Shown here in pieces: positions 1 through 56,102 of a stretch of DNA of 56,102 nucleotides. Within the stretch, counting starts at the first letter, position 1; every line of letters begins with the position of its first letter. The notes below the pieces were generated by a model that did no database searches, was not told where the DNA came from, and saw only the letters and a program-made list of their open reading frames with translations. A program made the position numbers and the translations under genes. Source of the stretch: a virus (taxonomy: Duplodnaviria; Caudoviricetes). Where the stretch lies: IMG/VR virus record IMGVR_UViG_3300032272_000014, positions 1 through 56,102 of that record. One strand, written 5' to 3'.

Positions 1-127
1 TTGTTAACGAGTTAAACGTTTTTTGCGAGTTAAAAGATAATTACTATATAAATATAGTCGAACAAGAAAAACGATATAGCAGCGACAAAAACGACTATAA
101 AAATAAAATAGTTATTGAGGCTAAAGG
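1..127. repeat. Terminal direct repeat identical to 55976-56102 (circular assembly overlap)
   Basis: Exact 127-nt match; an ORF reads through the junction. Confidence 0.95.
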
Positions 128-437
128 TTACTCACAAAGCGACTGGCAAACATACGTTTTGCATTATAACGAAAACGAGCTTAAAACATCTCAAGAAAGA
201 ATGTATTTTAGTGACCTTGTAAAACAATTAGAAAGAAGTTTCACCCATCAAAACGATTATTTTGTTGAAAAATTCGAACGTACCACAATAGACGGTAAAG
301 AATTCAATTCAGATCCCCATGATGTTACTACATTTTGTATCTTACATACTGAATTTCCTAATAAAGAAGCTGTTTTAAAAGAATATATTGAAATTTATGG
401 CATTGATTATGATGAAGCTATAATTGATATTGAATAA
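1..437 (+). CDS. Hypothetical early protein, 3' part; true start is ATG 55897 across the circular junction (~171 aa)
   Basis: Frame from 55897 is open through the overlap and in frame with ORF 159..437. Confidence 0.8.
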   Translation, partial: VNELNVFCELKDNYYINIVEQEKRYSSDKNDYKNKIVIEAKGYSQSDWQTYVLHYNENELKTSQERMYFSDLVKQLERSFTHQNDYFVEKFERTTIDGKEFNSDPHDVTTFCILHTEFPNKEAVLKEYIEIYGIDYDEAIIDIE

Positions 438-457
438 AAAAACAACTTCAAACAATC

Positions 458-488
458 AACCCGTTAATTAATTTTAGCGGGTTTATTT
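458..488 (+). terminator. Probable intrinsic terminator
   Basis: AACCCGTTAA...TTAGCGGGTT hairpin followed by T-rich tract. Confidence 0.55.
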
Positions 489-928
489 ATGCTTTGTTGT
501 CACTTACTGGCGATAAGGTAGTAGATGACCTTTATAAAAAAATAGTCTCTTAAAAGATCTAAAAAACGATTGATAAATAATAAATTTTTTTAACATATAA
601 TTAACATCTATTAAGATATAAATAACTAAATTTACTTAACTTTAAAAAACTAGAATATTATGCCACCTTTAAAAACTTATGTATTTGAATGTATATCAGA
701 TGCACAAACAGCAATTGTTATTTATGCTTATGAAGAAATAAGTGCAAAACGGAGAATGCAAAAACACGTTAAAGAACCGTCTAATTTTAGACTAAAAAAC
801 GAGTTATAAAAAACCCTAAACAATTGAAACATAAAGTAAATCTTTAAATGCAGATCACTAAAAAGAAACAATACCAAAAACTTAACCTACTTATCTATAA
901 AAAACAAACTTTAAAAAACTAAAAAATT

Positions 929-1141
929 ATGAAAACTAAAGGAATTTACGATATAGAAAAAATAGATAAAAAAGGCAATTTTATGGGTAAATTAAAATCT
1001 AATTTATCTTTTAATGAAGCTCAAAAAATAGTCTTTAACACTAAAGAAATAAAAAATGTAAACTGCTTAATTATAATAAAATATAAATTTATACATAATA
1101 AAGGACTTTACTTTTCAATAGTAGATAAAAGATATCTATAA
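929..1141 (+). CDS. Hypothetical protein
   Basis: ORF track; A-rich leader. Confidence 0.6.
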   Translation: MKTKGIYDIEKIDKKGNFMGKLKSNLSFNEAQKIVFNTKEIKNVNCLIIIKYKFIHNKGLYFSIVDKRYL

Positions 1142-1330
1142 AAATCTTAACCTACTTATTATAAAAAACAAACTTTAAAAAACTAGACTATTATGACATG
1201 TTACATTAAATATTTAGACTCAAAAAACAACTTTAAAGAGACGAAAAAAAAGAATTAAAAAAAATAGCAATTTCAGTAATTGTATTAATAATATTAACTG
1301 CTATAGGCATTTTAACAAGATAAAAAAACT

Positions 1331-1744
1331 ATGAGAACATTAATAAGAGCAAACCAGATATTCCAGGACGTACAGAAATTAGATGATGAAATACAAACTC
1401 TAAAAGACGCTATAAATAACGTCATAAATAACGATCTAAAGGTAGAGTTAGAATATAAGGTCTTAAATCCTCGTAAAAAAACAAACGTCTTAAATGAGGA
1501 CGGAGATTTAATCCTCGATAAAAAAAACGAATCAAAAATATCTTTTACAGGATGGATTGGTGATACAAGAATGTATAATTATGAAGATAAAAAAATGTCT
1601 GAAGAGGTAGAACGTTCTAACGATAAAGAATTAGACGCAAGTGAATTTGTGATAATGTTCGCAGCTCTATTGAGTTATAAAAAAAATCTTCGTAAAAAAA
1701 TGATTGAGGAATTTAAAAAACTAGAAACTAAAATAAAACTATAA
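1331..1744 (+). CDS. Hypothetical protein
   Basis: ORF track, 137 aa. Confidence 0.7.
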   Translation: MRTLIRANQIFQDVQKLDDEIQTLKDAINNVINNDLKVELEYKVLNPRKKTNVLNEDGDLILDKKNESKISFTGWIGDTRMYNYEDKKMSEEVERSNDKELDASEFVIMFAALLSYKKNLRKKMIEEFKKLETKIKL

Positions 1745-1746
1745 AA

Positions 1747-1908
1747 ATGGATTATATTGACGATTACGGAATAGATAAATATTGTACTTGTGAAAAACAC
1801 GGTTATGACTCACACACTTGTCCTTTTGCTGAAGAAATACTTGATGATAGTGAAAAAAAATGTAACTGTTGCCCTTACTGCGAGAATGAATGTAGTATGG
1901 CTATTTAA
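1747..1908 (+). CDS. Small Cys-rich (putative metal-binding) protein, 53 aa
   Basis: Hand translation MDYIDDYGIDKYCTCEKHGYDSHTCPFAEEILDDSEKKCNCCPYCENECSMAI; not in ORF track. Confidence 0.6.
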   Translation: MDYIDDYGIDKYCTCEKHGYDSHTCPFAEEILDDSEKKCNCCPYCENECSMAI

Positions 1909-1951
1909 AAAAAACTAGAAACTAAAATAAAACTATAAAAAAATAAATAAG

Positions 1952-2215
1952 ATGCAAGAACTAAAGTATATTTACGCTAGGGAGATAAAAAACAAATTAG
2001 ACACATTTTGGTTTGACTTTAATAAAATACACAAAGCAATAGAAGAACATAAGGAAAACAATAAAAAATATGAAGGTTTTAATATAAAAGAAAAAGTATT
2101 AAACCCATCTTTTGATTTTATAAATGAAGCGAGGCTAGTAGCTTTCTTAAACCAGGAAGTTAGTTTTATATCACAAAATATCGACCAATTAAACGAAGAA
2201 TTTAAAAAACTATAA
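1952..2215 (+). CDS. Hypothetical protein
   Basis: ORF track. Confidence 0.6.
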   Translation: MQELKYIYAREIKNKLDTFWFDFNKIHKAIEEHKENNKKYEGFNIKEKVLNPSFDFINEARLVAFLNQEVSFISQNIDQLNEEFKKL

Positions 2216-2362
2216 AAAAATGATTGTAAAGAACACAAAAACAGGAGAGGACGTTACTAAATATTGCTTACAGTATTTACATGACGAAATTACACAAGAT
2301 GAGTTTGAAAAAAGAACAGGTTTAGACGCTAGAAATATGCGAATAGACGTAAAAAATAAATT

Positions 2363-2587
2363 ATGACACCTAAAGAAGAAGCGAAAAGAATATTTGATGA
2401 GTATGATCGTATCGAAGTAGAAGCACCATTCTACATAATGAGTAGAAATCAAGCTAAACAATGTGCTTTGATTTGTGTGGATGAGACAAGTGGATATTTA
2501 ATAGACATGATAGGTATTGATTGGAATATAAGAAAAATATTTATACAGGAATTGGAAGAAGTAAAAAAAGAAATAGAGAAATTATGA
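2363..2587 (+). CDS. Hypothetical protein (MTPKEEA...AKQCALICVDE small phage protein)
   Basis: ORF track; resembles the next gene. Confidence 0.65.
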   Translation: MTPKEEAKRIFDEYDRIEVEAPFYIMSRNQAKQCALICVDETSGYLIDMIGIDWNIRKIFIQELEEVKKEIEKL

Positions 2588-2820
2588 AAACACCAGAATC
2601 AAAAGCACAAGAAATTATAAACTTACATTATTTTGGTTTATACGAATTGACTAAAAAACCAATACCAGGTGATGTGATGATACAAGCTATTGAGTGTGCT
2701 GTAATAGACGTAAGAAATACTCTAAGGTCATTAGGCAATATAGAAGGTCAGCACTCTACAATTTATGAGGAAGAAGATTTCCTGTTAGAAACTATTAAAT
2801 GCTTAAAAAAAATTCAATGA
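2584..2820 (+). CDS. Hypothetical protein, likely tandem paralog of 2363..2587
   Basis: MKTPESKA...AIECAVIDV vs MTPKEEA...AKQCALICV; ATGA overlap start. Confidence 0.6.
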   Translation: MKTPESKAQEIINLHYFGLYELTKKPIPGDVMIQAIECAVIDVRNTLRSLGNIEGQHSTIYEEEDFLLETIKCLKKIQ

Positions 2821-3032
2821 AAGATAATTTAACAATAAGACAAAAAGAAATAGAAGCTCATAGAGCAATAAATAAACATATTAGGACTACTTTTATGTCA
2901 GAAGTATTAGAAGGGCTTAAACAAGCTGTAAATGATGGTAATACGCCTGAAAGTTGGTTTGAATTAGGAGATAAACGCTTAGAGGAGTATGTTATTAAAA
3001 AATATTGCAATACATGGAGGGAATTGGTTTAA
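2799..3032 (+). CDS. Hypothetical protein
   Basis: ORF track. Confidence 0.55.
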   Translation: MLKKNSMKDNLTIRQKEIEAHRAINKHIRTTFMSEVLEGLKQAVNDGNTPESWFELGDKRLEEYVIKKYCNTWRELV

Positions 3033-3066
3033 ATTAACTATCTTACGAAATCTAATAATTAGTATT

Positions 3067-3606
3067 ATGACTAAAGAAGAAGAAAAAAAAGCGTATAGTA
3101 AAGCATATTACGAGGCTAATAAAAAAAAGTTGAAAGCACACTATGATGCTAATAAAGAAGAAAAAAAAGCGTACGATAAAGCATATTATAAGGCTAATAA
3201 AGAAAAAGTAAAAGAATATAGGGACGCTAATAAAGAAAAGAATAAAGCGTATAGCAAAGCATATTATCAGGTAAATAAAGATAAAAGTAAGGCATATCGT
3301 GAAGCAAATAAGGAAAAGATTAAAGCATATTATAAATATAATAAAGAAGAAAAAAAAGCTTATAGCCAAGTATATAGAAAATCTATAAAACACAAACCAT
3401 TAGTTTATTTATTACCTAAAGAAAATTATGTAGGTACAACAGAATGTATATCTTATAGAATCTCACAACATAAAAACGTAGGTAGAAATACAGAAAAATA
3501 TAAGATACTTAAACGTTTTGAAAATAGGGAAGATGCTCTAGTATTAGAACGTAAAATGCACAATATAGGGTTTAGTGGAAAACACGCAAATAATTCATAT
3601 CAATAA
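3067..3606 (+). CDS. GIY-YIG-like endonuclease with N-terminal KAYYEANKEK repeats
   Basis: LVYLL...YVGTT...RISQH...ALVLE motif; repeated K/A/Y-rich helical units. Confidence 0.6.
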   Translation: MTKEEEKKAYSKAYYEANKKKLKAHYDANKEEKKAYDKAYYKANKEKVKEYRDANKEKNKAYSKAYYQVNKDKSKAYREANKEKIKAYYKYNKEEKKAYSQVYRKSIKHKPLVYLLPKENYVGTTECISYRISQHKNVGRNTEKYKILKRFENREDALVLERKMHNIGFSGKHANNSYQ

Positions 3607-3608
3607 AG

Positions 3609-3845
3609 ATGGTACAATTCAAGAACATCTACGATCTAAGAAAGATTATAAAAAAATCAGAGGCGTATAACGATATGTCTCTGATTCAGCGTGTCATATT
3701 CCTAAAAAGAAACAACTTAAAAGCTATTGAGCATTCAATCTTTGTTATTAGAAATATTGGTTATGACAAATGGGAATCTCAAACAAACTCTATTCATTTG
3801 AATAAAAAAATAATTAAATCTATATTAGATGGGCAGAAAAGATAG
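3609..3845 (+). CDS. Hypothetical protein
   Basis: ORF track. Confidence 0.55.
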   Translation: MVQFKNIYDLRKIIKKSEAYNDMSLIQRVIFLKRNNLKAIEHSIFVIRNIGYDKWESQTNSIHLNKKIIKSILDGQKR

Positions 3846-4062
3846 TTGGTGGGGAAAAACTAAACCTATAGCTAAAAGAGTTGACAAAGAGGTTTGGCTT
3901 GAGTTTGAGAATGTCTGTGAGGCTATAGGTGTAGGTGAAGAGGCTATGATTAACGAGGTTATAAAAGAATTTTGCAAAGACATGAGACACGCTCAAAAAC
4001 ACCATAAAAAAACTATCTACGGTGATTTATTTCCTACTTACGGAACTGACTTAAAAAAATAA
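3829..4062 (+). CDS. Possible ribbon-helix-helix DNA-binding protein
   Basis: AKRVDKEVWLEFENVCEAIGV...MINEVIKEF strand-helix-helix pattern. Confidence 0.4.
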   Translation: MGRKDSWWGKTKPIAKRVDKEVWLEFENVCEAIGVGEEAMINEVIKEFCKDMRHAQKHHKKTIYGDLFPTYGTDLKK

Positions 4063-4070
4063 TTCTATTT

Positions 4071-4298
4071 TTAAAAAGGACAATCATCATCTAATGGTAT
4101 TAATTCTATATTTTCACGTAATTTAGATTTAACTAAAAAAGTTTTGTTGTCAAGCCAAATACCAATTGATCCACCGTTAGATGTTATTTTTTTAAGTCTA
4201 TTTGTTTTAGAATTATAAACCTTTCTATTCGCTGTTAATTTAATATTTGGATGGCTTATTACCTGCCATTTAGGTGTGAGTTCTATTTTCATAATCAA
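4071..4298 (-). CDS. Array-terminal small protein (paralog of 21920..22144), NUMOD4-like
   Basis: HPNIKLTANRKVYNSKTNRL...CPF vs HPHLKVTRCKKVINTKTNKM...CPF. Confidence 0.7.
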   Translation of the reverse strand: MIMKIELTPKWQVISHPNIKLTANRKVYNSKTNRLKKITSNGGSIGIWLDNKTFLVKSKLRENIELIPLDDDCPF

Positions 4299-4314
4299 AG
4301 AGTAATTTATTAGT

Positions 4315-4327
4315 AATCAGTTGTTTA
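4315..4327 (+). promoter_or_regulatory. IHF-consensus-like site beside the attI-like site of array 1
   Basis: AATCAGTTGTTTA fits WATCARNNNNTTR; mirrored at 21913-21925. Confidence 0.5.
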
Positions 4328-4340
4328 ATCTTTGGCTTTA

Positions 4341-4370
4341 TTAACTATACACTATTGTTATAGGCAATCG
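4341..4370 (+). other. attI-like terminal recombination site of array 1
   Basis: TTAACTATACACTATTGTTA is 19/20 identical to the reverse complement of 21881-21900; GTT core at 4357. Confidence 0.6.
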
Positions 4371-4390
4371 CCTTCGGACGCATCCAGAAA

Positions 4391-4573
4391 TCATAAAAGA
4401 TTTTTAAGGTCATTAACCACGGATTTTAGAATATTCATTTTAACTTGGTATTTTAAAGCTAAATCAAACTTTTTACTTTCAGCAAACCTTACTTGCATTT
4501 GACCTAATTCTAAAATCCTTAGTTCGTAACGTTTAATTATCTTTAGTAATTTATCAATGTTTATTTCTTTCAT
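4391..4573 (-). CDS. Cassette hypothetical protein
   Basis: Bracketed by perfect 14-bp IR GTTATAGGCAATCG (4357) / CGATTGCCTATAAC (4606). Confidence 0.65.
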   Translation of the reverse strand: MKEINIDKLLKIIKRYELRILELGQMQVRFAESKKFDLALKYQVKMNILKSVVNDLKNLL

Positions 4574-4859
4574 AACAAATCTTTTATAATTTTCCTCTGT
4601 ATGCTCGATTGCCTATAACGCTCACGGTAAGGCTGCGCATCGGCAACTGTCAAGGATTACTTGACAGTTCATTTATAAACCGAAGGCAACAGCATATAAC
4701 ATAGTATATGAACTATAGATGCGAAGCCTATGCTCTAACCGTGTATGCTTCGCATCCACAGAGCATATACCGTGAGCGTTGTAGGTAATGGCGCATACGT
4801 GTTACTCACTCATACGCTTTAGGTGCGCCACTACCCACAACACGGTATATACATAATCA

Positions 4860-5279
4860 CTAATATTCGTCTTCGTCAGTAAAAGCATCTAAAATTGGCT
4901 TCCAGTTTGCGATAGTTCCAGTTTCGTCAACGTCCATAATAATGTAGTCGCCATAACCGTTTTCTTTTGGACTCATTATCTTTGGTACGTAATCGTCAAT
5001 CTCTTTTACTAACATTTGGTTATCATCCAAAAGTCTGTACCTACCATCATCGCAAACTTTGTAGTGTATTTCAGCTTTTGTACCCTCAACCCAGTTAAGT
5101 ATTTTTCCAGTTTCAATGTTTATTAATGGACACCAGTTTCCACCGCTTCTACAAGGTATTAATTTACCTGTTTCATCTTCATTACCGTTTACTGTGGCAT
5201 CTTCCCAATACCTAACACCTGCCTCTACTTGCAAATACTTAACTTCAAATTCTCGTTTAATTTTTAATTCTACTTTCAT
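4860..5279 (-). CDS. Hypothetical phage protein (VRYWEDATVNG) inside an attC loop
   Basis: ORF lies between arms 4844-4860 and 5321-5337. Confidence 0.75.
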   Translation of the reverse strand: MKVELKIKREFEVKYLQVEAGVRYWEDATVNGNEDETGKLIPCRSGGNWCPLINIETGKILNWVEGTKAEIHYKVCDDGRYRLLDDNQMLVKEIDDYVPKIMSPKENGYGDYIIMDVDETGTIANWKPILDAFTDEDEY

Positions 5280-5489
5280 TTTACTTTCGTTTTTATAATT
5301 AAATTTTGTCTTAAATTCCCGTGACTATGCATATACCAATACGTTGTAGTTAATTGTGCCACATAGGTTTTTTACAATTCTTGCAACGGTTTCTATCTAT
5401 TTTATTTATACTGCACATCTTTGGTTGTTTACATTGGCACAACTTCACTTCGCTAATTTTGATATTTATAATTGCTTTATTCATAACTA

Positions 5490-5678
5490 TTAAATATCGT
5501 CTTTTATATCATCTCTAGTTATTACTTTCGCTTCGTTAACAACAACACTACCTATACGTAATTGCTCTTCAATACCATTTAATTTGTGTAGTAATTTAGA
5601 TTCTGCTTTTATAGATATTTCACCCATATTTTGAAGATGTAATACCTCATATCTTAATTCTTTAATCTTGTCTTTCAT
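5490..5678 (-). CDS. Junction-spanning small protein (EQLRIGSV|V)
   Basis: Site core 5544-5546 read as in-frame Val. Confidence 0.65.
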   Translation of the reverse strand: MKDKIKELRYEVLHLQNMGEISIKAESKLLHKLNGIEEQLRIGSVVVNEAKVITRDDIKDDI

Positions 5679-5775
5679 TTTTGTTATTTTAAGTTATTAA
5701 TCCACGCAACTACGTATAGCCTTTGCCGTTAGAGTGCATTAAAACGCACAATAACAATGTATAAACAAAATACGC

Positions 5776-5979
5776 TCATTCACCACCTAGCTTTTTTAGA
5801 TACCAATTAATATCTTTGCCAGTAGATTTTTTACGCATTTCATCTAAGTCATTTTTAACCTTTTCTTTATTTGTTAATATGTACTTTCTTAGTGCAATCT
5901 TAGCTTTATCAAATTTATCCATTCGCTTTACTTTGTTTATACCTTTGTTAGCGTTCATTGTCTTTTGCTTTTTAACCAT
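5776..5979 (-). CDS. Hypothetical protein in attC loop (true start probably internal MDKFDK)
   Basis: ORF track; loop 5753-5949. Confidence 0.5.
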   Translation of the reverse strand: MVKKQKTMNANKGINKVKRMDKFDKAKIALRKYILTNKEKVKNDLDEMRKKSTGKDINWYLKKLGGE

Positions 5980-6197
5980 TCTTTTAAGCTCTCGTTTGTT
6001 TCGGTGTTTAATGCTTCGTCAATCTTTCGTTCTAATTCTACCAAATCCAACGTAACGCTAACACGTTGTATAAGTAATTGCTTTTCACAGTAATTATCAG
6101 CCAACTTTACTAATTCATTAAACACATAGTCATTACCCAATAAGCTGTCAGGGTCAGGGTGTTCTGTTCTTACAAATTCTAAAAATCCTTTATACAT
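5955..6197 (-). CDS. Junction-spanning small protein (QLLIQRV|S)
   Basis: Core 6060-6062 in frame. Confidence 0.65.
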   Translation of the reverse strand: MYKGFLEFVRTEHPDPDSLLGNDYVFNELVKLADNYCEKQLLIQRVSVTLDLVELERKIDEALNTETNESLKEWLKSKRQ

Positions 6198-6291
6198 ATC
6201 TATTAAGTTTATTAATTATTCACGCAACTACTCATACAACCATACGTTGTAAAACATTAAAACGATTTTACAACACGGTATATAAAACAAA

Positions 6292-6507
6292 CTAACTTAG
6301 TGGTAATTTTTTAGCTATTAATTCATCCCAATGGTCAGTATGTGTTTTTATATCGTCAAACATTGTAATCGTGTACCAGCTTAATTCTGTTTTTGTAAAT
6401 AAGTTAAAGAAGTATTTTTTTTCAATATTCATTTTAACCTTTATTTCCCATTCACCATCACCAAAAAATCTCATTGGCATTTGCTCATAATTTAGTAAAG
6501 TTCTCAT
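6292..6507 (-). CDS. Hypothetical protein in attC loop
   Basis: ORF inside 6272-6554. Confidence 0.6.
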   Translation of the reverse strand: MRTLLNYEQMPMRFFGDGEWEIKVKMNIEKKYFFNLFTKTELSWYTITMFDDIKTHTDHWDELIAKKLPLS

Positions 6508-6564
6508 ATTAAGTTTTTATTTGTTTAATTGTTCGTTTCATATACCAATACGTTGTAAGTAATA

Positions 6565-6744
6565 CTAATCATCTAGTAAAAATCGAAGCAATTTTATTTG
6601 TGCGTTCAATTCGTTTCCTTCTTTTTGGTATTCTTGTACAACATCGTTATCTCTACAGTTTTCGTATTCATAATCAAACCACGCTACAATTAAAGCGTAT
6701 TCTTTTATTTTTCTTTCTAGTGCTTCTTTTACTTTTTTCTTCAT
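6565..6744 (-). CDS. Cassette hypothetical protein, 59 aa (MKKKVKEALERKIKEY...)
   Basis: Hand translation; fills cassette 6552-6784. Confidence 0.6.
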   Translation of the reverse strand: MKKKVKEALERKIKEYALIVAWFDYEYENCRDNDVVQEYQKEGNELNAQIKLLRFLLDD

Positions 6745-6982
6745 CTTATCAAGTTTTTAGTTATATACCCGTACTACTTACAACATCGTGTATATGGCAT
6801 TAAAACGACCACATACACACAGCGTTGTAATCACATTTAAAAACGTGTTACAACAATAAATATAAGTAATGCTTCACTTGGTTTTTAAACCATCTTTTGC
6901 AGATTATTACAGTTGTTGTCCATCCGAAAGGGTTATCTCTGTTTTTCATCGCACTACTCATATTCTTGTCATTAGCAAACAT

Positions 6983-7294
6983 TTATTTGTTAAGGTCTAT
7001 ACAAGTCGGGCAAGTTTCGTGTCCATCCATAAATTGATGCAATCCGCAAAAGTTGGTAAAACGTTTGCTAACATCGTGTATAGGTAATACTAACTTTCCT
7101 GCTTCATACAGAGTTATGTCTTTTAAATGCAAACAATCTTTAGGGTATTCATTCACGTAATAACTTTGCCCAACCAATTTGCAACTTTCACACATTCCTT
7201 CACCACAATACCATTCAATGTATTCAGGGCAACTTTTACTTCTACAAAATTCAGAGAAGTTGTTTACTTTATTGTTTGCTTTACTTTCGTTCAT
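6983..7294 (-). CDS. Junction-spanning Cys-rich protein (LPIHDV|S)
   Basis: Core 7070-7072 in frame; CxxC motifs on both sides. Confidence 0.65.
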   Translation of the reverse strand: MNESKANNKVNNFSEFCRSKSCPEYIEWYCGEGMCESCKLVGQSYYVNEYPKDCLHLKDITLYEAGKLVLPIHDVSKRFTNFCGLHQFMDGHETCPTCIDLNK

Positions 7295-7359
7295 AATTCA
7301 AAATTTTAGTTTTTTAATCCGTACTACCCATACACCAAACGTTACCAAACGTATACTGC

Positions 7360-7590
7360 TTAGTTACGCATATCATCAAAGTATCTTATTGCATCGTCAA
7401 TTGTTTCACAGTCTTTAAGTTCATTTACTATTTCACCAGCAGTAAACGATTTGGTAACACCGTGTATAGTTAATGCTCTAACCACCTTGTTAATTGTCTT
7501 TATATCTTCTGGAGGTATGTTATTTACCTTTCTGTGATTGTTTCTGTTTAAAATCTTTTTAAGCCTATTTGCTATCTCTGTTGCTGTCAT
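7360..7590 (-). CDS. Junction-spanning small protein (LTIHGV|T)
   Basis: Core 7456-7458 in frame. Confidence 0.65.
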   Translation of the reverse strand: MTATEIANRLKKILNRNNHRKVNNIPPEDIKTINKVVRALTIHGVTKSFTAGEIVNELKDCETIDDAIRYFDDMRN

Positions 7591-7661
7591 TGTTATATTT
7601 ATTAAATTAAGTTCTTAAAAGTCGCACTAACCATACACAAGTACCGTTGTAGTGCATTGTG

Positions 7662-7889
7662 CTAAATATCTTCTATCACTATTTTAGGTATGTGTTTAGT
7701 CACTTTAAACTTAACCCTAACGGTTTTACCATCTAAGTCGCACAACGTACCCTCTGGCACAACAACACTACCTATACGTAATTGCTCTTGTTCGCATTCA
7801 TTCCACACCCGTAACAAGGCTTGTTGCACACTTATATTATCAGGATAAGCTGTCTTACTTTGTATTTCTTTAATTCTGTCTGTTGTCAT
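7662..7889 (-). CDS. Junction-spanning small protein (EQLRIGSV|V)
   Basis: Core 7764-7766 in frame. Confidence 0.65.
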   Translation of the reverse strand: MTTDRIKEIQSKTAYPDNISVQQALLRVWNECEQEQLRIGSVVVPEGTLCDLDGKTVRVKFKVTKHIPKIVIEDI

Positions 7890-7957
7890 TATTTCTATTT
7901 ATTAAGTTTTGTGTTTAATTTTCCGCAACTATGCATAGCCTTGTCCATTAACTACAA

Positions 7958-8089
7958 TTATTTTTTTGCCTTCAACACGTGCTCACTCAGTACGTCTTGT
8001 ATGTAGTTTTTTAAGTCCTTATTTGCAAGCACAGCTAATATCTTTAAAGGCTGTACATCTTCTTCTTTTATGTCTATATTTTTACGCAT
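7958..8089 (-). CDS. Ribbon-helix-helix-like regulator, 43 aa
   Basis: Hand translation MRKNIDIKEEDVQPLKILAVLANKDLKNYIQDVLSEHVLKAKK. Confidence 0.55.
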   Translation of the reverse strand: MRKNIDIKEEDVQPLKILAVLANKDLKNYIQDVLSEHVLKAKK

Positions 8090-8225
8090 CTTTTAAATCT
8101 TTATAATAATCAACAATCTTTCTCGCTATTACAAAATACATCGTAGGCGAAATTGAAACACCACCATTTGCATAATCTCTTTGCTCGTGGTATTTCAATA
8201 TTTCTATAATTTTTTCTTCAGTCAT
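8082..8225 (-). CDS. Hypothetical protein, 47 aa
   Basis: Hand translation MTEEKIIEILKYHEQRDY...; tightly coupled to neighbours. Confidence 0.5.
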   Translation of the reverse strand: MTEEKIIEILKYHEQRDYANGGVSISPTMYFVIARKIVDYYKDLKDA

Positions 8226-8228
8226 AAT

Positions 8229-8393
8229 TTATTGTTTTGCGTAAGTTGGAATCTTACCAGTTAAATACATTTTGTAAGCAAATTTAGTAACACCTTCAAA
8301 ATCGTTTTCTATATTTTGTAAATAAGAATCTTGTGAGTTATTAAAGTTGATTCTTGCAGTTCTAAATTCGTTGTAAGTTAATTGAGTTTTCAT
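8229..8393 (-). CDS. Hypothetical protein, 54 aa
   Basis: Hand translation MKTQLTYNEFRTAR...; follows promoter. Confidence 0.55.
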   Translation of the reverse strand: MKTQLTYNEFRTARINFNNSQDSYLQNIENDFEGVTKFAYKMYLTGKIPTYAKQ

Positions 8394-8422
8394 AATTTTT
8401 ATATTTGTTTGTTATTGTTATA

Positions 8423-8455
8423 CAAATATACATTATATATTCCATATACACAACA
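8423..8455 (-). promoter_or_regulatory. Bacteroidota sigma70-type promoter inside a cassette
   Basis: TTG-N20-TATATTTG matches -33/-7 consensus. Confidence 0.6.
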
Positions 8456-8587
8456 TTTATTTAATAATAATTCAAAAAAGTTTTGCTATCGCAATATGCC
8501 AACCCTCAAAATAACAGTAGTTAACAACGTGTATAACGCATTTGCGAAAAGCAAACGACGATTATACACAAGACCGTTACCACACAT

Positions 8588-8920
8588 TTAATGTGATAAT
8601 TTACCCGTTAAGCAATAACCACTACCATCAGGCTTACAAGTTGATTCAGACCATATCATTATAAGTTCTACTTTACCTTCGTATTTTAGTTGTTTAAGAA
8701 GTACAGTTAATATATCAACTGGTATTTCAGTATCTTTAGAAATAGCCCATTTCAATTTACCGTAACCTTTGCTTAACTTTTTTAAGTCATTAATAATAGC
8801 TTCTTTCATTTCTGCAATAGCAGGAGAAAAACGTGTGCTAACAATGGGTATATCACATTGCTTAGTTTCTTCTTGTTTTCTAAGGTTTCTTAATAACATT
8901 CTAAAATTTCCTATTTTCAT
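8588..8920 (-). CDS. Junction-spanning protein (QCDIPIV|S); C-terminal part winged-helix-like
   Basis: Core 8840-8842 in frame; KWAISKDTEIPVDILTVLLKQLKYEGKV. Confidence 0.6.
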   Translation of the reverse strand: MKIGNFRMLLRNLRKQEETKQCDIPIVSTRFSPAIAEMKEAIINDLKKLSKGYGKLKWAISKDTEIPVDILTVLLKQLKYEGKVELIMIWSESTCKPDGSGYCLTGKLSH

Positions 8921-8966
8921 AATTTATTTATTTAATTCGCAACTAACCATACCCAAACCGTTGTAT

Positions 8967-9215
8967 TCAATTAAAATGCCCTCGTCCGCTGCAAGTCAAA
9001 CAACTCTGCTTATCATCGTAGCTTTCGCCTTCCACAATTCCTGTACCATCACAACAAAGGCATTTTAACTGTTCGCTTTGCAATACAACATTGTATAAAT
9101 CAAATAACTCATTAGTTGCTTGTTCAATGCTATAATTACCATACTTAAATTGTTCTAATACCTCTTTTATATCTTCTTTCATATCGTTACTTGTTTTATA
9201 CTTAGCCGTTAGCAA
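8967..9215 (-). CDS. Junction-spanning protein (LYNV|V) with DnaJ-type CxxCxGxG zinc motifs
   Basis: CLCCDGTG and CLTCSGRG; core 9087-9089 in frame; true start probably MKEDIK. Confidence 0.65.
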   Translation of the reverse strand: MLTAKYKTSNDMKEDIKEVLEQFKYGNYSIEQATNELFDLYNVVLQSEQLKCLCCDGTGIVEGESYDDKQSCLTCSGRGHFN

Positions 9216-9310
9216 ACATTAAAACGATTTGCTAACACGTGGTATAGTGCATAGCTTAGGTTCGTGCCTAATTCAATAGTTTGTGTTTGTTTAACCATAA
9301 TTAAAATATT

Positions 9311-9562
9311 TTAATATTCCTTTAGTTCTGGTTTTCGCTCAATCACGTTTAAATGATAGTTTTTTATTATTTGCCTAACAACCTCTTTGGTATCTTCTTT
9401 AAATAAAGGTTTCATTTTACGTTCCATAACGTATTGAAGCTGTATAGTATAATAGCTGTTAGTCCATATAGTATCAGTATCTAATTTACCAAAACTATCT
9501 TGTAAGTCGCTAAATCTTTGTATTTGTTTATCTACAATTATATTTATGAGTTCTTCCAACAT
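9311..9562 (-). CDS. Hypothetical protein in attC loop
   Basis: Bracketed by perfect 21-bp IR 9297-9317 / 9561-9581. Confidence 0.65.
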   Translation of the reverse strand: MLEELINIIVDKQIQRFSDLQDSFGKLDTDTIWTNSYYTIQLQYVMERKMKPLFKEDTKEVVRQIIKNYHLNVIERKPELKEY

Positions 9563-9641
9563 ATTAAAATATTTTAATTATTACTTCAGTTCTTAATTCA
9601 ATCTTCGTACATTTCAAGGCTACGCACCATACCACTAAACG

Positions 9642-9950
9642 TTAGGCGTAATAGCTTTGGTTACGTCTATCCCTTTCTTCATTTTTTAGGTAATAAGCAA
9701 AGTACCAGTTAGGATTTCTTCCTTCTAAAAAAGCTTCTAATATCTCTAAACGCATTTGCTTTCCTTGCCATCTTATTGCATACTCGTCTGTTCCTACACC
9801 AACACCAAAGCTACTGCCTCTCATATTAACATAGTGGTCTAAATCAGCTTTTACCTTTTTATAAAGTTTAAAGTATTTAACAAACTTGTTTTGCATAACA
9901 ACGTGTATATCACATTGCTTTTCCGTACTTAATTCTTTGTTTTGTTTCAT
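9642..9950 (-). CDS. Junction-spanning protein (QCDIHVV|M)
   Basis: Core 9897-9899 in frame; stop codon lies in the next core. Confidence 0.65.
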   Translation of the reverse strand: MKQNKELSTEKQCDIHVVMQNKFVKYFKLYKKVKADLDHYVNMRGSSFGVGVGTDEYAIRWQGKQMRLEILEAFLEGRNPNWYFAYYLKNEERDRRNQSYYA

Positions 9951-10294
9951 TTTATTAAGTTATTTGATTATTCAATATTTCTGTTTATTTATACGCAACG
10001 TGGCATACACAAAACGTTAGCCTTCATTGTCTTATCACTTAATCCGTGATTCTTGTTTAAGTTTTCTATGTATAGTTCAATCATACATAGTTCTTTTTTA
10101 CTTAATTTTCTGTCTATCATATCCATAATTTTACGATTTCATATTACCATTCGTTAGCTACAATGGCGCAATATGAAAACTAAGCATTACGTGTTAGTGC
10201 GCCACAGTAGCTAACACGTAATATAAAAAATTGCTTAGGTCAGTTCCTTGTAATTAAAGTCGTTGCTTAATCGAAGAAAATAAAAAGCTAGTTT

Positions 10295-10504
10295 CTACAA
10301 TTTTTGCAAATGTTCGCTCTTATAAGCATTTATCATTTTACCATTTTCAAGTTCAATCTGTATTTTAAATCCGTAAAAGGCATTTTTTTCAGTGCAATAA
10401 TCTTCTACATTTTTAACAGTTCCTTCCATTCCTATAAAGTTTCCACCTCTAAAAAACACTTTAGTTTCTTTTGGGAATATCTCAGAGGGCAGTCTATTTT
10501 TCAT
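10295..10504 (-). CDS. Small KOW/SH3-like protein in attC loop
   Basis: KVFFRGGNFIGMEGTVKNV pattern. Confidence 0.5.
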   Translation of the reverse strand: MKNRLPSEIFPKETKVFFRGGNFIGMEGTVKNVEDYCTEKNAFYGFKIQIELENGKMINAYKSEHLQKL

Positions 10505-10581
10505 CGCTTTTTATTTTTGGTTTATCTATTAATTTCGTACTTAATTCAGCAACTTTTCATATTACTATTCGTTATATACAA

Positions 10582-10806
10582 TTAAACCGAGGCTAGATTT
10601 TTTATTATATATATAGCTTCTGCTTCTTCAATGTATTGCTTATCAGTTTTGTTTTCTTGATAGTTTAGGTGTATTGGCTTAAACTTGTCTTTTTGGTGTA
10701 GTATTACGCTTTTAAACTCACTTATTACAGGGTTTCTGTCTATAATAATAAAAAATCTTGGGTCACTTAACCAAAGTGTTTTCGCTGTGCTTTTGTATTG
10801 TATCAT
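10582..10806 (-). CDS. Cassette hypothetical protein
   Basis: Between IR GTTATATACAATTAAACC / GGTTTAACAGTATATAAC. Confidence 0.6.
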   Translation of the reverse strand: MIQYKSTAKTLWLSDPRFFIIIDRNPVISEFKSVILHQKDKFKPIHLNYQENKTDKQYIEEAEAIYIIKNLASV

Positions 10807-10972
10807 TTGCTAATGTATTTTAAAGGTTTAACAGTATATAACACTGTATAAAGTCTATTGCTTTTTAAAGCTTTATCAATGTTTAATTATTATTTGTTGT
10901 TTATTATCCACAATTCAAAGGTTTTTGTTGTTTATAAGCAACATACCTTATACAATTCCGTTAGGGCAAATA

Positions 10973-11272
10973 CTACTTATGCATTTTACCGCCATTTAAT
11001 TCACAAAGAAATTTCATAATAGTTTCCATATCAGTATTTCGGTTTGCGTGGCTTAAATAATCTCTTGGTTTTTCATAGTGGTAACTATTGCTTTCAATAT
11101 GCTGTTTGCAAGACTTTTCAGTTAAAAAGGCGTTCTGTAGTTTAAATACTTTTTGCCTGTTTACTTTTCGGTAATTATTTTCTAATATCTCGTCTTTTTC
11201 ATAGTCCGTTAACTCGTTGTATTTTTTTTCAACTTCATCTTCTTCATAATCATAATCTTTTTTAAGTTTCAC
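10973..11272 (-). CDS. Hypothetical protein, possibly N-terminally truncated
   Basis: GTG start directly after a GTT-type core (AAC 11275-11277 on +). Confidence 0.5.
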   Translation of the reverse strand: MKLKKDYDYEEDEVEKKYNELTDYEKDEILENNYRKVNRQKVFKLQNAFLTEKSCKQHIESNSYHYEKPRDYLSHANRNTDMETIMKFLCELNGGKMHK

Positions 11273-11296
11273 ATAACGCCATTGTATTACTTTAGG

Positions 11297-11752
11297 CTAT
11301 CGACGAGACTTGAGCATATTTACATACGGTTTTAATCGTGTTTCTCTAAAATCTAATACATCACTGTCGCTCATATCGTTTAAAGCGTTTATAATAGATG
11401 TTTTAACACTAATAGTAGTATTTGGAATTGGTGTGACTTTTATATACACTTTACTTACTTTTAGATTGTATTGATCTATAATTTCATTATAAACTTCTTT
11501 ATACTTATCGTTAATAACATCAAAAGTTCTTTTGTTAAAATATATTAAATGATGAGGACAACCCAAAGAATCACCTATTTCTTGAAGGGTATATCCATAA
11601 TCCATCTCGTAAGATAATTTAGAATAAACTTTTCTAGCATAAGCATTATGCCTTTTTCTATTCTTAGCTCTTATATCCGACTCTAATTTACTGTCAATAA
11701 TATCTATTAGTTGGTCTAGTTTCATTTCTGTTTGTTTTAATTGTTCAATCAA
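11297..11752 (-). CDS. DnaA domain IV-like HTH DNA-binding protein
   Basis: RKRHNAYARKVY...YTLQEIGDSLGCPHHLI. Confidence 0.55.
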   Translation of the reverse strand: MIEQLKQTEMKLDQLIDIIDSKLESDIRAKNRKRHNAYARKVYSKLSYEMDYGYTLQEIGDSLGCPHHLIYFNKRTFDVINDKYKEVYNEIIDQYNLKVSKVYIKVTPIPNTTISVKTSIINALNDMSDSDVLDFRETRLKPYVNMLKSRR

Positions 11753-11802
11753 ATGTATATAACTTTATTAACATTAAGAAGAACTTTAACACTTTTTAAC
11801 AT

Positions 11803-12048
11803 TTAATAAATCACACCCTTACCTTTTTGTGTAGCGAAGGCGTTAAAACCATTTTTCTTTAATTGATCTATCCTTAATTTCTGTAAAGGCTTTAAAGTAT
11901 CATTAGGTTCTTTAACTTCAATCCATGTTGTTATACCATTTTTCATAGCCATAACATCTGGATAACCCGACTTATTTAATCGTATGGTTTTTAACACATC
12001 GTAACCCATTGACTCGTATTTACTTATTATTTCCTCTTGATATGTCAT
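11803..12048 (-). CDS. VRR-NUC / PD-(D/E)xK nuclease
   Basis: GYPDV...WIEVK...LKPLQ; next to helicase. Confidence 0.8.
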   Translation of the reverse strand: MTYQEEIISKYESMGYDVLKTIRLNKSGYPDVMAMKNGITTWIEVKEPNDTLKPLQKLRIDQLKKNGFNAFATQKGKGVIY

Positions 12049-13265
12049 TAATATTGCTTTTTAAATACTGATGTTGTATATGATTTTTTATTCATTACTT
12101 GTTTATAAATCTTTTCCTCGATACCACCTTCAGAAAATATCCAATAGATGTCATTTGACTTTCGCTGCATAGTTGTAAGTCTATCTCTACTTTGCCAATA
12201 GTTCTTAGCACTAAAATCTATGTTATAGTAAACCAGGTAATCAGCTTCCTTTAAAGAAATACCTTCACTTCCACTTACAATCTGTAGAGCAATATGCTTA
12301 TCCGTAGCATTGAACTCATCTAAATCATTGGTTAACCTATCACCGAATACTTGCTTTAGTGCTTCATACTCAGCCTTAAACTTATAAAAAACACCTATTT
12401 TAGAGTTACCGAAATGGGAACTTATGAATTTAGATTTACTTAAATCAAAGGCACTACTACTTTTATCTTCAAATAATACAGTACCACTAAAAATCTGGTG
12501 TAACTTCTGCATTTCCTTAACTGCTGTATCAGCCATAATCTCTCGACCATCCTTAGCTATAACGAATTTATCCTTAGATAGTCTCTTCGCTAAAGCGTAT
12601 GTAGAATCATTCATCTTTACTTTTAATACATTCTCTATTACCTTAGTCTCAAAACCTGCTTCAGCTTGTGTAAAAGTAAGCATATAGGGTTTTATAATAG
12701 GTTTAATCAGGTGCATATAAGCATTACTATAATCTTTTACCACTGCATACCCTAAACGCCTATCTTTAACATCTACAAAATCTTTAGCCCACTTATAAAA
12801 TGTAGTGTATTTAAACGGATTTCTTTTACTACACCAAAATTGGTGAAATATTTGAGAGTATGACTCTGGATGAGGTGTACCACTTAAAAAAATCATAGGT
12901 AAATGACTGTAATTGTCTTTAATAAACCTAGTCATTTTATTAGCTTTAGGAAAAGCACCGTTTCTGTGGTGTTCATCGCTAATAAGAAAATCATAATCAT
13001 CTATAAACTTATGGGCTGATTCATTATTAATTACCGTAAGATTGAACGTAAAACCAAAGTTTTTATAGTCATCTTCTATAGACGATATTGCTTTCTTTTT
13101 AGTAAGAAATAGCACTTTCTTAGCACCGTAAAGCTGTGCAGCGTTTAAAGATGTTAAAGTTTTACCTGTTCTCACTTCCATAGACAAGTAAACAATATGT
13201 AATTCCTTTAAGATGTCATTTGCTCTATTGGAAAGTTCCTCCTGGTATTTTCTAAGTTCGTACAT
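12048..13265 (-). CDS. SF2 (SNF2-like) helicase
   Basis: RTGKT, SDEHH, LSGTP, EGISL, QSRDR motifs. Confidence 0.85.
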   Translation of the reverse strand: MYELRKYQEELSNRANDILKELHIVYLSMEVRTGKTLTSLNAAQLYGAKKVLFLTKKKAISSIEDDYKNFGFTFNLTVINNESAHKFIDDYDFLISDEHHRNGAFPKANKMTRFIKDNYSHLPMIFLSGTPHPESYSQIFHQFWCSKRNPFKYTTFYKWAKDFVDVKDRRLGYAVVKDYSNAYMHLIKPIIKPYMLTFTQAEAGFETKVIENVLKVKMNDSTYALAKRLSKDKFVIAKDGREIMADTAVKEMQKLHQIFSGTVLFEDKSSSAFDLSKSKFISSHFGNSKIGVFYKFKAEYEALKQVFGDRLTNDLDEFNATDKHIALQIVSGSEGISLKEADYLVYYNIDFSAKNYWQSRDRLTTMQRKSNDIYWIFSEGGIEEKIYKQVMNKKSYTTSVFKKQY

Positions 13266-13459
13266 AGTAAATCAGTTATTTCTTCGTGTTTTAACATTCT
13301 AGGTTTATAATTTTCAATATAGTAGGCAAAGAACGTGTTATCATCTAAATATTTGAAGATATGATAAAGTATATCATTATCTATGTATGTAGATGACAAC
13401 TTAAAATCCCTACCTATACTACCTTGCTGTATATCGAAAGTGTTTGTTTTTGGCTTCAT
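13208..13459 (-). CDS. Hypothetical protein
   Basis: ORF track. Confidence 0.4.
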   Translation of the reverse strand: MKPKTNTFDIQQGSIGRDFKLSSTYIDNDILYHIFKYLDDNTFFAYYIENYKPRMLKHEEITDLLCTNLENTRRNFPIEQMTS

Positions 13460-13462
13460 TAT

Positions 13463-15802
13463 TTAAAATTCTATTTCAGGTTCTTTGCTTTTAAATCCAC
13501 TAACGCTAAATTTTCTTATACCTCCATACGTTGTATCTTCTCTTTTCCATTGCTTAAACTCAAGATACATACCTATCCATCTACCAAACCAACTTACATT
13601 CATGTTTCTAGGAATCTCCCTTGATCCATCATTATATTTAAGCATTATTTCTTTAGTGGTGTAATATTGACCCTCTTTCCAGAAAAATTCATTTTCGCAA
13701 AAATCATATAAATCCTCACAAGTATTAGCAATTAGTTTTTTAGTCTTACCTGTTTTTAATTCAGACTTTAATAAACCATTTGTTAGATAAAGCTGTATAT
13801 TTATAATCATGTAATTATAAAAAGCATTCCAATCATCATCAGACCATTTTAATCCGAAAAACAATTTACCAAATTCATCAATAGGTTTATAGTTTTTAGA
13901 GTAATGTCTAAAAAGTTCAATCTCTAGCTTTCTATCTTCGTGACTATCACCAACACCTGATAATATATAGTTAGATGTAAAAAGCATTTTAGGACTTCTT
14001 TCAAATGGAATAACAATAGGTTGTTGGAACTTCTTTTTAAGTGTTAAGTTACCAGTAACTATACTAAAAAGGCTTTCATACTTAAATTTTCGCTCCATAT
14101 CATCAAAGCAAATAACATTATCATCAAGGCTTATCGTATCGTATGGGAAATTCCCTTTATTATCAAACTCTTTACCATTTAAAGTAACTAACTTTCTTAA
14201 CTCACCAACAGCATCAGCAACAAGAGTTTTACCTGTTCTACCACTTGGATTATCGTTTAAGGTTTCGTCATATAAAATAACAGACAACCCTTCATCTTGC
14301 TTTTTGTGAGTTGTTAACAAGTAACCTACTGCACTTTCTAAAATCTCTTTACGCTTTAAGTCTTGATTAGATACATTTAATATAAACTGTTCAAAATCAC
14401 TTTTACTATCAGTTATATTAAAATCTCTTTTTATAATATTATCTTCCCATACAAAACCACCGATATTGATGTAGTCTATAAACTCAATATTATCTTTAGT
14501 AACCTTAACAACTTTATTTAAAAAGAATAGATAGCTTTCATTAGGTGTGTCTCTAACCATTGCTAATTGTTTTGTAGATAATTGGTTTAAGTAGTTTTCA
14601 GTAAACTTAGTTGTAGATTTAGCGAAAAAATTATAGACAGCTATATCTATCTCCTGGACGTAATTAAGTATAAAGTCTTTTATATTTGTTTCATTGACTT
14701 CATTTATAATATTATTATAAACCTTAACAAAAGTAAATTCCTTTTCATTTAACTGCACCTTATAGTAACCTCTATTTTCTAAGAACAACTTAAACTTATA
14801 GTCATTAAGTGATATTGAACCGTTCTTATTAACATCCCAAAATATCAAATAGTCATCTTCAAAATCAAAATCAATAATATCTTCTATCTGATCTTCATCT
14901 AAACCCTCTTTCTTTAGTTCCCTCTTAGCTTTAGAAACACCTTTTTTTAAAAGTCTTTCAGCTTCATAGATTTTATTATCATCTATTAAAGTAAGGGTGT
15001 TAAACTCATGTGTATTTCTATAAGCTGAATCAACTATTGCTTCTGGCTCACCTTTATCCAAACCATTTGAGTAAAAGCTAATAAATAAAGATTTACATTC
15101 AGTAGAACTCATACCTGCTTTATTTAGACCACAAGCCAACCTAAAGAGATTATTATTTCTTTCACCAACATTTAAAGTAAATTTCTTATTAAACCACTTC
15201 ATTATAACATCTACCTTTTTATCAGTATCTTGTATCTGAAAATGTACAGGGTAGTTATTTTTAAGAGTAACTTCTGTAAAGTCTTTTTTAAGTTCCCATA
15301 ATTTAGAGTTATGGTTTATGAATAAGTTAGGGTCGTAACTCTCGTAGCAAACCCTAGACACATCTTTAGTCTTAGTGTCTAACTTTGTATCAAAAGTTTC
15401 ACATATTGCCTCGTAGTACTTTTTATGGTCTTTTATTACTGGTGGTATTTTAACTAGAGCTTTAACACCATTACCACTAGGACTTATAAATGCAGAGTAA
15501 ATAAATTCATTATCTTGTAGACTATCCCTTAAAGCAACAGGATCATCAACATCATCAAAATCTAAACAAGCAAAACCAGAGTGCGTTACACAATTTTTAG
15601 CAGAGCGATAAGAAAACTTACCGCTAAAACAAATTGATTTTAACTTTTGTTTTAAAGGGTTTCTATCGTCCTTACTTTTAAAGCTTCTTATTTTATTTAT
15701 AAACTCCTTATTTGTTCCGTTCTTGATGTCGTTTAAAACGTCGTCAATTTCTTTGTAGAAAGGATTCTCTACATCTTTTATATTAGCAAATACTGTAATC
15801 AT
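13463..15802 (-). CDS. Primase-helicase (VirE-N/BT4734-like + PriCT-1 + P-loop)
   Basis: CLDFD, FISPSGNGVKALV, DVSRVCYESYDP, GERNNNLF, SGRTGKT. Confidence 0.85.
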   Translation of the reverse strand: MITVFANIKDVENPFYKEIDDVLNDIKNGTNKEFINKIRSFKSKDDRNPLKQKLKSICFSGKFSYRSAKNCVTHSGFACLDFDDVDDPVALRDSLQDNEFIYSAFISPSGNGVKALVKIPPVIKDHKKYYEAICETFDTKLDTKTKDVSRVCYESYDPNLFINHNSKLWELKKDFTEVTLKNNYPVHFQIQDTDKKVDVIMKWFNKKFTLNVGERNNNLFRLACGLNKAGMSSTECKSLFISFYSNGLDKGEPEAIVDSAYRNTHEFNTLTLIDDNKIYEAERLLKKGVSKAKRELKKEGLDEDQIEDIIDFDFEDDYLIFWDVNKNGSISLNDYKFKLFLENRGYYKVQLNEKEFTFVKVYNNIINEVNETNIKDFILNYVQEIDIAVYNFFAKSTTKFTENYLNQLSTKQLAMVRDTPNESYLFFLNKVVKVTKDNIEFIDYINIGGFVWEDNIIKRDFNITDSKSDFEQFILNVSNQDLKRKEILESAVGYLLTTHKKQDEGLSVILYDETLNDNPSGRTGKTLVADAVGELRKLVTLNGKEFDNKGNFPYDTISLDDNVICFDDMERKFKYESLFSIVTGNLTLKKKFQQPIVIPFERSPKMLFTSNYILSGVGDSHEDRKLEIELFRHYSKNYKPIDEFGKLFFGLKWSDDDWNAFYNYMIINIQLYLTNGLLKSELKTGKTKKLIANTCEDLYDFCENEFFWKEGQYYTTKEIMLKYNDGSREIPRNMNVSWFGRWIGMYLEFKQWKREDTTYGGIRKFSVSGFKSKEPEIEF

Positions 15803-15806
15803 AAAA

Positions 15807-16001
15807 TTACTTATTTTTTAGTTTTTGCTGAACATGTAATAATGTTCCAATGTAATCGTGAAGTTGTTGAATTGTAAGGTATGATTCAGACCTTGAGTTT
15901 TCAAAGTCTAGTGTTATAATAACACATTCATTACCATCTTCTTGTATTGTTATTTCTGACTTGTATTCTTCAGTTCCAACACTATGAGAGTGAGACACCA
16001 T
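15807..16001 (-). CDS. Hypothetical protein
   Basis: ORF track. Confidence 0.5.
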   Translation of the reverse strand: MVSHSHSVGTEEYKSEITIQEDGNECVIITLDFENSRSESYLTIQQLHDYIGTLLHVQQKLKNK

Positions 16002-16059
16002 ATTTTATATTATATTAAGTTAAATTAAAAACCAAAGATACAAATAAAAACCGACTTTA

Positions 16060-16265
16060 CAAACAAAAACAGGAAGAACAGCAAAAAACAGCATTTCTAA
16101 AATATGCTGTATAGTCTAACTACTTGATAATCAGAACGAAACTTTACGAAAAACAGCATAACAGCATTTTTTCTACTTTTTCAATATTTTGAGTAAAATT
16201 TATATTTTTTAAAATATATATATAGTTAGAGTGTTTTTTGCCGTTTTGCTGTTTTACTGTTTTTA
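16060..16265. other. Putative replication origin
   Basis: Non-coding; AACAGCA repeats, inverted TGCTGT/TACTGT copies, AT-rich core, IHF consensus 16117-16129; upstream of primase. Confidence 0.45.
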
Positions 16266-16270
16266 CAAAT

Positions 16271-16306
16271 AAAAAAACCCTTACAAATCAATGTAAGGGC
16301 TTCTTT
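16271..16306 (-). terminator. Probable terminator
   Basis: CCCTTACA...TGTAAGGG hairpin with A/T tails. Confidence 0.55.
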
Positions 16307-16434
16307 CAGGTTAATTGCAACTATTTACTAAACCTCTTTTTCAGGTATATTATAAGTAACGTTATAAATAATATAGGGGGAACTGAAGCTATGAAATATA
16401 AAATATTCTTAGCTATGATTTTTACCTCTCTCAT

Positions 16435-17127
16435 CTAAAATGGAAGATCGTCTGGATCGTTATCACCATCAACTAACACAGGCTCTTTTACTTCGACATT
16501 ATCTACGTCCACTTCTGGTTTAGCGGTTACACTCTCGAAGTGTGAAACAATCTCTAAGTACTTTTCGTTAGCTAAAGCCATTTCAGCTTTGGTAAACGCT
16601 TTACCTATAGTAAAATCAGGTGTAGAATACTTAGTAGCACCCTTTTTATGGTCTGTAACGGTCTTGATTTCACACCAAGCACCTTCGACTGCATTTTCAT
16701 TCTCATTTAAGAAATCAGAATAAGCAGCTACAACAGCACCTTTAAGTTGTAGGTTAATAATATCACCATTCGTATCTACAACATAGACTGATCGATGGTA
16801 TTTACCACCTGCGTCTAGTATGTTTAATCTAATTTCACCGTAAATCCCTTCAGCAATATCACCACCTTTAAATGATTTAACCTTTAATGGTTCTTTAGAG
16901 ATAAATTTAACCTCGTTTGAAAAGATACGAGAACTACTAGCATCATGCCATCCTTTAATAGTATGGAAATGCTCTAGGAACATAAATTTAAAAGGCACTT
17001 CCACCTTTACATTCTCTGTTTTTGATTTATCCCAGTACTCAAAGCACTTGTCGTTTGATTTCCACTCTAAGAATTTAGTGGCAGGATTTTTTCTTGTTTC
17101 TGTTTGATTTAATGTTCTTCTTGACAT
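16435..17127 (-). CDS. Probable ssDNA-binding/recombination protein
   Basis: Acidic tail ending DDLPF; replication module. Confidence 0.55.
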   Translation of the reverse strand: MSRRTLNQTETRKNPATKFLEWKSNDKCFEYWDKSKTENVKVEVPFKFMFLEHFHTIKGWHDASSSRIFSNEVKFISKEPLKVKSFKGGDIAEGIYGEIRLNILDAGGKYHRSVYVVDTNGDIINLQLKGAVVAAYSDFLNENENAVEGAWCEIKTVTDHKKGATKYSTPDFTIGKAFTKAEMALANEKYLEIVSHFESVTAKPEVDVDNVEVKEPVLVDGDNDPDDLPF

Positions 17128-17198
17128 AATATAATTGTTTTAAAATACGATTAAATTGCCGTAACCGCTTCGGCTCAATTGTTCTGCAATGTAGTGTT

Positions 17199-17435
17199 TT
17201 ATTCTTTGTTATCCAACTTTTTCTTATTAATATAATCGTTTTTATATCTTCGTGCTGCTTTTAGTTTTATGCACAACTCCCTAAAAGTTCTATCATTCTC
17301 ATATAGTTCTGTTGTGTCTGGTAGTTTAGTGAAGTCAGTCATTGACTGACCAAGCATACCATCTAATTCGTTAAATAACGCTTGTTCTATAAAGTCGTTA
17401 TCCTCTATTTCTACTTTAATTATTATTATCCTCAT
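17199..17435 (-). CDS. Hypothetical protein
   Basis: ORF track. Confidence 0.55.
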   Translation of the reverse strand: MRIIIIKVEIEDNDFIEQALFNELDGMLGQSMTDFTKLPDTTELYENDRTFRELCIKLKAARRYKNDYINKKKLDNKE

Positions 17436-17437
17436 AT

Positions 17438-17965
17438 CTATTTTAAATTAATTTCTAACCCTATAAACCCACTGAATCGGATTTCGTTTTTGCTATACAT
17501 ATATTTTAAATCCTTACGCTCTGTAAGTTGACCTACAACAGAAGCTTTGATGGTGTTATTTATAACATAAGCAATCTCGCCACTACCACCAAACGAAAAG
17601 AATGACTTACCATACCTATCTATAAACCCCCAACCACCAAATAGTGAGGCTTCAAAGTTGTTTACTACCAACTCATTAAAAGTGTACCCAACGTTAGCTG
17701 AGTATCGTTTATAGCTTCCTTCTATTTCAGCATATTCAAATTCAGGAAATACCACTAAATATCCAAACGCTTGTTGGTTTGATTGCATCTTTAACCTTGC
17801 AAGTATATTAATAGTTCCTGCGTCATTACCAACATCATCACCTATCAACCCAAGTCTTACGTCCTGGTGTATGGATAGTGATACGTTAGATTGTGCTAAA
17901 GCAATACTACTTAGCGTTATAATCAATATAACTAGCACAATTTCCTTTACGTTTATCTTTCTCAT
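17438..17965 (-). CDS. Signal-peptide protein, probable small outer-membrane beta-barrel
   Basis: Signal ending ALA-Q; alternating aromatic/Gly strands; C-terminus GFIGLEINLK. Confidence 0.6.
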   Translation of the reverse strand: MRKINVKEIVLVILIITLSSIALAQSNVSLSIHQDVRLGLIGDDVGNDAGTINILARLKMQSNQQAFGYLVVFPEFEYAEIEGSYKRYSANVGYTFNELVVNNFEASLFGGWGFIDRYGKSFFSFGGSGEIAYVINNTIKASVVGQLTERKDLKYMYSKNEIRFSGFIGLEINLK

Positions 17966-18067
17966 GTCGTTATAGGTTCGTTAATTACTAAAGCTATGAT
18001 AACACATACAACTATTCCTATTCCTATTGCTGCTGAGAATGCTAACTTATAGTTTATTTCTTTTGAT

Positions 18068-18322
18068 TTATCTTTCATAGTTTTTAATTAATTGTTCTAA
18101 TACATCTACTTCTAGTAAGTCATTAACTTCTAAAAACTCATTAATTGTTTTAGGTTGTCTTTTTATCTTATGTGTTATAATATCAGGTGCTTCAAAATTT
18201 TCGTATGAATACAGGTGGTAAATATATGTACGCCTACCTTTGCCTAATAATGAACACCAGTCTGTGTCGCACTCACCACCTACGTAATGCAATTCTAATA
18301 CTTCTTTTACTTTTTTACTCAT
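18068..18322 (-). CDS. Hypothetical protein
   Basis: ORF track. Confidence 0.55.
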   Translation of the reverse strand: MSKKVKEVLELHYVGGECDTDWCSLLGKGRRTYIYHLYSYENFEAPDIITHKIKRQPKTINEFLEVNDLLEVDVLEQLIKNYER

Positions 18323-18481
18323 AATTTCTAGTTTATTTAATTATTTTCTTAATTTCGTTTACGTAATATCTTAAAACAGTTTGTTTAACCGCTGTATCAT
18401 CATTGTAATAATGTGAATCTACTTCTACCCTACCGTTTATAATTGTTGTCTTTACTAAAGGTTCGTTTAAATTTCTCATAA

Positions 18482-18799
18482 TTATGATTCTATAGCTATT
18501 TCTAACCATGTTAATATTTTATCTTCTTGTTTAGCCGTTAGCTTAACTTCATCACTTCTAACATTATAAATAGAATTGATTTTAAACTCACAATCTGTTA
18601 AGTGACCTTCATAATCTCTTTTTAAATCAAATTCAATAAAGAAGTATAGATCGTTGTCATCATCATCATAAACACATATTTCTTTTTCCACCTTAATAGA
18701 TGATCCACTCGCACCATCATAATCCCAATCCCAAAGAAATGCACTAATGGTTGGTAAGTTCTCGCACATTTGCGTAATTTGTAAGTCTGTAATTTTCAT
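18482..18799 (-). CDS. Acidic hypothetical protein, first gene of leftward operon
   Basis: ORF track. Confidence 0.6.
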   Translation of the reverse strand: MKITDLQITQMCENLPTISAFLWDWDYDGASGSSIKVEKEICVYDDDDNDLYFFIEFDLKRDYEGHLTDCEFKINSIYNVRSDEVKLTAKQEDKILTWLEIAIES

Positions 18800-18826
18800 A
18801 ATTTAAAGTTTTAATTGTTTGTTTGA

Positions 18827-18889
18827 CAAATATACAAAATTATTTAATATAAAAAAAGCTTTGATATTAAAAAGATTTGTTTATCTTTG
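18827..18889. promoter_or_regulatory. Divergent Bacteroidota promoters
   Basis: TATATTTG on - (18827-18834); TTTG-N18-TATCTTTG on + (18860-18889). Confidence 0.65.
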
Positions 18890-18905
18890 AATTAAATATC
18901 TAAAT

Positions 18906-19076
18906 ATGGATTTGACAAAGCAATTAAAAGAGAGAGGTGTTACTAAAGCAGAAATGTCTCGAAAAATGGGTGTTACATGGAATACGGTAAATAACTGGTG
19001 TAATACAGAATGGAAAAGATTGAGTTACACAACACGAGAAAGGATATGTAAACTGTTAGAGGTTGAGGTGTGCTAA
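18906..19076 (+). CDS. Cro/XRE-like HTH regulator, 56 aa
   Basis: Hand translation LKERGVTKAEMSRKMGVTWNTVNNW...ICKLLEV; not in ORF track. Confidence 0.75.
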   Translation: MDLTKQLKERGVTKAEMSRKMGVTWNTVNNWCNTEWKRLSYTTRERICKLLEVEVC

Positions 19077-19127
19077 CGTTAATCGTATATGATTTTTAAA
19101 AATTAATAAATAAAAACAGAATAAATT

Positions 19128-19349
19128 ATGTGGACAGAAGTAAGTAAACAGACACCAAAATCAGACCAAAACTATGAAGTGTATGGAATTGTAAATGTAG
19201 GTACTAAACACGAAACTAAACAGCAGTTTCAAGCCTACTTTAATACAGAAACCCAAAAATGGGAAAACCACAATTGGGATGATATAAACCCTTGCGATCA
19301 CGAAGTAAAGTTTTGGTATGATTTTGACCAAGTGAAAGAACCGATGTAA
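19128..19349 (+). CDS. Hypothetical protein (DUF551-like W...P...W pattern) in attC loop
   Basis: MWTEVSKQTP...VKFW. Confidence 0.6.
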   Translation: MWTEVSKQTPKSDQNYEVYGIVNVGTKHETKQQFQAYFNTETQKWENHNWDDINPCDHEVKFWYDFDQVKEPM

Positions 19350-19425
19350 TTTTTATTAATTATATACGGTGTTAGCATTAGCGAAGCGTAGTTTTAATTA
19401 ATGCTAACGTATTGGATAAGAATAG

Positions 19426-19683
19426 TTGCGAATTAAAAAACACAAAATTATGAGTTACGATGAAAACAGAATAAGCGACCAGATAGATGGAGGATTGCAC
19501 GAACAAGAGCAATTATTTTTATCTAGTGTTGTGCTTTCGTTGAATTACAACAAGGCAAAGGAATTATTTAATGAACTAATAAACGCTGGTAGAGATATGG
19601 AAAGACGAGATAATTTAAACCAACCATACATAAGCGGTGACGAATACTTACATAATGTGCTTGATAGGTACAAACCTCAATGA
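19426..19683 (+). CDS. Junction-spanning protein (LFLSSV|V)
   Basis: GTT 19528-19530 in frame. Confidence 0.65.
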   Translation: MRIKKHKIMSYDENRISDQIDGGLHEQEQLFLSSVVLSLNYNKAKELFNELINAGRDMERRDNLNQPYISGDEYLHNVLDRYKPQ

Positions 19684-19744
19684 AGCATAACAGACGAGTG
19701 TATGGTTAATAGCGTGGAATTAAGAACTAATTAAATAAAAAGAA

Positions 19745-19987
19745 ATGAATAAAAGTAAATTGTTAAAAGATTTGACAGAAGTTTATGATAATATGTCTGA
19801 TGATATAGACGAACCAAGAGAAGCACTAGGTTATGTGATAAGCGAATTAAAGCTATTAAATATACATGGTGTTATGCGTAGTTGTTTTGATGCTGGTGTA
19901 GAATACCAAAGGCAATTTGAAAGCAAACTATCTGAAAGCTATGACAAACCAAACTTTGAAGAATGGTATCAAAATAATTACGCATAA
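19745..19987 (+). CDS. Junction-spanning protein (LNIHGV|M)
   Basis: GTT 19871-19873 in frame. Confidence 0.65.
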   Translation: MNKSKLLKDLTEVYDNMSDDIDEPREALGYVISELKLLNIHGVMRSCFDAGVEYQRQFESKLSESYDKPNFEEWYQNNYA

Positions 19988-20087
19988 CGTGCCGATTGTA
20001 TGGCACGTATGAGGCACGAATATGGGCTATACAATATGTTAGCCATCTGGCGCGGGTTAATATAACAAAACTTAATTAAACAACGAA

Positions 20088-20465
20088 ATGGAAGAAAAAA
20101 ATTTTAGAATAGGAAACTTAATAGAAGAGCCAAAAGGGTTTACACATAAAATAGGAAGAGTGGACGAACTATCCACACGGGTAAGGCACGGACTGAAAAT
20201 ATCAATACCACACCTTACTGGATTTGGATTTGTGGAAGACAATAACGGCAACTACTGGATAGACTTACAAACTCATTATTTAGAACTTATACCCTCAAAT
20301 GGGTATTGGTATCCCATATACGCCCAAGTGCCTGAAATGAGCCATGAAGATGAACAGCGAGTAAGTACAAATAGGATTGAGTTCGTACACGAATTACAGA
20401 ACTTGTTTTTTGCGTTAACTGGTACTGAACTTGAAATTAAGGCAGAGCGTAGCACTTGTGGCTAA
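20088..20465 (+). CDS. Cassette protein, RIGN...LQNLFFALTG family (paralog of 52296..52649)
   Basis: Shared N- and C-terminal motifs. Confidence 0.75.
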   Translation: MEEKNFRIGNLIEEPKGFTHKIGRVDELSTRVRHGLKISIPHLTGFGFVEDNNGNYWIDLQTHYLELIPSNGYWYPIYAQVPEMSHEDEQRVSTNRIEFVHELQNLFFALTGTELEIKAERSTCG

Positions 20466-20579
20466 CGTTGAGTGTATGAGCAGTAGCCTACACGAACCAA
20501 CCAAAGAGAGATAAAATTAAATATTAAACAACTGCAATAGTTAAAAAGCCTGGCAGCTATTGCTTATACACATTGTTAG

Positions 20580-20780
20580 GTGCTTTTAAAATTAATGAAA
20601 AATTTAACAGTAAAAGAGTTAATTGAACAATTGAAAAAGTTTGATGAGAATAAAGAAGTACAAATTGGTGCAGTAGGTTTTTCAAGTAAAGACAGTTGGG
20701 ATGCTCCACTTGATTTAGAAGAACTTACAGTAGATGAGTTTAAAGGAATTGTTAGGATAAACTTTAGTCTTTACGGTTAA
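20580..20780 (+). CDS. Cassette hypothetical protein (LTVKELIEQLKKFD)
   Basis: ORF track. Confidence 0.6.
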   Translation: MLLKLMKNLTVKELIEQLKKFDENKEVQIGAVGFSSKDSWDAPLDLEELTVDEFKGIVRINFSLYG

Positions 20781-20844
20781 TTTTTATTGCACTTAACGGC
20801 TAAGGCTATGAATAGTTTATTTACGGATTAAAAAAACAGAAACA

Positions 20845-21156
20845 ATGGAAGAAATAACAAAAGAATTAAATAGTGCTACAGAGTACTTACGAGCAATGAA
20901 AAAAAGCGGACACCATAAAGGTGATTGCGATAATATATTAATGCACCTTGCTAACATAGAGGACTTAGTAAATAAATTATTTATAGCCAATGTTAGCGTT
21001 TCGTTTATAGAACAAGTAAAAAAGCAAATAGAATACCACGAAGAACAAGAAACCAACCGAAGCAAGGTAAAAGATTATAGACAAGCAATATACCACGACA
21101 ACAGGCGAGGTGCTTTAGAGGACTTATTATTATGGATTAAGTTAAATGAACGCTAA
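20845..21156 (+). CDS. Junction-spanning protein (LFIANV|S)
   Basis: GTT 20992-20994 in frame. Confidence 0.65.
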   Translation: MEEITKELNSATEYLRAMKKSGHHKGDCDNILMHLANIEDLVNKLFIANVSVSFIEQVKKQIEYHEEQETNRSKVKDYRQAIYHDNRRGALEDLLLWIKLNER

Positions 21157-21202
21157 CGTATTGCTATATGATTAGTGCGGAATTTAAACACGAAATTTAA
21201 TT

Positions 21203-21535
21203 ATGAAAACGGAACTACGAGAAAAGGTTTGGAAGAAATATGATTGCAAATGTTCCTATTGTGGCGAAGATTTGCAATACAAGAAAATGCAAGTTGACCA
21301 CATAGAGGCTAAATACTTGGGAGGTAAAGACGATATTGAAAATTACAACCCATCTTGTAGGCAATGCAATTTCTATAAAAGTACATTTAGCCTTGAACAA
21401 TTTAAACAGCAATTAGCCACAATAACTGAAAGGATTAAGAAACCATTTATAGTAAGACTTGCAATGAAGTATGGTATTATTTCTTTCAAACCTTTTGATG
21501 GTAAATTTTACTATGAAAAACTGAACGAGCATTAA
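21203..21535 (+). CDS. HNH endonuclease inside attC loop
   Basis: CSYCG...VDH...ENYNPSCRQCNFYK. Confidence 0.85.
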   Translation: MKTELREKVWKKYDCKCSYCGEDLQYKKMQVDHIEAKYLGGKDDIENYNPSCRQCNFYKSTFSLEQFKQQLATITERIKKPFIVRLAMKYGIISFKPFDGKFYYEKLNEH

Positions 21536-21585
21536 TTATATAGCGTGTTGTAGCATCGTTTTAATGTGCTACAACGTTAAAATGT

Positions 21586-21873
21586 ATGGTTAGTTGCGTA
21601 GAATTAAATAATAAACTTAATAAAAATATAATGGATTCAAAAGAAATATTAAAAAGATACTGTAAAGCGAAGTATGGAAATGAAATAGTTATAAAAACCT
21701 ATGACATTCAAGAAATTAAGCAAATAATAGACTTTACACAGCAATTAAATATACATAGTGTTAGCCAACAACGTGAACTGTTAATTGGCTTATTGACAAA
21801 ACTTGAAAATGGTGGTGGAAGTGCCTTTATTGATAAAGAACAGATTGTAGATGATTACTTAAAAGCCAATTAA
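21586..21873 (+). CDS. Junction-spanning protein (LNIHSV|S); true start probably MDSKE
   Basis: GTT 21760-21762 in frame. Confidence 0.6.
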   Translation: MVSCVELNNKLNKNIMDSKEILKRYCKAKYGNEIVIKTYDIQEIKQIIDFTQQLNIHSVSQQRELLIGLLTKLENGGGSAFIDKEQIVDDYLKAN

Positions 21874-21925
21874 TTGTGGCTAACAATAGTATATAGTTAA
21901 CTAACAATCACATAACTAATTGATA
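21871..21925 (-). other. attI-like terminal site of array 2 plus IHF-consensus box
   Basis: Matches 4341-4360; TATCAATTAGTTA on - strand at 21913-21925. Confidence 0.6.
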
Positions 21926-22144
21926 ATGAACTACGAACGTGTAAATTTAACATATAACGTGTATTGGTATTTTAAGGATCATCCACACCTGAAGGTAACA
22001 AGATGCAAAAAGGTTATTAATACTAAAACTAATAAGATGTTAACTTATGGTGTTCGTGGTTTTAATATTGGTGGTAAGTATTATAAAAGGCATGAATTAA
22101 ATAAAATGCTAATTAACATTAAATTTGAATCATGCCCTTTTTAG
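21920..22144 (+). CDS. Array-terminal small protein (paralog of 4071..4298)
   Basis: Shared HP.(I/L)K(L/V)T...KV.N.KTN and terminal CPF. Confidence 0.7.
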   Translation: MIMNYERVNLTYNVYWYFKDHPHLKVTRCKKVINTKTNKMLTYGVRGFNIGGKYYKRHELNKMLINIKFESCPF

Positions 22145-22166
22145 TGCATAATTGCGTTTATGCAGT

Positions 22167-23417
22167 TTATAAGGAATAATCTAATACAACTTCATCACGA
22201 TCCTTATTCCATTCAAATTTAAAAGGTGAATGTATCTTATTACCATCTTCTTTATAATTAAACATTTCAAACCCACTCATCCCTTTTTTAAAGTTTGTCT
22301 GTACCCATTCTGAACTAGGACTAAATGCAGGGTAATTATAGTAATCAAATTCATCTGAAGTACTTTCATCAAATATCTTTTGGTGTGAATCACCTTTACT
22401 GAACTCAATAATATAATCGTGTAACTTATATTCTTTAATATAGTTGCTTATCTTTTCTATTTGCTTAGTTTCTAAGATTGGTTTAAAGCCGAATTTAAGA
22501 TGCTTGTCGTCTTTACCGTGAGTTAGTATAAAACAATTCTTACCATAAACGTAGTGGTTTATAAATCGCCTCATATTGTTTACTTTAACATTAGAATATC
22601 TAATTTCTATAAATTTTTTAAAACTAGAATTAACAACATATCCAAATGAACCTGCATGGTTATCATTACAAATGTTATTACAAATTATGCGCTCATAATG
22701 TTTCGCTAAATTATCAATTAGTTTTATCTTAAACCCCAAACCAACATCGAAAGCTTTTTCATTATCCATGTTTTGAGGAAGTGAATGACCCTTTCTAGTT
22801 GTCTCACCATCCCAACCATCCATAAAATCACCTAACTCATCTATAATTAAAGTGTTCCCTTTCTTGGTTTCTAAAGTGTGTGCTACCATTAAAGACAATC
22901 TTCGTTCTATTTCATCCTCATCCCATTTACCACCATACAAAGAATGACCGTTTTTATTAGTTGTCATACCTATATGTACATCTGTGTAAACTAATCTATC
23001 AAATGTAAAAACGCCAGTATCTTTGATAATTGGCATTAATTTGATTGGTTTAGAGTACTTAGACATTATTTTATCAAAGTCTATAGAGTCCTCTGTAATT
23101 TCTATTTGTTTTGGTGCGTATTGAATCCATTGTTGACCCGTTGTTTGTGAAGTTGATATTTTAATTATCTCAAAATTATCAGGTACTTCTATTGGTTCAC
23201 TCTGTAGTTTTTCTAAAGTAGATATTACAGCACCATCTTTATTAAGCTTCTTTTGTGTTTTAACAAAATTTCTTTTATTAGGCTTTGGCACACGACCCAA
23301 CAATGTTAATTGTTCGATTGTTACGTAATACTTTGGATTTCCGTGTTTTGTCTTTTGCCTTACTTGGAATCCAAGTTCAAGAGCTTCTAAAGAAGTTAGT
23401 CTTACCTTTTGTTTCAT
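22167..23417 (-). CDS. Calcineurin-like metallophosphoesterase/nuclease
   Basis: DVHIG, GDFMDG, NDNH, THG, GDSH motifs. Confidence 0.7.
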   Translation of the reverse strand: MKQKVRLTSLEALELGFQVRQKTKHGNPKYYVTIEQLTLLGRVPKPNKRNFVKTQKKLNKDGAVISTLEKLQSEPIEVPDNFEIIKISTSQTTGQQWIQYAPKQIEITEDSIDFDKIMSKYSKPIKLMPIIKDTGVFTFDRLVYTDVHIGMTTNKNGHSLYGGKWDEDEIERRLSLMVAHTLETKKGNTLIIDELGDFMDGWDGETTRKGHSLPQNMDNEKAFDVGLGFKIKLIDNLAKHYERIICNNICNDNHAGSFGYVVNSSFKKFIEIRYSNVKVNNMRRFINHYVYGKNCFILTHGKDDKHLKFGFKPILETKQIEKISNYIKEYKLHDYIIEFSKGDSHQKIFDESTSDEFDYYNYPAFSPSSEWVQTNFKKGMSGFEMFNYKEDGNKIHSPFKFEWNKDRDEVVLDYSL

Positions 23418-23473
23418 GTTTTAGTTTGTCAATTTATATGTTTACTTTTTTATCGTTTTGTCAACTTATATAT

Positions 23474-24028
23474 TTACCACACTTTAACAGCTATAGTGGC
23501 TTTAGCGTCTAAGTTCCTAGTGAAGTCGTTGTATTGAACACCTACACCTATAATTAGTTTATTTTTAATCTGAAGCATTGCTCCGAGTTCTGGATTGATT
23601 TGCGAAGTAATTGGCATTGATCCATAAAGAAATAAACCACTAGCGTCACGAGTTATAATCGTTTCTGTGGTCGTTTCTACTTTTGGGAAGGTGATAATGC
23701 CTTTAACGTCATAAAGTTCGTTAGCGGTTATCGTAAGCATTGCTTTAGCCTCATTACTTAGAAGTTCCACCTCAAATTGGGATGAAGTAATCGTATTTTC
23801 GCTAGGCTTGTCTTTGTAAATAATAGAATCTTTACCTTTGATCGTTTTAGTTTTCTCAATATAAACAGGTTTAGGTATTTCTTTTATTGATACTGTATTG
23901 ATAGTATCATGTACTATTTCTACTTTAGTTACTGTAGTAGTTACTACTCTTGGTTTTTCTTCGCATTGCTTTAATAAAGCAAATACAACTATAGCACCTG
24001 CTACAACCCACCATAAACTAATCTTCAT
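23474..24028 (-). CDS. Membrane-anchored protein, possible spanin-like lysis factor
   Basis: N-terminal TM/lipobox-like segment; downstream of endolysin. Confidence 0.4.
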   Translation of the reverse strand: MKISLWWVVAGAIVVFALLKQCEEKPRVVTTTVTKVEIVHDTINTVSIKEIPKPVYIEKTKTIKGKDSIIYKDKPSENTITSSQFEVELLSNEAKAMLTITANELYDVKGIITFPKVETTTETIITRDASGLFLYGSMPITSQINPELGAMLQIKNKLIIGVGVQYNDFTRNLDAKATIAVKVW

Positions 24029-24078
24029 AGGTTAGTGATTTACAGTATTCGTAAAAACAGTATTTAGTATCTTCCATA

Positions 24079-24276
24079 TTAATTTAATTTATAGTTTAAT
24101 TGAGACATTAAAGCATGGGTTTTTTTCACTGAATATTGTTGTCCGTAACTAATTATATTAACAATATCTATATCTACTGCGTCAATATAAAATCCGTGTA
24201 TTTGTTCTATATCATAATCAAAAGGAATAAAAACCTCTTCATCATCATCATTATAAGCTAACATTTGTAAATTCAT
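24079..24276 (-). CDS. Hypothetical protein
   Basis: ORF track. Confidence 0.5.
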   Translation of the reverse strand: MNLQMLAYNDDDEEVFIPFDYDIEQIHGFYIDAVDIDIVNIISYGQQYSVKKTHALMSQLNYKLN

Positions 24277-24309
24277 ATCTCGTATTTATGTGATAAAGTT
24301 AGTTATCGC

Positions 24310-24663
24310 TTATTTCATTTCAAAATGAGGTGTATCTATAAATCCGTCTGGCTTATCATTACCGTTAAAATCACCACCCCACCTATTACGAGAATTTAAA
24401 GACTCCCAAAAATCACCAAGAACTTTTATTTTGTGAAAGTCATATGTAAGTTTGCCATTTATGAAGAAATTAAAATCAACGGCTAATCTGTTTAAATGTT
24501 TAGAGTTTAATGTTTGGCTTTTACCTTCTGATTTAAGTCTTTTCTGCTCTTCTAAACTTCTCCATGCATGACCAAAAGTTAATTCTATATCTATAGCATA
24601 GGCAAATTCAATAAGTAAACCGATGTTTTTTGTAAAAATTCTTTGTCTTTGGCTTAATTTCAT
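24310..24663 (-). CDS. Endolysin, peptidase M15 (L-Ala-D-Glu peptidase-like)
   Basis: R...SKHLNRLAVDF...WGG...DTPHFE. Confidence 0.85.
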   Translation of the reverse strand: MKLSQRQRIFTKNIGLLIEFAYAIDIELTFGHAWRSLEEQKRLKSEGKSQTLNSKHLNRLAVDFNFFINGKLTYDFHKIKVLGDFWESLNSRNRWGGDFNGNDKPDGFIDTPHFEMK

Positions 24664-25196
24664 TCTAATATTTTATTTAAGTGAAATATTATATTAAATG
24701 ATATTACTAATGCAGCTATAAGTTCACCTAAACCAACACTATAAAAATTTAATATAAATGCTAAAAGAAATCCTACAATTCCTACAGCACTACCAATGTA
24801 CGAAAATTTATTCTTATTATAGAATATTATCTCAGAATAAGCTGTTAAAATAGCTAAACCTGTAAAAACCATGTGTAAATTTTCAACTAATACGTTTGGA
24901 TGCGTTACTGGTGTGCATAAGACACCAATGAATAAAAAGCCTGTGATTCGGTTTAAATGTTCTATTCTTATATTGATGCCTAATATATTAAAAAGTGCTT
25001 TAAACTTATCTTTAAACGTAAAAGAACGTATTAAAAAGATACTAGAAATAGAGGATAATGTTGCAAATAATAAAGGCTCTTCTAAACTTCGTGCGTATTG
25101 TGACCAACTAGGATATAAATTTAAGCAAACCATTAACGTTGCTATTGATAAAGATAGTATTGTTAGTATTAAAATTATTAGTCTCGCACCCTTCAT
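24660..25196 (-). CDS. Multi-pass membrane protein
   Basis: About six hydrophobic segments. Confidence 0.6.
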   Translation of the reverse strand: MKGARLIILILTILSLSIATLMVCLNLYPSWSQYARSLEEPLLFATLSSISSIFLIRSFTFKDKFKALFNILGINIRIEHLNRITGFLFIGVLCTPVTHPNVLVENLHMVFTGLAILTAYSEIIFYNKNKFSYIGSAVGIVGFLLAFILNFYSVGLGELIAALVISFNIIFHLNKILE

Positions 25197-25198
25197 GG

Positions 25199-25717
25199 TT
25201 AATCTTTTAGTACTGTAACGGTAAAATAAGAATCTTTTAAAGCTATTAATTCATGCGGCTGACCTGCGATAAATATAAATTCCTCACCAGCTTCATAATC
25301 TATATTTGATACCCTTTCAAAAATATTACCTATTTCTATGTAATTAATTTCGCTACAATCCTCATGTAAATGTAAACTAAATTCACCACCTCTCATCATG
25401 CGAACCTCAAAAATCAATCTCTTTTCTGTAGAGTAAATCTTTTTTACAGCCAACTTTTCGTTAATATTCTGCATGATGTTTAACTCGAATTTATCAAGTT
25501 CATCAAAAGTGTATATCTCTTTTTGTTTACCGTTTATTTTATCTAACAATTCTTTAAGTTCACCTGCTTGTTTGTAAAAATCTCGCATAAGTTCGTGCCT
25601 ATCGCTTCTGCTCCTATCTACCTCAAAACCGTAATTATATTTTTCTTTTTTAGGTTTAGCACACATCATTTTCGGTCTTTTATAATATCCTTCAATTGTG
25701 TAAATACAATACTCCAT
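25199..25717 (-). CDS. Cupin-domain protein
   Basis: HLHEDCSE...AGEEFIFIAGQPHEL. Confidence 0.55.
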   Translation of the reverse strand: MEYCIYTIEGYYKRPKMMCAKPKKEKYNYGFEVDRSRSDRHELMRDFYKQAGELKELLDKINGKQKEIYTFDELDKFELNIMQNINEKLAVKKIYSTEKRLIFEVRMMRGGEFSLHLHEDCSEINYIEIGNIFERVSNIDYEAGEEFIFIAGQPHELIALKDSYFTVTVLKD

Positions 25718-25929
25718 TTTTCAGACATAGTATATAAGTCTTTATTATTTTCTTTCATGTCGGATTGGTGCGAGTCGATAACCTCTCTTATCCTTTCGTC
25801 TTTATATTTTAAATCCTGTTTTAAAGATTTTCTATCAATGATTAAAAACCATATCACAACAGCCATTACCGCAAATACAGATATTTCTTTTATGTTTAGT
25901 AGGGTTTCTAGTATTTCAGTCTGTTGCAT
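25666..25929 (-). CDS. Holin-like protein (1 TM + coiled coil)
   Basis: Topology and lysis-module position. Confidence 0.45.
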   Translation of the reverse strand: MQQTEILETLLNIKEISVFAVMAVVIWFLIIDRKSLKQDLKYKDERIREVIDSHQSDMKENNKDLYTMSEKWSIVFTQLKDIIKDRK

Positions 25930-25932
25930 TGT

Positions 25933-26250
25933 TTATTTTTTTTTAGCGTCCTTAATAGCTGATACTGCAAAAGCTAAGGATAAATATGATGCCGGGTTTG
26001 TTCCTATATCCCAACCCGTTAAAGCTGTTAATGACTCTGCAACGTCTGGTGCTATAATTAATATAACTGATATTAACAATATTATAGATGTAGACCATAT
26101 CCAAATAGGTAAGCTTTCCGTTTTGTAATTAGACCAGAAAACTTTAGACATTACTAATTTTTTTTTAAAAATATGTTCCCTAAAAGCTATTACATTATAC
26201 GAAACAATACCTAGTAAACCCATTCCGAAATTGGTAAAAAATTCTAACAT
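25933..26250 (-). CDS. Holin candidate (3 TM, basic C-terminus)
   Basis: Hydrophobic segments; position. Confidence 0.45.
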   Translation of the reverse strand: MLEFFTNFGMGLLGIVSYNVIAFREHIFKKKLVMSKVFWSNYKTESLPIWIWSTSIILLISVILIIAPDVAESLTALTGWDIGTNPASYLSLAFAVSAIKDAKKK

Positions 26251-26474
26251 TATTTATTATTTATTATTAATTGAAATAAAACCTCTTCTAAATCTTCATT
26301 ATGCCTATCATCCCATTTATAAAATATAAACTTTACAAACGTTTCAAAATAATTATCAAAACTTATATGATTTAATTTTACATAATCTAAATAAGCTTTA
26401 ACATGATCCTCATTAGGTGTTACTTTCACTTTATCGCACCTTTCAATAAACGCTTTTAATAAATCTACTATCAT
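26250..26474 (-). CDS. Hypothetical protein
   Basis: ORF track. Confidence 0.5.
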   Translation of the reverse strand: MIVDLLKAFIERCDKVKVTPNEDHVKAYLDYVKLNHISFDNYFETFVKFIFYKWDDRHNEDLEEVLFQLIINNK

Positions 26475-27061
26475 ATTTTTATATTAACGTTATCTTGTTG
26501 GCATTTAGTTTGTATTAAATCCTGTCTAATTGCGTCCATTGGTGTTATTTCTACACCGTTGTTTAATAGTTTCTTTTCTACTCTCCAATGAGCGTTGTTT
26601 AATATCACGGGTACATCTTTAAAATCAAAATCTTCTATTGACTTTATTTTTAAAGTTCTAGATAAACTATCACAACCGTTACCAAATTCTATATTTGTAA
26701 TAGGATTAAACAACAGCCATGTTTTAGATGTGCTATATCTAATGGTTACAATTTCCGCTTTAGGCTTATTTAAAAGCTTCTTTAAGTTAGTTATTTGCGT
26801 TTGCAAACTATCTACTATAAAATTATCAATTGGTGTACCTGTAAACGTTCCTGAGGGCGTTAAAACTTTTACATCCTTAGTTTTGTCTAAAGAATAAATG
26901 TAAGCACCGTAAAGAACAGCCTTATCATTTAATGTAAACCTTTGAGGTAATGTGTCACCATTTGCTGTTATGTAAATGTACCTGCCACTTCTGATAATAT
27001 CTGTTTGTGAAAAGCAATTTAACGCTAAAGCTAAAAACATGTAAAATAATAGTTTTTTCAT
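26471..27061 (-). CDS. Secreted hypothetical protein
   Basis: Signal peptide MKKLLF...CFS-Q. Confidence 0.55.
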   Translation of the reverse strand: MKKLLFYMFLALALNCFSQTDIIRSGRYIYITANGDTLPQRFTLNDKAVLYGAYIYSLDKTKDVKVLTPSGTFTGTPIDNFIVDSLQTQITNLKKLLNKPKAEIVTIRYSTSKTWLLFNPITNIEFGNGCDSLSRTLKIKSIEDFDFKDVPVILNNAHWRVEKKLLNNGVEITPMDAIRQDLIQTKCQQDNVNIKI

Positions 27062-27116
27062 AATTTGTTTATTTTGTATTTATTCAAATATACAAAAATA
27101 TTATAACACTTGTTTT

Positions 27117-27437
27117 TTAAGCGAAATTAACTAAGTAAATATTTATGATTAAAGGTATTGAAACGGTATAAACTATATCTAAAAAACTAAACCCTGTCTT
27201 TTTACCTTTACTTAATAATGGTTTAATTATACCTGTAGCATCGTTAAATTCCTTACCTAATGCAAATACAACCGTAAGTATTAAACCTATATCTGAATTA
27301 ATAAAATACCATCCTAGAAAATATATAATCAATCCTGCTATTACGTGTTTTATTTTATCTTTTTTCATAATTCTTGATTTGCGTTGGTCATGCACGTTCT
27401 TTTTTTTTGACCCGTTGTGTGGTTGTACGTATAACAC
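27117..27437 (-). CDS. Small membrane protein (DKIKH...GKE motif)
   Basis: Probable start MKKDKIKH; hydrophobic helices. Confidence 0.5.
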   Translation of the reverse strand: MLYVQPHNGSKKKNVHDQRKSRIMKKDKIKHVIAGLIIYFLGWYFINSDIGLILTVVFALGKEFNDATGIIKPLLSKGKKTGFSFLDIVYTVSIPLIINIYLVNFA

Positions 27438-27531
27438 GCGCTTGTGTGCTTTGGTGCTTCGCCTTCCTTAACTGTGTGTACTACTGGCATAATTTTGTTT
27501 TTAAAAAGGGTGCGTTAACACCCTGTTAATT

Positions 27532-27909
27532 TTATAATTCTCCGTTTCCTGGTGGGTTAGATTTCTCTAAGCAAAGCGCCTTTGCATCTGCAAGGCTTCC
27601 AGATTTACCAATCATAATACCAAAATAACTTTGACCTCCGTTATGACTTACTTGCTCGTAATAGATACCCCCTACGTTTACAACCTTGTAAAGAGTTACA
27701 AAGCCATTTACAGTAGTTGTCCAACTACAAAGATTTGTACTTCTTGTTTGTGGTAAATCTTTAACGTCACTAGGCTTTTCAACGTTCAAAGAACTTTTAG
27801 AAAAATCGTCTAAAACAATTTCTGAATTTGCGTCCTCAAAATTAACGCTGTCTTTGTCGCAAGACGTAAAACTCAATCCGATAATCAATAATAAAAAAAT
27901 GTACTTCAT
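27532..27909 (-). CDS. Lipoprotein
   Basis: Lipobox FTS-C followed by DKD. Confidence 0.7.
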   Translation of the reverse strand: MKYIFLLLIIGLSFTSCDKDSVNFEDANSEIVLDDFSKSSLNVEKPSDVKDLPQTRSTNLCSWTTTVNGFVTLYKVVNVGGIYYEQVSHNGGQSYFGIMIGKSGSLADAKALCLEKSNPPGNGEL

Positions 27910-27955
27910 AAATATATTTGCCTGTTTTTTTTAGGACTTGTTTAGTTACTAATTT

Positions 27956-30088
27956 TTATAGCTTAGTCATATCTACCCTGTAAATCCTATTTTCATTAAC
28001 AACGCCATCTTTAAACCCTGTATCTGAATTAAACAACAAAATATCTAAACTAGGAATTAAAGTAATACCCTCATTATCGAAACCTATTTTATACGGATAT
28101 TGGTAAGTTTGTATAACTGTCATAGTATTATCAACGTGCGCAAATTTAGAACCAAATTGCAAGTTAACCCAATACGTATCATCACGGCTATCGTGTTCAA
28201 TTCCTTCACTAACATTTAATCCGAAATTCATTGAAATTGGTGTACCCCAAGTTACACCACTTAATGTCAATTCTATAAAGTGAGTTTTAGAACTCCCAGA
28301 AAAAATAAGTTTATCATCTGTGGAATTATACGCTAAAGAACCAGCAGGAGTTCCATCTCCATAAGGGTCAAAACTTAATTGCTCATTAACTAAAGAATTA
28401 TCGGTTAAATCGTAAGTTTTTAAAGTCGTACCGTCCATAGCATAAAGATAATCTCTTAAACCATCGTAAGCGATCCCTTGCGTAGCTGGTAAGTCTAGTT
28501 TACCTTTATAAAATCCTAAACTATTATATTTATAGATTTTACGTTCTGGCGTTGAAACGACATAAAGCAAATCTCTTGAAGCGTCATACGTTAATCCAGT
28601 GTTAGCATTATCAAAAGCACCTTCAAAAACTATAAAACTACTTAATTCGCTAGGTAGTGAGTTTTGTGTTTCAATACTTAAATCTGTAGCTTCTTTATAA
28701 AAATCAAAAGCGTACATAACGCCCGACCAATTACTCGAAGTACTTCGACCTTTTCCAAACCTAATTGAATTTAGTAATGCTGACCATTTACTGCTTGTAC
28801 TTGTAACCGTTCCAACTATAACACCGTTGGCGTAAATTGTTGCAATACCGTCCAAATACGAAACACCTATTTTTAAACGTCCGTTAACGGGCGTTGAATA
28901 AAAGCTGTTTGAATTATTATCCCCAGCAACATTTGTGGCTAAATTCAAAGCACCAGTGTTTAAGTAACGAAGTTCTATTTTATTTGATGATGTATTGTCA
29001 TCAATTGTGAACACCGTAGAAGTAGCATTATACTCGTTATTGTAGTTAAAGAAATCTATAACAAAAGCGAAACTATCTTCGCTTTCAAATAAATTTTGTA
29101 CGATAGTAACGTCCTCTAATTCTAGTTGATCTTCGTTTCTGCTTAAAGCGCCAGCAGTAGTTGGAATATAAGAACTACCTAAAACACCAGCCTCCAACTG
29201 TGGAGTATTTACAACACCGCTAGGTGTTATAGTTAGAGTTCCCGCAGTAGCAGTAAATGTTTTAATAACTTTGGTTTTATTATCAACGCCAACCAATACT
29301 TCAGTAGATGTGCCACTTAAAGTGATAGTACCAGTACCATAAAATGAAATCGTGTAATCTTGTGCTAACGTTGTGAAATTTTCAGTTGCAAATGTTTCAG
29401 AATTAACTAATAAATTTGTTGCATCAGCTTCTAACAAAATGCCTTTTCGGTTAGTTGCATAATCAATTCTAATCCTTGCAGAGCCTAAAGTTTGCATTGT
29501 TTTTAACTTGTCAATATAAGTACCGTTTCCAATACGTATAAAGTCTAAATCAATTGGCGTTCGGCTCGGTATTGCGGATTTATACAAGCTAATATCCCTA
29601 AAATAATCTTCTGAAGTTATTGACAAAGTTGGCTCATTGATTTTAGCCTGTTCGCCATATCTTGACAAAACCAATTCATCGTTAAGGGTTATAAAATCCT
29701 CGGTTAAAGTCACAGCAGATATAGGTATGTAAGGAGGTAATGATATACTGTTTGCAATATCATTTAATTTACTATCTACATCATTAAATACGGCTTGAGA
29801 ATTAACACCTGTTAGCACTACAAAACTAGAATCATCTACAACCTCATTAGCAGAATCAAAAGCATCCGCTTCTATATCATTAGGATCATAAACAGCTTTA
29901 GTCATATCACCACCACCACCGCCTTCATTAAAATACGGTAAACTATTCCATGCAGTTACACCGTCACCCCTTTTTGTTTTTAGAGTATCGGTTTCATCAC
30001 CTTGTTCGTGTAAGTCTAAAACAGGATTAACAGTTGACCATTCTAAAGCCGTACCTGATCTTGTTTGTAATAAATCTATTCTTGGCAT
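27956..30088 (-). CDS. Tail fibre/receptor-binding protein (Mtd-N-like start, LamG-like middle, beta-propeller-like end)
   Basis: WSTVNPVL...ETDTLKTKRGDGVTAWNSLPY; repeated G(L/I)xYD blades. Confidence 0.75.
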   Translation of the reverse strand: MPRIDLLQTRSGTALEWSTVNPVLDLHEQGDETDTLKTKRGDGVTAWNSLPYFNEGGGGGDMTKAVYDPNDIEADAFDSANEVVDDSSFVVLTGVNSQAVFNDVDSKLNDIANSISLPPYIPISAVTLTEDFITLNDELVLSRYGEQAKINEPTLSITSEDYFRDISLYKSAIPSRTPIDLDFIRIGNGTYIDKLKTMQTLGSARIRIDYATNRKGILLEADATNLLVNSETFATENFTTLAQDYTISFYGTGTITLSGTSTEVLVGVDNKTKVIKTFTATAGTLTITPSGVVNTPQLEAGVLGSSYIPTTAGALSRNEDQLELEDVTIVQNLFESEDSFAFVIDFFNYNNEYNATSTVFTIDDNTSSNKIELRYLNTGALNLATNVAGDNNSNSFYSTPVNGRLKIGVSYLDGIATIYANGVIVGTVTSTSSKWSALLNSIRFGKGRSTSSNWSGVMYAFDFYKEATDLSIETQNSLPSELSSFIVFEGAFDNANTGLTYDASRDLLYVVSTPERKIYKYNSLGFYKGKLDLPATQGIAYDGLRDYLYAMDGTTLKTYDLTDNSLVNEQLSFDPYGDGTPAGSLAYNSTDDKLIFSGSSKTHFIELTLSGVTWGTPISMNFGLNVSEGIEHDSRDDTYWVNLQFGSKFAHVDNTMTVIQTYQYPYKIGFDNEGITLIPSLDILLFNSDTGFKDGVVNENRIYRVDMTKL

Positions 30089-30237
30089 TTTTTTATGTTT
30101 TTATGGTGTACCACCGTTTACTATTCCGTCAAATCCTTCGTTATTACCATTTTTAGATAATACAGGTTGTAATGTTATTTCTTTTCCTTCTCTTGAGACC
30201 ACTATAGTAACCTCTTTTATTTCTCTTGTTACCGTTA

Positions 30238-30669
30238 TCATGGTCTTGTGTACTGCTTTAAGATAGTGTATTCAACTCTTGTGTAAGTATGTCTTTTTCC
30301 ATTAACATCTGTTATTTTTAAATCACCTAAAAAACTACCATATGGTAAATTATTACTAGTAGCATCGACCTCATCTATATAAAAGTTGTCAGCATCTACT
30401 ATAGTTATACCACTGCTATTACTTATATCTATAATCTTAATATCTCCGTTAAATATTTGCATCTTTATAGTTGCTGTAGTTAGGTCTATATCCTCATTAG
30501 TGAAAGCAAATGATGTTTTACTAATAGTATCACCTTGAACTATATATTCACCTTCAAAAGGTATTTTTAATATTGTTATACTCATGGCGTTCCTCCGTTT
30601 ATTCCTTTTGCGTTTATATAATCTATTAAATCCGTTTGGTTTGTTATTGTTCCACTTATAGAACCCCAA
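30238..30669 (-). CDS. Minor tail/baseplate protein (probable start MSITIL)
   Basis: QGDT...IDLTTATIKMQI pattern; position. Confidence 0.5.
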   Translation of the reverse strand: MGFYKWNNNKPNGFNRLYKRKRNKRRNAMSITILKIPFEGEYIVQGDTISKTSFAFTNEDIDLTTATIKMQIFNGDIKIIDISNSSGITIVDADNFYIDEVDATSNNLPYGSFLGDLKITDVNGKRHTYTRVEYTILKQYTRP

Positions 30670-30956
30670 TCAACAGCACCATCAATAGTGAAAGCAATAT
30701 AACCTAAATCAATAAGCCTTTGCTCTAATTGTATTACCGTTGGGTATGTTTCAGCACCACCACCAACTGTATCATCGTAAATAATAACATCAGAAAACAA
30801 GAAACCTTTTTGAGCGAAAACAACTCGTCCTTGCTCACTTCTAACCTTCATATAATCACCATCAAAAATAGCAACTAGGTCACTAGCAGAATATTCAAAT
30901 TCTTTCCAATAGTGCCAGAAATTTTTATTTCCTTTTTTTCTTATTGTTAGTGTCAT
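30582..30956 (-). CDS. Minor structural protein
   Basis: WGSISGTITNQTDL motif; tail module. Confidence 0.5.
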   Translation of the reverse strand: MTLTIRKKGNKNFWHYWKEFEYSASDLVAIFDGDYMKVRSEQGRVVFAQKGFLFSDVIIYDDTVGGGAETYPTVIQLEQRLIDLGYIAFTIDGAVDWGSISGTITNQTDLIDYINAKGINGGTP

Positions 30957-32041
30957 TATAATTTACCGTTTGAAATTCTATGTATTTGAACTTGCTTCTT
31001 TCCTAAACTAAGAGACCCAACATCTACGCTTAAAAACATCTGACCTCCATTCGCTAAAAATGTCGATAAAGAGAAAAGGTTATTTGTTGTACTTATTGAA
31101 TACGGAACGCTTTTACCCGTTACAAAAAAGTTTTCAACTATTACATTTGTAGGAGTTGCGCCACCTCCAATATCAAAATTAACTTTCAACTCTGTTGGGT
31201 TTCCTGTCTCGCTTAATACTCCTAAATCCAATCTCACTGAATATCCATCACCTAAAACTATTGGTGTCATTTTACTTGTTGCAACATCCCAAAGTTCAGA
31301 GAACCCACGAATTTCGTGAGGTAAATAATCTGAATTGCTCGTCGCTCCTAATCCGTTTATAATAAGTTTAGATGGTGTGGTAGTTATCGTTTGTCCTGCA
31401 ACCTCGTCGTCAGCGTATAAACCCCATCCTAGAGTATTGTACATAACTTGTATATCGTCAGCAGAAACATTAGTACTAGGGCTAGTGTAAAGCGGTACAA
31501 TAGTATTGTTTCTACTTGCTAGATTTAGCATTACACCATCAATATAAAGATAAGTGGTTAATTTTATTGTTTCAGATGAGTCTATTCTAAATTGAAACGT
31601 AATTACGTCATCCTTATCAAATATATAGTTAACATCGCTTTGGTATCTAACCCAAACATCAAACTCATTTAGTGGTAAGTCAGCAATATCACTACCAATC
31701 GAGTAACTTTGTGTATCAAAAAGAATAGCGTTTTTGTATATTAAAACAGAACCGTTTACAACCTCTAAATCAAGATTTTTCTTTATATACCAACTTATTT
31801 GATATTCACCGTTAATAGGTGCTAAAGTGTTTTGAGTGCTATTTGTTGCCGTAATAGCACTTAATGGTACGTTATTCTCTATTTTCAACGAACTTCCTGA
31901 AGAAACAAAATTATTTGAATCTAAAGTTGCTGTTCCTGTACCACTTGAAATACTCCATGTACCATCATTAAAATCTAATAATGGGTCTACATAGTTCTCT
32001 GCGTAATTCTGTCCGTTCCTTCTATCTATTTTAAATGCCAT
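30956..32041 (-). CDS. Tail protein with carbohydrate-binding-like domain
   Basis: Beta-rich composition; position. Confidence 0.55.
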   Translation of the reverse strand: MAFKIDRRNGQNYAENYVDPLLDFNDGTWSISSGTGTATLDSNNFVSSGSSLKIENNVPLSAITATNSTQNTLAPINGEYQISWYIKKNLDLEVVNGSVLIYKNAILFDTQSYSIGSDIADLPLNEFDVWVRYQSDVNYIFDKDDVITFQFRIDSSETIKLTTYLYIDGVMLNLASRNNTIVPLYTSPSTNVSADDIQVMYNTLGWGLYADDEVAGQTITTTPSKLIINGLGATSNSDYLPHEIRGFSELWDVATSKMTPIVLGDGYSVRLDLGVLSETGNPTELKVNFDIGGGATPTNVIVENFFVTGKSVPYSISTTNNLFSLSTFLANGGQMFLSVDVGSLSLGKKQVQIHRISNGKL

Positions 32042-32044
32042 ATC

Positions 32045-32518
32045 TTATAAATTTGATGGGTATGTTACCGTGAATTTAACTATCTCACCAGGCTGTATGC
32101 TATTTGCAAAAAGCAAAGTGCTAGATGCTGAATTAGAAACCTCTAAACTTATGTTTTCATATCCAAAAGCGTCCTCTATAAATCCTACTCCGATAAAATC
32201 AAAACCATTTAAACATTCATAATTAACATCGGATATTAACAATGATGGCGATGTAATACTTGCACCAGCGTTCTTTATAACACCACCCATTGTTATACTT
32301 CTACCAACCTTATAAACGTTAATATTATATGTTATATCAGGGTTTGCACTTGTAAAAATAGACTGTGCAGCCTGTGTCTCATTTACAACACCACCATAAA
32401 CTAACTCTATAATAGAGTTTGGGTCAGTGTGCATTGTCTCTCTGTGTTGACTCGAAGGTAATTGCGTACCATCAGGCAACTTAGTATTTATTAGTGATAT
32501 ATAATCTGCTTTACTCAT
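32045..32518 (-). CDS. Minor tail protein
   Basis: Position; YKVGRSITM motif. Confidence 0.5.
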   Translation of the reverse strand: MSKADYISLINTKLPDGTQLPSSQHRETMHTDPNSIIELVYGGVVNETQAAQSIFTSANPDITYNINVYKVGRSITMGGVIKNAGASITSPSLLISDVNYECLNGFDFIGVGFIEDAFGYENISLEVSNSASSTLLFANSIQPGEIVKFTVTYPSNL

Positions 32519-32523
32519 GTCTA

Positions 32524-34377
32524 TTATGTTTCTGTTCCGTTTCCAGAATTATATTTTGTTGTTATATCTGCATCCGTAAGTTCATATCCTTTCCAAATTC
32601 TTAGAATATCCATTAAACCACTATACCTGTTAGCACCACTTAAATCATCTGACTGTTGACCTAATATAACAGCTTGTGTTGTTGGAGGCATACCAATGTA
32701 ATTACCTGTTTCTGCTGAAGCAAAACTAGCCGTTACATTATCAACTTTCATTTTTAATCCACTAGCATTACCACTACCATCATAAGTTACAACTATTTGT
32801 TGCCATCCACCTGTTGTTATAGTTGCATTATCAGCTATACCTATTCTATTACTAGCATCCGTATAAATAAAGAATTGTAATACACCACCTTGTATAAACA
32901 TTCTATATTCTAAATCACCTGTACTAGCATTGTACTTATTTAATATACGTCCAAAATTAGCAGTTGGGTTTACCCAAACCTCTATTGAGAATGCACCACT
33001 ACCTAAGTTTAGTTCACTAGTGCTTGGAATACTTACATACTCATCTGTAGAACCGTTATTAAATTCGTAACACTTATCTATTAATCCTACTTGGTTAATT
33101 AAAGCATTTACTATTGTTCCATCATTAGAGCCTTTACTATCTACAGCAGTTGTTCCACTTATTTCATTAAACTTATAGAACATAATTAAATTATCGTCTA
33201 TAGGATCGGATATACCTGTGTTGTAATCTGTAGCACTATAATCAACAACACTATAATCAGCAGCTCTTAATGTAAACGTCCATGTGCTATTATCTATTAT
33301 TGGCTCATTATCTATACCTAAACCACTGACTAAACCACCTGTTATATTAACATAATAATCATCATCAGAATACGTTAAACTAGTTGGTATTGTTAAGGTG
33401 TTACCACTAACACTCATGCTTGTTTCATTGAATGTGGTTTGTAGCGTTCCTAAACTATTAAAAATAGTTATACTACCTGTGTTTAATGTTATATCTACAT
33501 CAGTGTCAAAAGAAACCTCAAGGAATGTAGTTCCTGTTGAGTAGCTTCCAAATGGCACATAATTCACTATACTGAAACCTTCAAATATCTGGTAGTCATA
33601 ATCGTAAGTATCACTACCGTTAAAGTATGCAGTGAATGTAGCTTTAAATAAATTACTCTGACCAATACGTTCACCTTGCTCTAATACAGGTTTATTAGTT
33701 ACTCTCTTTCCATCAATATAAATAATATCATGTGAAAGCACTTCTTGTAACCTTGTAAAAGTAAATGAATCAATATTTTCTACTAAGAATGATTTAGCTA
33801 TCTTGCTTAGAAATCTTGTGGATATGTTGTTTTTTGTAGATATTTGGTAGTACTCACCGACCTCACTTGTATTGCTGTACCCATTAAATTTCATGGACAG
33901 CCTTATAGATTGGTAGCATCCTGCCTCTACGTAGCTTAACCCCTCTAAGTTGGAGTTGTTAGTGTAATCTAATCTATATGTTTTCTCAGGACTTCCATTA
34001 GTTATCTTTAATGGTCTAGTGTAGTAAGAAACGTCAGAGGTGTCTTGAACTATCTTTATTAGAATAGCTCTACCGTAAAAAGTGGATGGTATATTAACCA
34101 ACTCTATTTTACATTGTGTATCACCATTAGCGTCCGTAAACTCTTCTATGAATATATTGCTTGTGATGTCTAAAAGATTATTGTCACAATTATCAACTAA
34201 GTAAGCAGTAAAATCACTAGATATGCTTATACCACCTTCGTAATTGGTCATCTGAAGATATGGTTCATCAGTAAATAGCTGTATTACCGTGTAGTACGAT
34301 ATACCGCTATCCTTGAACTCATTATCAGTTAAGGCTTCGCTTATACTATTATATAGTTTTAAGAAACTGTAATCCAT
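32524..34377 (-). CDS. Tail protein with Ig-like and C-terminal LamG domains
   Basis: YKFNEISGTTAVDS...FSIEVWV...WQQIVVTYDG...GLMDILRIW. Confidence 0.75.
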   Translation of the reverse strand: MDYSFLKLYNSISEALTDNEFKDSGISYYTVIQLFTDEPYLQMTNYEGGISISSDFTAYLVDNCDNNLLDITSNIFIEEFTDANGDTQCKIELVNIPSTFYGRAILIKIVQDTSDVSYYTRPLKITNGSPEKTYRLDYTNNSNLEGLSYVEAGCYQSIRLSMKFNGYSNTSEVGEYYQISTKNNISTRFLSKIAKSFLVENIDSFTFTRLQEVLSHDIIYIDGKRVTNKPVLEQGERIGQSNLFKATFTAYFNGSDTYDYDYQIFEGFSIVNYVPFGSYSTGTTFLEVSFDTDVDITLNTGSITIFNSLGTLQTTFNETSMSVSGNTLTIPTSLTYSDDDYYVNITGGLVSGLGIDNEPIIDNSTWTFTLRAADYSVVDYSATDYNTGISDPIDDNLIMFYKFNEISGTTAVDSKGSNDGTIVNALINQVGLIDKCYEFNNGSTDEYVSIPSTSELNLGSGAFSIEVWVNPTANFGRILNKYNASTGDLEYRMFIQGGVLQFFIYTDASNRIGIADNATITTGGWQQIVVTYDGSGNASGLKMKVDNVTASFASAETGNYIGMPPTTQAVILGQQSDDLSGANRYSGLMDILRIWKGYELTDADITTKYNSGNGTET

Positions 34378-37035
34378 TTACAAATCTATTAGTGCTTGTG
34401 CTAAGTCGTTTGCATTGTCAAAAGTCTCTTCTTGAACTATAAACTTATCATATTTGGTAAAATTAACAATTTTAATCTGATTATCATCATAAATAGTGAA
34501 AAACTTTCCGTTTGCCTCGTAAAATATTTCACTTAGTTGGTCTTGAGTATATCCAACCTCATCTATGTATATGATACCACCAACTTTAGTTATTGTTATA
34601 AAGTCAGTGTTTCTACGCTCCTCGCCTGAGATGCTTAGAACCTTCGTAGCCCATGTATAGCCTAGCTTCATTGGGTATAATCTCTTTATATCTCCGTTGT
34701 TTCCTTGCACTCTTACAAAGCCACCAACAGTATCTATATTTTGGTATTTCTGAATTAAATCTAAAACATCGTCATACTCTGCAATAACATCAGTATTATA
34801 CATTTTAGGACTTAATATCGGTAATTGTATTGTCTCTAGGTTTATATCACCATTTTCAGTGTAAACTTCACCACCTTCAAATTGAGTAACTAATAACCCG
34901 TTATTCTTAAACTCGGTATTCTTAGGGTTCTCATCAATATATGTTGCACATGTATTAATGTAAGACTCCCACTCAATTAAGTTACGTCTTATAGTGTATT
35001 TAAGATTACCAAAGTTATTAGGGCTTAATAAGTTTTCAATCAAATCAAACCCTTCGTTAGTTCTGTTTACGTATTGAACATTCTCTAAAGGATAGCTAAC
35101 TGTTGTTAGTCTTGGTATTGTATCTGTTACAGGTGTTATAGAAACAGGTGTTAATGTCACAATAGTATTCTCTATCTCAAAAACAATGTAGTCACCAATA
35201 TTAATACCATCATCTATACTGAAAGTAGAACCTATATTAAAACCTAACAATCCCCAACTCGGAAGGTCTGCCTCTTTTAATAACTGTAAATTACCATCAT
35301 CATTTACATTATGAGTCATTGTAGAAGTGAAACCACCTCTAGTACTTGGTGCTAAGTTTACAGCATCCATGCAGTGAATCTTATCATCACCATCTAAAGC
35401 AGTTGTTTCCTTAAATTGCTGTCTCCTTATAGACTCTATTGCAAACGGATCGAATATGTCATCAACCTCAATCTTCTTAGTATTCTTTACTCTTGTGTTA
35501 TTGATTGAGAATTGAGCCTCTGTATGTACAGCATCTAAAGTATTAGATTCATCCCTGTCTTTCTCATAGGTTTTAAACTTATATTCAAGAACGTTTACAG
35601 CATACTTTTGATTGTATGACATCTCAAAATCATCGCTAGGTATAGTTATAAAACCACCGTTATCTACATTGTCGTAAAACTTATTGTACGGTAACGCAAA
35701 AGCATCTGTTTCATTAACCTGTAAATCACCATTAGTTAAGTTTTGAAAACTCTCTTTACGGTCTTTTAAATCAAAGTAAAACGGAACATCATCTCTTTGT
35801 CTTATTAGATTACCACTAAACGCTAGTAAATCATAGTATTTGCCACCAAAATCGAAGTCAGGTGCTATAATATCCATACCATTTACAGCCTTTAAGCTAT
35901 ATCTAAGTAAATCACCATATCTAACAGCCTTTATAACCGTATCTATTGATGTTGATGTTGCTTGTATATCTATATTAAACTCAGTAATATTAAACGATGT
36001 ATCTCCACCACCAACAAAACCAGTATCTTGTTGTATATATATTAAGAGCCTAGTACCTCTAGTCATATTAAGACCATCTATAGTAAAAGTGCCTTGTATA
36101 TTTATTTCTGGATCTAAATCAGTTATAAGCTCAGTAAAGAAGTTGTCAGATTCAATTGATGTGGTTATAGGGTTTTCAAAATCTTCTACAATCCTGTATA
36201 TTAAAGACGCTCTAGCACCCTGTCCGCTAAAATCACCAAACAACTTTTTAAACACACCAGAGAAATCTATTGATATACTTAAATCCGTAAAATCATCTAA
36301 CGCATCTATAAACCCAAAATCACCTACATTATTTTCTACACTTGTATAAGTATTTAAGAATGACAACGTATTATCTATACCGTAACCTATTACATTATTT
36401 GAACTTGCATAATAAACAGAACCACTACCACCAGATTGAAAAGGGTGAAAAAACGTCTTACCGCCTACTTGACTCCACTCACTTGCTTGTATTACAGGTT
36501 TAGCTTTTAAAAGCATATTAACTGTTTCTATTGGTGTTATTGTGTTTCCATCTAAATCTTCATCTGCAAAGCCATTCACTTTTGTATCAGCCCTCCTTTT
36601 ACTGATAGCTCGGTTAGTATTCTGAACGACTTTACAGTTGAAGTATGTTAACTCGTCAGTTTTAGCACCTTCAAAATTTAATTCACCTAAGATAAACTCT
36701 ATTCCATTACGCTCTAATATGTATTCTATTTGTGATTGATACCCGTAGTATTTGTTATACTCAAATAAATATTCAATAGCGTGACCTAAATCATCTACTA
36801 TTAATCCATTTGGTAGTTGGTAAGGCTCGTCTGCTCTCTCGAAGAACCCTTTGTAAAATTCAAGGTCTATCTCTTCACTCATGTAAGAAATGTCTCTAGC
36901 ATACATACCATCTTGTTCTATAACGAACTCAGCACCATCGAATTTAACAGGTTCGCTTATTTGTATGCGACCAGTATCATCACTCTTGAAGTTGAGAAAA
37001 TGTTTAAACTCTTTTAAATTTAAAGGATTGCCCAT
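34378..37035 (-). CDS. Large tail tip/hub protein
   Basis: 885 aa directly downstream of tape measure. Confidence 0.6.
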   Translation of the reverse strand: MGNPLNLKEFKHFLNFKSDDTGRIQISEPVKFDGAEFVIEQDGMYARDISYMSEEIDLEFYKGFFERADEPYQLPNGLIVDDLGHAIEYLFEYNKYYGYQSQIEYILERNGIEFILGELNFEGAKTDELTYFNCKVVQNTNRAISKRRADTKVNGFADEDLDGNTITPIETVNMLLKAKPVIQASEWSQVGGKTFFHPFQSGGSGSVYYASSNNVIGYGIDNTLSFLNTYTSVENNVGDFGFIDALDDFTDLSISIDFSGVFKKLFGDFSGQGARASLIYRIVEDFENPITTSIESDNFFTELITDLDPEINIQGTFTIDGLNMTRGTRLLIYIQQDTGFVGGGDTSFNITEFNIDIQATSTSIDTVIKAVRYGDLLRYSLKAVNGMDIIAPDFDFGGKYYDLLAFSGNLIRQRDDVPFYFDLKDRKESFQNLTNGDLQVNETDAFALPYNKFYDNVDNGGFITIPSDDFEMSYNQKYAVNVLEYKFKTYEKDRDESNTLDAVHTEAQFSINNTRVKNTKKIEVDDIFDPFAIESIRRQQFKETTALDGDDKIHCMDAVNLAPSTRGGFTSTMTHNVNDDGNLQLLKEADLPSWGLLGFNIGSTFSIDDGINIGDYIVFEIENTIVTLTPVSITPVTDTIPRLTTVSYPLENVQYVNRTNEGFDLIENLLSPNNFGNLKYTIRRNLIEWESYINTCATYIDENPKNTEFKNNGLLVTQFEGGEVYTENGDINLETIQLPILSPKMYNTDVIAEYDDVLDLIQKYQNIDTVGGFVRVQGNNGDIKRLYPMKLGYTWATKVLSISGEERRNTDFITITKVGGIIYIDEVGYTQDQLSEIFYEANGKFFTIYDDNQIKIVNFTKYDKFIVQEETFDNANDLAQALIDL

Positions 37036-39999
37036 TTATACTATGCCACCACGCATTTTTAATATGTTATTTTGTCTGTTTGTTTCTGATCCTTTCTTAC
37101 GAACACCTGTATAGAAACCATTCTTATCTATATTAACAACACTAGACTCTTTATTAACTATCTCACTCCTCATTGCCCTTATTTCCTTCACAAAGTCAGC
37201 TTTCTTAATACCACCACCATTTATATTTACAACGGGTGTGCTTGTTCTTAACATCTCTCTATATGGTAATATATCATTTCCTTCTAAAACACCACCTAAC
37301 TCCTTCTTAAAGTACTCCTCATGGCTTGAGTATATCTTGTCACCTGCACTTAACCATCTATGGTTTGCTTTACCCTCACCTGTACTCTTAATATTACCTG
37401 CCCTATCCGTGTGTATCTCAGGTCGTTTCTCATCTACTTTAGCCCAACCTTCAGGTGCATTTGATGTACCTCTAAAGAACTCTGGTACTGGTGTACTTGC
37501 TACTATTGCTAATTGTGCTGCTCCAATAGCACCTATAGCCGCAACTAACGGTATAGCTGCTGGAAATCCAACATTTGCAATTGTAGCTAATATTCCTTGA
37601 GCAATATCAATAGCTATATTAAACATAGCTGTTTCTTTTTCAGCTTGTGCTTGTTTTTGCTGTATCTCTCTACGTCTTTCCTCGTACTGTCTCTCTATTT
37701 CCTCTCGTCCTGATGCACTATCACCTGCAAACTGTAGTGCTATATCTCTCTCTTGCTCTAATCTATATAATTGATTCTCGAAATAAGCATCTTGGTTTTG
37801 GTTTAAGAAATTAAAAGCCTCTTGACCAACTTCCATTATAGATGTTGCCCACGCAGCCCATTTTACCTCGCTATTATCTATAGCTTCCTCAAAAGCATCA
37901 AAATCTAGTAAAACTTCACCTAGAAAGTCAAAACCTGCCTGACTAAAGAAATCTTCTTGAAACGTTTTAAAGAAATCTTTAGATGATTCTCTCAGTGCGT
38001 CTATTGTTTCAATAGCCTCTTCCATGTGGGCTTGAAGGTCTGGAAATTCAGATGCTAACTCTCCTAGCTCGTCTTTAGACTCTTTCAACCCACCCGTTAA
38101 TCCCTTTAGTGAAAACTGTAAAAGACCTATCATTTTATCATAGAAATTCCACTTAGCACTACCTACTTCTGTTTCTGATTTTAGTTTCTGTAAAGCGGAT
38201 ATTTGTTTACCAAATGCTATTTCTGAATTGGTAGCTCCATTTATTACTTCTTTTTCTTGCTTTAATTTCTTTTCAGTTGTTTCAATAGCTTCTTCCTCCG
38301 CTTCTATTTGTTCTTGCGTCTTTTTTATAACACTATCTATACCTTTTATTCTAGCGAAAGTAGTTGCGATTACATTGTCGGATAAGCCTAAATATTGTCT
38401 TGATAGGCTATCTATAAATTTCTGAGCGTCTGCACCACTTCCGTTAAAATCTTCAATCTCTTTAACTAATTCCCTAGTGCTTTTAGCCGCTTGTTCAGCA
38501 CTAACACTATACTCAATTCCATTAGAAACAAACTTACCGTTCTCCTCCATTCTTTTTGCTAAACTTTCTTCCAAAGCAAATCTCTGAGTTAACGCAGCGT
38601 TTATTCTAACTGTAGCGTCTTTAAATGAGTTTAATTTCTCTACTTGTTCTTTTTGTTTATCTGCGAATCTATTTTGTGATTTTTCAAATTCTTTTACAGC
38701 TTCACTTGTGAACGCTTCTTTTATCTCACTGCCAATATCTTTTATGCCCTCTAATAAACCACTCATAAAAGATAGAACACCTTTAAAAGTAGTTTGTATA
38801 ATTGTATCATCGCCTGATATATCTCTAACAAACATACTCCACGCATTAGAAAGCCTTGTTTGAGCTGCCTGTAATGTATCTATCTTCTCAACAGCCTCTA
38901 TACCATAAGCTTTTTCTAACTGAATAGCGAATTTAGGAAGTGCGTCTTTGGAAAGAATTTCACCTGCTTTTAGCATTTTATCCAACTTAGATGTAGAAAC
39001 ACCTATAGCGTCAGCCATTATACCAAAAGCACCAGGTAAACGTTCACCTAACTGTCTACGCAACTCCTCTGTGGTTACTTTACCTTTGGATAACATTTGT
39101 TCTAACGCTAAATAAACACCACTTAACTCGTCTGTTTTTAAACCTAAAACACCTGCTGCTTTTGTAACTGTTCCAAATATTCTTTGGGTTTCAGCTAATG
39201 ATATATTAGATTGTCTTGCAGCAGCATCAAATTTTATATATCTTTCTGTTGTTGTTATTAAATTAGTTCCATAGTTTTGAGTTATCTCATCTAAAAACTC
39301 TTGAGTCTGACCAAGCTCCACTGCATCACCTATTGTTTTCTGCATTGTAAATCTAAATGCGTCAAACTGCTTCGCTAAATTAAACACGTTTTTAGTAAGG
39401 TCTCGTATCACCGATAATCCGCCAACTATACCAAACGCTCCTAATAAGTTTTTAAAACCAGATACAGCTCTACCTAGACCACCTTTAGCGAAATTTGATG
39501 TAGCCTTATTAGCCTTATTAATTTGACTAGATAATCTGTCATAGTTTTTTTGTGCCTTTATAGTTAAAGCATTATCTTTCCCTTTTACTATAATTAAATC
39601 TTGTAATATTTTTTTAGCTTGTTTCTGTCGTGCTATTAATTTAGCGTAAGCACCTACTATTTTACTTTTAGACTGAGCCTCTAAGTCACTAGCTCTTTTT
39701 AACGCTCTTTGATTCACCACCTCTTGGCTTGTAGCTTTGTTTGATTGTGCTCTTACATTTGCAAGTCTCTTTATTTGAGACTCTTGTTGCATCATCGCTG
39801 AATTAAGTTTAGTTATTTCAGACTCTAATGTTTTTATTTTTTGTGTTGTAGCGTTAGACGAACCCACGCCACCTGAAAACAATTTAGTAACATTAGTGTT
39901 TAGTATTTTAACTGAATCATCAACCTCTTTTATTTTTAAATTTATGTTATCAAGAAGTTGGTTAGCTCCAACCTGTATGTCATTAAAATTATTTGCCAT
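37036..39999 (-). CDS. Tape measure protein
   Basis: ALEQMLSKGKVTTEELRRQLGERLPGA tape-measure motif; coiled coil. Confidence 0.9.
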   Translation of the reverse strand: MANNFNDIQVGANQLLDNINLKIKEVDDSVKILNTNVTKLFSGGVGSSNATTQKIKTLESEITKLNSAMMQQESQIKRLANVRAQSNKATSQEVVNQRALKRASDLEAQSKSKIVGAYAKLIARQKQAKKILQDLIIVKGKDNALTIKAQKNYDRLSSQINKANKATSNFAKGGLGRAVSGFKNLLGAFGIVGGLSVIRDLTKNVFNLAKQFDAFRFTMQKTIGDAVELGQTQEFLDEITQNYGTNLITTTERYIKFDAAARQSNISLAETQRIFGTVTKAAGVLGLKTDELSGVYLALEQMLSKGKVTTEELRRQLGERLPGAFGIMADAIGVSTSKLDKMLKAGEILSKDALPKFAIQLEKAYGIEAVEKIDTLQAAQTRLSNAWSMFVRDISGDDTIIQTTFKGVLSFMSGLLEGIKDIGSEIKEAFTSEAVKEFEKSQNRFADKQKEQVEKLNSFKDATVRINAALTQRFALEESLAKRMEENGKFVSNGIEYSVSAEQAAKSTRELVKEIEDFNGSGADAQKFIDSLSRQYLGLSDNVIATTFARIKGIDSVIKKTQEQIEAEEEAIETTEKKLKQEKEVINGATNSEIAFGKQISALQKLKSETEVGSAKWNFYDKMIGLLQFSLKGLTGGLKESKDELGELASEFPDLQAHMEEAIETIDALRESSKDFFKTFQEDFFSQAGFDFLGEVLLDFDAFEEAIDNSEVKWAAWATSIMEVGQEAFNFLNQNQDAYFENQLYRLEQERDIALQFAGDSASGREEIERQYEERRREIQQKQAQAEKETAMFNIAIDIAQGILATIANVGFPAAIPLVAAIGAIGAAQLAIVASTPVPEFFRGTSNAPEGWAKVDEKRPEIHTDRAGNIKSTGEGKANHRWLSAGDKIYSSHEEYFKKELGGVLEGNDILPYREMLRTSTPVVNINGGGIKKADFVKEIRAMRSEIVNKESSVVNIDKNGFYTGVRKKGSETNRQNNILKMRGGIV

Positions 40000-40618
40000 T
40001 GCTCTTACGTCTTTGCTCGTTGATTGATTCTGCTAGTTTAGAGATTTCAACCCACTTACTAACACTTGTCGTTCTTGTATCTATATTGTTTTTACCTGTT
40101 ATCTGCTCTAAAGTAACCGCTTGTTTATCCAAAGTAGATGTGTCTCCATCATCTAAGTGATACTCCTCTTTCATCTTAGCTAACTCGTCTAACTTTATAG
40201 TAATCTTATTCTGGCTACGCTTTAACTGCTTTAACAATCTATCTATCTCAACAACTCTAGTCGCTTTCTCGTTATAGAAGTATCTCCACTCTTTTAAAGC
40301 ACCCAAGTAAATCTTCATACTTTCTTCATCCATATCCTCACGATCCCACATTATTTTAAGCAATTGCTTAACAACATTGTACCTCGTCTGTAAATAAACT
40401 ACTTCTAAAACTAATTGGTAATAGTAAGCAGTAGTAGCATCGTCTAAAAGCTCCACCCACTCATTCTTGATAGCATCCCATCGCTCATTAGCACCTTTAG
40501 GTATATCAATATCGTCGTAGCCATTATAGTCTACTACAAGGTACTTAAAATCGTTTGTTCTATAAATAACATCGAAATTCCATATAGGTAAATCGTTGCA
40601 GCTTTTATATAAATGCAT
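39989..40618 (-). CDS. Probable tail assembly chaperone
   Basis: Directly upstream of tape measure; start MHLYK inferred. Confidence 0.5.
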   Translation of the reverse strand: MHLYKSCNDLPIWNFDVIYRTNDFKYLVVDYNGYDDIDIPKGANERWDAIKNEWVELLDDATTAYYYQLVLEVVYLQTRYNVVKQLLKIMWDREDMDEESMKIYLGALKEWRYFYNEKATRVVEIDRLLKQLKRSQNKITIKLDELAKMKEEYHLDDGDTSTLDKQAVTLEQITGKNNIDTRTTSVSKWVEISKLAESINEQRRKSNGK

Positions 40619-40859
40619 ATATTGTGTGATTTTTAGTAAGAAATAATCCAATTTATCTCGATAGGATTTCGAGTTTTGCAGTCGGTGTAGTTTCTCCGTG
40701 GAAAAAGACTGTAAGATATTGGTATAAAAAGCAAAGATAGTAAAATTTTCAACACAAACAACAAAAACCCTCACAAAATTAATTATAAGGGCTAAACAAA
40801 CTTTAAATAAATGAAAACAAACCTGATTAAAGATAATCAGGACTCAAATATAATACTTT

Positions 40860-41393
40860 TTAAATGAAACTAGCTATAGTTTCTGTTATTTTTTTTAATT
40901 CTTTTTGATATGCTATATGAGCGTCATACTCGTTATCAAAACGACCTAAGTATTTTCTTTTACCATTATGAACTATCCTAGAATGATATTTTTTTTCTGT
41001 GGAAACCCAACACACTCCAACATATTTAGAAGTTGATTTTATATGTTTTTTATTAGCGTTTTGTCTTTGTGTTATAATTTCTAAATTTTCTACATTGTTA
41101 TTTAACTTATCAAAATCAATATGATTTACAACTATAATTTGACCATTTGGTATATGGTTTAAAAAAGCAATTGCAACTAATTTATGCGTAAGATGAGTTT
41201 TTCTCTTACCTTTTTTAGATAGTATAACATAATAATATCTATTAGGTTGCTTTCCTTGTTTTATAATTCTCTCTTTTACATTGCATATAGAGTTATTTCT
41301 GCCTTTTCTTTTTCTTTTCAAAGATTTAACCCTTCCTAAATTACTAACTTGGTACAATCCTTCATAATCTTTAATATCTTTCCAAACTTCCAT
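40860..41393 (-). CDS. NUMOD4-HNH-AP2 homing endonuclease
   Basis: EVWKDIKDYEGLYQVSNLGRVKS; HKLVA; NHIDFDKLNNNVENLE; SKYVGV...YLGRF. Confidence 0.9.
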   Translation of the reverse strand: MEVWKDIKDYEGLYQVSNLGRVKSLKRKRKGRNNSICNVKERIIKQGKQPNRYYYVILSKKGKRKTHLTHKLVAIAFLNHIPNGQIIVVNHIDFDKLNNNVENLEIITQRQNANKKHIKSTSKYVGVCWVSTEKKYHSRIVHNGKRKYLGRFDNEYDAHIAYQKELKKITETIASFI

Positions 41394-41422
41394 AATATTT
41401 TGTTTTATGCAATATAGTGAAA

Positions 41423-41923
41423 TTAAATGAATTGTGCAATAGCCTCTGAAATCTTGCTAGCTACATAAGGTTCAATGATTGTTTTATTGACCCAATCGTT
41501 ACTTTCATCATTTAATTCAAACAACTCACCATATAACCCCTCTAATAGTTTTTGCTTATAAGCTATGGTAGCAAACTCATATGTTTTTTGACTTTGGTTT
41601 ACACTAGCTATCTTTAAAAAGTCGAAAGTTTCACCACTCCAATCAAAGTTATACGGACTTCCTGCCACTTTATCCTTACGTGTATTATCCTTATCTGCAT
41701 AACTTTGTGTATATGGTGAATAAGTGCCTACAACATTGCCAAAACTATCCTCACCTTTAGCTAACTGGAATGCTTTTAATCGAAATACAATAGCTTCAGC
41801 ATTTGCAAGTATAGCCTCTTTAGCCCAACCAGGAACTTCTTTCTTGATTCCATTTAACTTAGATTGATATATTTTTAGTAATTCCATAATGTAAAGATAT
41901 AAAAAGCCCTTACATATTTGCAA
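41423..41923 (-). CDS. Neck/tail-completion protein
   Basis: Position; YSPYT motif. Confidence 0.45.
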   Translation of the reverse strand: MQICKGFLYLYIMELLKIYQSKLNGIKKEVPGWAKEAILANAEAIVFRLKAFQLAKGEDSFGNVVGTYSPYTQSYADKDNTRKDKVAGSPYNFDWSGETFDFLKIASVNQSQKTYEFATIAYKQKLLEGLYGELFELNDESNDWVNKTIIEPYVASKISEAIAQFI

Positions 41924-41931
41924 GGGCTTTT
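41901..41931 (-). terminator. Terminator after major tail gene
   Basis: AAAAGCCCTT...AAGGGCTTTT. Confidence 0.6.
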
Positions 41932-41953
41932 AATTTTAAAACCTATTAAACCC

Positions 41954-42880
41954 TTATACTACTACTGTAGAAGATGCATTAGATTTGTATAAATCACTAT
42001 CTAAAGAAATGATAGGTCTCGTATTAGCTGTGTCATACAATTGAGTGACAATAGCTTCATTAGTTGATAAAGCTGCAACCGTGAACGTGTACGTTCCGCT
42101 TGGAGACTCAACAACCGTTTGAGATTCTGTAACACCATCCTTTAAGATTAAGAAATCAGTAGTTAAAGCACCAGTAAAAGCTTGTTGATTCTGCTTCAAT
42201 TTAGCTGTAACTACAATAGTAGTAGCTGCATCAGCAGGAACACTATCATAAGCTAACACTACTTCATTAATACCATCAATCAATTGCGGTTGGAAACCAT
42301 CTAATTGATCTGCTGAAATATAAATGTAGTCAGTATCTAACTCTCTACGTGTACTCATTTGGAATCCAATACCTTCTTTTTGTCCAACTGCATCAGTAGG
42401 GAAGGATAACTTCATTCCTTGTAACATGTTTAAGCTAAATCCTTTTAAGTTTCCACTTGCAGATTTTGTACCTAAGATATTACCATCTCTATCAATAAAT
42501 AATACATTGTAAGATCCAAAACTATTTAAAGAGTGTAACGCTGCATGAAAAGCTAAACCATTAATAAAGCTTAAAGCAAATTCATACATTCCAAGTGTCG
42601 CAACTTGTTTAGTACCATCTTCTAAAGTTTCAATTACATCTTCACTAGAATTATCAGTAAAAGTTTTCGCACCCTTTAAAGCAATTAAATTGCCTTGAGC
42701 TTGTAATAACTTAATATAAGTCTCATCTAATGTTTCTGCGCCATCAAATTCAAATCCGTCTGGGACGAACCATAATGCTGTCGCTTTTTTAAGGAATTGT
42801 TTACATCCCTTAGTTCCTGTGCCTAGTACGGCTGATAAGCCACATAATACTAGGTTATAAATTGTGTTCTGTGCTGCCAT
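41954..42880 (-). CDS. Major tail protein
   Basis: Size, position, downstream terminator. Confidence 0.6.
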   Translation of the reverse strand: MAAQNTIYNLVLCGLSAVLGTGTKGCKQFLKKATALWFVPDGFEFDGAETLDETYIKLLQAQGNLIALKGAKTFTDNSSEDVIETLEDGTKQVATLGMYEFALSFINGLAFHAALHSLNSFGSYNVLFIDRDGNILGTKSASGNLKGFSLNMLQGMKLSFPTDAVGQKEGIGFQMSTRRELDTDYIYISADQLDGFQPQLIDGINEVVLAYDSVPADAATTIVVTAKLKQNQQAFTGALTTDFLILKDGVTESQTVVESPSGTYTFTVAALSTNEAIVTQLYDTANTRPIISLDSDLYKSNASSTVVV

Positions 42881-42883
42881 TTT

Positions 42884-43087
42884 CTATATATATTTTTTAG
42901 AACGGAAGAATGCAAACCCCTCCTTTGTTAATTTAATTATATCATCCTTTTCAAACCAAATACCTTGAACCTTTACCCTGTTTTTAATAGTGTAAGTTTT
43001 TGTTGGTATTTGTTTCTTAACGGTTTTTATCTCTATTGGTGCTTCCGTAGTCTTTTTGACTACTACCTTCTTTTTTTTATAAGCCAT
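42884..43087 (-). CDS. Small basic hypothetical protein
   Basis: ORF track. Confidence 0.5.
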   Translation of the reverse strand: MAYKKKKVVVKKTTEAPIEIKTVKKQIPTKTYTIKNRVKVQGIWFEKDDIIKLTKEGFAFFRSKKYI

Positions 43088-43090
43088 CTC

Positions 43091-43666
43091 TTAGCATTTA
43101 TCGGTTAAAAAGTATTCTAAATCAATCTTCATCGCAAAACAGTGTAATGGGTGCATATCGTTAAATCTTATACTAGAGGTTAAATACTCTCTAAAAACAA
43201 AATCAACTCTGCGCTCAATCCCTGTTATATTGTACTTCTCGAAATTATAGTTTCTTAATATCTCTGCAACATCCCTCTGTGCTCTTGAGTCTTGACGCTC
43301 AGAACTTGTTGGATATATTTTAGATAAATCGACCATAAATGCAATCTTTACCTCTGATGTGTACACTTGTGAATCTTGTGTAGAATCATTCTCTTGCGTT
43401 AAAAAGCAAAAGACTGCCGCACTGTTATCATCATAGTATGTATCTTCGTAATCATCAAGCTTTGCGTTATACCATGCAGGTGTAACGATTTTAGATGTTT
43501 GGTAATAGTCTGGTACACTTTCACCTGTATTAACAGGATTCTTATATACTCGACCATAGCCTTCAATCTGACCCTGCCACACTAAACTAAGCTCTCTATA
43601 CAAATCTTTTTGTATTACAGCTATTGTTTCGTCTAGTCCAACTGGTTTGCTTAATAAATTATTCAT
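43091..43666 (-). CDS. Tail terminator/connector-like protein
   Basis: Position before major tail gene. Confidence 0.45.
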   Translation of the reverse strand: MNNLLSKPVGLDETIAVIQKDLYRELSLVWQGQIEGYGRVYKNPVNTGESVPDYYQTSKIVTPAWYNAKLDDYEDTYYDDNSAAVFCFLTQENDSTQDSQVYTSEVKIAFMVDLSKIYPTSSERQDSRAQRDVAEILRNYNFEKYNITGIERRVDFVFREYLTSSIRFNDMHPLHCFAMKIDLEYFLTDKC

Positions 43667-44796
43667 TATACAGAACCTACTTTTATTTGTATGCCATCAT
43701 GGTCATTCAATTGCGTATCGAAAGTCTTTCTCATTGCGGTTATCGCTCTCTTCTTCTCCTTATGGTATCTACTTACAACTGTATCTGCTTGTAAATTCTT
43801 TAACTCAGCCATTAAAAGTTGATCGTCCATTTGGATTCTCTGACTTCTATTACTTCTGTTATTAGAATTATGCAAAAACATTTGGAATACCATATACTCG
43901 AAAGTTGCTCTAAAACAGCTTCCTAATTCAGATAAATTCTCCTCAATGTAATTAGTAGCATCTAAGAAAGCAGTTACGTTTATACCTAAACCATTACCAA
44001 ATGTATTGTAAGTATAATCTGCTGTCTCTGGTGCATTACCTGTTCCACTAGCGGTATAAGCAACAAACCCATCGAACTTCAAAGGGTCTACAGTTGCACC
44101 ACCAACTAAAACATCAGTACTGTCTATTACAATCTTAAAAGAACCCTTACCACTAAAAGTGATGTCAGTATCTCTAAAAGCTAACCTACCATTATCAGGT
44201 GCGAGTGTTATAGTCTCTATAAGCTCGTTTTGGTTAATAACATACACATTAACAGGTGTTGTTCCATCCTTCTGTAACGAAATCTCGTTAACACGAATAG
44301 ATACGAAATCAGAACCTTTTGGCTCTAAAACCCATGCTGCGTAATCATTTTCTAAAGTTCTTGGTAAATCACCATCTTCATATAAGTATTGATTATTAAT
44401 CAACCTCTTAGTTAATGCTAAATCAGCGTAAACCTTATCCTTAACTTGCTCTAAGAACAATTTCAACCTCAAACTCTCAATATTAGTCTCAACCCAATAT
44501 AACGTTTCCGTTGCAGGGGTTTGATTTAAATTAAAGCCTTGAATAGATTGGTATATCTTGCTGTCATAAGCAATAATATCATCCCTATTCCTTGATGTTA
44601 AAAATGCACCATAATCCTTTGTAGCACTCCAATTAACAAAAGATAAATCTGTCTTAGGTAAAAAGTCCAGAAGATTTTCCGTGTTGATAGATGGATGTAC
44701 ACCGCTATTAACGTATAATCCAGATGTAGGAACACCCTTCAATTGACTATCCAATACTATCTTACTCGTAAAATCTTCTGAAAAACCTAATACCAT
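43666..44796 (-). CDS. Head-tail adaptor-like structural protein
   Basis: Position after capsid genes. Confidence 0.45.
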   Translation of the reverse strand: MVLGFSEDFTSKIVLDSQLKGVPTSGLYVNSGVHPSINTENLLDFLPKTDLSFVNWSATKDYGAFLTSRNRDDIIAYDSKIYQSIQGFNLNQTPATETLYWVETNIESLRLKLFLEQVKDKVYADLALTKRLINNQYLYEDGDLPRTLENDYAAWVLEPKGSDFVSIRVNEISLQKDGTTPVNVYVINQNELIETITLAPDNGRLAFRDTDITFSGKGSFKIVIDSTDVLVGGATVDPLKFDGFVAYTASGTGNAPETADYTYNTFGNGLGINVTAFLDATNYIEENLSELGSCFRATFEYMVFQMFLHNSNNRSNRSQRIQMDDQLLMAELKNLQADTVVSRYHKEKKRAITAMRKTFDTQLNDHDGIQIKVGSV

Positions 44797-44799
44797 TTT

Positions 44800-45117
44800 C
44801 TAACTTAATTTTAAAGAAATTGTAGCTTCTGCGCCACTAATATTCTCAATTGTTATAGATCCTGCTGCAATAGCAATAGTAGCTCCTGTAACTACGCCTG
44901 TCGCTGTTCCGATAGCTTGTACACCTGCCGCAATATGGCAAGGTCTTGATTGGCTATCTGTTCCATCACTTACGTGAATTGTTCCCGTGAAGTCTGAAAT
45001 ACCCGTATCTATAGTTTCAGCAATAGCTAAAACAATAGGAGAGGAAAATCCATCTACACTATCAAATTGGTCAACGACCTGACTGCCGACTTGACCTAAA
45101 GCTTTTTTATATCCCAT
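44800..45117 (-). CDS. Possible head decoration protein
   Basis: Small, A/G/T-rich, follows capsid gene. Confidence 0.4.
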   Translation of the reverse strand: MGYKKALGQVGSQVVDQFDSVDGFSSPIVLAIAETIDTGISDFTGTIHVSDGTDSQSRPCHIAAGVQAIGTATGVVTGATIAIAAGSITIENISGAEATISLKLS

Positions 45118-45147
45118 TTTTATATCTTTTTTTTTAGAGATTATTAA

Positions 45148-46221
45148 TTATGTTGTTGCTCCTACAATCTTAACGATGTCTTGCGCTCTTGTAGTTAAAT
45201 CAGAATTATATCTGTAAACTACGTAGAAACGTACCCAAATAGCCATCTCCTCGAAGTGAGACATGATAAGGTTAGAATCAGTACCACTAGTGATTAATGC
45301 AGTTGCATCAGTCGCTTCTCTGTTAGTATATATGTTGGCTCTCATTTTAACGTGAGGTAACTCAACATCAGATACAGACCATTGCTTACCACCTACTTGT
45401 GTTCCGTTACGGAAATCAAAAGGATAGTTTTCATAAACCCCAATAGAACCATCTCTCAAGAAGAAACCATTAAAGTTATCTGCTCCTGCTGAAATATTTC
45501 CAGACTCATGGATTCTATCACTAGCTAAGAAACCTTGAGCTTGTAAATTCTTCTCATTACTAGAACCATACTTCATCATTTCAGAACGTTGTACTGCTGT
45601 ACCACCTCTTGAAGTTACTAAACGGTAAGCTCCTGGTAATTCATTAGCAGTCATTAACTGATCTAAATTCCAAAACATTGTTTCTTTCTGTGCTGCTTTA
45701 GATACTGTTAAAGTATCAGTTGCTCCTGAGAAAGCGAAAGTACCATCACCTTGAGATACTTGAGTAGTGTAATCTAACACTTGTGATTTTCTAGCCTCTA
45801 ACTGAGTAGATAAGATAGATTCAACCGTGATACCCATTTGGTATGCCACGTTATTCATAACAGCCATTCTTTGGAAATCGCTATCAATCATGTTGTTTTC
45901 ATGTGCAGCAGGATAATGTCTAAATCCACTAAATACGTCATACGCTTGAAAGAAGTATTTATCACTTTCAGGTAAGTTTGACGGAATTTCAAAACCAGGA
46001 CTAGTAGTAACTACGACAGACTGATCTTTAATAACAGGGATTTCTACATTTCTTAAAGAAGATACACTTCTTAAAGATTCTTGCACACTTGGGGGAACGT
46101 AATCCACACCCGTAGTACTGCCTTTTACGGCGTCAATAATTCCAAGCTCCGCAAATCTTTTTTCGTTTGTTGCGTTTGAGACCTGCAAATCATTCCATAA
46201 TGTTGCATTAATGTAACTCAT
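45148..46221 (-). CDS. Major capsid protein
   Basis: 357 aa following scaffold; synteny. Confidence 0.7.
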   Translation of the reverse strand: MSYINATLWNDLQVSNATNEKRFAELGIIDAVKGSTTGVDYVPPSVQESLRSVSSLRNVEIPVIKDQSVVVTTSPGFEIPSNLPESDKYFFQAYDVFSGFRHYPAAHENNMIDSDFQRMAVMNNVAYQMGITVESILSTQLEARKSQVLDYTTQVSQGDGTFAFSGATDTLTVSKAAQKETMFWNLDQLMTANELPGAYRLVTSRGGTAVQRSEMMKYGSSNEKNLQAQGFLASDRIHESGNISAGADNFNGFFLRDGSIGVYENYPFDFRNGTQVGGKQWSVSDVELPHVKMRANIYTNREATDATALITSGTDSNLIMSHFEEMAIWVRFYVVYRYNSDLTTRAQDIVKIVGATT

Positions 46222-46279
46222 TTTTTACTTTTTTAAATTAATTATTCATTCTAATTTGCGGTCTTTCGCGGTTATCGTA

Positions 46280-47167
46280 TTATGATGCTTTCTTGATTTT
46301 AACCAATAAATCCATCATTTGTGTAGGGAAATCTTTATGCATTGAGTTACCTAGTTTCTTTACTAAATATTCTCGCACTATTTTAGATTGCTCCTCACTT
46401 GTTGCTCCTGTTGGTACTTTAAATGGTACACCTTCCACGTCCATTAAGTCAGCAGATTTAGCACCAGTACCCCCTTGATTCCTTGCCTTTGTTAATTCTG
46501 TTAAGTTAGCATTCTCACTAACTAATTCAGATAATTTTCTCTTAGCGTGTACATTGTCTTTGTCAACTGCCATTGGCTCACCATCAACTAATTCAATATC
46601 ATACTTAGATAAAACATCTGATTTAAAATCTTCCCACTTAGCCTTAGCCTCGTAAGCGTTTATATCTTTAGAGAAAACAGGCTTAACACCGTTGAATGCT
46701 ACTTTAAGTTTTAATCCACCCAATTGCTCAGCAGCTTCAGCGTATTTTGCGTCTATTCCTCTTAATGGCTCTAATTCAGCAACTTGTTTTAACAACTCGT
46801 CGTTCTTAGTTAATTGAGCCTCGTATTTACTCTTTAATTCATCACTACCCTTAAAATTCTTTAGCTTTTCCTCTAACTCAGCCTCCTTTACTTTTAAAGC
46901 CTCTGTTTTAGATGAGAATCCACTATCAGATATTCTCTGTAAGTAATCTCCAAACTTTTCACCTTGCTCTCTATCAGCATCAACTCCAAATATTGTTTTA
47001 GCATATTTAGCAGCACCAGTTAAGATGCCTTCTGAGTTCTTATTAGCTAATCCATCATATTCCTTCTTCAAACTCGGCACAACATCATTTGAAATGTGTT
47101 TGTTTATAGCCTCTATTTGATTTTCCTCGAAGCCATTAGCTTCTATAAATTCTTGTGATAATTCCAT
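46280..47167 (-). CDS. Capsid scaffolding protein
   Basis: Charged coiled coil, GGTG near C-terminus, upstream of capsid gene. Confidence 0.6.
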   Translation of the reverse strand: MELSQEFIEANGFEENQIEAINKHISNDVVPSLKKEYDGLANKNSEGILTGAAKYAKTIFGVDADREQGEKFGDYLQRISDSGFSSKTEALKVKEAELEEKLKNFKGSDELKSKYEAQLTKNDELLKQVAELEPLRGIDAKYAEAAEQLGGLKLKVAFNGVKPVFSKDINAYEAKAKWEDFKSDVLSKYDIELVDGEPMAVDKDNVHAKRKLSELVSENANLTELTKARNQGGTGAKSADLMDVEGVPFKVPTGATSEEQSKIVREYLVKKLGNSMHKDFPTQMMDLLVKIKKAS

Positions 47168-47180
47168 AGTCCTTTAGGTA

Positions 47181-47732
47181 TTAATCTTGGTTTTTCTTTA
47201 ATTCTTCTATTTTCCCTCTCAATGTAACTTCATCCCATCCTGGAAATGCTTTCTTTCCTTGATTCAAATCTGCATAATCAACTCGCAAAATCTCAATCAC
47301 CTTCTTATCCGCTTTAGGCTTATTAACCGCCTTTGGTTTCTCAACAACTACAGCATCTTCTTGAACTTTTAGCAAGGCATTAATCTTAGCCTCTAATTCA
47401 GCAATCTTTTTGTCACTAGAACTCATAGGAACTGTGGTTTGCTTATTAAATACATCTTCTACCTCTTTAATAATAAGAATCTTATTATCATATTGAGATA
47501 CAGTGTCTCTAAAGAACCCATCTTCGTCCTTTTTCTTCTCAACTAACTTAACATCTGCAACGTCTACTTTTAAATAGCCGTTAGCTATTAAGTTTTTCAT
47601 AAAGTTAGTCCATTCCTTTGTGTCATGGATTATCTTCACTAATTGGTTCTCGTTCTGCACATTCCCTTGTGCATCATAACTCATTTGTTTGCCTCGATAA
47701 ACTCTAAGGCTGATTACTGGTTTCTTTCCCAT
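47181..47732 (-). CDS. Hypothetical head-region protein
   Basis: ORF track. Confidence 0.55.
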   Translation of the reverse strand: MGKKPVISLRVYRGKQMSYDAQGNVQNENQLVKIIHDTKEWTNFMKNLIANGYLKVDVADVKLVEKKKDEDGFFRDTVSQYDNKILIIKEVEDVFNKQTTVPMSSSDKKIAELEAKINALLKVQEDAVVVEKPKAVNKPKADKKVIEILRVDYADLNQGKKAFPGWDEVTLRGKIEELKKNQD

Positions 47733-49419
47733 CTGTACTCTTGTTTTTGTGTGTTTTAATTAAACTTACTATTAAATTATTTATGGTAATTAACTTCTCG
47801 CTGTCCGTAGCGTCCATTCCTTCCCAAAAAACAGCAATGTTACCATAAAAAGATTCAAACATCGAAATCCAATACGAAAATCTAGTCTGAAACTCCATTA
47901 TGATCTCATCAACCATATCCTTATCTAAGGCTTTATCAAAATCAACATCACTAGTATAAGGCATTATCTTATACAGTATAGCCTCTCTTGTGCCTTTCTG
48001 TCTGTTAAACATATTGCGTCTTTGCGCTAGTCTAACAAGTAAATTTTTTCTTTCTATTGCGTTTGGTGAGTTCTTAATCATGTCATACAAATCCTTCTGC
48101 GTTTCTAAAAAGAAATCACTTCCGTAAAATATATCCAACTTAATAGCACTCTTACCATACATTAAACTAAGCATCATCTTATCACTTGCTGTTCTTGAGA
48201 ACGACATAGTTTTTGAGAACCATCTTAGCTTATCCTCCATTGATACAATACCTTTCTTAGTCTGCATCTCTGTCATTGAAACATCATTCCTTTCAGAATA
48301 AGCTCCTAAACATGAAGTAATAATATCATTTTCTAATTGTTGTAACCTACTGTTAACGTATTCTAACGCCTCAACAGGTGTGTGGTAAAAAGTAAGGAAG
48401 TTTTTAGATAACTCCATATCAATACTACCATCTGCTTTCTCAATCGCAGGAACAGTAATAACTGTACCAGGTTGTAATTTACTACCCTTTCCATTACCTG
48501 CCGTTGCTCTAGCCTCTTGAGATACTTGACCACCGATAGAATCTAAACTCATTGGTTGACCATCAGTACCCTCAACATCATAACCAGACTCATCTATTTC
48601 CTTAGTCTCTATCTGTGTTACTATTGGGAACGCTCCATTCGCATGAGTCATTCGCTGTAAGGTCTTTAAAAACGTATATTCCTCTAAATCAGCTCTTAAA
48701 TAACTAAATATAGATTCCTTTACTATAGGATCGTTACCGAAACAATCATCTACTATAAATGTAGCAGGACATTGACCGTAATCATGTGGCTCACTAAGCA
48801 CAAGCTCCATATCCTTATTATAGAAACTTAAACGCTTATCGTCTAAGTAAACATAACCATATAAATCCTCGCCCTCTCTCTCAATCATGCCTGTATAAGC
48901 AATCTTTTCAATTTTCTTATCATCAACCTCAATAGAAACAACCTTATCAATAGATATTATTTCTCTATATGGTTTATTAGTATCTTCTAAGTCGTGAACT
49001 ATAATATCATTATACCTGAATAATACAGCTTTAAATAAGTCTTTATCAAAACCATCTTCTAATTCTTTTGGATTCTCAACGTATTCTCCGTTAATCCAAT
49101 ACTTAAAGTGTGAATCTTCACTGAAGAAAACTCTTGTTAATGGTTCTTTTATCCTTGTGTTTATTAATTTAGAGGAAGGGTTAGGACTTCTGTAGTATTT
49201 AGCTAAAGAAAGGAAGTTATCTGTCTTAAATATGCTTTTAACCCAATTTAAGAACACATCATCAGTATGATGCTTGCGTTCTACATACTTTTCAAAGTAA
49301 TCAATATTCACATCCTCTTGTATCTCGGAGATTGTAAAATAATCTAATTGTTTCTTTTGTCTTACAGCTTTATCTAGCGACAAACTGTTACACTTTTTCT
49401 CTATAAATTCTTTAGACAT
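47704..49419 (-). CDS. Portal protein
   Basis: 571 aa after terL; EPHDYGQCPA motif. Confidence 0.75.
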   Translation of the reverse strand: MSKEFIEKKCNSLSLDKAVRQKKQLDYFTISEIQEDVNIDYFEKYVERKHHTDDVFLNWVKSIFKTDNFLSLAKYYRSPNPSSKLINTRIKEPLTRVFFSEDSHFKYWINGEYVENPKELEDGFDKDLFKAVLFRYNDIIVHDLEDTNKPYREIISIDKVVSIEVDDKKIEKIAYTGMIEREGEDLYGYVYLDDKRLSFYNKDMELVLSEPHDYGQCPATFIVDDCFGNDPIVKESIFSYLRADLEEYTFLKTLQRMTHANGAFPIVTQIETKEIDESGYDVEGTDGQPMSLDSIGGQVSQEARATAGNGKGSKLQPGTVITVPAIEKADGSIDMELSKNFLTFYHTPVEALEYVNSRLQQLENDIITSCLGAYSERNDVSMTEMQTKKGIVSMEDKLRWFSKTMSFSRTASDKMMLSLMYGKSAIKLDIFYGSDFFLETQKDLYDMIKNSPNAIERKNLLVRLAQRRNMFNRQKGTREAILYKIMPYTSDVDFDKALDKDMVDEIIMEFQTRFSYWISMFESFYGNIAVFWEGMDATDSEKLITINNLIVSLIKTHKNKSTDGKETSNQP

Positions 49420-49613
49420 ACATGGCTTTGAATTGTGTATAGTCTCTTACACCAAAGTTTATTTTAGCAAATGTAAGAAACTTTTATTTAATAATAGATA
49501 AAAACTATAGTTATTTTTTATTTATAGTTAAATTCAATGGATATAATCGTATTTAATCCGATTTAAAGCCTTATATTTGACGTAGATTGTTTCTTTTGCT
49601 AATTAATAATCAA

Positions 49614-49647
49614 AAAACCCCTACGTAAACGTCACGGTAGGGGTTTT
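49614..49647 (-). terminator. Terminator downstream of terL
   Basis: AAAACCCCTAC...GTAGGGGTTTT. Confidence 0.6.
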
Positions 49648-49798
49648 AACTTTTAGAGGCTTCTATTCCTTAACTTGCTGTGCCATTTAACACCTTTAGT
49701 ACTTCCTAATCCTTTAAGGTTTCCAACTCTGCGGTTGTAGTCGTCTCTGGATTCACCTAACTTGTCTTTATTTTCTTTCATTTTGCAAAACTACGAAA

Positions 49799-51250
49799 TT
49801 AATTCCATATAGTTGTTAAATTTGCTTTGTTTTTCTTTAAATCAAACCAACTTCGCATTAATAAAGCATCCCTGTAATCAGGACTCCTACCAATATCGTT
49901 CTTTATATCTCCCTTTGGTTTGCAATCTAACTTATTATCACCCCTCTTACTTGGAACTCGCTGTATCTGTGATAAATCTTCCTTTATCTGTGCTCTCTGC
50001 TTATTTGTCAGGTCGCAATCCAACCAAATAGCACCATCATTCACTATATCTGCTAAATGATATAAGCATTGTACTTGTAAATTCCTGTAGTTAGGCATAT
50101 CCTTACCGTTTCGTATCGGTCTTGCTCCATTCTTGAAACCCTTTATCCCTGTCTGATCTACTACACCACCACCAACACCATCTGCATCAGCAACACCCCT
50201 TGTTGTAGGTACTTTGTACTTTCTTCTGAAATATGTTATAGCAGCAGATATGTCAGTGGTCTTACTTATCTCAAACTCTAGCATCTCAACAACTTTCCAT
50301 CCTCTCCATGCAAATATAACAGCCTTATCACTTCCGAAACGTGCTATATCAGCAGTTATGTAAGTCTTTCCTTCCTCTATATGGTCGTTCTTGAACACAT
50401 TGTCAATCATCTCCTGGTCACACAATTGATTAGGGTTATCTTCATAATCCCAATTACCTTTAAATAACCTCTCGTATAAACTCTTGTCCTTCTCACCTAT
50501 CTTTCTTAGCTTATTTACGTAATCACTCTCTATAAAAGGATTCTCCGTAATCAAACAACTTAAGTAGAACTTATCAGCTTCTAAAGTACCATTCTTATCC
50601 TTATCATAGAAATCTCGCTTAGCCCAATTCCGCTTAGGGTTACATGTGTAAAACACAATACCCTTTATACCATACTTACCATTCAAATGCCTACCTACCC
50701 TAGATGATATAACCGCAGCACCAGTTTCATGTATTTCACCTACCTCTTCAATCCAACCTGCTGTGTACTCGGTAGAACCTACATCCTCGAACATAGGATC
50801 GCTAGGTTTGTACTTTATCTCTATAAAGTTTATGTGACTGCCGTTACCAAATGTTATCCAGTTCTTAACAGCATTGAACTTATAATCATCAAAACCATAT
50901 TCCCTAGCTACCTTATGAAATGTAACCAATACAGAATCTATAATATCTTTAAGCTCATTCCTTGCAATGAAGTACTTGGTATTAGGGAAGTTCTTTGCCA
51001 TGAATAATATCCACGCACAACCTGTCCATGTTTTTGCTCCACCTGCTGCTCCACCATACAAGAACTCCTCATACTTGTTAGATGTCAATACCTCTAAAGC
51101 CTGTCTCTGCTTCTCATGTACAACATCTAAACCATGCTCATTTAAACCCTCAACAATAAAACTGAAGTCGCCTTGCTTAAATAAAGCTGCGTGAATATCT
51201 ATCAGCTTTACATTACTCTCTAACCTCGCTAACTGTTTTTGGTCTATCAT
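49799..51250 (-). CDS. terL: Terminase large subunit
   Basis: YGGAAGGAKT, WIEE, TCNP, DIARFGSD, SPDYRDAL. Confidence 0.92.
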   Translation of the reverse strand: MIDQKQLARLESNVKLIDIHAALFKQGDFSFIVEGLNEHGLDVVHEKQRQALEVLTSNKYEEFLYGGAAGGAKTWTGCAWILFMAKNFPNTKYFIARNELKDIIDSVLVTFHKVAREYGFDDYKFNAVKNWITFGNGSHINFIEIKYKPSDPMFEDVGSTEYTAGWIEEVGEIHETGAAVISSRVGRHLNGKYGIKGIVFYTCNPKRNWAKRDFYDKDKNGTLEADKFYLSCLITENPFIESDYVNKLRKIGEKDKSLYERLFKGNWDYEDNPNQLCDQEMIDNVFKNDHIEEGKTYITADIARFGSDKAVIFAWRGWKVVEMLEFEISKTTDISAAITYFRRKYKVPTTRGVADADGVGGGVVDQTGIKGFKNGARPIRNGKDMPNYRNLQVQCLYHLADIVNDGAIWLDCDLTNKQRAQIKEDLSQIQRVPSKRGDNKLDCKPKGDIKNDIGRSPDYRDALLMRSWFDLKKNKANLTTIWN

Positions 51251-51747
51251 TCTGTGCCTAGTGTTCCTTTAAGATTACCTTCATTATCATACCAATTACC
51301 ATGTTCATCTCTAAAGTATAACTTCGCCTTACCTAAATTGGTTTCGGTGCATGAGGAAGATGCTGATTTCTTTTTTAAGGCATCTTTATCAATAATGTCT
51401 AATGCTTTTTCGGCTTCTCCAGTAATCTCATCCCATAATTTAGCGGTTTCATAATACCCTTCAGTGCATGAGGATTCCTTCAAAACAAGCCTATTCTCAA
51501 AATAAGCTTTAGCTAAATTCATTGCCAACTGTAATACAGAGTAACCAACTCTAGGCATACCATCAACAGGTCTAGCGTGTAACATGCAACTAGGTATATC
51601 GCTCTCACGTTCTAAATCATTAACGTACTTGCGCACTTGCTCAACCTGAGCTTTTAACTCAAATATATCCTTCATCTCACGAATAAGGTCTAAATTCCCT
51701 TTGTCTAAGAACTCTTCTTTTGTTAGTTTTTTCATAATGTCTATCAT
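51247..51747 (-). CDS. Hypothetical protein
   Basis: ORF track. Confidence 0.55.
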   Translation of the reverse strand: MIDIMKKLTKEEFLDKGNLDLIREMKDIFELKAQVEQVRKYVNDLERESDIPSCMLHARPVDGMPRVGYSVLQLAMNLAKAYFENRLVLKESSCTEGYYETAKLWDEITGEAEKALDIIDKDALKKKSASSSCTETNLGKAKLYFRDEHGNWYDNEGNLKGTLGTE

Positions 51748-51905
51748 TTATTTATTCATTTCTTTCTTTAACTCTTCAATCTCTAACATCCTACTTAAAG
51801 CAATCCAAACACCATTTAAATCACCATAGCTTAAACTAAGCCTGTGAGAGGCTATTAAAATCTTAAACTTAATAACTAATATTCTTATCTGTTTTCTCAT
51901 TGTTA

Positions 51906-52106
51906 TCATTTCTTTATAGTAGGCACTTTCTTATACCCTTGTTTTCTCTTATACTTACTCAAGTTCTTCTTAGCATTACGCTCATCCATCATATCCATTA
52001 ACTCAGACTCCTTCTTTCTTATACTCTTACCTAAACGATAGAGAAAATAAATGGAAAGTGTAAACACTATAACTAAAATCAATAGCACTATTATTAATGT
52101 GTTCAT
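51906..52106 (-). CDS. Small single-TM protein
   Basis: N-terminal hydrophobic helix. Confidence 0.55.
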   Translation of the reverse strand: MNTLIIVLLILVIVFTLSIYFLYRLGKSIRKKESELMDMMDERNAKKNLSKYKRKQGYKKVPTIKK

Positions 52107-52318
52107 AGTTCATTGAGTTTTTTATTACTTATAGCTTGACTTCTTACCTTTAAGTCCTGTACAGCAGACATAGCGTTAACTATATTGTTATAGAAAGGAC
52201 TATCATGAAGTTTACACGGTCTAACTAAGAAGCTAACACCGCTTTCCATTGTTTCGTAAATACATTTATCACATTTTAAGTCTTGCTCTTTCATTCTAAT
52301 CTGTTTTAAGTTCCTCAC
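52103..52318 (-). CDS. Hypothetical protein
   Basis: ORF track. Confidence 0.45.
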   Translation of the reverse strand: MRNLKQIRMKEQDLKCDKCIYETMESGVSFLVRPCKLHDSPFYNNIVNAMSAVQDLKVRSQAISNKKLNEL

Positions 52319-52649
52319 CTGTTAAAGCGAAGTATAAGTTTTGTAATTGGTGTACGTGTTTACAATCAGCTAATTCATTATCATTATCTTCATCATATAA
52401 ATGAACAACATCGCCACCTCTATCCATGTGTAAATAACAGGCTGAATTAACATCGTAGTATTTATCTTGCTTATCATCACCTTTAAACCCAAACTTCAAT
52501 AACCATTCTTCTGTTAGTGGTATAGGTTTACATATTTCATCTACATCTACATCATTATAAACTGTTTCAAAATCTATTAATTCCCAAGCAAAAACTTTGC
52601 CATCATACCCTAAAAGGTAATTCCCTATCCTTAATTCCCTTGCTTTCAT
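52296..52649 (-). CDS. RIGN...LQNLYFALTGEEL family phage protein
   Basis: Paralog of 20088..20465. Confidence 0.7.
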   Translation of the reverse strand: MKARELRIGNYLLGYDGKVFAWELIDFETVYNDVDVDEICKPIPLTEEWLLKFGFKGDDKQDKYYDVNSACYLHMDRGGDVVHLYDEDNDNELADCKHVHQLQNLYFALTGEELKTD

Positions 52650-52650
52650 C

Positions 52651-53229
52651 CTAATCTGGTTTTGGTGTTAATATTTGTTGTAATACCTTGAGTTCATTTA
52701 CATTCAGCGACTCTACATTCACCACACTCTGCTTCTGCCTGTTGTCAATAGCGTAAAACCCTAGCATCTTATTCAATATCTCTATAGCCTTGTTCTTATC
52801 CACTAACTTTATATCCCATATCTCGTTAATCCTCTCCTTGCCATCCTTACCAACTATCTTATTCTTCTTGTGATTGATAGTCTGAATGCATCGCTTCGTC
52901 TCAGGTGGTAAAGCCTTAACCTGTTCAGCACTCAACCCTATGAACTGTGTTGGATCACTGTAAACCCACGTAATCAACTCACTTATTACTTGCTCTGGCT
53001 CAATATTAGCCTTAGCCCTCAAATGAGCCCTCTTGTCCATAACGTAATCACGCATGTCATCCTTCTTCATTATAGCACCAAATACACTAGTAGCTGTAGA
53101 TGGCTTTAGATGAGGTCGATACATTAATACAGCCAAATCCTGACGATACCCATTGTTGAAATATTCGTCTATAATAGCGAAATGCTCCTCATTCACCATA
53201 TCCGTATGCGTTAACTTATCCTCTTTCAT
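52651..53229 (-). CDS. terS: Terminase small subunit
   Basis: IDEYF.NG start; IKLVDKNKAIEILNKMLGFY; upstream of terL. Confidence 0.75.
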   Translation of the reverse strand: MKEDKLTHTDMVNEEHFAIIDEYFNNGYRQDLAVLMYRPHLKPSTATSVFGAIMKKDDMRDYVMDKRAHLRAKANIEPEQVISELITWVYSDPTQFIGLSAEQVKALPPETKRCIQTINHKKNKIVGKDGKERINEIWDIKLVDKNKAIEILNKMLGFYAIDNRQKQSVVNVESLNVNELKVLQQILTPKPD

Positions 53230-53590
53230 ACTGCAATGTAATACTTTTAAATCAGACTAGCAAACCCCATAACGATAAAATAATTAAAAACATGATTAAA
53301 ATCATTAGGATATTAAATAAATTTTACGCATGATAATCTTATTTCTTTTCTTTCTTTTCTCTTTTATATAATATAAACATATAACTGTTGGTGCATTCTT
53401 GCTCTAGAGGTCAAGTCAACCTTTCAAAAGGTCAAGTCAACCTTTCCTGCTCTAGCGGTGGGTGAATACGAAAAATCTTCTGTAACCTCAAAAATTATTG
53501 TGGGTGAGTGAAGCACCACCACCCACACCAACGCAAGGGGGGGGTATACCGTTCCAACGGTCAACATGTTCATGGGCTTGTTGTATATTG

Positions 53591-53787
53591 GAACGCTCTA
53601 ACGTCTGGAACGCTCCAACATTTGAACGCTTTAACAGTTGAACGCTTGACCATGTTGAACGCTCTAGCATTTGAACGCTTTAACAGTTGAACGCTTTAAC
53701 GTCTGGAACGCTTTAACGTCTGGAACGATCTAACAGTTGAACGATCTAACAGTTGAACGATCTAACAGTTGAACGATCTAACATGTT
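53591..53787 (+). repeat. 12 tandem 16-17-bp repeats (GAACGMTYTAACAGTT-like)
   Basis: GAACG at 53591, 53608, 53624, 53640, 53657, 53673, 53689, 53706, 53723, 53739, 53755, 53771. Confidence 0.9.
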
Positions 53788-53818
53788 ATATTTGCACCCT
53801 GTTTTATAGCATAGGTTT

Positions 53819-53884
53819 TAGCTATAGTCTTGTGATGTAGCTATAGTCTTGTGATGTAGCTATAGTCTTGTGATGTAGCTATAG
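53819..53884 (+). repeat. 3.5 copies of 19-bp TAGCTATAGTCTTGTGATG
   Basis: Exact tandem copies. Confidence 0.9.
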
Positions 53885-54047
53885 CGAACGTCAATGGAAG
53901 AGCGAACGTTCGCTAATTAATGCTATGTTATTTAGTTGCTCAATCATCCTATTACCTTACCAACTTACTAGACTATACACGTAAGTACATAGCACTCAAC
54001 ACGTTAACACGCTTTTAATAGTATTACCATTGACTTTATATGTTTTT

Positions 54048-54104
54048 TTAACATATCTTTAACACTTATTATGGTGTGAAATGTATCTATTATGTGTATC
54101 TTTG
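54048..54104 (+). promoter_or_regulatory. Early promoter with upstream TTAACA direct repeat
   Basis: -7 TATCTTTG at 54097-54104. Confidence 0.55.
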
Positions 54105-54545
54105 AGTATAGAAACAAACAAACCTTTAAAACAAACAAATTATGAAAACTTTAAACAGAATCCCAGTACAGTTAAAAGCAATGATTATAGCAGCATTAAT
54201 TATATCAGTTACTTTCATAGTAATGATTAACTCATACGGTTTCCAAGCATGGTAATTACAACCCTTTTATTAATAGGCTGCATTATTGCATTAATTGGAT
54301 TAATCCAGTCTATTAAAACGACGTTAAAATTAAGAAACGAACAAAAAAACAACTTTTAAATTTTAGAAATTATGACAAAGATATATTCACAAAACGGTAC
54401 TACGTATAAATTAGAAGCTAAAAATAACAAGGTATTGAAATACTTCAAAAATAACGCTGGTAAATTTATCTTTTTAAAATCTTATTCAATTAATTAACCT
54501 GTTCAGTGACACTGAACATTCACAAATAATAAACACTTAGAAATT

Positions 54546-54791
54546 ATGAAAACAGAATTAACACCTTTAAACAGAAAATCTTTTTACGGTAAAGCCGTTG
54601 CAATTAGATATGGTGAAATAACATCTTTAAAAAGTTATAATACTATCGTAGCTAATTACAATCACACTACTAATAAAATGGTAGTTAATGGATGGTACTC
54701 ATCCACCACAGCCCGTCATATCAATTCATTCCTAAATATGTTTGGATTTGACAATTGCACAAAAAAAGAAATGAATAACTATAAAAACTAA
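54546..54791 (+). CDS. Hypothetical early protein
   Basis: ORF track. Confidence 0.7.
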   Translation: MKTELTPLNRKSFYGKAVAIRYGEITSLKSYNTIVANYNHTTNKMVVNGWYSSTTARHINSFLNMFGFDNCTKKEMNNYKN

Positions 54792-54798
54792 TAATATC

Positions 54799-55461
54799 AT
54801 GAAAACAATAAACGATTTTTTACAGGAATTAAATGACTCAAATAATAGTGATTTAGATTTAGCATACTATTATAATGAAGGTGACGATTTTGAGCAATAC
54901 CAGGAAGCAATTCAGGAAGGAATTTATGAAAACGAAATTATTTATTATAGCAAAGCTATAGACTATCTTCAAAAAAATGATCCAAGTTTACAGGAATCGA
55001 TGAATATAGCTTCAGAATATGGTTACACAACTGAAAATATAAATAGTGAGTTACTTGCTACTTTATTATACCAACAAGAACTAAACGAGGAATTTTCGAA
55101 CTATTACAGTGAGATTGAAACGTATTTCGAAGAGTACGAGGAATTTAAACAAGAGTTACAAAGATTTGCGGAATTTACGCAGGAATTTAACGAAATTCAA
55201 AAAATGAAGATGTTTGAAATTCAAGTGATTGACACAAGAATAAGTGAAACTGACTATATTACTTTTGATATATCAATCGAAAAAAATACTTTAAAAGCTC
55301 AACATGTTGCATTAACACAAGTTGAGGAGGATAGTAATTTAATAGCTTTTAAAAGTGTTGATATTGACACTGATTTTAGTTTAGATGAAAACTTATCTGA
55401 ATTATTAACAGAATGCAACGAAGCAATATGTAATTCAGATTTTTACACTTTAGCAGATTAA
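54799..55461 (+). CDS. Highly acidic hypothetical early protein
   Basis: ORF track; D/E-rich. Confidence 0.7.
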   Translation: MKTINDFLQELNDSNNSDLDLAYYYNEGDDFEQYQEAIQEGIYENEIIYYSKAIDYLQKNDPSLQESMNIASEYGYTTENINSELLATLLYQQELNEEFSNYYSEIETYFEEYEEFKQELQRFAEFTQEFNEIQKMKMFEIQVIDTRISETDYITFDISIEKNTLKAQHVALTQVEEDSNLIAFKSVDIDTDFSLDENLSELLTECNEAICNSDFYTLAD

Positions 55462-55500
55462 GACCTAAAACCTAGAACACGTTTTAAAACTGTTCTATTT

Positions 55501-55562
55501 TGCCTTTTGTATGGTATAGCGTATTAATAAGATACGTAAAAGTTCGATTCTTTTATTAGGCA
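55501..55562 (+). ncRNA. tRNA-like structured element (T-arm)
   Basis: AAAAG-TTCGATT-CTTTT T-arm; CGTATT/GATACG stem; TGCCT/AGGCA closing stem. Confidence 0.4.
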
Positions 55563-55593
55563 CTAAAAAACAATTAATTTAAAACAGAAAACA

Positions 55594-55875
55594 ATGGAAG
55601 GCTATAAGCAATTTTTAAATAAAGATAAATTTAATGCTAGAACGCAAAATTTAAAAGTAACAAAGGTTAAAAAAACGGACAAAGGTTTTAATATACATTT
55701 GTTTACAAATTACATTTGTTTATATTATAAATATGTAACAATAGGTAAAAAAGGTACTGCAAAGGTTTTAACAAAAGTAGCTCGTAATTATTCTGCAAAA
55801 TACCAGTTTACTATTTACGAAAATAAAGAAGGTAAAACAATAACTTTAAAAGAATTTAAACTATTAAATAAATAA
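55594..55875 (+). CDS. Hypothetical protein
   Basis: ORF track. Confidence 0.6.
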   Translation: MEGYKQFLNKDKFNARTQNLKVTKVKKTDKGFNIHLFTNYICLYYKYVTIGKKGTAKVLTKVARNYSAKYQFTIYENKEGKTITLKEFKLLNK

Positions 55876-55896
55876 ACCTTAAAAAACTATAAAATT

Positions 55897-56102
55897 ATGA
55901 AAACGATTGTAAAAATACAAAATGATAATTTCGGAGATTTAGCAAGTGAAACGTATAAAGAAAATATTAATTATCTTGTTAACGAGTTAAACGTTTTTTG
56001 CGAGTTAAAAGATAATTACTATATAAATATAGTCGAACAAGAAAAACGATATAGCAGCGACAAAAACGACTATAAAAATAAAATAGTTATTGAGGCTAAA
56101 GG
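55897..56102 (+). CDS. 5' part of the gene continuing to 437
   Basis: MKTIVKIQND... open to the window end. Confidence 0.75.
   Translation, partial: MKTIVKIQNDNFGDLASETYKENINYLVNELNVFCELKDNYYINIVEQEKRYSSDKNDYKNKIVIEAK

Follow-up and report, generated by a model that had tools for sequence, protein, structure and literature searches.

Paired small genes behind a near-identical 20-base site in a recombinase-free phage genome: apparently diverged copies of one phage gene and not an integron platform

Where a series of small, co-oriented open reading frames (ORFs) in a phage is bordered by a conserved site and an adjoining gene, do these mark the platform of an integron? The question is raised by two places in the 56,102-base stretch of viral DNA analysed here (the window), at each of which a near-identical 20-base site precedes a small gene. 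In an earlier note on this DNA, the site was taken for attI-like, and together with an IHF box and the small gene, standing where intI should be, it was regarded as the platform in which two gene arrays end. An integron platform with a tiny gene instead of intI would, if true, be a new kind of recombination system.

The window is the whole genome of a tailed phage. IMG/VR lists it as a 100% complete record of the direct-terminal-repeat class, an exact repeat of 127 bp is found at its two ends, and it encodes terminase, portal and tail proteins, a helicase, a primase/helicase and an endolysin-like protein. The GC content is about 26–36%, and the closest named relatives are phages of Cellulophaga, Polaribacter and Flavobacterium, by which the window is recognized as a marine Flavobacteriia phage. 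In six-frame searches of the complete genome, neither tyrosine recombinases (PF00589) nor serine recombinases (PF00239) gave a single match, and the controls for these searches were positive in 14/14 and 13/14 genomes, respectively. Sigma-70 region 2 (PF04542) and SSB (PF00436) were absent from the window as well, in six-frame searches whose positive controls worked. As the complete genome holds no integrase, the two modules are not an integron platform.

The genes of this phage lie in strand blocks, which run, according to gene order, from about 54.5 kb, past the genome ends, to 4062 (plus), from 18799 down to 4071 (minus), from 18906 to 22144 (plus) and from 53229 down to 22167 (minus). The plus-strand block starting at 18906 is headed by a Cro/C1-type HTH gene (18906–19076, plus), before which a promoter-like site of the canonical form TTG-N18-TAnnTTTG ends at 18889. 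A free-standing homing-type endonuclease gene of the NUMOD4-HNH_3-AP2 type (40860–41393, minus) is located within the structural gene block. Two repeat regions were observed elsewhere. One lies between the late operon and the plus-strand block: a 16-nt unit is repeated in tandem about 12 times (53587–53784) and is followed by a 19-nt unit in 3.5 perfect copies (53819–53884), an iteron-like arrangement, so that an origin or packaging region is conceivable there. Within the ORF at 2989–3606, six overlapping copies of a 124-nt repeat (3084–3396, plus), in which spacings of 33 and 45 nt alternate, code for a repeat rich in lysine and tyrosine; the protein, of 205 aa, has no Pfam match.

Both small genes close a block. 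Paralog 1 (P0003; 4071–4292, minus), the last gene of the minus-strand block, encodes a basic protein of 73 aa ending in CPF, and paralog 2 (P0018; 21926–22144, plus), the last gene of the plus-strand block, encodes one of 72 aa with the same ending; the family profile matches them at E 3.6e-29 and 4.6e-24, respectively. Their reading frames are open from TTG (4071–4298, minus; 21920–22144, plus), and the database records begin both proteins two codons inside, at ATG 4292 and ATG 21926. That the two genes are related, as had been claimed, is confirmed by BLASTP, in which 21 of 65 residues are identical (32% identity, E 5e-8), and by the shared CPF end. Local alignment of the DNA of the two modules is confined to the 20-mer and part of the leader. 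On the evidence of sequence, the two modules are anciently diverged copies of one phage gene, present in the window at copy number 2 and each provided with its own upstream region.

The orientation of these genes is unlike that of an integrase gene. Each is co-directional with its own block (4391–18799, minus, before paralog 1; 19128–21873, plus, before paralog 2), stands as the final and promoter-distal gene of that block, and adjoins a convergent junction. It is true in a geometrical sense that the gene reads away from the array, as the earlier note put it, but it does so along the block strand, leaving at the 3′ end, and not divergently like intI. In integrons, according to PMC9892861, intI and attI occupy the promoter-proximal end of the array and intI is divergent from the cassettes; here the small genes are on the block strand, last and promoter-distal.

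The 20-mer itself withstood scrutiny. Positions 4341–4360 (plus) and the reverse complement of 21881–21900 are identical at 19 of 20 positions, with one difference, and the match is real and beyond chance: when up to three mismatches are allowed, these two are the sole matches in the window, where 0.05 would be expected, and none of 100 shuffles reached two. Read on the strand of the gene that it precedes, copy 1 (4341–4360, minus) is found 48 nt upstream of ATG 4292 and copy 2 (21881–21900, plus) 25 nt upstream of ATG 21926. By eye, this sequence can be seen to be an imperfect dyad, bounded by TAAC...GTTA, in which 7 of 9 arm positions are complementary. As single strands, the sites do not form the corresponding fold, since site 1 (z −2.4) gives just a 4-bp side hairpin and site 2 has a z of −0.5. 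A region of about 90 nt upstream of the gene can be aligned across nine family genes, and the 20-mer recurs before the orthologs in two further loci, L007 (two mismatches) and L009 (three mismatches). Before homologs in general, the exact 20-mer is at background in 14 of 16 loci (7–9 mismatches; control mean 8.6); L005 and L011 show seven mismatches, a level reached by 14% of control windows, and the remaining 12 show eight or nine.

Other structures were observed around site 1. A perfect 14-nt inverted repeat, with arms at 4357–4370 (plus) and 4606–4619 (minus), brackets the 60-aa gene at 4391–4573, and its first arm overlaps the distal end of the 20-mer; this repeat has two matches in the window, a number reached in 1 of 100 shuffles. 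In locus L001 (131–520), and likewise in L004, a 114-aa gene that precedes the family member is bracketed, as seen by eye, by the arms of a split palindrome, which resembles the inverted repeat around 4391–4573, and in both cases the gene apparently sits inside a stem-loop element. Next to the bracketed gene of the window, a GC-richer intergenic stretch of 286 nt (4574–4859, minus) can form three long hairpins (−106 kcal/mol, z −6.3, with 0 of 200 shuffles as stable). Neither an Rfam family nor a tRNA was found in that stretch, and the outer arms of its structure look like an R1-type palindrome with nested insertions (R1 being the motif described below).

The IHF boxes did not fare as well as the 20-mer. 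One IHF-consensus match (4315–4327, plus) is within the conserved 5′ leader of paralog 1 and the other (21913–21925, minus) abuts the start codon of paralog 2; both 13-mers fit WATCARNNNNTTR, the first of them fitting the looser consensus only, because of a G at position 6. They are present as had been reported, separated from the 20-mer by 13 and 12 nt and oriented identically relative to the gene, but their frequency is at chance level and they are not conserved in orthologs. The loose consensus has 9 matches in the whole window against 12.5 ± 3.3 expected, and at least 9 were obtained in 87 of 100 shuffles. Among eight orthologous upstream regions, a match was seen in none in the corresponding orientation and in one in the opposite orientation. 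We infer that both are chance hits in an AT-rich leader.

The surroundings of the 20-mer sites become clearer when the small genes of the two blocks are considered together. An intergenic motif of about 50 nt, R1, precedes most small genes at 5.3–11 kb (minus) and 19.0–21.6 kb (plus); the consensus reads TTTAATG-N6-yTAACG-N7-8-TATG-N2-TAGTTGCG, and an A-rich leader comes after it. There are 14 strand-consistent copies in 5309–10973 (minus), each upstream of a small gene, and 7 in 19063–21610 (plus). The model was built from 16 copies, with both 20-mer sites left out, and the best 21 hits in the window (E ≤ 0.017) comprise the 16 training copies and 5 new ones, and every one lies in the two blocks, on the strand of their genes. 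With a narrower regular expression, now superseded by R1, 12 matches were obtained against 2.6 in shuffles. In 19 other loci R1 gave 17 hits at E ≤ 0.1, again all on the gene strand.

R1 scores the two 20-mer sites at 8.1 bits (E 0.25) and 6.0 bits (E 1.2), on the right strand and in register, the matches covering 4325–4368 (minus) and 21870–21899 (plus). Alignment of the sites with the R1 family goes by its invariant columns, AAC and TA, and its TAGTTGCG part is lacking in the sites. As these scores are weak, the description of the sites as a variant of the general motif rests on register and not on score, and at best they would be such a variant. The left half of R1 (yTAAC, spacer, GTAT) is one half of imperfect palindromes of 60–85 nt with unequal spacers; a hairpin with z ≤ −1.5 is formed by 6 of 16 R1 copies in the window, with z down to −2.9, and two stretches, TAGTTGCG and AATTAA, are conserved beyond the palindrome.

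The identity of a factor reading R1 was considered as well. R1 does not match the promoter consensus of Bacteroidota, TTG/TAnnTTTG, and no canonical TTG-N17-21-TAnnTTTG promoter was found before either paralog. Sigma-54 and ECF-type readings of R1 were dropped when the spacing, judged by eye, proved unfit, and no phage sigma factor able to read it was found, PF04542 being absent from the genome. The octamer CTTTGA(T/A)T stands directly before the ATG in 5 of 9 family genes (window 4293–4305; L002, L004, L008 and L011); but for one extra base it looks like the −7 box of Bacteroidota, and a leaderless transcript is therefore conceivable. In the first plus-strand block (611–2241, plus), another upstream repeat was seen in place of R1 (families D2 and D4), whose unit measures about 35 nt and has its end at the start codon.

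Short motifs of this sort are known from other phages. Those of T4-like phages termed PeSLs are reportedly the subject of work published by Arbiol and colleagues in 2010. The layout found here, a strand-specific intergenic motif upstream of small variable genes (21 hits in the window, 17 elsewhere), is of the PeSL type: PeSLs, described by Comeau et al. 2014 (PMC4122927) as composite promoter-terminator stem-loops of T4-like phages, are likewise short, conserved, intergenic and in part stem-loops, and they flank small variable genes in plastic regions. A 19/20 site before paralogs that are 32% identical would fit the exchange of modules bounded by such motifs. The hosts and the consensus differ, however, and a promoter or terminator role of R1 is putative.

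R1 also occurs in a cultured relative. Polaribacter phage P12002L has six R1 hits, five of which end 7–41 nt before an annotated CDS, and the sixth (1931–1979) is about 100 nt before the next CDS. In this phage (locus L022), the methyltransferase genes gp54 and gp53 are flanked by R1 hits and gp52, a member of the small-protein family, directly follows, and the spacer L022:3092–3160 folds as a single imperfect hairpin of about 60 nt (z −3.2). According to Qi et al. 2023 (PMC9892861), a CALIN is a cluster of attC sites without integrase, such clusters are predicted in virulent phages including P12002L, the cluster of P12002L holds two methyltransferase genes, which its predicted sites flank, and one of two P12002L attC sites tested recombined with attI1 by IntI1 in E. 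coli, the other having failed. We infer that R1 hits in P12002L, with those at L022:2240–2269 and 3088–3132 as candidates, probably coincide with the published attC-like sites attC1 and attC2. Since attC-like palindromes in P12002L have already been published (PMC9892861), the array likeness of the blocks is not new.

The two proteins of the window belong to a sizeable family. A profile search of 1.84 billion representatives with a cut-off of E ≤ 1e-3 returned 73 family representatives, nearly all of them stand-alone and 53–114 aa long. Two apparent members, P0048 (1925 aa) and P0085 (571 aa), were discarded as spurious, being repeat proteins with unrelated Pfam domains. The pI exceeds 9 in all 57 aligned members, 39 of which have PF at the C-terminus, and CPF is found in 22 of those 39. 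Neighbouring Atlas clusters have 50–186 members and are 81–100% viral. Searches of the proteins by sequence against Pfam, NCBIfam and PDB yielded no significant family, PHROGs returned phrog_35066 only, to which no function is assigned there, and GenBank phages, searched by tblastn with paralog 2, contained no match. As judged from its members, the family is almost purely viral, stand-alone at about 75 aa, strongly basic and usually ended by (C)PF. The C-terminal tip of bacterial SSB recruits partner proteins, and an acidic, SSB-like tail was sought in the family, whose tails proved not to be acidic in the mean, the six residues before PF averaging 1.2 acidic against 1.05 basic ones; the small protein as a partner of a phage SSB was likewise dropped, given that PF00436 is absent from the genome.

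The positions of homologs bear on the claim that both arrays end in the same module. Nineteen other loci, some of them near-duplicates, were examined, and the comparisons of next genes and ORF sizes were made on these. Related loci were gathered with an alignment and with single proteins as queries, among which P0021 yielded none. When up to three ORFs on either side of the family gene are compared, the median size is 77 aa upstream (n = 30) and 153 aa downstream (n = 45; Mann-Whitney p 0.0025, from crude ORF calls that include the near-duplicate loci). The upstream ORFs being smaller, the family gene tends to come last in a series of small ORFs. This much of the claim stands, but its meaning as a platform fails, and in the other genomes examined the gene is single-copy and mostly mid-string, so that the claim is weakened by the test which the earlier note itself had proposed, homologs with no link to arrays. 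Five other virus records that bear the family, four of them complete, have one copy each, and a tyrosine recombinase was found in 0/5. Directionality factors of the Xis type belong to elements with an integrase gene, mostly next to it. With 0 integrases in the window and 0/5 in these records, the proposed role of the small protein as a directionality factor is therefore without support.

The next gene is co-directional in 15 of the 19 loci and convergent in four (L006, where the ORF is doubtful, L007, L009, which is partial, and L019). In a number of loci it encodes a nuclease. Paralog 2 has as its convergent neighbour a 416-aa Mre11/SbcD-like metallophosphoesterase ('DNA repair exonuclease'; 22167–23417, minus), and an Mre11-like next gene is also found in L018 and L019. 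The product is a metallophosphoesterase in L007, PD-(D/E)XK in L002, RecE-like in L014 and RusA-like in L008, and in P12002L it is annotated as NinG/Rap. In L004 and L015, the three genes after the family member include a RecT/exonuclease pair or an exonuclease. No nuclease was seen near the family gene at paralog 1, L005, L006, L010, L011, L012, L020 or L021. These raw counts suggest that the family gene is often beside nuclease and recombination genes.

The description of the protein as a NUMOD4-like DNA binder has some weak leads in its favour. Pfam NUMOD4 (PF07463) is matched at E ≤ 1 by 4 of 57 members (best E 2.1e-5), one of which is P0025 (E 0.07, residues 21–42), and NUMOD4 is the only named look-alike in the Atlas, with scores of 0.85 and 0.84. 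These weak leads stand against results for the proteins of the window, which have no NUMOD4 hit at E ≤ 10; the six-frame search gives 41217–41390 only, and hhalign against NUMOD4 assigns 0.2–0.4% probability (0.4% against a shallow 2-sequence alignment). A PDB sequence search brought up the I-HmuI N-terminus at E 1.4 and nothing significant. With NUMOD4 of HNH homing endonucleases such as I-HmuI, the family has in common a W, a hydrophobic-polar strand and an N.KTG-like turn; it differs in that it has no nuclease domain, the window proteins are sub-threshold, and the conserved (C)PF is foreign to NUMOD4. From the charge and the weak NUMOD4 leads, the protein is most likely a small DNA-binding factor.

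Several explanations compete for these findings. That the 20-mer is attI-like, the 13-mer an IHF site and the protein an accessory, the whole being the platform of two cassette arrays served by a host integrase, is exceedingly improbable: the proposal fails at every defining feature that can be tested. The recombinase is absent from the complete genome and from the five other family-bearing records, the gene is co-directional and promoter-distal whereas intI and attI are promoter-proximal and divergent, the site occupies the array end opposite to that of attI, the IHF box is neither enriched over chance nor conserved, and the other genomes examined have one copy, mostly mid-string. The R box, GTTRRRY, is fitted neither by GTTATAG at site 1 nor by GTTAGCC at site 2, and among 18 aligned sites of the window only one fits it. 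Against all this, there are in its favour the 19/20 match at the end of both blocks, the tendency of the family gene to close small-ORF runs and the IntI1-active attC-like sites published for a related phage beside a family member (PMC9892861). Quite unlikely, too, is a reading in which the blocks are CALIN-type arrays of attC-like sites and the dyads duplex core sites at their boundary, used occasionally by a host recombinase, with the small gene merely the first conserved gene beyond the variable zone. The window resembles P12002L here, both being virulent Flavobacteriia phages with imperfect palindromes between co-directional genes and no integrase; the left half of R1 is one arm of an imperfect palindrome, the hairpins reach z −3.2 in L022:3092–3160 and −2.9 in the window, R1 hits flank the P12002L methyltransferase genes that PMC9892861 places in the CALIN, and ORF sizes step up at the family gene. 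Yet a CALIN is by definition without attI or platform, just 6 of 16 window copies have hairpins at z ≤ −1.5, the rarity of GTTRRRY counts here as well, and conservation of TAGTTGCG and AATTAA goes beyond the palindrome. An attC-type fold is an imperfect palindrome of about 57–141 nt with unpaired spacers; the two dyads remain unfolded as single strands, and Rfam had no match anywhere in the window. The published activity, moreover, is heterologous (IntI1 in E. coli), and one of the two P12002L sites failed (PMC9892861).

It is also unlikely that the proteins are stand-alone remnants of the N-terminal, DNA-binding part of NUMOD4-HNH homing endonucleases, either decaying or domesticated as regulators, with their duplication reflecting past mobility of the homing type. 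Such an origin would account for the four NUMOD4 hits among 57 members, the sole named Atlas neighbour and the I-HmuI N-terminus at E 1.4, and a genuine NUMOD4-HNH_3-AP2 gene is indeed present in the phage at 40860–41393. However, the window proteins have no NUMOD4 hit, whether at E ≤ 10 or in six frames, hhalign remains at 0.2–0.4%, there are no longer, nuclease-fused relatives among the 73 representatives, and the strongly conserved C-terminal PF together with a purifying pattern argues against decay.

The explanation that we prefer, and consider somewhat more probable than improbable, is that the window is a complete, recombinase-free phage of the marine Flavobacteriia type, in which the modules are two diverged copies of one gene from a viral family of basic, usually (C)PF-ended proteins of about 73 aa, situated where small early ORFs meet larger genes, often those of nucleases or recombination. 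The 20-mer, an imperfect duplex dyad in R1 register, would act as a promoter or operator element of the small gene itself, and it would have been kept at 19/20 while the coding DNA diverged past DNA alignment. The small basic protein would be a DNA binder that may bind the dyad, and so be autoregulatory, and that may work with the neighbouring nuclease; the IHF hits would be chance, and the modules no platform. Its gene borders on the nuclease and recombination genes of the phage. One may go further and imagine an integrase-free exchange of cassettes in virulent Flavobacteriia phages. In that scheme, attC-like TAAC/GTTA palindromes would lie between small genes (one P12002L palindrome being an IntI1 substrate), the basic, (C)PF-ended 73-aa protein, with which the series of small genes closes, would recognize TAAC...GTTA boxes, as the duplex dyad ahead of its own gene or as folded palindromes, and a neighbouring Mre11-like, PD-(D/E)XK, RusA or Rap nuclease would be recruited via the Pro-Phe tip in the manner of SSB. 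This scheme is very improbable as it stands.

The evidence thus leads to something more ordinary than a new platform, namely a duplicated small gene and its control site amid small genes that are split by a lineage-wide motif. The small basic phage proteins of about 75 aa, which share a conserved Pro-Phe at the C-terminus, make up a widespread family without a name; its place beside recombination nucleases is reproducible, and this makes it a reasonable candidate for a new accessory factor in DNA metabolism. Because the R1 family is apparently the kind of element that has been published as attC-like in P12002L, the question of regulation versus recombination can be addressed in a cultured phage.

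Follow-up and report, generated by a model that had tools for sequence, protein, structure and literature searches.

Plasmid dif (pdif) modules of Acinetobacter lie between recombinase sites whose orientation alternates, namely 28-bp duplex XerC/XerD sites, and the Xer-type enzyme is encoded elsewhere. Integron integrases of archaea have reportedly been described by Ghaly et al. in 2022, and the PeSLs of T4-type phages are said to be treated by Comeau et al. in 2014. In the passages of Arbiol et al. (2010; PMC2839356) that concern lytic T4-type phages, PeSLs are repeated stem-loops between small non-essential ORFans of hyperplastic regions, each made up of a strong sigma-70-like promoter and a terminator, which recombine by homology and are tied to modular gene gain, loss and replacement as well as to mini-circles. 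For the Bacteroidetes, the relevant part of the IntegronFinder 2 study reports nothing beyond In0 elements and a single complete integron, that of Salinibacter (PMC9024848). Clusters of attC sites without integrase are already known from phages: the sections of Qi et al. (2023; PMC9892861) devoted to them describe such clusters in virulent phages, including the Polaribacter phage P12002L with its Flavobacteriaceae host, give two predicted sites as the minimum for a CALIN (attC cluster without integron-integrase), detail the three-site array of TJE1 and report that one P12002L attC was recombined by IntI1 in an assay. The first-pass annotation of the DNA analysed here had called integron arrays rarely reported in phages, a statement that has to be qualified by these integrase-less clusters in print. 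The name Cellulophaga has no occurrence in the main text of that paper, and its sections on phage CALINs connect these neither with a site family of the Bacteroidota nor with a Xer-like recombinase. Compared with the three sites of TJE1 given there, the locus described below has 29 sites over ~9.5 kb.

Two arrays of attC-like sites in a phage genome

The window, i.e., the whole stretch of 56,102 nt that was analysed, is the record IMGVR_UViG_3300032272_000014, which is rated 100% complete and has terminal repeats. Its two arrays hold some thirty very small accessory genes, and we think it probable that these are gene cassettes strung together with attC-like sites between them, on which a borrowed recombinase acts. 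Array 1 (4330..10975, minus strand) has 20 AAC-type sites on the coding strand, from 10960 to 4357, which delimit 19 AAC-to-AAC units; the 24 small ORFs of these units are without exception minus-strand genes. Of the 20 sites, 18 are complete (AAC...GTT, the partner being L'-spacer-GTT) and two read AAT. Sites of the form AAC-spacer-arm...arm'-spacer-GTT, of which the first-pass annotation had counted ~18, are thus confirmed at the coordinates given there. Array 2 (19075..21910, plus strand) has nine AAC sites, eight of them complete, and one ORF per unit. Neither a tyrosine (PF00589) nor a serine (PF00239) recombinase was found by profile search of the whole record, in agreement with the earlier view of a complete genome without integrase.

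Read along its coding strand, array 1 begins with a complete element of 123 nt (10840..10962; AAC 10960, GTT 10842; match to the covariance model described below at 10830-10972, 52.3 bits), followed by one of 361 nt (10213..10573) with ORF 10295..10504 within its loop and by a lone 5' half with AAC 10153 and left arm (10128..10165), for which no GTT partner was found. The next elements are 122 nt (9897..10018; holding the start of ORF 9642..9950; 59.6 bits), 410 nt (9234..9643; ORF 9311..9562 within the loop), 124 nt (9087..9210; start of ORF 8967..9182; 39 bits) and 123 nt long (8840..8962; start of ORF 8588..8920; 58.4 bits), and a mini element of 53 nt (8526..8578; 37 bits) comes after them. 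Elements of 186 nt (7764..7949, 5' core AAT), 193 nt (7456..7648) and 274 nt (7070..7343) hold the starts of ORFs 7662..7889 and 7360..7590 and most of ORF 6983..7294, respectively. An element of 122 nt, again with the 5' core AAT (6852..6973), and a mini element of 45 nt (6782..6826; 30.6 bits) precede one of 283 nt (6272..6554) with ORF 6292..6507 within its loop, one of 189 nt (6060..6248) with the start of ORF 5955..6197, one of 197 nt (5753..5949) that is traversed by ORF 5776..5979, and one of 187 nt (5544..5730), whose right arm at 5539-5569 is identical to 7759-7789. The array ends with an element of 507 nt (4839..5345) enclosing ORF 4860..5279 in its loop, one of 164 nt (4617..4780) with a structured, ORF-free loop, and a final 5' half with AAC 4357 (4330..4359). 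On the plus strand, array 2 consists of elements at 19075-19373, 19406-19530, 19689-19873, 19986-20040, 20464-20577, 20795-20994, 21155-21549, with the HNH endonuclease ORF 21203..21535 within its loop, and 21573-21762, and of a lone 5' half at 21882. Lengths of 122-125 nt (6/26) and 185-200 nt (8/26) recur among the phage elements, and six of the 26 have loops of ~230-450 nt that enclose a whole ORF and would be expected to fold poorly. ORF starts often lie within a hairpin loop, and stops usually in the next AAC or 1-19 nt before it.

A site family shared with bacterial chromosomes

The sites belong to a mostly Bacteroidota family with the consensus 5'-[AATK-N6-AAC]-6 nt-GTATATGnnTAGTTGCG-variable loop-GCAATTAnnTATAC-3 to 5 nt-[GTT-N6-NRTT]-3'. 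Cellulophaga and Polaribacter chromosomes carry the same family, with length classes near 125 and 188 nt, so that the comparison with Flavobacteriaceae sites suggested in the first-pass annotation turned out positive. A covariance model of 18 pairs was trained on 49 bacterial elements only; eight of its pairs show compensatory changes, and its G.T wobbles are kept in 48/49, 39/49 and 49/49 sequences. Applied to the 56-kb window, this model gives 13 matches at E<0.1 (7e-14 to 0.08), the best with 72 bits (E 7e-14) and 68.7 bits (E 4e-13). Since a bacterial-only model recovers these 13 elements, all within the two arrays and on their coding strands, the site pattern goes beyond chance. In an alignment fitted to the model, 94.7% of the paired cells of the 13 window elements pair, compared to 81% after shuffling and 26-49% with partners slid, nine of the 18 pairs show double changes and the bacterial wobbles are retained. 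The compensatory changes and conserved wobbles point to a folded single strand, namely the coding strand in phages and the opposite strand in bacteria.

The footprint of cassettes was scored by comparing the 10 nt after each GTT with the reverse complement of the 10 nt before an AAC. In array 1 the mean is 7.1/10 against the next AAC (at least 7 in 12/18), compared to 3.6/10 when the AAC is the element's own and 3.64/10 when all are paired with all (at least 7 in 26/360). The eight elements of array 2 reach 6.75 against the next and 3.4 against their own AAC, and the bacterial arrays 6.17 (at least 7 in 24/47), 3.47 (3/91) and 3.26 for next, own and random, respectively. The complementarity between the sequences after one GTT and before the next AAC was thus rightly noticed at first pass, and its examples GTTATAGGCAATCG/CGATTGCCTATAAC and GTTGTAAGTAATAC/GTACTACTTACAAC lie at 4619/4357 and 6784/6552. 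That the elements arose by chance, or are MITE- or REP-like palindromes with terminal inverted repeats of their own, is extremely improbable: they are palindromic and multicopy, but own-flank complementarity stays at background in phage and bacteria alike, and the surroundings of the arrays showed neither a transposase nor a RAYT gene. Together with model E-values down to 7e-14, this background level contradicts such an origin.

As in integron arrays and CALINs, inverted AAC...GTT cores are combined with spacers that stay unpaired and differ in length, with a second box that pairs and with a loop of variable size. Each site is complementary in its distal part to the beginning of the following one, and units mostly hold a single ORF, all in the same orientation; like a CALIN, the window lacks an integrase. 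Different from both, the second box is strongly conserved (GTATATGnnTAGTTGCG / GCAATTAnnTATAC), core pairing reaches ~13 nt, and it is the folding strand that carries the phage ORFs, whose starts are often within the site. The attC geometry seen at first pass holds, with the correction that the phage ORFs, being on this "bottom-like" strand, have the opposite orientation to those of bacterial cassettes.

The recombinase of the bacterial arrays

In Cellulophaga and Polaribacter chromosomes a tyrosine recombinase of 370-386 aa adjoins the cassette arrays (G002, L155; G004, L154; G006, L224). In G012 (L225) the elements lie 6-16 kb from it, and in G015 this covariance model finds no element within 40 kb. 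All 21 Cellulophaga genomes have a match at E<=1e-40, 12 of them nearly full-length with at least 59% identity. The bacterial cassettes encode a HigB/HigA-like pair, CdiI, a glyoxalase and AAA_21+DUF4435, and this toxin-antitoxin, immunity and defence-like content resembles that of sedentary integrons; the adjoining tyrosine recombinase is a further feature in common with integron arrays. The enzyme resembles XerA and IntI: it scores 238.8 bits against NCBIfam NF040815 (archaeal XerA; cut-off 220), and its best solved relative is XerC-like/XerA 4a8e (158.7 bits), followed by IntI4 2a3v (134.3 bits); the enzyme itself is bacterial. Against NCBIfam TIGR02249 it reaches 209 bits in two stretches, skipping model positions 180-238, which is under the cut-off of 265. 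Unlike integron integrases, it lacks the IntI-specific insertion, has ~110 extra N-terminal residues and is encoded in the same orientation as the cassettes. Strictly speaking, the system is therefore integron-like rather than an integron. The first reading is partly upheld, by the cassette sites and the tyrosine recombinase that adjoins them in bacteria; the enzyme differs from the IntI assumed there. The "integrase" of phage Ingeline, encoded beside such sites, is 36% identical to the array recombinase (E 5e-43). As a separate element, an IS91 transposase adjoins a short recombinase at L150.

Unit boundaries

The boundary G^TT assumed at first pass is crossed by 13 of the 33 ORFs of both arrays, compared to three of 33 at AA^C of the 5' core, where a crossover would leave 30 of 33 intact. 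The unit is therefore better read from AAC to AAC. Comparison with other contigs and phages yields homology ends at GTT (21549, 8837, 6850, 5544, 10213), as had been predicted, but also at AAC; internal ends in contigs of three other metagenomes lie at 6551/6552, 8959, 6971 and 6850. No recombination event was observed in this comparison, which is limited to assembled contigs. A single AA^C crossover does not account for element 10213-10573, both halves of which are common to the phages Ingeline and phi46:3 with 79-95% identity, while the enclosed ORFs are unrelated.

Such swaps between conserved halves would be explained by duplex Xer-type core sites as in the Acinetobacter pdif modules, each half (AAC-6 nt-GTATA, or its inverted copy TATAC-N-GTT) being a crossover site of its own and every interval exchangeable. 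As in pdif modules, half-sites alternate in orientation and the recombinase is not self-encoded; ORFs occur in both kinds of interval, homology ends at AAC and GTT alike, and the array recombinase scores against XerA and XerD about as against IntI. We nevertheless consider this quite improbable. The spacers are unequal (6 nt vs 3-5 nt), the halves, unlike pdif sites, form a hairpin that shows covariation and an asymmetry of wobbles, and in bacteria a dedicated recombinase lies next to the sites. Moreover, the bacterial halves are always paired within 45-210 nt with ORFs exclusively outside, and judged by eye only, the half-site arms are not inverted-repeat-like.

Possible regulation of the arrays

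It is unlikely, though conceivable, that the sites are regulatory hairpins on mRNA or DNA (processing, stability, translation start) and that shuffling is PeSL-like, solely by homologous recombination and with no site-specific recombinase. The G.U-compatible folding strand is the sense strand in 10 of the 11 viral loci with model matches (38 matches examined) and in both window arrays, start codons lie within loops, and with 9 copies against 1.9 expected the coding strand is enriched in the leader motif AACTTAA. Repeated stem-loops stand between small ORFs as in PeSLs, whose mini-circles, in the passages concerned (PMC2839356), provide a precedent. Three phages keep both halves of 10213-10573 with different ORFs between them, and assembly graphs break within conserved arms. 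However, different from PeSLs as portrayed in those passages, the window has no excess of sigma-70-like promoters (27 found vs 37 +/- 6.6 expected) or terminators (5 vs 3.0 +/- 1.8), has a core-specific footprint and has homologous host sites with a dedicated recombinase. Neither regulation nor homologous recombination would lead one to expect complementarity to the next rather than the own AAC, and the same family lies antisense in the bacterial arrays adjoining the recombinase.

The promoter consensus of Bacteroidetes is TTTG ... TAnnTTTG. A candidate of this type lies ahead of array 2 (18850..18890, plus), and an AT-rich TAnnTTTG match at 8395..8440 (minus) is a candidate internal promoter inside the three-ORF unit of array 1. 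TAnnTTTG motifs do not occur cassette by cassette in the arrays, which also speaks against hairpins as regulators; the arrays look like operons served by few upstream promoters.

Proposed mechanism

Returning to cassettes worked by a borrowed recombinase, the written strand ("T strand") would form an imperfect hairpin in which G.T wobbles are conserved, and would correspond to the bottom strand of integron attC sites, the recombinogenic one. The recombinase could be supplied by the host or by a co-infecting phage such as Ingeline, and it would act on sites that fold in single-stranded intermediates of replication. With cleavage at AA^C in the 5' core, AAC-to-AAC units, in phages with the site first and the ORF on the same strand, would be excised, inserted or exchanged. 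We infer catalysis, cut position and single-strand folding, and likewise that a host enzyme recombines the phage sites.

Relatives and possible gene exchange

In a tblastn search of 84 viral loci, including all 63 helicase relatives, 22 of 24 array-1 and 8 of 10 array-2 ORFs have no match, whereas flanking core genes are matched in 50-63 loci. The comparison with related phages called for at first pass thus reveals hypervariable arrays between conserved core genes, and the arrays are wholly different even between relatives with helicases 45-76% identical. That they are inert relics, i.e., a footprint of past pick-up that persists without present-day recombination in this phage, is very doubtful. 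The genome has no recombinase, several sites show degeneration, two with an AAT core (7947, 6971) and three as lone halves (10153, 4357, 21882), and the phi19:1 homolog of ORF 9642..9950 has only a decayed copy of the motif. Against this, the complete elements (n=26; pairing measured in 13) keep pairing with compensatory changes and retain the canonical length classes, relatives differ as described, and copies that are identical or nearly so turn up in other metagenomes; element 6852..6973 has 0 differences to a copy in a freshwater metagenome contig, where the flanks differ.

No nucleotide-level similarity to array 1 was found in any of the 21 Cellulophaga genomes, with 14 of 97-250 candidates per genome scored; exchange of arrays between phage and host is therefore not seen. 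Cassette-size pieces are common to at least eight cultured Cellulophaga phage lineages and to Polaribacter phages, so that units and half-sites are shared among unrelated phages, and the sequence shared with Cellulophaga phages makes Cellulophaga the probable host of the uncultured phage. That the phage sites are of the family used by the host bacteria in their integron-like arrays suggests that such marine Flavobacteria phages exchange genes via a borrowed recombinase. In the Polaribacter phage P12002L, three model matches, which may include the two sites given for this phage by Qi et al. (2023; PMC9892861), flank methyltransferase and Mom-like genes.

Sites of one family in Bacteroidota

An exact-pattern scan of species-representative genomes found the motif of the phage sites at at least 120 loci, most of them in Bacteroidota and many of those in Flavobacteriaceae, including two from Cellulophaga, while a minority lay in other phyla or in archaeal bins. 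The motif was at one stage considered as promoter of a particular bacterial gene or as the end of an IS element, which was dropped because the genes beside it differ. At the Bacteroidota loci it makes up the left arm of imperfect palindromes with the consensus [AATK-N6-AAC]-G-N5-[GTATATGnnTAGTTGCG]-loop-[GCAATTAnnTATAC]-N3-5-[GTT-N6-NRTT], which occur in length classes of ~70, ~125, and ~188 nt. Each locus has several such elements in a single orientation and at a spacing of 0.6-3 kb.

In an alignment of 49 diverse bacterial copies the consensus hairpin comprises 18 pairs, eight of them with compensatory changes, and three G.T wobbles are retained in 48, 39, and 49 of the 49 sequences, respectively. 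The strand folding with these wobbles, here called the T strand, is the better folder, because the wobble positions become A.C mismatches on the complementary strand. Its 5' spacer is 6 nt long and its 3' spacer 3-5 nt. Unequal spacers of this kind are the asymmetry of the attC bottom strand of integrons, and the canonical spacer lengths and strand choice of attC sites were the yardstick for comparing the elements. According to Qi et al. (2023; PMC9892861), attC bottom strands are the more recombinogenic ones. The architecture of attC, R''(..AAC)-spacer-L''...loop...L'-spacer-R'(GTT..) in an imperfect hairpin, is found in the alignment and fold of the 49 copies, in the matches within the phage genome described below and in their pair counts.

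A covariance model was built from the bacterial alignment only and applied, with filters switched off, to the complete window. At E<0.1 there were 13 matches, all inside the arrays: nine in array 1 (4330-10975, minus strand) and four in array 2 (19075-21910, plus strand). The best scores were 72.0, 68.7, 59.6, and 58.4 bits; 42 weaker matches (E 0.15-10) were scattered. In an alignment fitted to the model, 94.7% of the paired cells of the 13 phage copies can pair, vs. 81.2% after shuffling and 26-49% when the partners are slid; in this same fitted alignment, double changes occur at 9 of 18 pairs and the bacterial wobbles are likewise kept. As to the comparison with Flavobacteriaceae sites that the first-pass annotation had proposed, Cellulophaga and Polaribacter carry the same family. 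At gathering score Rfam had no family in the window, and in eight bacterial loci it gave only unrelated DUF805 and Flavo-1 matches.

A nearly invariant 126-nt variant of the element, with the left arm GTATATGCGTAGTTGCGGGATTTCAAGGCAC..., often lies near contig ends (L040, L042, L048, L065, L071, L083, L089, L101, L119, L126, L131, and other loci). It occurs in Bacteroidales, Ignavibacteria, Chlorobiota, and Cytophagales, and also in bins labelled Spirochaetes or Woesearchaeota, which suggests that a subfamily has been spreading recently or that a mobile element carries it.

The two cassette arrays of the phage

Between 4071 and 11272 every gene is tiny and on the minus strand, and behind most stop codons the coding strand has the motif x'-YAAC-G-N5-GKTATRTG-NN-TAGTTGCG. 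The matches of a profile made from 15 copies are confined to the coding strands of array 1 and of the second array at 19.0-21.9 kb; loose half-site regular expressions gave counts no greater than in shuffles. Array 1 has 20 AAC-type sites, 18 of them with a downstream partner ...ATTAnnTATAC-N2-6-GTT, and array 2 has nine, eight with a GTT partner, which confirms the AAC...GTT sites noticed at first sight. Together the 29 sites cover ~9.5 kb or 17% of the genome. A reading in which GTT...AAC hairpins enclose the genes was given up, as the bacterial copies show the AAC...GTT unit. The elements of array 1 (minus strand) measure 123, 361, 122, 410, 124, 123, 53, 186, 193, 274, 122, 45, 283, 189, 197, 187, 507, and 164 nt, those of array 2 (plus strand) 299, 125, 185, 55, 114, 200, 395, and 190 nt. 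The bacterial length classes recur in them, even where an ORF starts in the loop.

The claim that the sequence after a GTT is complementary to that before the next AAC proved correct. Between the 10 nt past GTT and the complement of the 10 nt that precede the next AAC, 7.1 of 10 positions agree in array 1 and 6.75 in array 2, vs. 3.6 and 3.4, respectively, for the element's own AAC and 3.64 for all sites against all. At the bacterial loci the score is 6.17 of 10 for the next element (at least 7 in 24 of 47 cases), vs. 3.47 for the own one (3 of 91) and 3.26 for random pairs. Phage and bacteria therefore share the footprint of cassettes, with 6.2-7.1 for the next site, 3.4-3.6 for the own site and a background of 3.3-3.6. 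A MITE or REP-type element was rejected, with own-flank complementarity at background and neither a transposase nor a RAYT beside the examined arrays. Modules of dif type (pdif) have 28-bp duplex sites of alternating orientation, each composed of XerC site, 6 bp, and XerD site, and may also be considered: the half-sites of the phage arrays alternate, and by eye the arms of the phage sites are not obvious inverted repeats and their spacers are unequal.

Two further repeats lie within array 1. An identical stretch of 31 nt at 5539-5569 and 7759-7789, comprising the right arm, GTT and 6 nt of two elements, lies within two otherwise unrelated ORFs that both read EQLRIGSVVV, and the source sample's own contig breaks at this repeat. 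Furthermore, a perfect 21-nt inverted repeat (ATAATTAAAATATTTTAATAT; 9297-9317 and 9561-9581) flanks ORF 9311..9562 in the loop of element 9234-9643.

Units, strand, and expression

The bottom strand of attC is cut at AA^C of the 5' core. A crossover at AA^C in the 5' core of the folding strand would make the unit of the phage run from AAC to AAC, with the site first and the stop codon of the ORF last. In array 1 an AAC follows 1-19 nt behind a stop codon at 13 of the 20 sites, with TAAC itself supplying the TAA of several of these stops. Of 33 ORFs, only 3 run across AA^C, two of these doubtful (44-45 aa), vs. 13 that run across G^TT. One ORF per unit is found in 16-17 of 19 units of array 1 and in all nine of array 2. 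In 13 units ORFs start inside the loop, in six they are wholly in the loop, and in the others wholly behind the site. The GTT is in frame in 12 of the 13 ORFs crossing it, which was set aside as evidence because it is probably forced by stops in the other frames (TAA in ATTAA, TAG in GTTAG). Among the 34 phage array ORFs, only an HNH endonuclease and a Cro/C1-type HTH protein scored above the Pfam cut-off.

All 13 model matches of the window lie on coding strands, and among 38 matches examined in 11 viral loci the coding strand is the T strand at ten; the eleventh (L013) has a single match with coding sequence on both strands. In bacteria, at three scored loci and in the arrays mapped earlier, the T strand is opposite to the coding strand. 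Gene orientation is thus strictly inverted between phage and host arrays, which is a new and unexplained regularity.

We also considered that each repeat might bring its own strong sigma-70-like early promoter and terminator stem-loop, as the stem-loop cassettes (PeSL) of T4-type phages do. This class was rejected for array 1, where sigma-70-like promoters (27 vs. 37 +/- 6.6 expected) and terminators (5 vs. 3.0 +/- 1.8 expected) are not in excess. In Bacteroidetes the promoter box has the consensus TAnnTTTG. A candidate TTTG...TAnnTTTG promoter precedes array 2 (18850-18890, box at 18882), and inside array 1 the box occurs once, at 8430. Since TAnnTTTG boxes are not seen at each repeat, the arrays resemble operons rather than chains of promoter cassettes of the PeSL type. 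The hairpins of the sense strand may alternatively have a regulatory role. No attI site was definable in phage or bacteria.

Bacterial arrays and their recombinase

Downstream of a gene for a 380-aa tyrosine recombinase in Cellulophaga sp. G002 (L155) come, in the orientation of that gene, an ORF with AAA_21 and DUF4435 domains and then at least seven cassettes, separated by elements and reaching the contig end. In a Polaribacter bin (G004, L154) three elements follow a 370-aa homologue, and on the complete chromosome G006 eight model matches (seven at E <= 3e-15, one at 0.0013) begin 0.8 kb from the recombinase gene. G012 has six matches 6-16 kb from this gene and G016 one at ~10 kb; G015 has none within 40 kb, and the contig of G001 stops 1.7 kb past the gene. 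A recombinase match at E<=1e-40 is present in all 21 Cellulophaga species genomes searched, in 12 of them with at least 59% identity over nearly the full length. The bacterial cassettes encode, among others, a Gp49/HTH pair (HigB/HigA-like), CdiI_3, DMP19, a glyoxalase, hydrolases, and DUF6090; sedentary chromosomal integrons carry cassettes of this sort.

With the NF040815 model (“site-specific tyrosine recombinase/integron integrase,” cut-off 220) the array recombinase scores 238.8 bits, with the integron integrase model TIGR02249 (cut-off 265) 209 bits and with XerD 204, and the host array recombinases altogether score 175-209 bits against TIGR02249, all under the cut-off. The TIGR02249 alignment falls into two stretches and skips model positions 180-238. 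Among solved structures the XerC-like 4a8e is the closest relative, followed by IntI4 (2a3v), whose match is likewise split in two. By these results the enzyme is XerA/IntI-like and devoid of the IntI-defining insertion. The proposal that a host IntI reshuffles the cassettes of the phage is partly supported, in that sites of this family lie beside a tyrosine recombinase in the likely host genus; this recombinase lacks the IntI insertion.

Further observations concern single loci. The AAA_21-DUF4435 fusion, the first ORF past the array recombinase at L155 (6093-7700), has a domain pair known from PARIS-type anti-phage defence, and further cassettes there encode a HigB/HigA-like pair and a Clp_N-domain protein. 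At L150 (contig 44 of Cellulophaga sp. G001; 1460-3199) an IS91-family transposase follows a short ORF for a tyrosine recombinase (200 aa counted from the first ATG, open frame 298 aa), and two family elements lie 0.9 and 2.8 kb beyond, i.e., the same sites in a different mobile context.

Relatives of the phage and probable exchange of cassettes

For 24 kb of structural genes, which are of siphovirus type (tape measure protein, portal, terminase), megablast found no close cultured relative, and the best match of the portal is below 25% identity. Wherever the two arrays match cultured phages at the nucleotide level, the piece shared is of cassette size. Of the 26 records matched by array 1, 25 belong to Cellulophaga phages; the matches of array 2 are to phages of Cellulophaga and Polaribacter and, with the HNH gene alone, to six Streptococcus phage records. 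As these cassette-size matches point to phages of Cellulophaga and Polaribacter, the host is probably a Cellulophaga or a near relative.

Among 84 loci searched with tblastn, including 63 that share a 45-76% identical helicase, 30 of the 34 array ORFs have no match; in the helicase relatives the ORFs of array 1 have none, and the adjoining core genes are present in 50-63 of these loci. Pieces shared with other phages are of unit size. The HNH unit 21133-21550 is 73% identical to Polaribacter phage P12002L from just before AAC through GTT, and element 20464-20577 is 90% identical in phi18:3. Ingeline and phi46:3 have both halves of element 10213-10573 at 79-95% identity, and the intervening ORFs of the three phages are unrelated; such a swap of ORFs between conserved halves needs more than a single AA^C crossover. 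In three other metagenomes contigs carry parts of array 1, with homology ending within the contig at 6551/6552 (two studies), 8959, and 8837, and at 6971 and 6850 (a 122-nt element, no differences). Joints in the contig mapping have sides of 20-60 nt and may reflect arm similarity alone, and no recombination event was directly visible in the mapped contigs. Summed depth is highest in bins with short complete elements. The homology ends fall at both AAC and GTT cores, which fits site-linked exchange and is compatible with a cut in either arm. The first-pass annotation had proposed breakpoints at G^TT; the ends seen here are not restricted to that core. As array 1 has no nucleotide-level match in the 21 Cellulophaga genomes (14 candidates per genome scored), any cassette traffic appears to run from phage to phage.

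Other phages with the sites

The model found six, eight, seven, and six elements in the viral contigs L006, L007, L009, and L021, respectively, three in phi46:3 and one in phi19:1. Of the 63 helicase relatives 48 were scanned, and three had matches, with 2-3 elements each; the closest ones (L159, L160, L164) had none, even with filters off. In P12002L (L226) three strong matches, at about 38030-38100, 38870-38945, and 39110-39255 of NC_028924, flank DNA methyltransferase and Mom-like genes. Qi et al. (2023; PMC9892861) describe a CALIN, i.e., an attC cluster without integron-integrase, of P12002L “encoding two putative DNA methyltransferases,” and one of its sites was recombined into attI1 by IntI1.

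No tyrosine (PF00589) or serine (PF00239) recombinase was found in the window, so the absence of an integrase noted at first sight stands. In Ingeline, family elements lie directly upstream of a gene for a 263-aa “integrase,” which aligns over its whole length with the array recombinase of Cellulophaga at 36% identity (E 5e-43). At this locus (Ingeline_1, L003, 5163-6430) the “integrase,” directly downstream of cassettes with family sites, corresponds to the array recombinase minus its N-terminal 110 residues, and the locus may be a complete phage-borne platform. The phi46:3 recombinase gp034 was also considered and is unrelated to the array recombinase. In phi19:1 (L001, 5034-5400) and phi10:1 (L002, 3199-3531) a homologue of ORF 9642..9950 stands alone in reverse orientation, with a terminator hairpin of the ordinary kind and only decayed site remnants, and may represent a cassette lost from an array.

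Classification and proposed mechanism

Among known kinds, integron arrays, CALINs, and the CALINs that Qi et al. (2023) describe from phages come closest. Provided that the sites count as attC-type, the 20 and nine sites are CALINs, with at least two attC close together and no integrase nearby. An IntI with its specific additional domain next to an array was found neither in the window, which has no recombinase, nor in the hosts, whose enzymes score below the cut-off. The interpretation as an integron array consequently stands for attC architecture and cassette footprint but not for the defining feature IntI, and because of the latter we file the system outside the integron family in the strict sense, integron-like as it is in mechanism. 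The most likely mechanism, and one we consider rather probable, would be recombinase-mediated cassette exchange at folded attC-like sites, with the enzyme supplied by the host or by a co-infecting phage. Catalysis at the core has indirect support from the homology ends at the cores in other phages and metagenomes and from the IntI1 assay of Qi et al. on a P12002L site.

Taken as a whole, a broader reading can be put forward tentatively: Flavobacteriaceae and their phages might share an undescribed class of integron, in which a XerA-like recombinase without IntI insertion would act on a strongly conserved hairpin site. At least five phage families would keep ORFan accessory genes as cassettes on the folding strand, with translation starting inside the site and genes possibly serving host takeover or anti-defence, and would trade them from phage to phage via the host recombinase or a phage-borne one as in Ingeline. 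Since at least one cassette in host arrays of these sites is defence-like (AAA_21-DUF4435), both sides of the arms race may diversify with one recombination machinery.

To the survey of the IntegronFinder 2 paper (PMC9024848) Bacteroidetes contributed only In0 elements and one complete integron (Salinibacter). In the part of the literature that was searched, we found no description of the bacterial array system, of a Bacteroidota site family with a conserved second box or of its pairing with an insertion-less XerA/IntI-like recombinase. The same applies to phage arrays of this size, inverted gene orientation in phages, ORFs beginning inside the site and a phage that, like Ingeline, bears the recombinase. 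PMC13616975, considered as an account of the bacterial system, is unrelated.

If the sites are active, they would give lytic phages a site-specific route of gene shuffling and account for the ORFan-rich hypervariable regions in phages of marine Flavobacteria. Integron-type capture would then reach the Bacteroidota, where IntegronFinder surveys have almost none, through an enzyme without the domain that is the hallmark of IntI. A direct test is feasible, since the host genus and Ingeline, phi46:3, phi18:3, and P12002L are cultured, candidate recombinases are named and a cut at AA^C is predicted on a defined strand.

Further features of the phage genome

The virus record is rated complete (56.1 kb, terminal repeats). 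GC skew tracks transcription direction only, and therefore gives no position for an origin between the arrays. At 53600-53960 direct repeats form a dense block, which contains ~15 copies of a ~16-nt unit (GAACGCTYTAACRNYT-like) and then three copies of GTAGCTATAGTCTTGTGAT, with two copies of AGGTCAAGTCAACCTTTC ahead, and looks like an iteron-type origin or a packaging region.

Follow-up and report, generated by a model that had tools for sequence, protein, structure and literature searches.

What are the paired arms that enclose whole genes in two small-gene arrays of a marine phage? The window (the whole stretch of DNA analysed, 56,102 nt) is the complete 56 kb genome of this phage, which has short sequence stretches in common with Cellulophaga phages. 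Its arrays lie at 4357-10960 (minus strand) and 19077-21884 (plus strand), and a first-pass annotation had read them as series of attC sites with complete ORFs held between the two arms of a site.

Architecture of the arrays

Both arrays are tiled by alternating helices of two classes, with some 45 helices over about 9.4 kb. The S class has the consensus GTTRnnnnn...nnnnnYAAC and the F class GGTATATGAnTAGTGC...GCATTAnTTATATACC. Along the gene direction, the module order is S' (nnnnnYAAC), G plus 4-5 nt, F (GGTATATGAnTAGTGC), cargo and F' (GCATTAnTTATATACC), followed by nT, S (GTTRnnnnn), either cargo or a short loop with the core GTTTTAAT, and S'; F is partnered with the next F' and S with the next S'. 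The content of each helix is the short loop, a whole ORF or part of an ORF. Since each helix closes a short loop or cargo, the earlier proposal of two cargo slots was correct, the slots being the F loops and the S loops. The interleaved S class (GTTR...YAAC) had been overlooked in that annotation. S helices surround the whole genes 4391..4573, 6565..6744, 10582..10806 and 20088..20465, and for about ten ORFs of the window they enclose the 3' part. Their perfect, site-specific stems measure 9-18 bp. Perfect GTT...AAC stems of at least 9 bp number 23 in the window, compared with 5.4 +/- 2.4 in shuffled sequence, and 12 of the 23 have the conserved outer boxes.

The F' arm is strongly conserved and the opposing F arm is looser, which pairing alone does not explain. 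The motif AGTAGTTGCG, at first taken for a -7 box, was rejected as such: it forms the inner end of F and covaries with F'.

The helices of the minus-strand array are as follows (dG in kcal/mol; 'control' as defined in the next section; 'named' marks the ORFs singled out in the first-pass annotation):

4357..4619, minus: S helix, 14-bp perfect stem, whole gene 4391..4573 inside; dG -21.7, loop 235 nt
4620..4777, minus: F-type helix, arms of 31 nt (87% complementary), structured insert of 138 nt that contains no listed ORF of at least 50 aa; dG -26.1
4778..4841, minus: S helix, 18 bp, 28-nt loop; dG -31.4
4842..5342, minus: F helix, gene 4860..5279 inside (named, as a 507-bp site); dG -25.8, control -11.8
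5547..5727, minus: F helix, leader and 5' part of ORF 5490..5678 inside; dG -21.5
5728..5755, minus: S hairpin, short loop GTTTTAAT; dG -9.3
5756..5946, minus: F helix, most of ORF 5776..5979 inside; dG -17.6
5947..6062, minus: S helix, 9-bp perfect stem, 3' part of ORF 5955..6197 inside; dG -17.3
6063..6245, minus: F helix, leader and 5' part of ORF 5955..6197 inside; dG -25.0
6246..6274, minus: canonical empty S hairpin, loop TCGTTTTAATG; in other metagenomes, homology ends 6245/6286 and a peak of depth
6275..6551, minus: F helix, gene 6292..6507 inside (named); dG -21.5, control -8.0
6552..6784, minus: S helix, 10-bp perfect stem, whole gene 6565..6744 inside; dG -18.0
6785..6823, minus: empty F-type hairpin, loop TCGTTTTAATG; dG -24.9
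6824..6854, minus: empty S hairpin; dG -10.6
6855..6970, minus: F helix, 33-codon mini-ORF inside; dG -18.9
6971..7072, minus: S helix, 3' part of ORF 6983..7294 inside; dG -15.2
7073..7340, minus: F helix, leader and 5' part of ORF 6983..7294 inside; dG -24.5
7341..7458, minus: S helix, 9-bp perfect stem, 3' part of ORF 7360..7590 inside; dG -16.6
7459..7645, minus: F helix, leader and 5' part of ORF 7360..7590 inside; dG -23.9
7646..7766, minus: S helix, 3' part of ORF 7662..7889 inside; dG -10.6
7767..7946, minus: F helix, leader and 5' part of ORF 7662..7889 inside; dG -15.7
8576..8842, minus: S helix, most of ORF 8588..8920 inside; dG -14.9
8843..8959, minus: F helix, leader and start of ORF 8588..8920 inside; dG -18.0
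8960..9089, minus: S helix, 8 bp, 3' part of ORF 8967..9215 inside; dG -8.5
9090..9207, minus: F helix, 5' part of ORF 8967..9215 inside; dG -14.8
9208..9236, minus: canonical empty S hairpin; homology ends 9207/9208
9237..9640, minus: F helix, gene 9311..9562 inside (named); dG -30.9, control -5.9
9903..10015, minus: F helix, leader and start of ORF 9642..9950 inside; dG -19.5
10153..10215, minus: S helix, 45-nt structured loop, conserved in phi46:3 and Ingeline_1; dG -27.9
10216..10570, minus: F helix, gene 10295..10504 inside (named); dG -21.3, control -8.2
10571..10842, minus: S helix, whole gene 10582..10806 inside; dG -17.1
10843..10959, minus: gene-free F helix; dG -21.9

Those of the plus-strand array are:

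19078..19370, plus: F helix, gene 19128..19349 inside (named); dG -20.0, control -5.0
19371..19408, plus: S hairpin, 10 bp, 18-nt loop; dG -15.1
19692..19870, plus: F helix, leader and 5' part of ORF 19745..19987 inside; dG -15.7
19871..19988, plus: S helix, 18 paired positions, 3' part of ORF 19745..19987 inside; dG -20.3
20038..20466, plus: S helix, whole gene 20088..20465 inside; dG -16.9
20467..20574, plus: gene-free F helix; dG -26.3
20575..20797, plus: S helix, ORF 20580..20780 inside; dG -12.3
20798..20991, plus: F helix, leader and 5' part of ORF 20845..21156 inside; dG -27.1
20992..21157, plus: S helix, 9-bp perfect stem, 3' part of ORF 20845..21156 inside; dG -16.1
21158..21546, plus: F helix, HNH gene 21203..21535 inside (named); dG -22.2, control -6.5
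21547..21575, plus: canonical empty S hairpin
21576..21759, plus: F helix, leader and 5' part of ORF 21586..21873 inside; dG -15.3
21760..21884, plus: S helix, 3' part of ORF 21586..21873 inside; dG -12.7

Pairing specificity and strand preference

The six ORFs named in the first-pass annotation were examined with RNAduplex, using 30-nt against 26-nt arms and, as the control, each 3' flank against the following 5' flank in place of its own. All six were found to lie between paired arms, the cognate duplexes reaching -20.0 to -30.9 kcal/mol compared with -5.0 to -11.8 kcal/mol for next-neighbour arms; the gene at 21203..21535, annotated earlier as HNH, matched PF01844 (E = 6e-11). Longer arms in the geometry of that annotation gave a mean of -25.9 kcal/mol for 27 neighbour pairs versus -14.6 kcal/mol (sd 4.3) for 729 non-neighbour pairs (Mann-Whitney p = 8e-15). 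F neighbours pair at about -15 to -31 kcal/mol and second neighbours at -3.5 to -12.7 kcal/mol, except for two pairs in which F' is similar to the cognate arm. Each F or S pair has a sequence of its own, and each arm therefore finds only its own partner. Gene-free versions span 40-119 nt, close to the 45-123 bp given earlier for gene-free sites.

The F and S helices are predicted to fold on the coding-sense strand only. In F helices, 317 G.U pairs stand against a single A.C mismatch, the G being in the upstream arm in 292 of the 317, and G.U makes up about 12% of pairs, at fixed positions; single mismatches in S stems comprise 15 G.T, 5 A.C and 7 others. Under RNA parameters the sense fold is better than the antisense fold at 130 of 158 sites (mean difference -3.7 kcal/mol, p = 8e-17), while DNA parameters give a difference of merely -0.45. 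Single-stranded DNA also tolerates G.T wobbles, and genes that run with replication have their sense strand as template of the lagging strand, so the strand bias is compatible with a role in DNA as well.

Distribution and exchange of modules

The S/F element family is common in phages of Bacteroidota; no family in Rfam and no paper in the literature was found to match it. The pattern GTT-N6-TCGTTTTAATG-N6-AAC has at least 124 matches in viral contigs, and among the matches listed 121 of 124 are hairpins (at least five of six N6 bases complementary), 99 of them with all six paired. The corresponding figure in bacterial contigs is 55 of 123, the other 68 (0-4 pairs) serving as a chance control. 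The 162 unique sites contain 32 distinct stem sequences. A perfect 9-nt partner lies downstream of 187 of 294 candidate 5' S arms (2.03 Mb), with loops of up to 12 nt in 94 and longer loops in 93, as against 2 long-loop pairs in a scrambled control and 5 on the wrong side. Where unique sites have loops of more than 40 nt, a sense ORF covers at least 80% of the loop in 81 of 89, with its own ATG 8-38 nt past the stem in 49 of 89. ORF stops at long-loop S sites cluster at -5 to -7 nt or within YAAC, and ORFs read through the F'-S arms in about ten window genes and 25 of the 89 long-loop sites. A partner of -20 kcal/mol or better is present in the own upstream 870 nt for 142 of 227 F' arms (62.6%), compared with 0.4% when another locus is used (p = 4e-35), and in 136 of the 142 the F arm starts within 14 nt after an AAC.

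In 33 pairs of sites the hairpin and the 40 nt upstream are common to both members; in 32 of these pairs the downstream sequence is unrelated, with the break at the AAC end. Matches of metagenome contigs start or stop at 6245/6286, 9207/9208, 6551/6552 (a match start, in contigs from two other runs), 10570 and 6850/6971, a contig of run X4 matching 6850-6971 without mismatch, and sequencing depth peaks at hairpins in four metagenomes. Unrelated ORFs are held by the same arms in three phage families: the arms of F helix 10216..10570 recur around unrelated ORFs in two other phages, and those of S helix 10571..10842 around an unrelated ORF in phi46:3. The check suggested earlier, for like arms with different loops in other genomes, thus has a positive outcome, and it is at the junctions that genomes are rearranged relative to one another. 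Two joints, S'|F and F'|S, mark exactly where homology between phages stops, which makes the helix together with its cargo the exchanged unit.

Comparison with known systems

The attC properties used for comparison are general knowledge of integrons. As in attC arrays, imperfect palindromes with a conserved structure and varying sequence separate small ORFs that are co-oriented and mostly promoterless, good folding is confined to one strand, AAC/GTT is kept at module joints, and cargo differs between like sites in different genomes. The exact break of homology at AAC| and the different cargo within the same arms in other phages would also suit an integron-like system. An integron-like system on folded single-stranded DNA would have arms read by structure as recombination sites, crossover at two conserved joints, YAAC|G and T|GTTR, and a small Xer/IntI-type tyrosine recombinase provided by some of these phages or by the host; the arrays of the window would be recombinase-less clusters, comparable to integrase-less attC clusters in bacteria. 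Among 170 element-bearing loci, 14 have such an enzyme (240-296 aa) next to their last S site, which also counts against a reading in RNA. Its best NCBIfam matches are XerA and integron-integrase models, below their cut-offs (172.6 vs 220 and 155.5 vs 265 bits), and in the 130 nt upstream of its gene an S' arm (...YAAC) is followed by TAnnATAT in 11 of the 14 loci. However, these genes stand at the end of the array and run in its direction, as would ordinary int-attP modules of temperate phages, and the complete window genome has no match to PF00589 (tyrosine recombinase), PF00239 (serine recombinase) or PF01797 (Y1 transposase), nor an integron integrase, attI or Pc. Pairing across an F helix is limited to the conserved YAAC/GTTR, and the next six bases are complementary at chance level (2.25 vs 2.12 +/- 0.11), so there is no 7-bp R box pairing across a site. 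Integrons have one site per cassette, whereas here two helix classes interleave and cargo lies inside helices, in loops of 100 to about 900 nt that are, to our knowledge, far beyond any attC, and DNA coated with SSB is unlikely to pair over such a range. The folded strand of attC is the bottom strand, but here it is the sense strand, in helices rich in G.U at fixed positions, with a large sense advantage under RNA parameters only and with ORFs reading through arms. The absence of recombinase genes, the missing R box, the folding of the sense strand and the read-through ORFs speak against the sites being attC, and we consider an integron-like system, the main rival of the reading preferred below, rather unlikely; from the first-pass interpretation, the structured, site- and strand-specific arms with genes in their loops are retained and the attC identity is not.

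Promoter-early stem-loop (PeSL) cassettes of T4-type phages, as described in two papers (PMC2839356, PMC4122927), are small conserved intergenic stem-loop motifs in variable accessory-gene regions, placed at boundaries of inserted, deleted or replaced genes, and consist of a sigma-70 promoter with a local terminator hairpin (PMC2839356). The S/F elements likewise occur at module boundaries and separate small accessory genes, and might be terminator stem-loops with promoters kept for transcription control, gene shuffling occurring only via ordinary homologous recombination between conserved copies. This seems very improbable, as sigma-70-like promoters are not enriched (28 in the array vs 39.9 +/- 6.9 expected), the Bacteroidota consensus TTG-N19-TAnnTTTG never occurs at a site, and neither promoter signal was found at the elements; the Bacteroidota -7 motifs at 8430, 11757 and 18882 lie upstream of or within the arrays, off the sites. 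None of five terminator-like matches is an S/F hairpin on the gene strand, and the stems are not followed by a T-run. A terminator-promoter model has no role for site-specific, long-range pairing around whole ORFs, and the elements are common to several phage families of Bacteroidota, unlike PeSLs, which occur within one phage group. Equally far from probable, in our estimate, are selfish palindromic elements of REP/MITE or foldback-transposon type that spread within and between phage genomes, with arms as terminal inverted repeats at times capturing genes. The hundreds of copies in unrelated phages, the depth peaks at hairpins and the occurrence of both empty and filled versions would suit such elements, but no transposase was found, the Y1, serine and tyrosine families being absent from the window genome. 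Arms differ between copies and match within a copy (the 32 stem variants), which indicates that selection acts on pairing rather than on a sequence bound by a transposase; the elements always point the same way as the genes, their placement around ORFs is tight, and no pair of loci was found with both flanks alike and different loop length.

In the mitochondrial genome of Polytomella magna (PMC3787674), genes are palindromic, coding regions lying systematically in inverted-repeat units. There, as here, coding regions occupy units able to fold as stem-loops with starts near the loop, but the genes of P. magna are duplicated in inverted form, whereas short unique arms flank single-copy ORFs in the phage.

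A proposed role in RNA

The preferred reading, which we give about an even chance of being right, is that sense-strand RNA helices close exchangeable gene modules and that the system is not an integron. RNase III sites separate the early genes of T7, and long-range stems bracket 16S and 23S rRNA. The phage helices are similarly predicted to have ~16-22 bp with internal loops in what is probably a polycistronic transcript, are placed between functional units or bracket them, and would form on the sense strand only. They differ in that many arms lie inside ORFs, helices per operon are far more numerous, and both apical loop and F' arm have a conserved sequence. The read-through cases do not agree with simple processing by RNase III, since a cut within such a helix would sever the mRNA. 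Two further observations count against a role in RNA: GTTR/YAAC, conserved exactly at the joints, and the short loop, also conserved, resemble sequences recognised by a protein, and the window stretch was matched in none of the RNA runs searched.

If the accessory genes are transcribed as polycistronic RNA and the helices act there, each cistron or module would be closed into a stem-bounded loop, which may protect the ends, insulate folding or let a double-strand RNase process the transcript. The exchange of modules between phages at the DNA level would then be a consequence of recombination in the conserved joints.

Arrays and their two helix classes

The window is a complete virus record of 56,102 bases with direct terminal repeats. 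Cellulophaga phages from several families share parts of it at 82–95 % identity, over single genes or intergenic pieces only; a blastn search with the replication module of the window returned no DNA match among GenBank phages, and of the five loci recovered by a protein-based search for relatives, none showed DNA-level synteny in the arrays. The small ORFs form two arrays, adjoined by large ORFs encoding a primase/helicase, a helicase and a repair exonuclease.

Arrays of small ORFs
~4.3–11.0 kb, minus strand: array 1
~19.0–21.9 kb, plus strand: array 2

The GTTRnnnnn–loop–nnnnnYAAC hairpins of these arrays (S helices, with arms S and S′) have perfect stems, each specific to its site. The window contains 23 perfect GTT...AAC stems of at least 9 bp, compared with 5.4 ± 2.4 in shuffled sequences, and 12 of the 23 carry conserved outer boxes. 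An F helix (arms F and F′) spans a gene and forms between the 3′ flank of the hairpin on one side and the 5′ flank of the following hairpin. Neighbouring flanks paired in this geometry reach a mean of −25.9 kcal/mol, as against −14.6 kcal/mol (sd 4.3) for 729 non-neighbour pairs, and are stronger than the GTT...AAC hairpin pairs themselves (mean −20.7 kcal/mol). The first-pass annotation had placed complete ORFs between the two arms of single sites at six positions. The flanks alone at these sites give −20.0 to −30.9, and the values drop to between −5.0 and −11.8 when each 3′ flank is matched to the 5′ flank one further on. Since neighbouring pairs and the flanks of the six sites are far stronger than mismatched flanks, the observation that the ORFs lie between matched arms is confirmed. 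The same energies refute the idea that the arms reflect generic complementarity of consensus flanks and that the GTT...AAC hairpins are the sole real units; both helix sets are real and alternate along the arrays.

Along the coding direction an array runs S′(nnnnnYAAC), G plus 4–5 nt, F(GGTATATGAnTAGTGC), cargo, F′(GCATTAnTTATATACC), nT and S(GTTRnnnnn), after which the S arm is followed by cargo or a short loop and then by S′, and the order repeats. Neighbouring helices thus meet at two kinds of joint, S′|F (YAAC|G) and F′|S (T|GTTR). About 45 helices tile positions 4357–10960 (minus) and 19077–21884 (plus), leaving a few arms without partners, such as the flanks that follow 10153 and 19408; the S pairing at 9902/9641 is weak. 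Loops of the empty type have the core GTTTTAAT, often TCGTTTTAATG. The motif AGTAGTTGCG, considered as a Bacteroidota −7 box, is actually the inner end of the F arm, where it pairs and covaries with GCATTA of F′.

Helices and cargo in the window (array 1, minus strand; array 2, plus strand)
6246–6274, 9208–9236, 21547–21575: empty S hairpins
6785–6823: empty F-type hairpin
4860..5279, 6292..6507, 9311..9562, 10295..10504, 19128..19349 and the HNH gene (21203..21535): whole ORFs in F loops
4391..4573, 6565..6744, 10582..10806, 20088..20465: whole ORFs in S loops
4620–4777: structured 138-nt insert with nested hairpins in an F-type helix loop, between 31-nt arms that are 87 % complementary

About ten further genes are split: an F loop holds the 5′ part of the ORF, the S loop after it holds the 3′ part, and translation runs across the F′-nT-S joint between them. 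This joint is always read in one frame (I-H/Y-x-V), because the two remaining frames of the arm are stopped by TAA and TAG; in empty sites a TAA in the loop closes the third. The stops account for the shared frame, and the recurring I-H-x-V inside ORFs was therefore rejected as a protein domain. The insert at 4620–4777, for which no ORF of at least 50 aa was listed and no Rfam match was found, may be a small RNA. Over the whole window Rfam gave no match at the gathering threshold, the only match at E up to 5 being a spurious miRNA, and a tRNA scan found no tRNA.

Several details of the cargo stand apart from this general plan. A perfect 21-nt AT-only inverted repeat (9297–9317/9561–9581) brackets the gene 9311..9562 inside the F helix 9237–9640, and would form a third, innermost pairing layer around it. 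S-loop cargo of ~28–45 nt with an inner stem GGCGCA...TGCGCC occurs at 10153–10215 and 4778–4841, and recurs in several phages (phi46:3 and the loci L068 and L086, fetched from other contigs). Between 7947 and 8528 an S-type pairing, weak at dG −11.3, would take in three genes together with an internal promoter-like region, and several metagenome contigs skip this stretch, with joints at 8011–8071 to 8419–8423. Finally, the homologues of 9642..9950 in Cellulophaga phages phi19:1 (gp015) and phi10:1 (gp007), at 82–86 % DNA identity, both lack the arm motif near the start (...CNKLVMQN... versus ...CDIHVVMQN... in the window, compared by eye), so that a coding sequence that already existed seems to have acquired the arm or lost it.

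The folding strand

On the sense strand, the 142 paired F helices contain 317 G.U pairs and one mismatch of the A.C type; the upstream arm supplies the G of 292 of these G.U pairs. Folded with RNA parameters, 130 of 158 sites are more stable as sense than as antisense strand (mean difference −3.7 kcal/mol, p = 8e-17); the advantage shrinks to 0.45 kcal/mol when DNA parameters are used. Among single mismatches of S stems, 15 are G.T, 5 A.C and 7 of other types. The G.U excess, the better folding of the sense strand and the bias among S-stem mismatches together point to a structure selected on the coding-sense strand only. RNA fits this pattern best, and single-stranded DNA of the sense strand is also compatible with it.

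Sigma-70-like promoters are not enriched in the array (28 versus 39.9 ± 6.9 in shuffled sequences), and the Bacteroidota promoter consensus does not occur at helix sites. Stems are not followed by a T-run, and none of the five terminator-like matches coincides with a gene-strand S or F hairpin. This lack of promoter and terminator signals at the sites suggests that transcription crosses them, with the arrays read as operons. The Bacteroidota −7 motif TAnnTTTG is present upstream of or within the arrays, away from the helices, at 8430 (−), 11757 (−), 18834/18842 (−) and 18882 (+); the last precedes 18906..19076, the first ORF of array 2.

Distribution in phages and bacteria

A scan with the pattern GTT-N6-TCGTTTTAATG-N6-AAC, in which pairing of the two N6 stretches was not demanded, found matches in at least 120 IMG/VR stretches; among the IMG/VR matches listed, the N6 stretches were complementary at five or more of six positions in 121 of 124 and at all six in 99. 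In bacterial genome contigs, 55 of 123 pattern matches were hairpins, and the other 68, with 0–4 pairs, were at chance level. The hairpin-bearing bacterial contigs belong mostly to Bacteroidota (Flavobacteriaceae, Bacteroidales and others), with some MAGs labelled otherwise. There were 32 different stems among 162 unique sites. The 16 nt 5′ of GTT are conserved in a fixed register (A−16 0.87, T−15 0.94, T−8 0.92, A−7 0.96, T−1 0.99; 158 unique sites), with a stop codon at −21 in ~40 % of these sites; no such register is seen 3′ of AAC.

In 2.03 Mb of fetched loci, 187 of 294 candidate 5′ arms are matched by a perfect 9-nt partner no more than 1200 nt downstream, compared with two for scrambled stems and five for a search on the wrong side. 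The loop is at most 12 nt long in 94 of the 187 S sites and longer in 93 (101–300 nt in 49, 301–700 nt in 27). A sense ORF covers at least 80 % of the loop in 81 of the 89 unique sites with loops above 40 nt. Within this set of 89, the ORF has its own ATG 8–38 nt after the stem in 49 and enters through the arm in 25, and stop codons either cluster 5–7 nt ahead of the 3′ arm or are supplied by the TAA of YAAC. Partners at −20 kcal/mol or better were found in the upstream 870 nt of the same locus for 142 of 227 F′ arms (62.6 %), against 0.4 % when the search was made in other loci (p = 4e-35); 68 of these partners lie within 100 nt and 74 at 100–900 nt, and the F arm starts no more than 14 nt after an AAC in 136 of 142. 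Genes in loops are thus the rule and not a peculiarity of the window.

Rearrangement points

After identical duplicates had been collapsed, 33 site pairs from different contigs shared the upstream 40 nt and the hairpin; downstream sequence was unrelated in 32, with the break at the end of AAC. Contigs of four metagenomes match the array mainly at hairpins, with depth peaks at 6172–6405 and 9214–9447, and the matches start or stop at S′|F and F′|S joints (6245/6286, 9207/9208, 6551/6552, 10570, 6850/6971). Several of these contigs retain both flanks of 10295..10504 without the gene. phi46:3 and Ingeline_1, phages of two other families, keep the arms, leader and trailer of the slot 10216–10570 around unrelated ORFs; likewise, the S arms of 10571–10842 recur in phi46:3 around an unrelated ORF. 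Empty and filled versions of one site with both flanks alike numbered zero, and among pairs matching on the 5′ side only, five differed in loop length. The first-pass annotation would have been contradicted by long-loop sites that never mark rearrangement points; given homology that breaks at the joints and cargo that is swapped, they do mark them.

Five loci (L024, L045, L062, L100 and L109) carry an identical downstream module, a second hairpin with the same TCGTTTTAATG loop, after S hairpins with differing stems and upstream genes. This is a clear case of modules reassorted at AAC|G.

Comparison with known systems and possible mechanisms

In integrons, attC sites are recombined by the tyrosine recombinase IntI at R″/R′ boxes (RYYYAAC/GTTRRRY) that pair at the base of a non-coding site of ~55–140 nt, and it is the bottom strand, antisense to the cassette ORFs, that folds and is recombined. 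The resemblance of the window's arrays to integron arrays is striking, and an integron-like DNA mechanism that moves modules is the main rival to an RNA-level role. It is kept alive by a tyrosine recombinase of 240–296 aa, Xer/IntI-like, found in 14 of 170 element-bearing loci (L090:1926–3002, L003:3163–4080 and 12 further), where it is the fourth commonest nearby protein cluster; in some phages this small recombinase adjoins the terminal S site. Its best NCBIfam matches are XerA and integron-integrase models, and it stays under every cut-off. An S′ arm followed by a conserved TAnnATAT lies within 130 nt upstream of the recombinase gene in 11 of the 14 loci; this may represent an att site or connect with the mobility of modules, and the recombinase may also be the plain int-attP module of temperate phages.

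The sites of the window differ from attC on each of the integron traits named above. The complete genome has no match to PF00589 (tyrosine recombinase/IntI; the control was positive in 14 of 14 genomes), to serine recombinases or to PF01797 (Y1/HUH transposase). YAAC/GTTR is kept, but complementarity over the six bases beyond it does not exceed that in permutations (2.25 as against 2.12 ± 0.11; n = 136 F helices), so that across a site only YAAC and GTTR could pair. The six sites named by the first-pass annotation span 278–502 nt with whole ORFs, reading frames run through the arms in 25 of 89 long S sites, and the coding-sense strand is the one that folds. The absence of a recombinase, the missing R box, the sense-strand fold, the long loops and the read-through ORFs all argue that these are not attC sites, as they had been called. 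REP/RAYT and IS200/IS605 hairpins depend on a cognate Y1 (HUH) transposase, and none is encoded in the window genome. S hairpins may also resemble Cas13b or type II-C CRISPR repeats (GTTG...CAAC). RNase III processing stems are known from T7 early mRNA and from rRNA operons. The window phage encodes no RNase III gene; F helices are predicted to be 16–22 bp long, the RNase III substrate being about two turns of double-stranded RNA, and the position of arms inside ORFs argues against simple cleavage by a double-strand-specific RNase. Among the closest analogies are the PeSLs of T4-type phages (PMC4122927), described in PMC2839356 as a strong sigma-70-type early promoter with a local terminator stem-loop. 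The helices likewise sit at borders of gene indels and replacements, but appear to lack both the promoter and the terminator. The palindromic genes of Polytomella mitochondria offer a further analogy (PMC3787674). Integron cassettes and PeSLs each fail at least one defining test, and RNase III stems and palindromic genes probably do so too. We rate the element as akin to structured inter-cistronic cassette boundaries, distinguished by cargo inside the stems, two alternating helix classes and occurrence in many phage families. Literature searches with the loop sequence and for stem-loops or inverted repeats of Cellulophaga, Flavobacterium and Bacteroides phages, with subscription journals and supplements outside their scope, returned no description of the element.

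The RNA-level explanation starts from the observed structure, specificity, strand, cargo, distribution and breakpoints of the helices, and from these we infer what the helices are good for, that they act as RNA and how recombination takes place. Their site of action would be the sense-strand RNA of polycistronic transcripts of accessory genes, in which each module would be closed by its own address-coded stem and tandem modules would thereby avoid mispairing; a closed module might then be protected, insulated or open to processing. Since cargo can move only together with both arms, helix plus cargo would become the unit of exchange, with recombination falling in the conserved joints. Taken as a whole, we give this explanation an even chance of being correct. 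A wider proposition, that phages of Bacteroidota share an undescribed modular grammar in which each accessory gene or protein-domain segment sits in an address-coded S/F stem, read on one strand and plug-and-play across unrelated families, is tentative and on balance rather doubtful. In its boldest form this grammar would be a phage counterpart of the integron, with cargo inside folded sites and modules moved at AAC|G by the Xer/IntI-like recombinase; alternatively, it would be purely RNA-level, with cistron-closing helices whose conserved G.U pairs are recognized by a host factor.

Implications

Accessory regions of phages show the fastest turnover of unknown genes, including anti-defence genes, and the swapping of accessory genes is poorly understood outside T4-type phages. 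The element family provides a border for each module that can be read from sequence, in phages of marine Flavobacteriia as well as of gut Bacteroidales. Gene calling could gain from it, since the arms frame small ORFs, their starts and their stops, and the cargo could be catalogued. The arrays are also a warning that attC-like AAC...GTT palindromes can arise outside integrons. They raise the questions of whether phages possess an integron-like cassette mechanism and whether long-range cistron helices are a general organization of polycistronic mRNA in a phylum without Shine-Dalgarno initiation.

Follow-up and report, generated by a model that had tools for sequence, protein, structure and literature searches.

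The accessory small genes of a complete, phage-like 56-kb genome of the Flavobacteriia phage type (the window, i.e., the whole analysed stretch of 56,102 nucleotides) sit in two divergent arrays, the left one on the minus strand and the right one on the plus strand, in which each small gene is framed by a copy of a conserved hairpin and protein modules are joined in frame at GTT. Comparison with other sequences supports modular, in-frame shuffling over evolutionary time: two types of unit, denoted here platforms and cassettes, appear to have been exchanged many times across phages, the breakpoints falling at T|GTT and AAC|G. The evidence for exchange is comparative, coming from across metagenomes and not from within the lifetime of one phage. 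The hairpin itself belongs to a large family in phages of Flavobacteriia, sense-oriented and so far without annotation.

Within the window, HMM and covariance-model matches to the repeat are confined to positions 4750-10239 (minus strand) and 19347-21912 (plus strand) and have the gene-sense orientation every time, an arrangement far from chance. There are 23 left arms, which we count as 23 elements (Table 1). The sole motif in a Bacteroidetes-like promoter style, recognised by eye, lies outside the elements at ~18840-18890; it reads TTTG ... TATCTTTG and is located just 5' of the HTH gene that opens the right array.

We use labels coined here for the parts of the element (L box, helix I, R tail, cassette, platform). 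Along the gene strand, from its 5' end, the element comprises an L box, helix I, an apex or a coding insert, helix I', and an R tail. The L box comprises ~24 nt (consensus GCAATTAnnTATACAcGnT), helix I is GTT followed by six variable nucleotides, and helix I' is six nucleotides followed by AAC. In the closed form, the apex is 11 nt long (TCGTTTTAATG), and in the filled form a coding insert of 84-561 nt lies between CGTT and AATG, as is the case in 15 of the 23 elements; GTT...AAC makes an inner helix with the cargo inside. The R tail, G n5 GTATG nn TAGTTGCG, folds back to pair with the L box. A cassette is the GTT-to-AAC segment (helix I, cargo and helix I'); a platform begins with the R tail and continues through an AT-rich spacer, an ATG and a leader or N module to the next L box. 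The two units alternate along both arrays. The L box is mostly open only in the frame that reads L-x-I-x-x-V, so that the start codon and N module of a platform are fused in frame to the following cargo, the stop codon of which is usually located in the TAA of TAATG or xTAAC.

The best or near-best partner of each left arm is the next right arm downstream. The mean duplex energy is -22.7 kcal/mol for cognate, -16.1 for non-cognate and -11.2 for shuffled arms, the cognate arm ranks 1-3 of 21 for 13 of the 21 pairs, and, in 19 of 21, stability is higher for the sense than for the antisense strand. The predicted folds agree with the arm pairing and have a stem, internal loop, stem architecture, with modest z-scores (-1.1 to -2.7).

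Table 1. Hairpin elements and associated genes of the two arrays (window coordinates)
Coordinates	Strand	Feature	L box reading or enclosed ORF	Remarks
10125..10239	-	Hairpin element, 45-nt loop		L box 10216-10239; helix I GTTAGCTAC, helix I' GTAGCTAAC, then R tail
9613..9923	-	Split element, 241-nt coding loop	CDIHVV in ORF 9642-9950	Stop in CTAAC; helix I weak, 6/7 positions paired
9180..9260	-	Complete short hairpin, intergenic		Apex TCGTTTTAATG; covariance model 55.5 bits
8548..8866	-	Split element, 249-nt loop	CDIPIV in ORF 8588-8920	
7919..8549	-	Split element, 561-nt loop	Holds ORFs 8229-8393, 8082-8225, 7958-8089	Pairing tentative: 8/9 positions, tie with another site
7618..7790	-	Split element, 103-nt loop	QLRIGSV in ORF 7662-7889	
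7313..7482	-	Split element, 100-nt loop	LTIHGV in ORF 7360-7590	L arm-R arm pairing present in minimum-free-energy fold
6943..7096	-	Split element, 84-nt loop	LPIHDV in ORF 6983-7294	
6796..6878	-	Short hairpin, 13-nt loop		Mini-hairpin in R tail, same TCGTTTTAATG apex
6524..6808	-	Split element, 215-nt loop	Entire ORF 6565-6744, start included, inside loop	Helix I: 13/14 positions paired
6218..6298	-	Complete short hairpin, intergenic		Top covariance-model match in window, 69.9 bits
5919..6086	-	Split element, 98-nt loop	QLLIQRV in ORF 5955-6197	R side overlaps start of ORF 5776-5979
5700..5779	-	Short hairpin, 10-nt loop, intergenic		Covariance model 40.3 bits
5315..5570	-	Split element, 186-nt loop	QLRIGSV in ORF 5490-5678	Loop also contains ORF 5350-5484
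4750..4865	-	Hairpin, long extended stem, 46-nt loop		End of left array
18906..19076	+	Cro/CI-type HTH protein gene		First gene of right array
19347..19436	+	Short hairpin, 20-nt loop, intergenic		
19504..19719	+	Split element, 146-nt loop	QLFLSSV in ORF 19450-19683	
19504-19553	+	Degenerate short hairpin		Within element 19504..19719
19847..20016	+	Split element, 100-nt loop	LNIHGV in ORF 19745-19987	Helix I: 12/13 positions paired; stop in ATAAC
20014..20494	+	Split element, 411-nt loop	Entire ORF 20088-20465 inside	Stop in CTAAC
20551..20825	+	Split element, 205-nt loop	ORF 20580-20780 inside	
20968..21185	+	Split element, 148-nt loop	LFIANV in ORF 20845-21156	Cargo, GTTAGCGTT to AACGCTAAC, found again in L368 and L369
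21203..21535	+	HNH endonuclease gene		PF01844, E 6.4e-11
21523..21603	+	Complete short hairpin		67.4 bits; stop codon of HNH gene in L box
21736..21912	+	Split element, 107-nt loop	LNIHSV in ORF 21586/21631-21873	

The original prediction for this region was that GTT is an in-frame Val codon in 12 of 12 junction-spanning ORFs. All 12 named ORFs are present at the coordinates given, and the claim is correct for 11 of them (5490, 5955, 6983, 7360, 7662, 8588, 9642, 19426, 19745, 20845 and 21586), all of these fusions being ORFs predicted from the DNA. The exception is ORF 8967-9215, which does not span any left arm; the TTG listed as its start belongs to the right half of a short hairpin, and the ATG at 9185 is a likelier start. 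All the linkers that had been quoted are found in the respective ORFs (those in Table 1, QLRIGSV twice, apart from QLFLSSV, which is the linker of ORF 19426), and so are the stops in the TAA of xTAAC at 9642, 19987, 20465 and 21156. Placing the ORF starts in attC loops was, by contrast, wrong for most: eight of the 11 begin at an ATG past the AT-rich spacer that follows the preceding right arm, and two listed starts, 19426 (TTG) and 21586 (ATG), fall in an R tail, the respective alternatives being the ATGs at 19450 and 21631. Altogether, 11 of the 23 left arms are read through, all in the GTT frame, which is the sole stop-free frame in seven of these and one of two open frames in four. The accompanying caveat, that stop codons in the arms may partly force this frame, is therefore justified and, because the Val frame is largely forced, the "12 of 12" carries little statistical weight by itself.

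Across metagenomes, N modules (with their start codons) and C modules combine independently of one another, in many pairings whose in-frame joint is the GTT, as had been proposed, and a homologue search with four of the 11 read-through ORFs (20845, 8588, 6983 and 19745) recovered the same N half with different C halves joined at this point. The halves do not always co-occur in the same pairs: the 32 homologues of ORF 20845-21156 comprise 16 that match the N side only, 16 that match the C side only and none that share both. The 48 homologues of ORF 8588 include 45 C-only, two N-only and a single weak match to both, the four of ORF 6983 include one match to both, two N-only and one C-only, and the matches of ORF 19745 break at Val43; these database "proteins" are predictions by gene callers, which favour long ORFs.

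At the DNA level, where the junctions come from two cargo families and one N module, homology begins at T|GTT and ends at AAC|. One locus (L366) has the N module and L box in common with the window, followed by a different helix I, and the window, L368 and L369 have only the GTT-to-AAC stretch in common, with a compensatory helix change in L369. A 716-nt contig from run X3 matches the window only at 6850-6971, with zero differences. In two locus pairs, only the upstream side and the hairpin are common to both members; in the L180/L183 pair, upstream sequence and helix I are common and the cargo is unrelated.

The evidence from the L boxes points in opposite directions. Those of the window, L368 and L369 differ right up to GTT, for which a precise cut directed by site or structure would be a better fit than a crossover inside the L box, whereas the L-box variants on proteins with the same N module (LNIDDV, LTIPVV) would fit scattered crossovers.

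Outside the window, the element is present in cultured Cellulophaga, Polaribacter, Riemerella and Maribacter phages. Loci elsewhere were collected by an exact apex pattern and are thus biased to canonical copies; among 123 pattern matches in viral contigs, 120 have 8-9 of the 9 helix pairs. The element is in sense orientation between co-directional genes: for 120 elements, the next ORF starts within 200 nt in 98 of 112 cases, and an antisense ORF covers only two. A model of this new hairpin family (R1: L box, 9-bp helix I, 11-nt apex, helix I') has seven matches in the window at E < 1e-3 and 108 in 100 other viral loci, where canonical copies are intergenic and usually single, and 0 in L122-L126, which by primase are the closest relatives. 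Of 50 split forms located on other contigs, 28 have a cargo ORF that begins within the loop and 19 have one that begins upstream of the L box, 16 of the latter in the GTT frame. A G.T wobble is conserved in 40 of 67, and the adjacent pair covaries between A-T (29) and C-G (15). Rfam 15 gives no match at gathering score in the whole window and, at E <= 5 in 4300-11200, only a chance miRNA match.

The repeats had originally been taken for attC sites of a shufflon-like system. In attC, R'' (RYYYAAC) on the 5' side and R' (GTTRRRY) on the 3' side form the outer base of a hairpin of 57-141 nt that follows the ORF, which thus remains outside; integron recombination involves the folded bottom strand, in which extrahelical bases are recognised by IntI. 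The arrays in the phage resemble integrons in that small cassettes are co-oriented, that the imperfect hairpin is strand-specific with conserved outer and variable but complementary inner parts, and that the point of exchange is fixed close to a GTT/AAC motif. However, the phage element has GTT on the 5' side and AAC on the 3' side of an inner helix, with the ORF enclosed, and a six-frame PF00589 search of the complete genome yields no tyrosine recombinase candidate at E <= 1, with positive controls in 14 of 14 genomes. Given this geometry and the lack of an IntI-type recombinase, the attC designation does not hold, and an integron identity was rejected; the genome is of the virulent phage type, without IntI, attI or Pc. 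R64-type shufflons, which the in-frame repeats resemble in permitting alternative C-terminal segments, employ a Rci-type recombinase and inverted sfx repeats that flank segments inverted within one genome. The phage has neither a dedicated recombinase nor inverted repeats and, because the L boxes in each array are all direct repeats in the same orientation, an inversion-type switch is impossible.

Modularity, junction positions and frame are apparent from the data; regarding the mechanism of exchange, we infer that these are probably hairpin-framed, in-frame cassette arrays, the modules of which would be traded in mixed infections, the conserved arms and the stem base guiding recombination via short-homology crossover or copy-choice at a stalled hairpin. 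The element itself would be conserved through a sense-strand function, most likely at the mRNA level (in processing, stability or control of translation), to judge solely by strand asymmetry and orientation. An integron or shufflon actively reshuffling protein halves inside this genome, which could draw on the in-frame Val in 11 read-through ORFs and on the L boxes of 7618..7790 and at 5539-5569, identical over 31 nt, is highly improbable given the missing recombinase and the non-attC geometry; moreover, a crossover between direct-repeat L boxes would delete genes, not swap them, and no rearranged forms of the genome are seen in the contigs of the source sample, where the contigs that break at the 31-nt repeat do so as a result of assembly. 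If, at the other extreme, the hairpins were solely RNA signals (for processing, stability or translation control between early cistrons) and the mosaicism were of the ordinary kind, the sense orientation, the G.U pairs and more stable sense strand, the stem, internal loop, stem architecture and the mostly single, intergenic canonical copies would all be accounted for. Yet the 16/16/0 split and the junctions at both stem bases are far more regular than general mosaicism, and five of 15 related locus pairs break at the element, which leaves this explanation with little probability.

Another scenario is a dedicated cassette system, specific for a site or a structure: a recombinase or nuclease, whether of the host, of a co-infecting phage or a phage protein that escaped recognition, would cleave and reseal the folded hairpin at the helix I base (T|GTT, AAC|G). 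Cassettes would then pass from one docking site to another, in the manner of integron cassettes and their attC and attI sites. Such a system is suggested by junctions that lie, at either end and in three unrelated contexts, no more than ~2 nt from the stem base, with unrelated adjoining L boxes; by a platform unit (X3 record 17) bounded at the same two points; by the empty form being a closed hairpin and the filled forms carrying cargo at the apex; by an identical 9-bp helix I with unrelated cargo in 20 of 21 pairs; and by the strand-specific fold with covarying stems, as in attC. In addition, small Xer/IntI-type tyrosine recombinases (PF13495 + PF00589, 240-277 aa) are encoded 36-133 nt downstream of the canonical element in seven loci, with homologues in ~16 of 119 viral loci. 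We nevertheless consider it rather unlikely, given that the phage has 23 elements yet no tyrosine recombinase, that no protein family common to the element-bearing loci was found, and that orientation is tied to transcription in 120 of 120 elements which, together with the built-in start and stop codons, argues for an RNA-level role; the precise-looking junctions could arise where similarity stops at the variable helix. Exchange guided by the arms in mixed infections remains our preferred reading. A tentative extension, less likely than not, is that Flavobacteriia phages possess a previously undescribed structure-specific system that cuts hairpin-ended GTT...AAC cassettes and joins them at the stem base into docking sites that supply a start codon and N module. 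If so, phages would have their own in-frame equivalent of the integron, for which the small Xer/IntI-like recombinases beside canonical hairpins of other phages might act.

Several other known systems are comparable in part. In polymorphic toxins, C-terminal domains are swapped at conserved junction motifs, e.g., VENN or PxxxxDPxGL; similarly, the short motif of the phage element, conserved at the DNA level as well, is an in-frame border for exchange of unrelated C-terminal modules. Unlike in these toxins, both the N and C sides vary in the phage, the modules are 20-85 aa long with no assigned function, no toxin/immunity pair is seen in the phage, and the motif is a hairpin arm with its partner behind the stop codon. 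Early genes of T7 and SP82 are separated by RNase III processing hairpins that are local and untranslated. The phage hairpins likewise are on the sense strand, have an internal loop and recur between early cistrons, but many of the predicted stems span a whole coding segment, with one arm coding.

Another close parallel is offered by the PeSL (promoter-early stem-loop) cassettes of T4-type phages, described as stem-loop repeats between small non-essential genes in hyperplastic regions, copies of which recombine such that gene modules are shuffled among related phages (PMC2839356). Both systems consist of short, conserved, repeated stem-loop cassettes, with module exchange between phages at the repeat. 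However, PeSL is an intergenic unit of a host-type promoter and a terminator, whereas in the phage element no promoter is recognised, the left arm is often predicted to be translated (11 of the 23 L boxes are inside ORFs), cargo is enclosed in the hairpin and protein halves are joined in frame. In two other loci (L162 and L166), leaders are fused to recognisable methyltransferases.

The phage genome that carries the element is a complete, 56,102-bp virus record carrying terminal direct repeats, the exact terminal repeat being 127 nt. It has a GC content of ~30% and encodes a terminase, portal and tail proteins, a primase-helicase, a helicase and an SbcD-like exonuclease, and the nearest named relatives of the primase come from phages of Flavobacterium, Polaribacter, Cellulophaga and Maribacter. 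No tRNA genes and no match to any Rfam family were found in the window, and no GenBank phage showed a blastn match to positions 11500-19400. Two arrays of small ORFs diverge from ~18,850, and the finding described here spans both of them together with the replication genes in between. The control region between the divergent arrays (18800-18905) contains a Bacteroidetes-like promoter motif, and the first plus-strand array gene encodes a Cro/CI-type HTH protein.

Both arrays consist of alternating units, namely platforms (R tail, spacer, ATG, N module and L box) and cassettes, which extend from GTT to AAC (helix I, cargo and helix I'). The underlying element, read on the gene strand, comprises an L box (~24 nt), helix I (GTT plus 6 nt), an apex, helix I' (6 nt plus AAC) and an R tail, which pairs back to the L box with an asymmetric internal loop interrupting the stem; L box, helix I, helix I' and R tail are our own labels. 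Of the 23 copies, eight form closed hairpins (loops of 10-46 nt), four of them with TCGTTTTAATG or a close variant as the apex. The remaining 15 are split copies, in which the apex holds 84-561 nt of coding sequence, the cargo. Mini-hairpins with the TCGTTTTAATG apex and arbitrary short stems also occur, often 3' of the R tail (6796-6812 in the window and many other loci).

Features of the two arrays and loci with hairpin-adjacent recombinases
Feature	Position or loci	Strand or location	Remark
Left array, hairpin elements	4750-10239	minus strand	
Right array	18,906 to ~22,150	plus strand	
HNH endonuclease gene	21203-21535	inside right array	stop codon in L box of closed hairpin
SbcD/Mre11-like exonuclease gene	22167-23417	beside right array	phrog_704, phrog_22398
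Hairpin-adjacent recombinase loci	L131, L132, L171, L189, L203, L233, L238; also L137, L207, L232	other contigs	

When all AAC/AAT sites within 1.5 kb were compared, the best complement of most L arms was the next R arm downstream, with typically 8-13 paired bases in helix I of cognate arms. The mean duplex energy of cognate L-R pairs is -22.7 kcal/mol versus -16.1 for non-cognate pairs and -11.2 for shuffled partners; the cognate R arm comes first among the candidate partners for only 5 of the 21 L arms but is within the top three for 13. In 19 of 21 elements, folding is more favorable for the sense strand than for the antisense strand. With RNAfold, short copies fold into the three-helix hairpin, and the copy at 7312-7486 shows long-range pairing of its L and R arms, at modest z-scores (-1.1 to -2.7). 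Two L boxes, 5539-5569 and 7759-7789, are identical over 31 nt with unrelated sequences on both flanks; the source-run contigs are broken at both positions, apparently through an assembly effect. The left array ends in a GC-richer stretch (4590-4865) with several long inverted repeats nested in one another (arms 4599-4629/4768-4798 and 4704-4730/4744-4770) and with an element copy that has an extended stem; this stretch, which has no Rfam match, could be a structured RNA.

All 12 junction-spanning ORFs of the original prediction are present in the window, as is every linker quoted for them, and the four stops placed within xTAAC are confirmed. An in-frame Val had been claimed for each of the 12; it is indeed encoded by the GTT of the left arm in 11, and ORF 8967 crosses no left arm at all, its listed TTG start lying within the right half of a short hairpin. 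The notion that these ORFs start in the hairpin does not hold for most of them, which begin at an ATG located after an AT-rich spacer 3' of the previous right arm. Of the 23 left arms in the window, 11 are read through, all in the GTT frame, a weak statistic because seven of these arms have no other stop-free frame (two frames are open in the remaining four).

The prediction that the same N half would be joined to different C halves at the Val is supported among the homologues of the read-through ORFs that were searched (6983, 8588, 20845 and 19745, four of the 11), the database proteins themselves being predictions. For ORF 6983-7294, there are four homologues, of which one matches both halves, two match the N module only (one of them with an unrelated C end after LPIHGV) and one combines another N module with the same C module. 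Among the 48 homologues of ORF 8588-8920, similarity is limited in 45 to the C module, which has either no leader or one of six or more distinct leaders, and in two to the N leader, which is followed by other C ends; one is a weak match to both. The 32 homologues of ORF 20845-21156 are divided equally between those with the N module only and those with the C module only (16 each, none with both), and the Val is the only nearly invariant column. Five of the six hits for ORF 19745-19987 match solely from residue 36-44 onwards.

The same pattern is seen in DNA. In locus L366, from another contig, the N module and L box are common with the window and helix I then differs; in the window and loci L368 and L369, the common stretch extends from GTT to AAC only, the L boxes being unrelated. 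L369 also has a compensatory helix pair, GTTAGCATT / AATGCTAAC, and changes of this type are mirrored in the proteins, where VS[V/I]SF accompanies NE[R/C] (11 concordant cases, 2 discordant). A 716-nt freshwater contig (sequencing run X3) matches the window, with zero differences, only at 6850-6971, which is one platform unit bounded by the end of AAT and by GTTGT. Identical 9-bp helix I sequences with unrelated cargo were found in 20 of 21 element pairs. Of 15 related locus pairs, not all of the one-sided ones independent (L160 is near-identical to L243, and L188 to L237), five retain similarity on one side only, and in four of these five it breaks off at the hairpin's 3' end. Members of the ORF 8588 cargo family are found between two closed hairpins (L376) and also as ordinary genes without a hairpin (L371-L375), in the latter loci behind a Bacteroidetes-like promoter. 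The search for related loci found no viral locus related to ORF 6983, ORF 20845 or the N-module alignment A6. As far as such sequence comparisons reach, they place the module junctions at two positions of the stem base and show repeated natural reassortment of the modules.

Under strict criteria (a regular expression plus exact helix complementarity, which misses imperfect helices), 50 split forms were detected in other viral loci; an L-box-only HMM lacked the power to do so (11 hits in 1 Mb, E 0.14-0.79). The cargo ORF starts inside the loop in 28 of the 50 and upstream of the L box in 19, of which 16 are in the GTT frame, and cargo stops are concentrated at the TAA of TAATG/TAAATG (20/50) or of xTAAC (16/50). 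Without the loop-motif requirement, the number of split forms rises to 67, and the helix extends by four more pairs: the first covaries (A-T in 29, C-G in 15), the second is G.T in 40, and the third and fourth are T-A in 40 and 38, respectively. Thus, the closed apex corresponds to the same extension with a minimal loop, and the fold is specific to the sense strand because the extension carries the conserved G.T. In loci L162 and L166, recognizable DNA methyltransferases carry fused N-terminal leaders with the L-box motif at their end (PTLPIHGV, PALRIGSV, PQLTIPRV), and in L166 at least, no alternative ATG could serve the methyltransferase domain, which argues that read-through of the L box is probably real.

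Other loci were collected by the exact apex pattern (GTT-N6-TCGTTTTAATG-N6-AAC). In viral contigs, it matches at least 120 stretches; across 119 loci among the matches listed, the L box is conserved and 8-9 of the 9 helix positions are complementary in 120 of 123 matches. In contigs of bacterial genomes, 55 of 123 matches fit this description, mostly one per locus and mostly in Bacteroidota MAGs, and the rest look like chance. By blastn, the element was identified in GenBank phages of Cellulophaga, Polaribacter, Riemerella and Maribacter; phages phi39:1 and phi19:1 of Cellulophaga baltica both have it, and the phi39:1 copy, for which the record gives no annotation, is located between gp03 and the gene for the small terminase. 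Around the 120 elements from other contigs among the matches listed, the flanking genes are co-directional, the next ORF starts within 200 nt in 98 of 112 cases, and a same-strand or antisense ORF covers only three and two elements, respectively. Upstream genes stop in or before the L box in 43 of 51 cases, and only one reads to the apex TAA. A covariance model of the element (R1) yields seven window hits at E < 1e-3 and, elsewhere, 108 hits in 100 loci, i.e., about one per locus (five in L209), so the window phage is unusually rich in elements. The closest phages by primase (70-79% identity; L122-L126) contain neither the element nor detectable homologues of the array proteins; hence the arrays were not inherited with the replication module, and these relatives are unusable for a presence/absence comparison. 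No protein family is common to all element-bearing loci. In marine (X2) and freshwater (X3) sequencing runs, contig depth shows sharp maxima over closed hairpins (at 6192-6415 and 9104-9327), suggesting that phages of other habitats carry the element in abundance.

Integrons, shufflons and the C-terminal swapping of polymorphic toxins are partial analogues. The attC/integron label of the original prediction was dropped given that the genome encodes no tyrosine recombinase, that GTT and AAC occur in attC in the reverse order and position, and that the cargo is inside the hairpin; the shufflon label fails as well, the repeats being direct and a recombinase absent. A curated RNA family (no Rfam match), a promoter role of the R tail (no Bacteroidetes -33/-7 pattern seen by eye) and a CRISPR-repeat mimic (helix I varies between copies) were rejected, as were a transposon TIR pair and an HUH origin, both of which misfit the covarying copy-specific helix and the cargo position. 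The 115 single-copy stretches with a 14-nt R-tail word in viral contigs were judged to be chance by an uncomputed estimate. By behavior, the closest system is PeSL of T4-type phages (PMC2839356). In open-access text, the apex sequence turned up only in an unrelated primer, and no element of this type was found described for phages of flavobacteria.

We propose that mixed infections would be the setting in which modules are exchanged, with the conserved arms or stalling at the stem guiding the recombination, and that the element is conserved for a role of the sense strand, probably at the mRNA level. Since essentially only one frame of the L box is open, the reading frame is kept automatically. 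A serious rival is that a dedicated structure-specific enzyme joins the modules at the hairpin: the junctions look precise in the comparison of the window with L368 and L369, and Xer/IntI-type recombinases lie directly behind canonical elements in seven loci, but the window phage itself encodes no tyrosine recombinase. Nucleases of the SbcD/Mre11 type cut hairpins, and the exonuclease encoded next to the right array is a candidate actor on the elements.

If recombination between modules is correct, the hairpin would be a natural modular cloning system for small phage genes, in which start-bearing N modules and cargo modules recombine with the frame intact; phages from marine, freshwater and sediment habitats would have used it repeatedly, and it would explain the assembly of fast-evolving early and accessory genes in Bacteroidota phages. 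The element itself is a widespread nucleic-acid element, so far unannotated, that can be modelled and searched for, and gene callers and annotators currently miss the hairpin structure, as in the phi39:1 record. The cultured Cellulophaga phages make testable both the role of the hairpin in mRNA and the activity that joins modules at the stem base.

The recombinases beside the hairpins are small tyrosine recombinases of 240-277 aa, PF13495 and PF00589 being confirmed for four of them; each begins 36-133 nt 3' of a canonical closed hairpin, and they have homologues in ~16 of the 119 viral loci among the matches listed. The R tail is TATnATATAT in most of the recombinase-adjacent loci. The HNH endonuclease of the right array has weak homologues in two other loci, L179 and L217.
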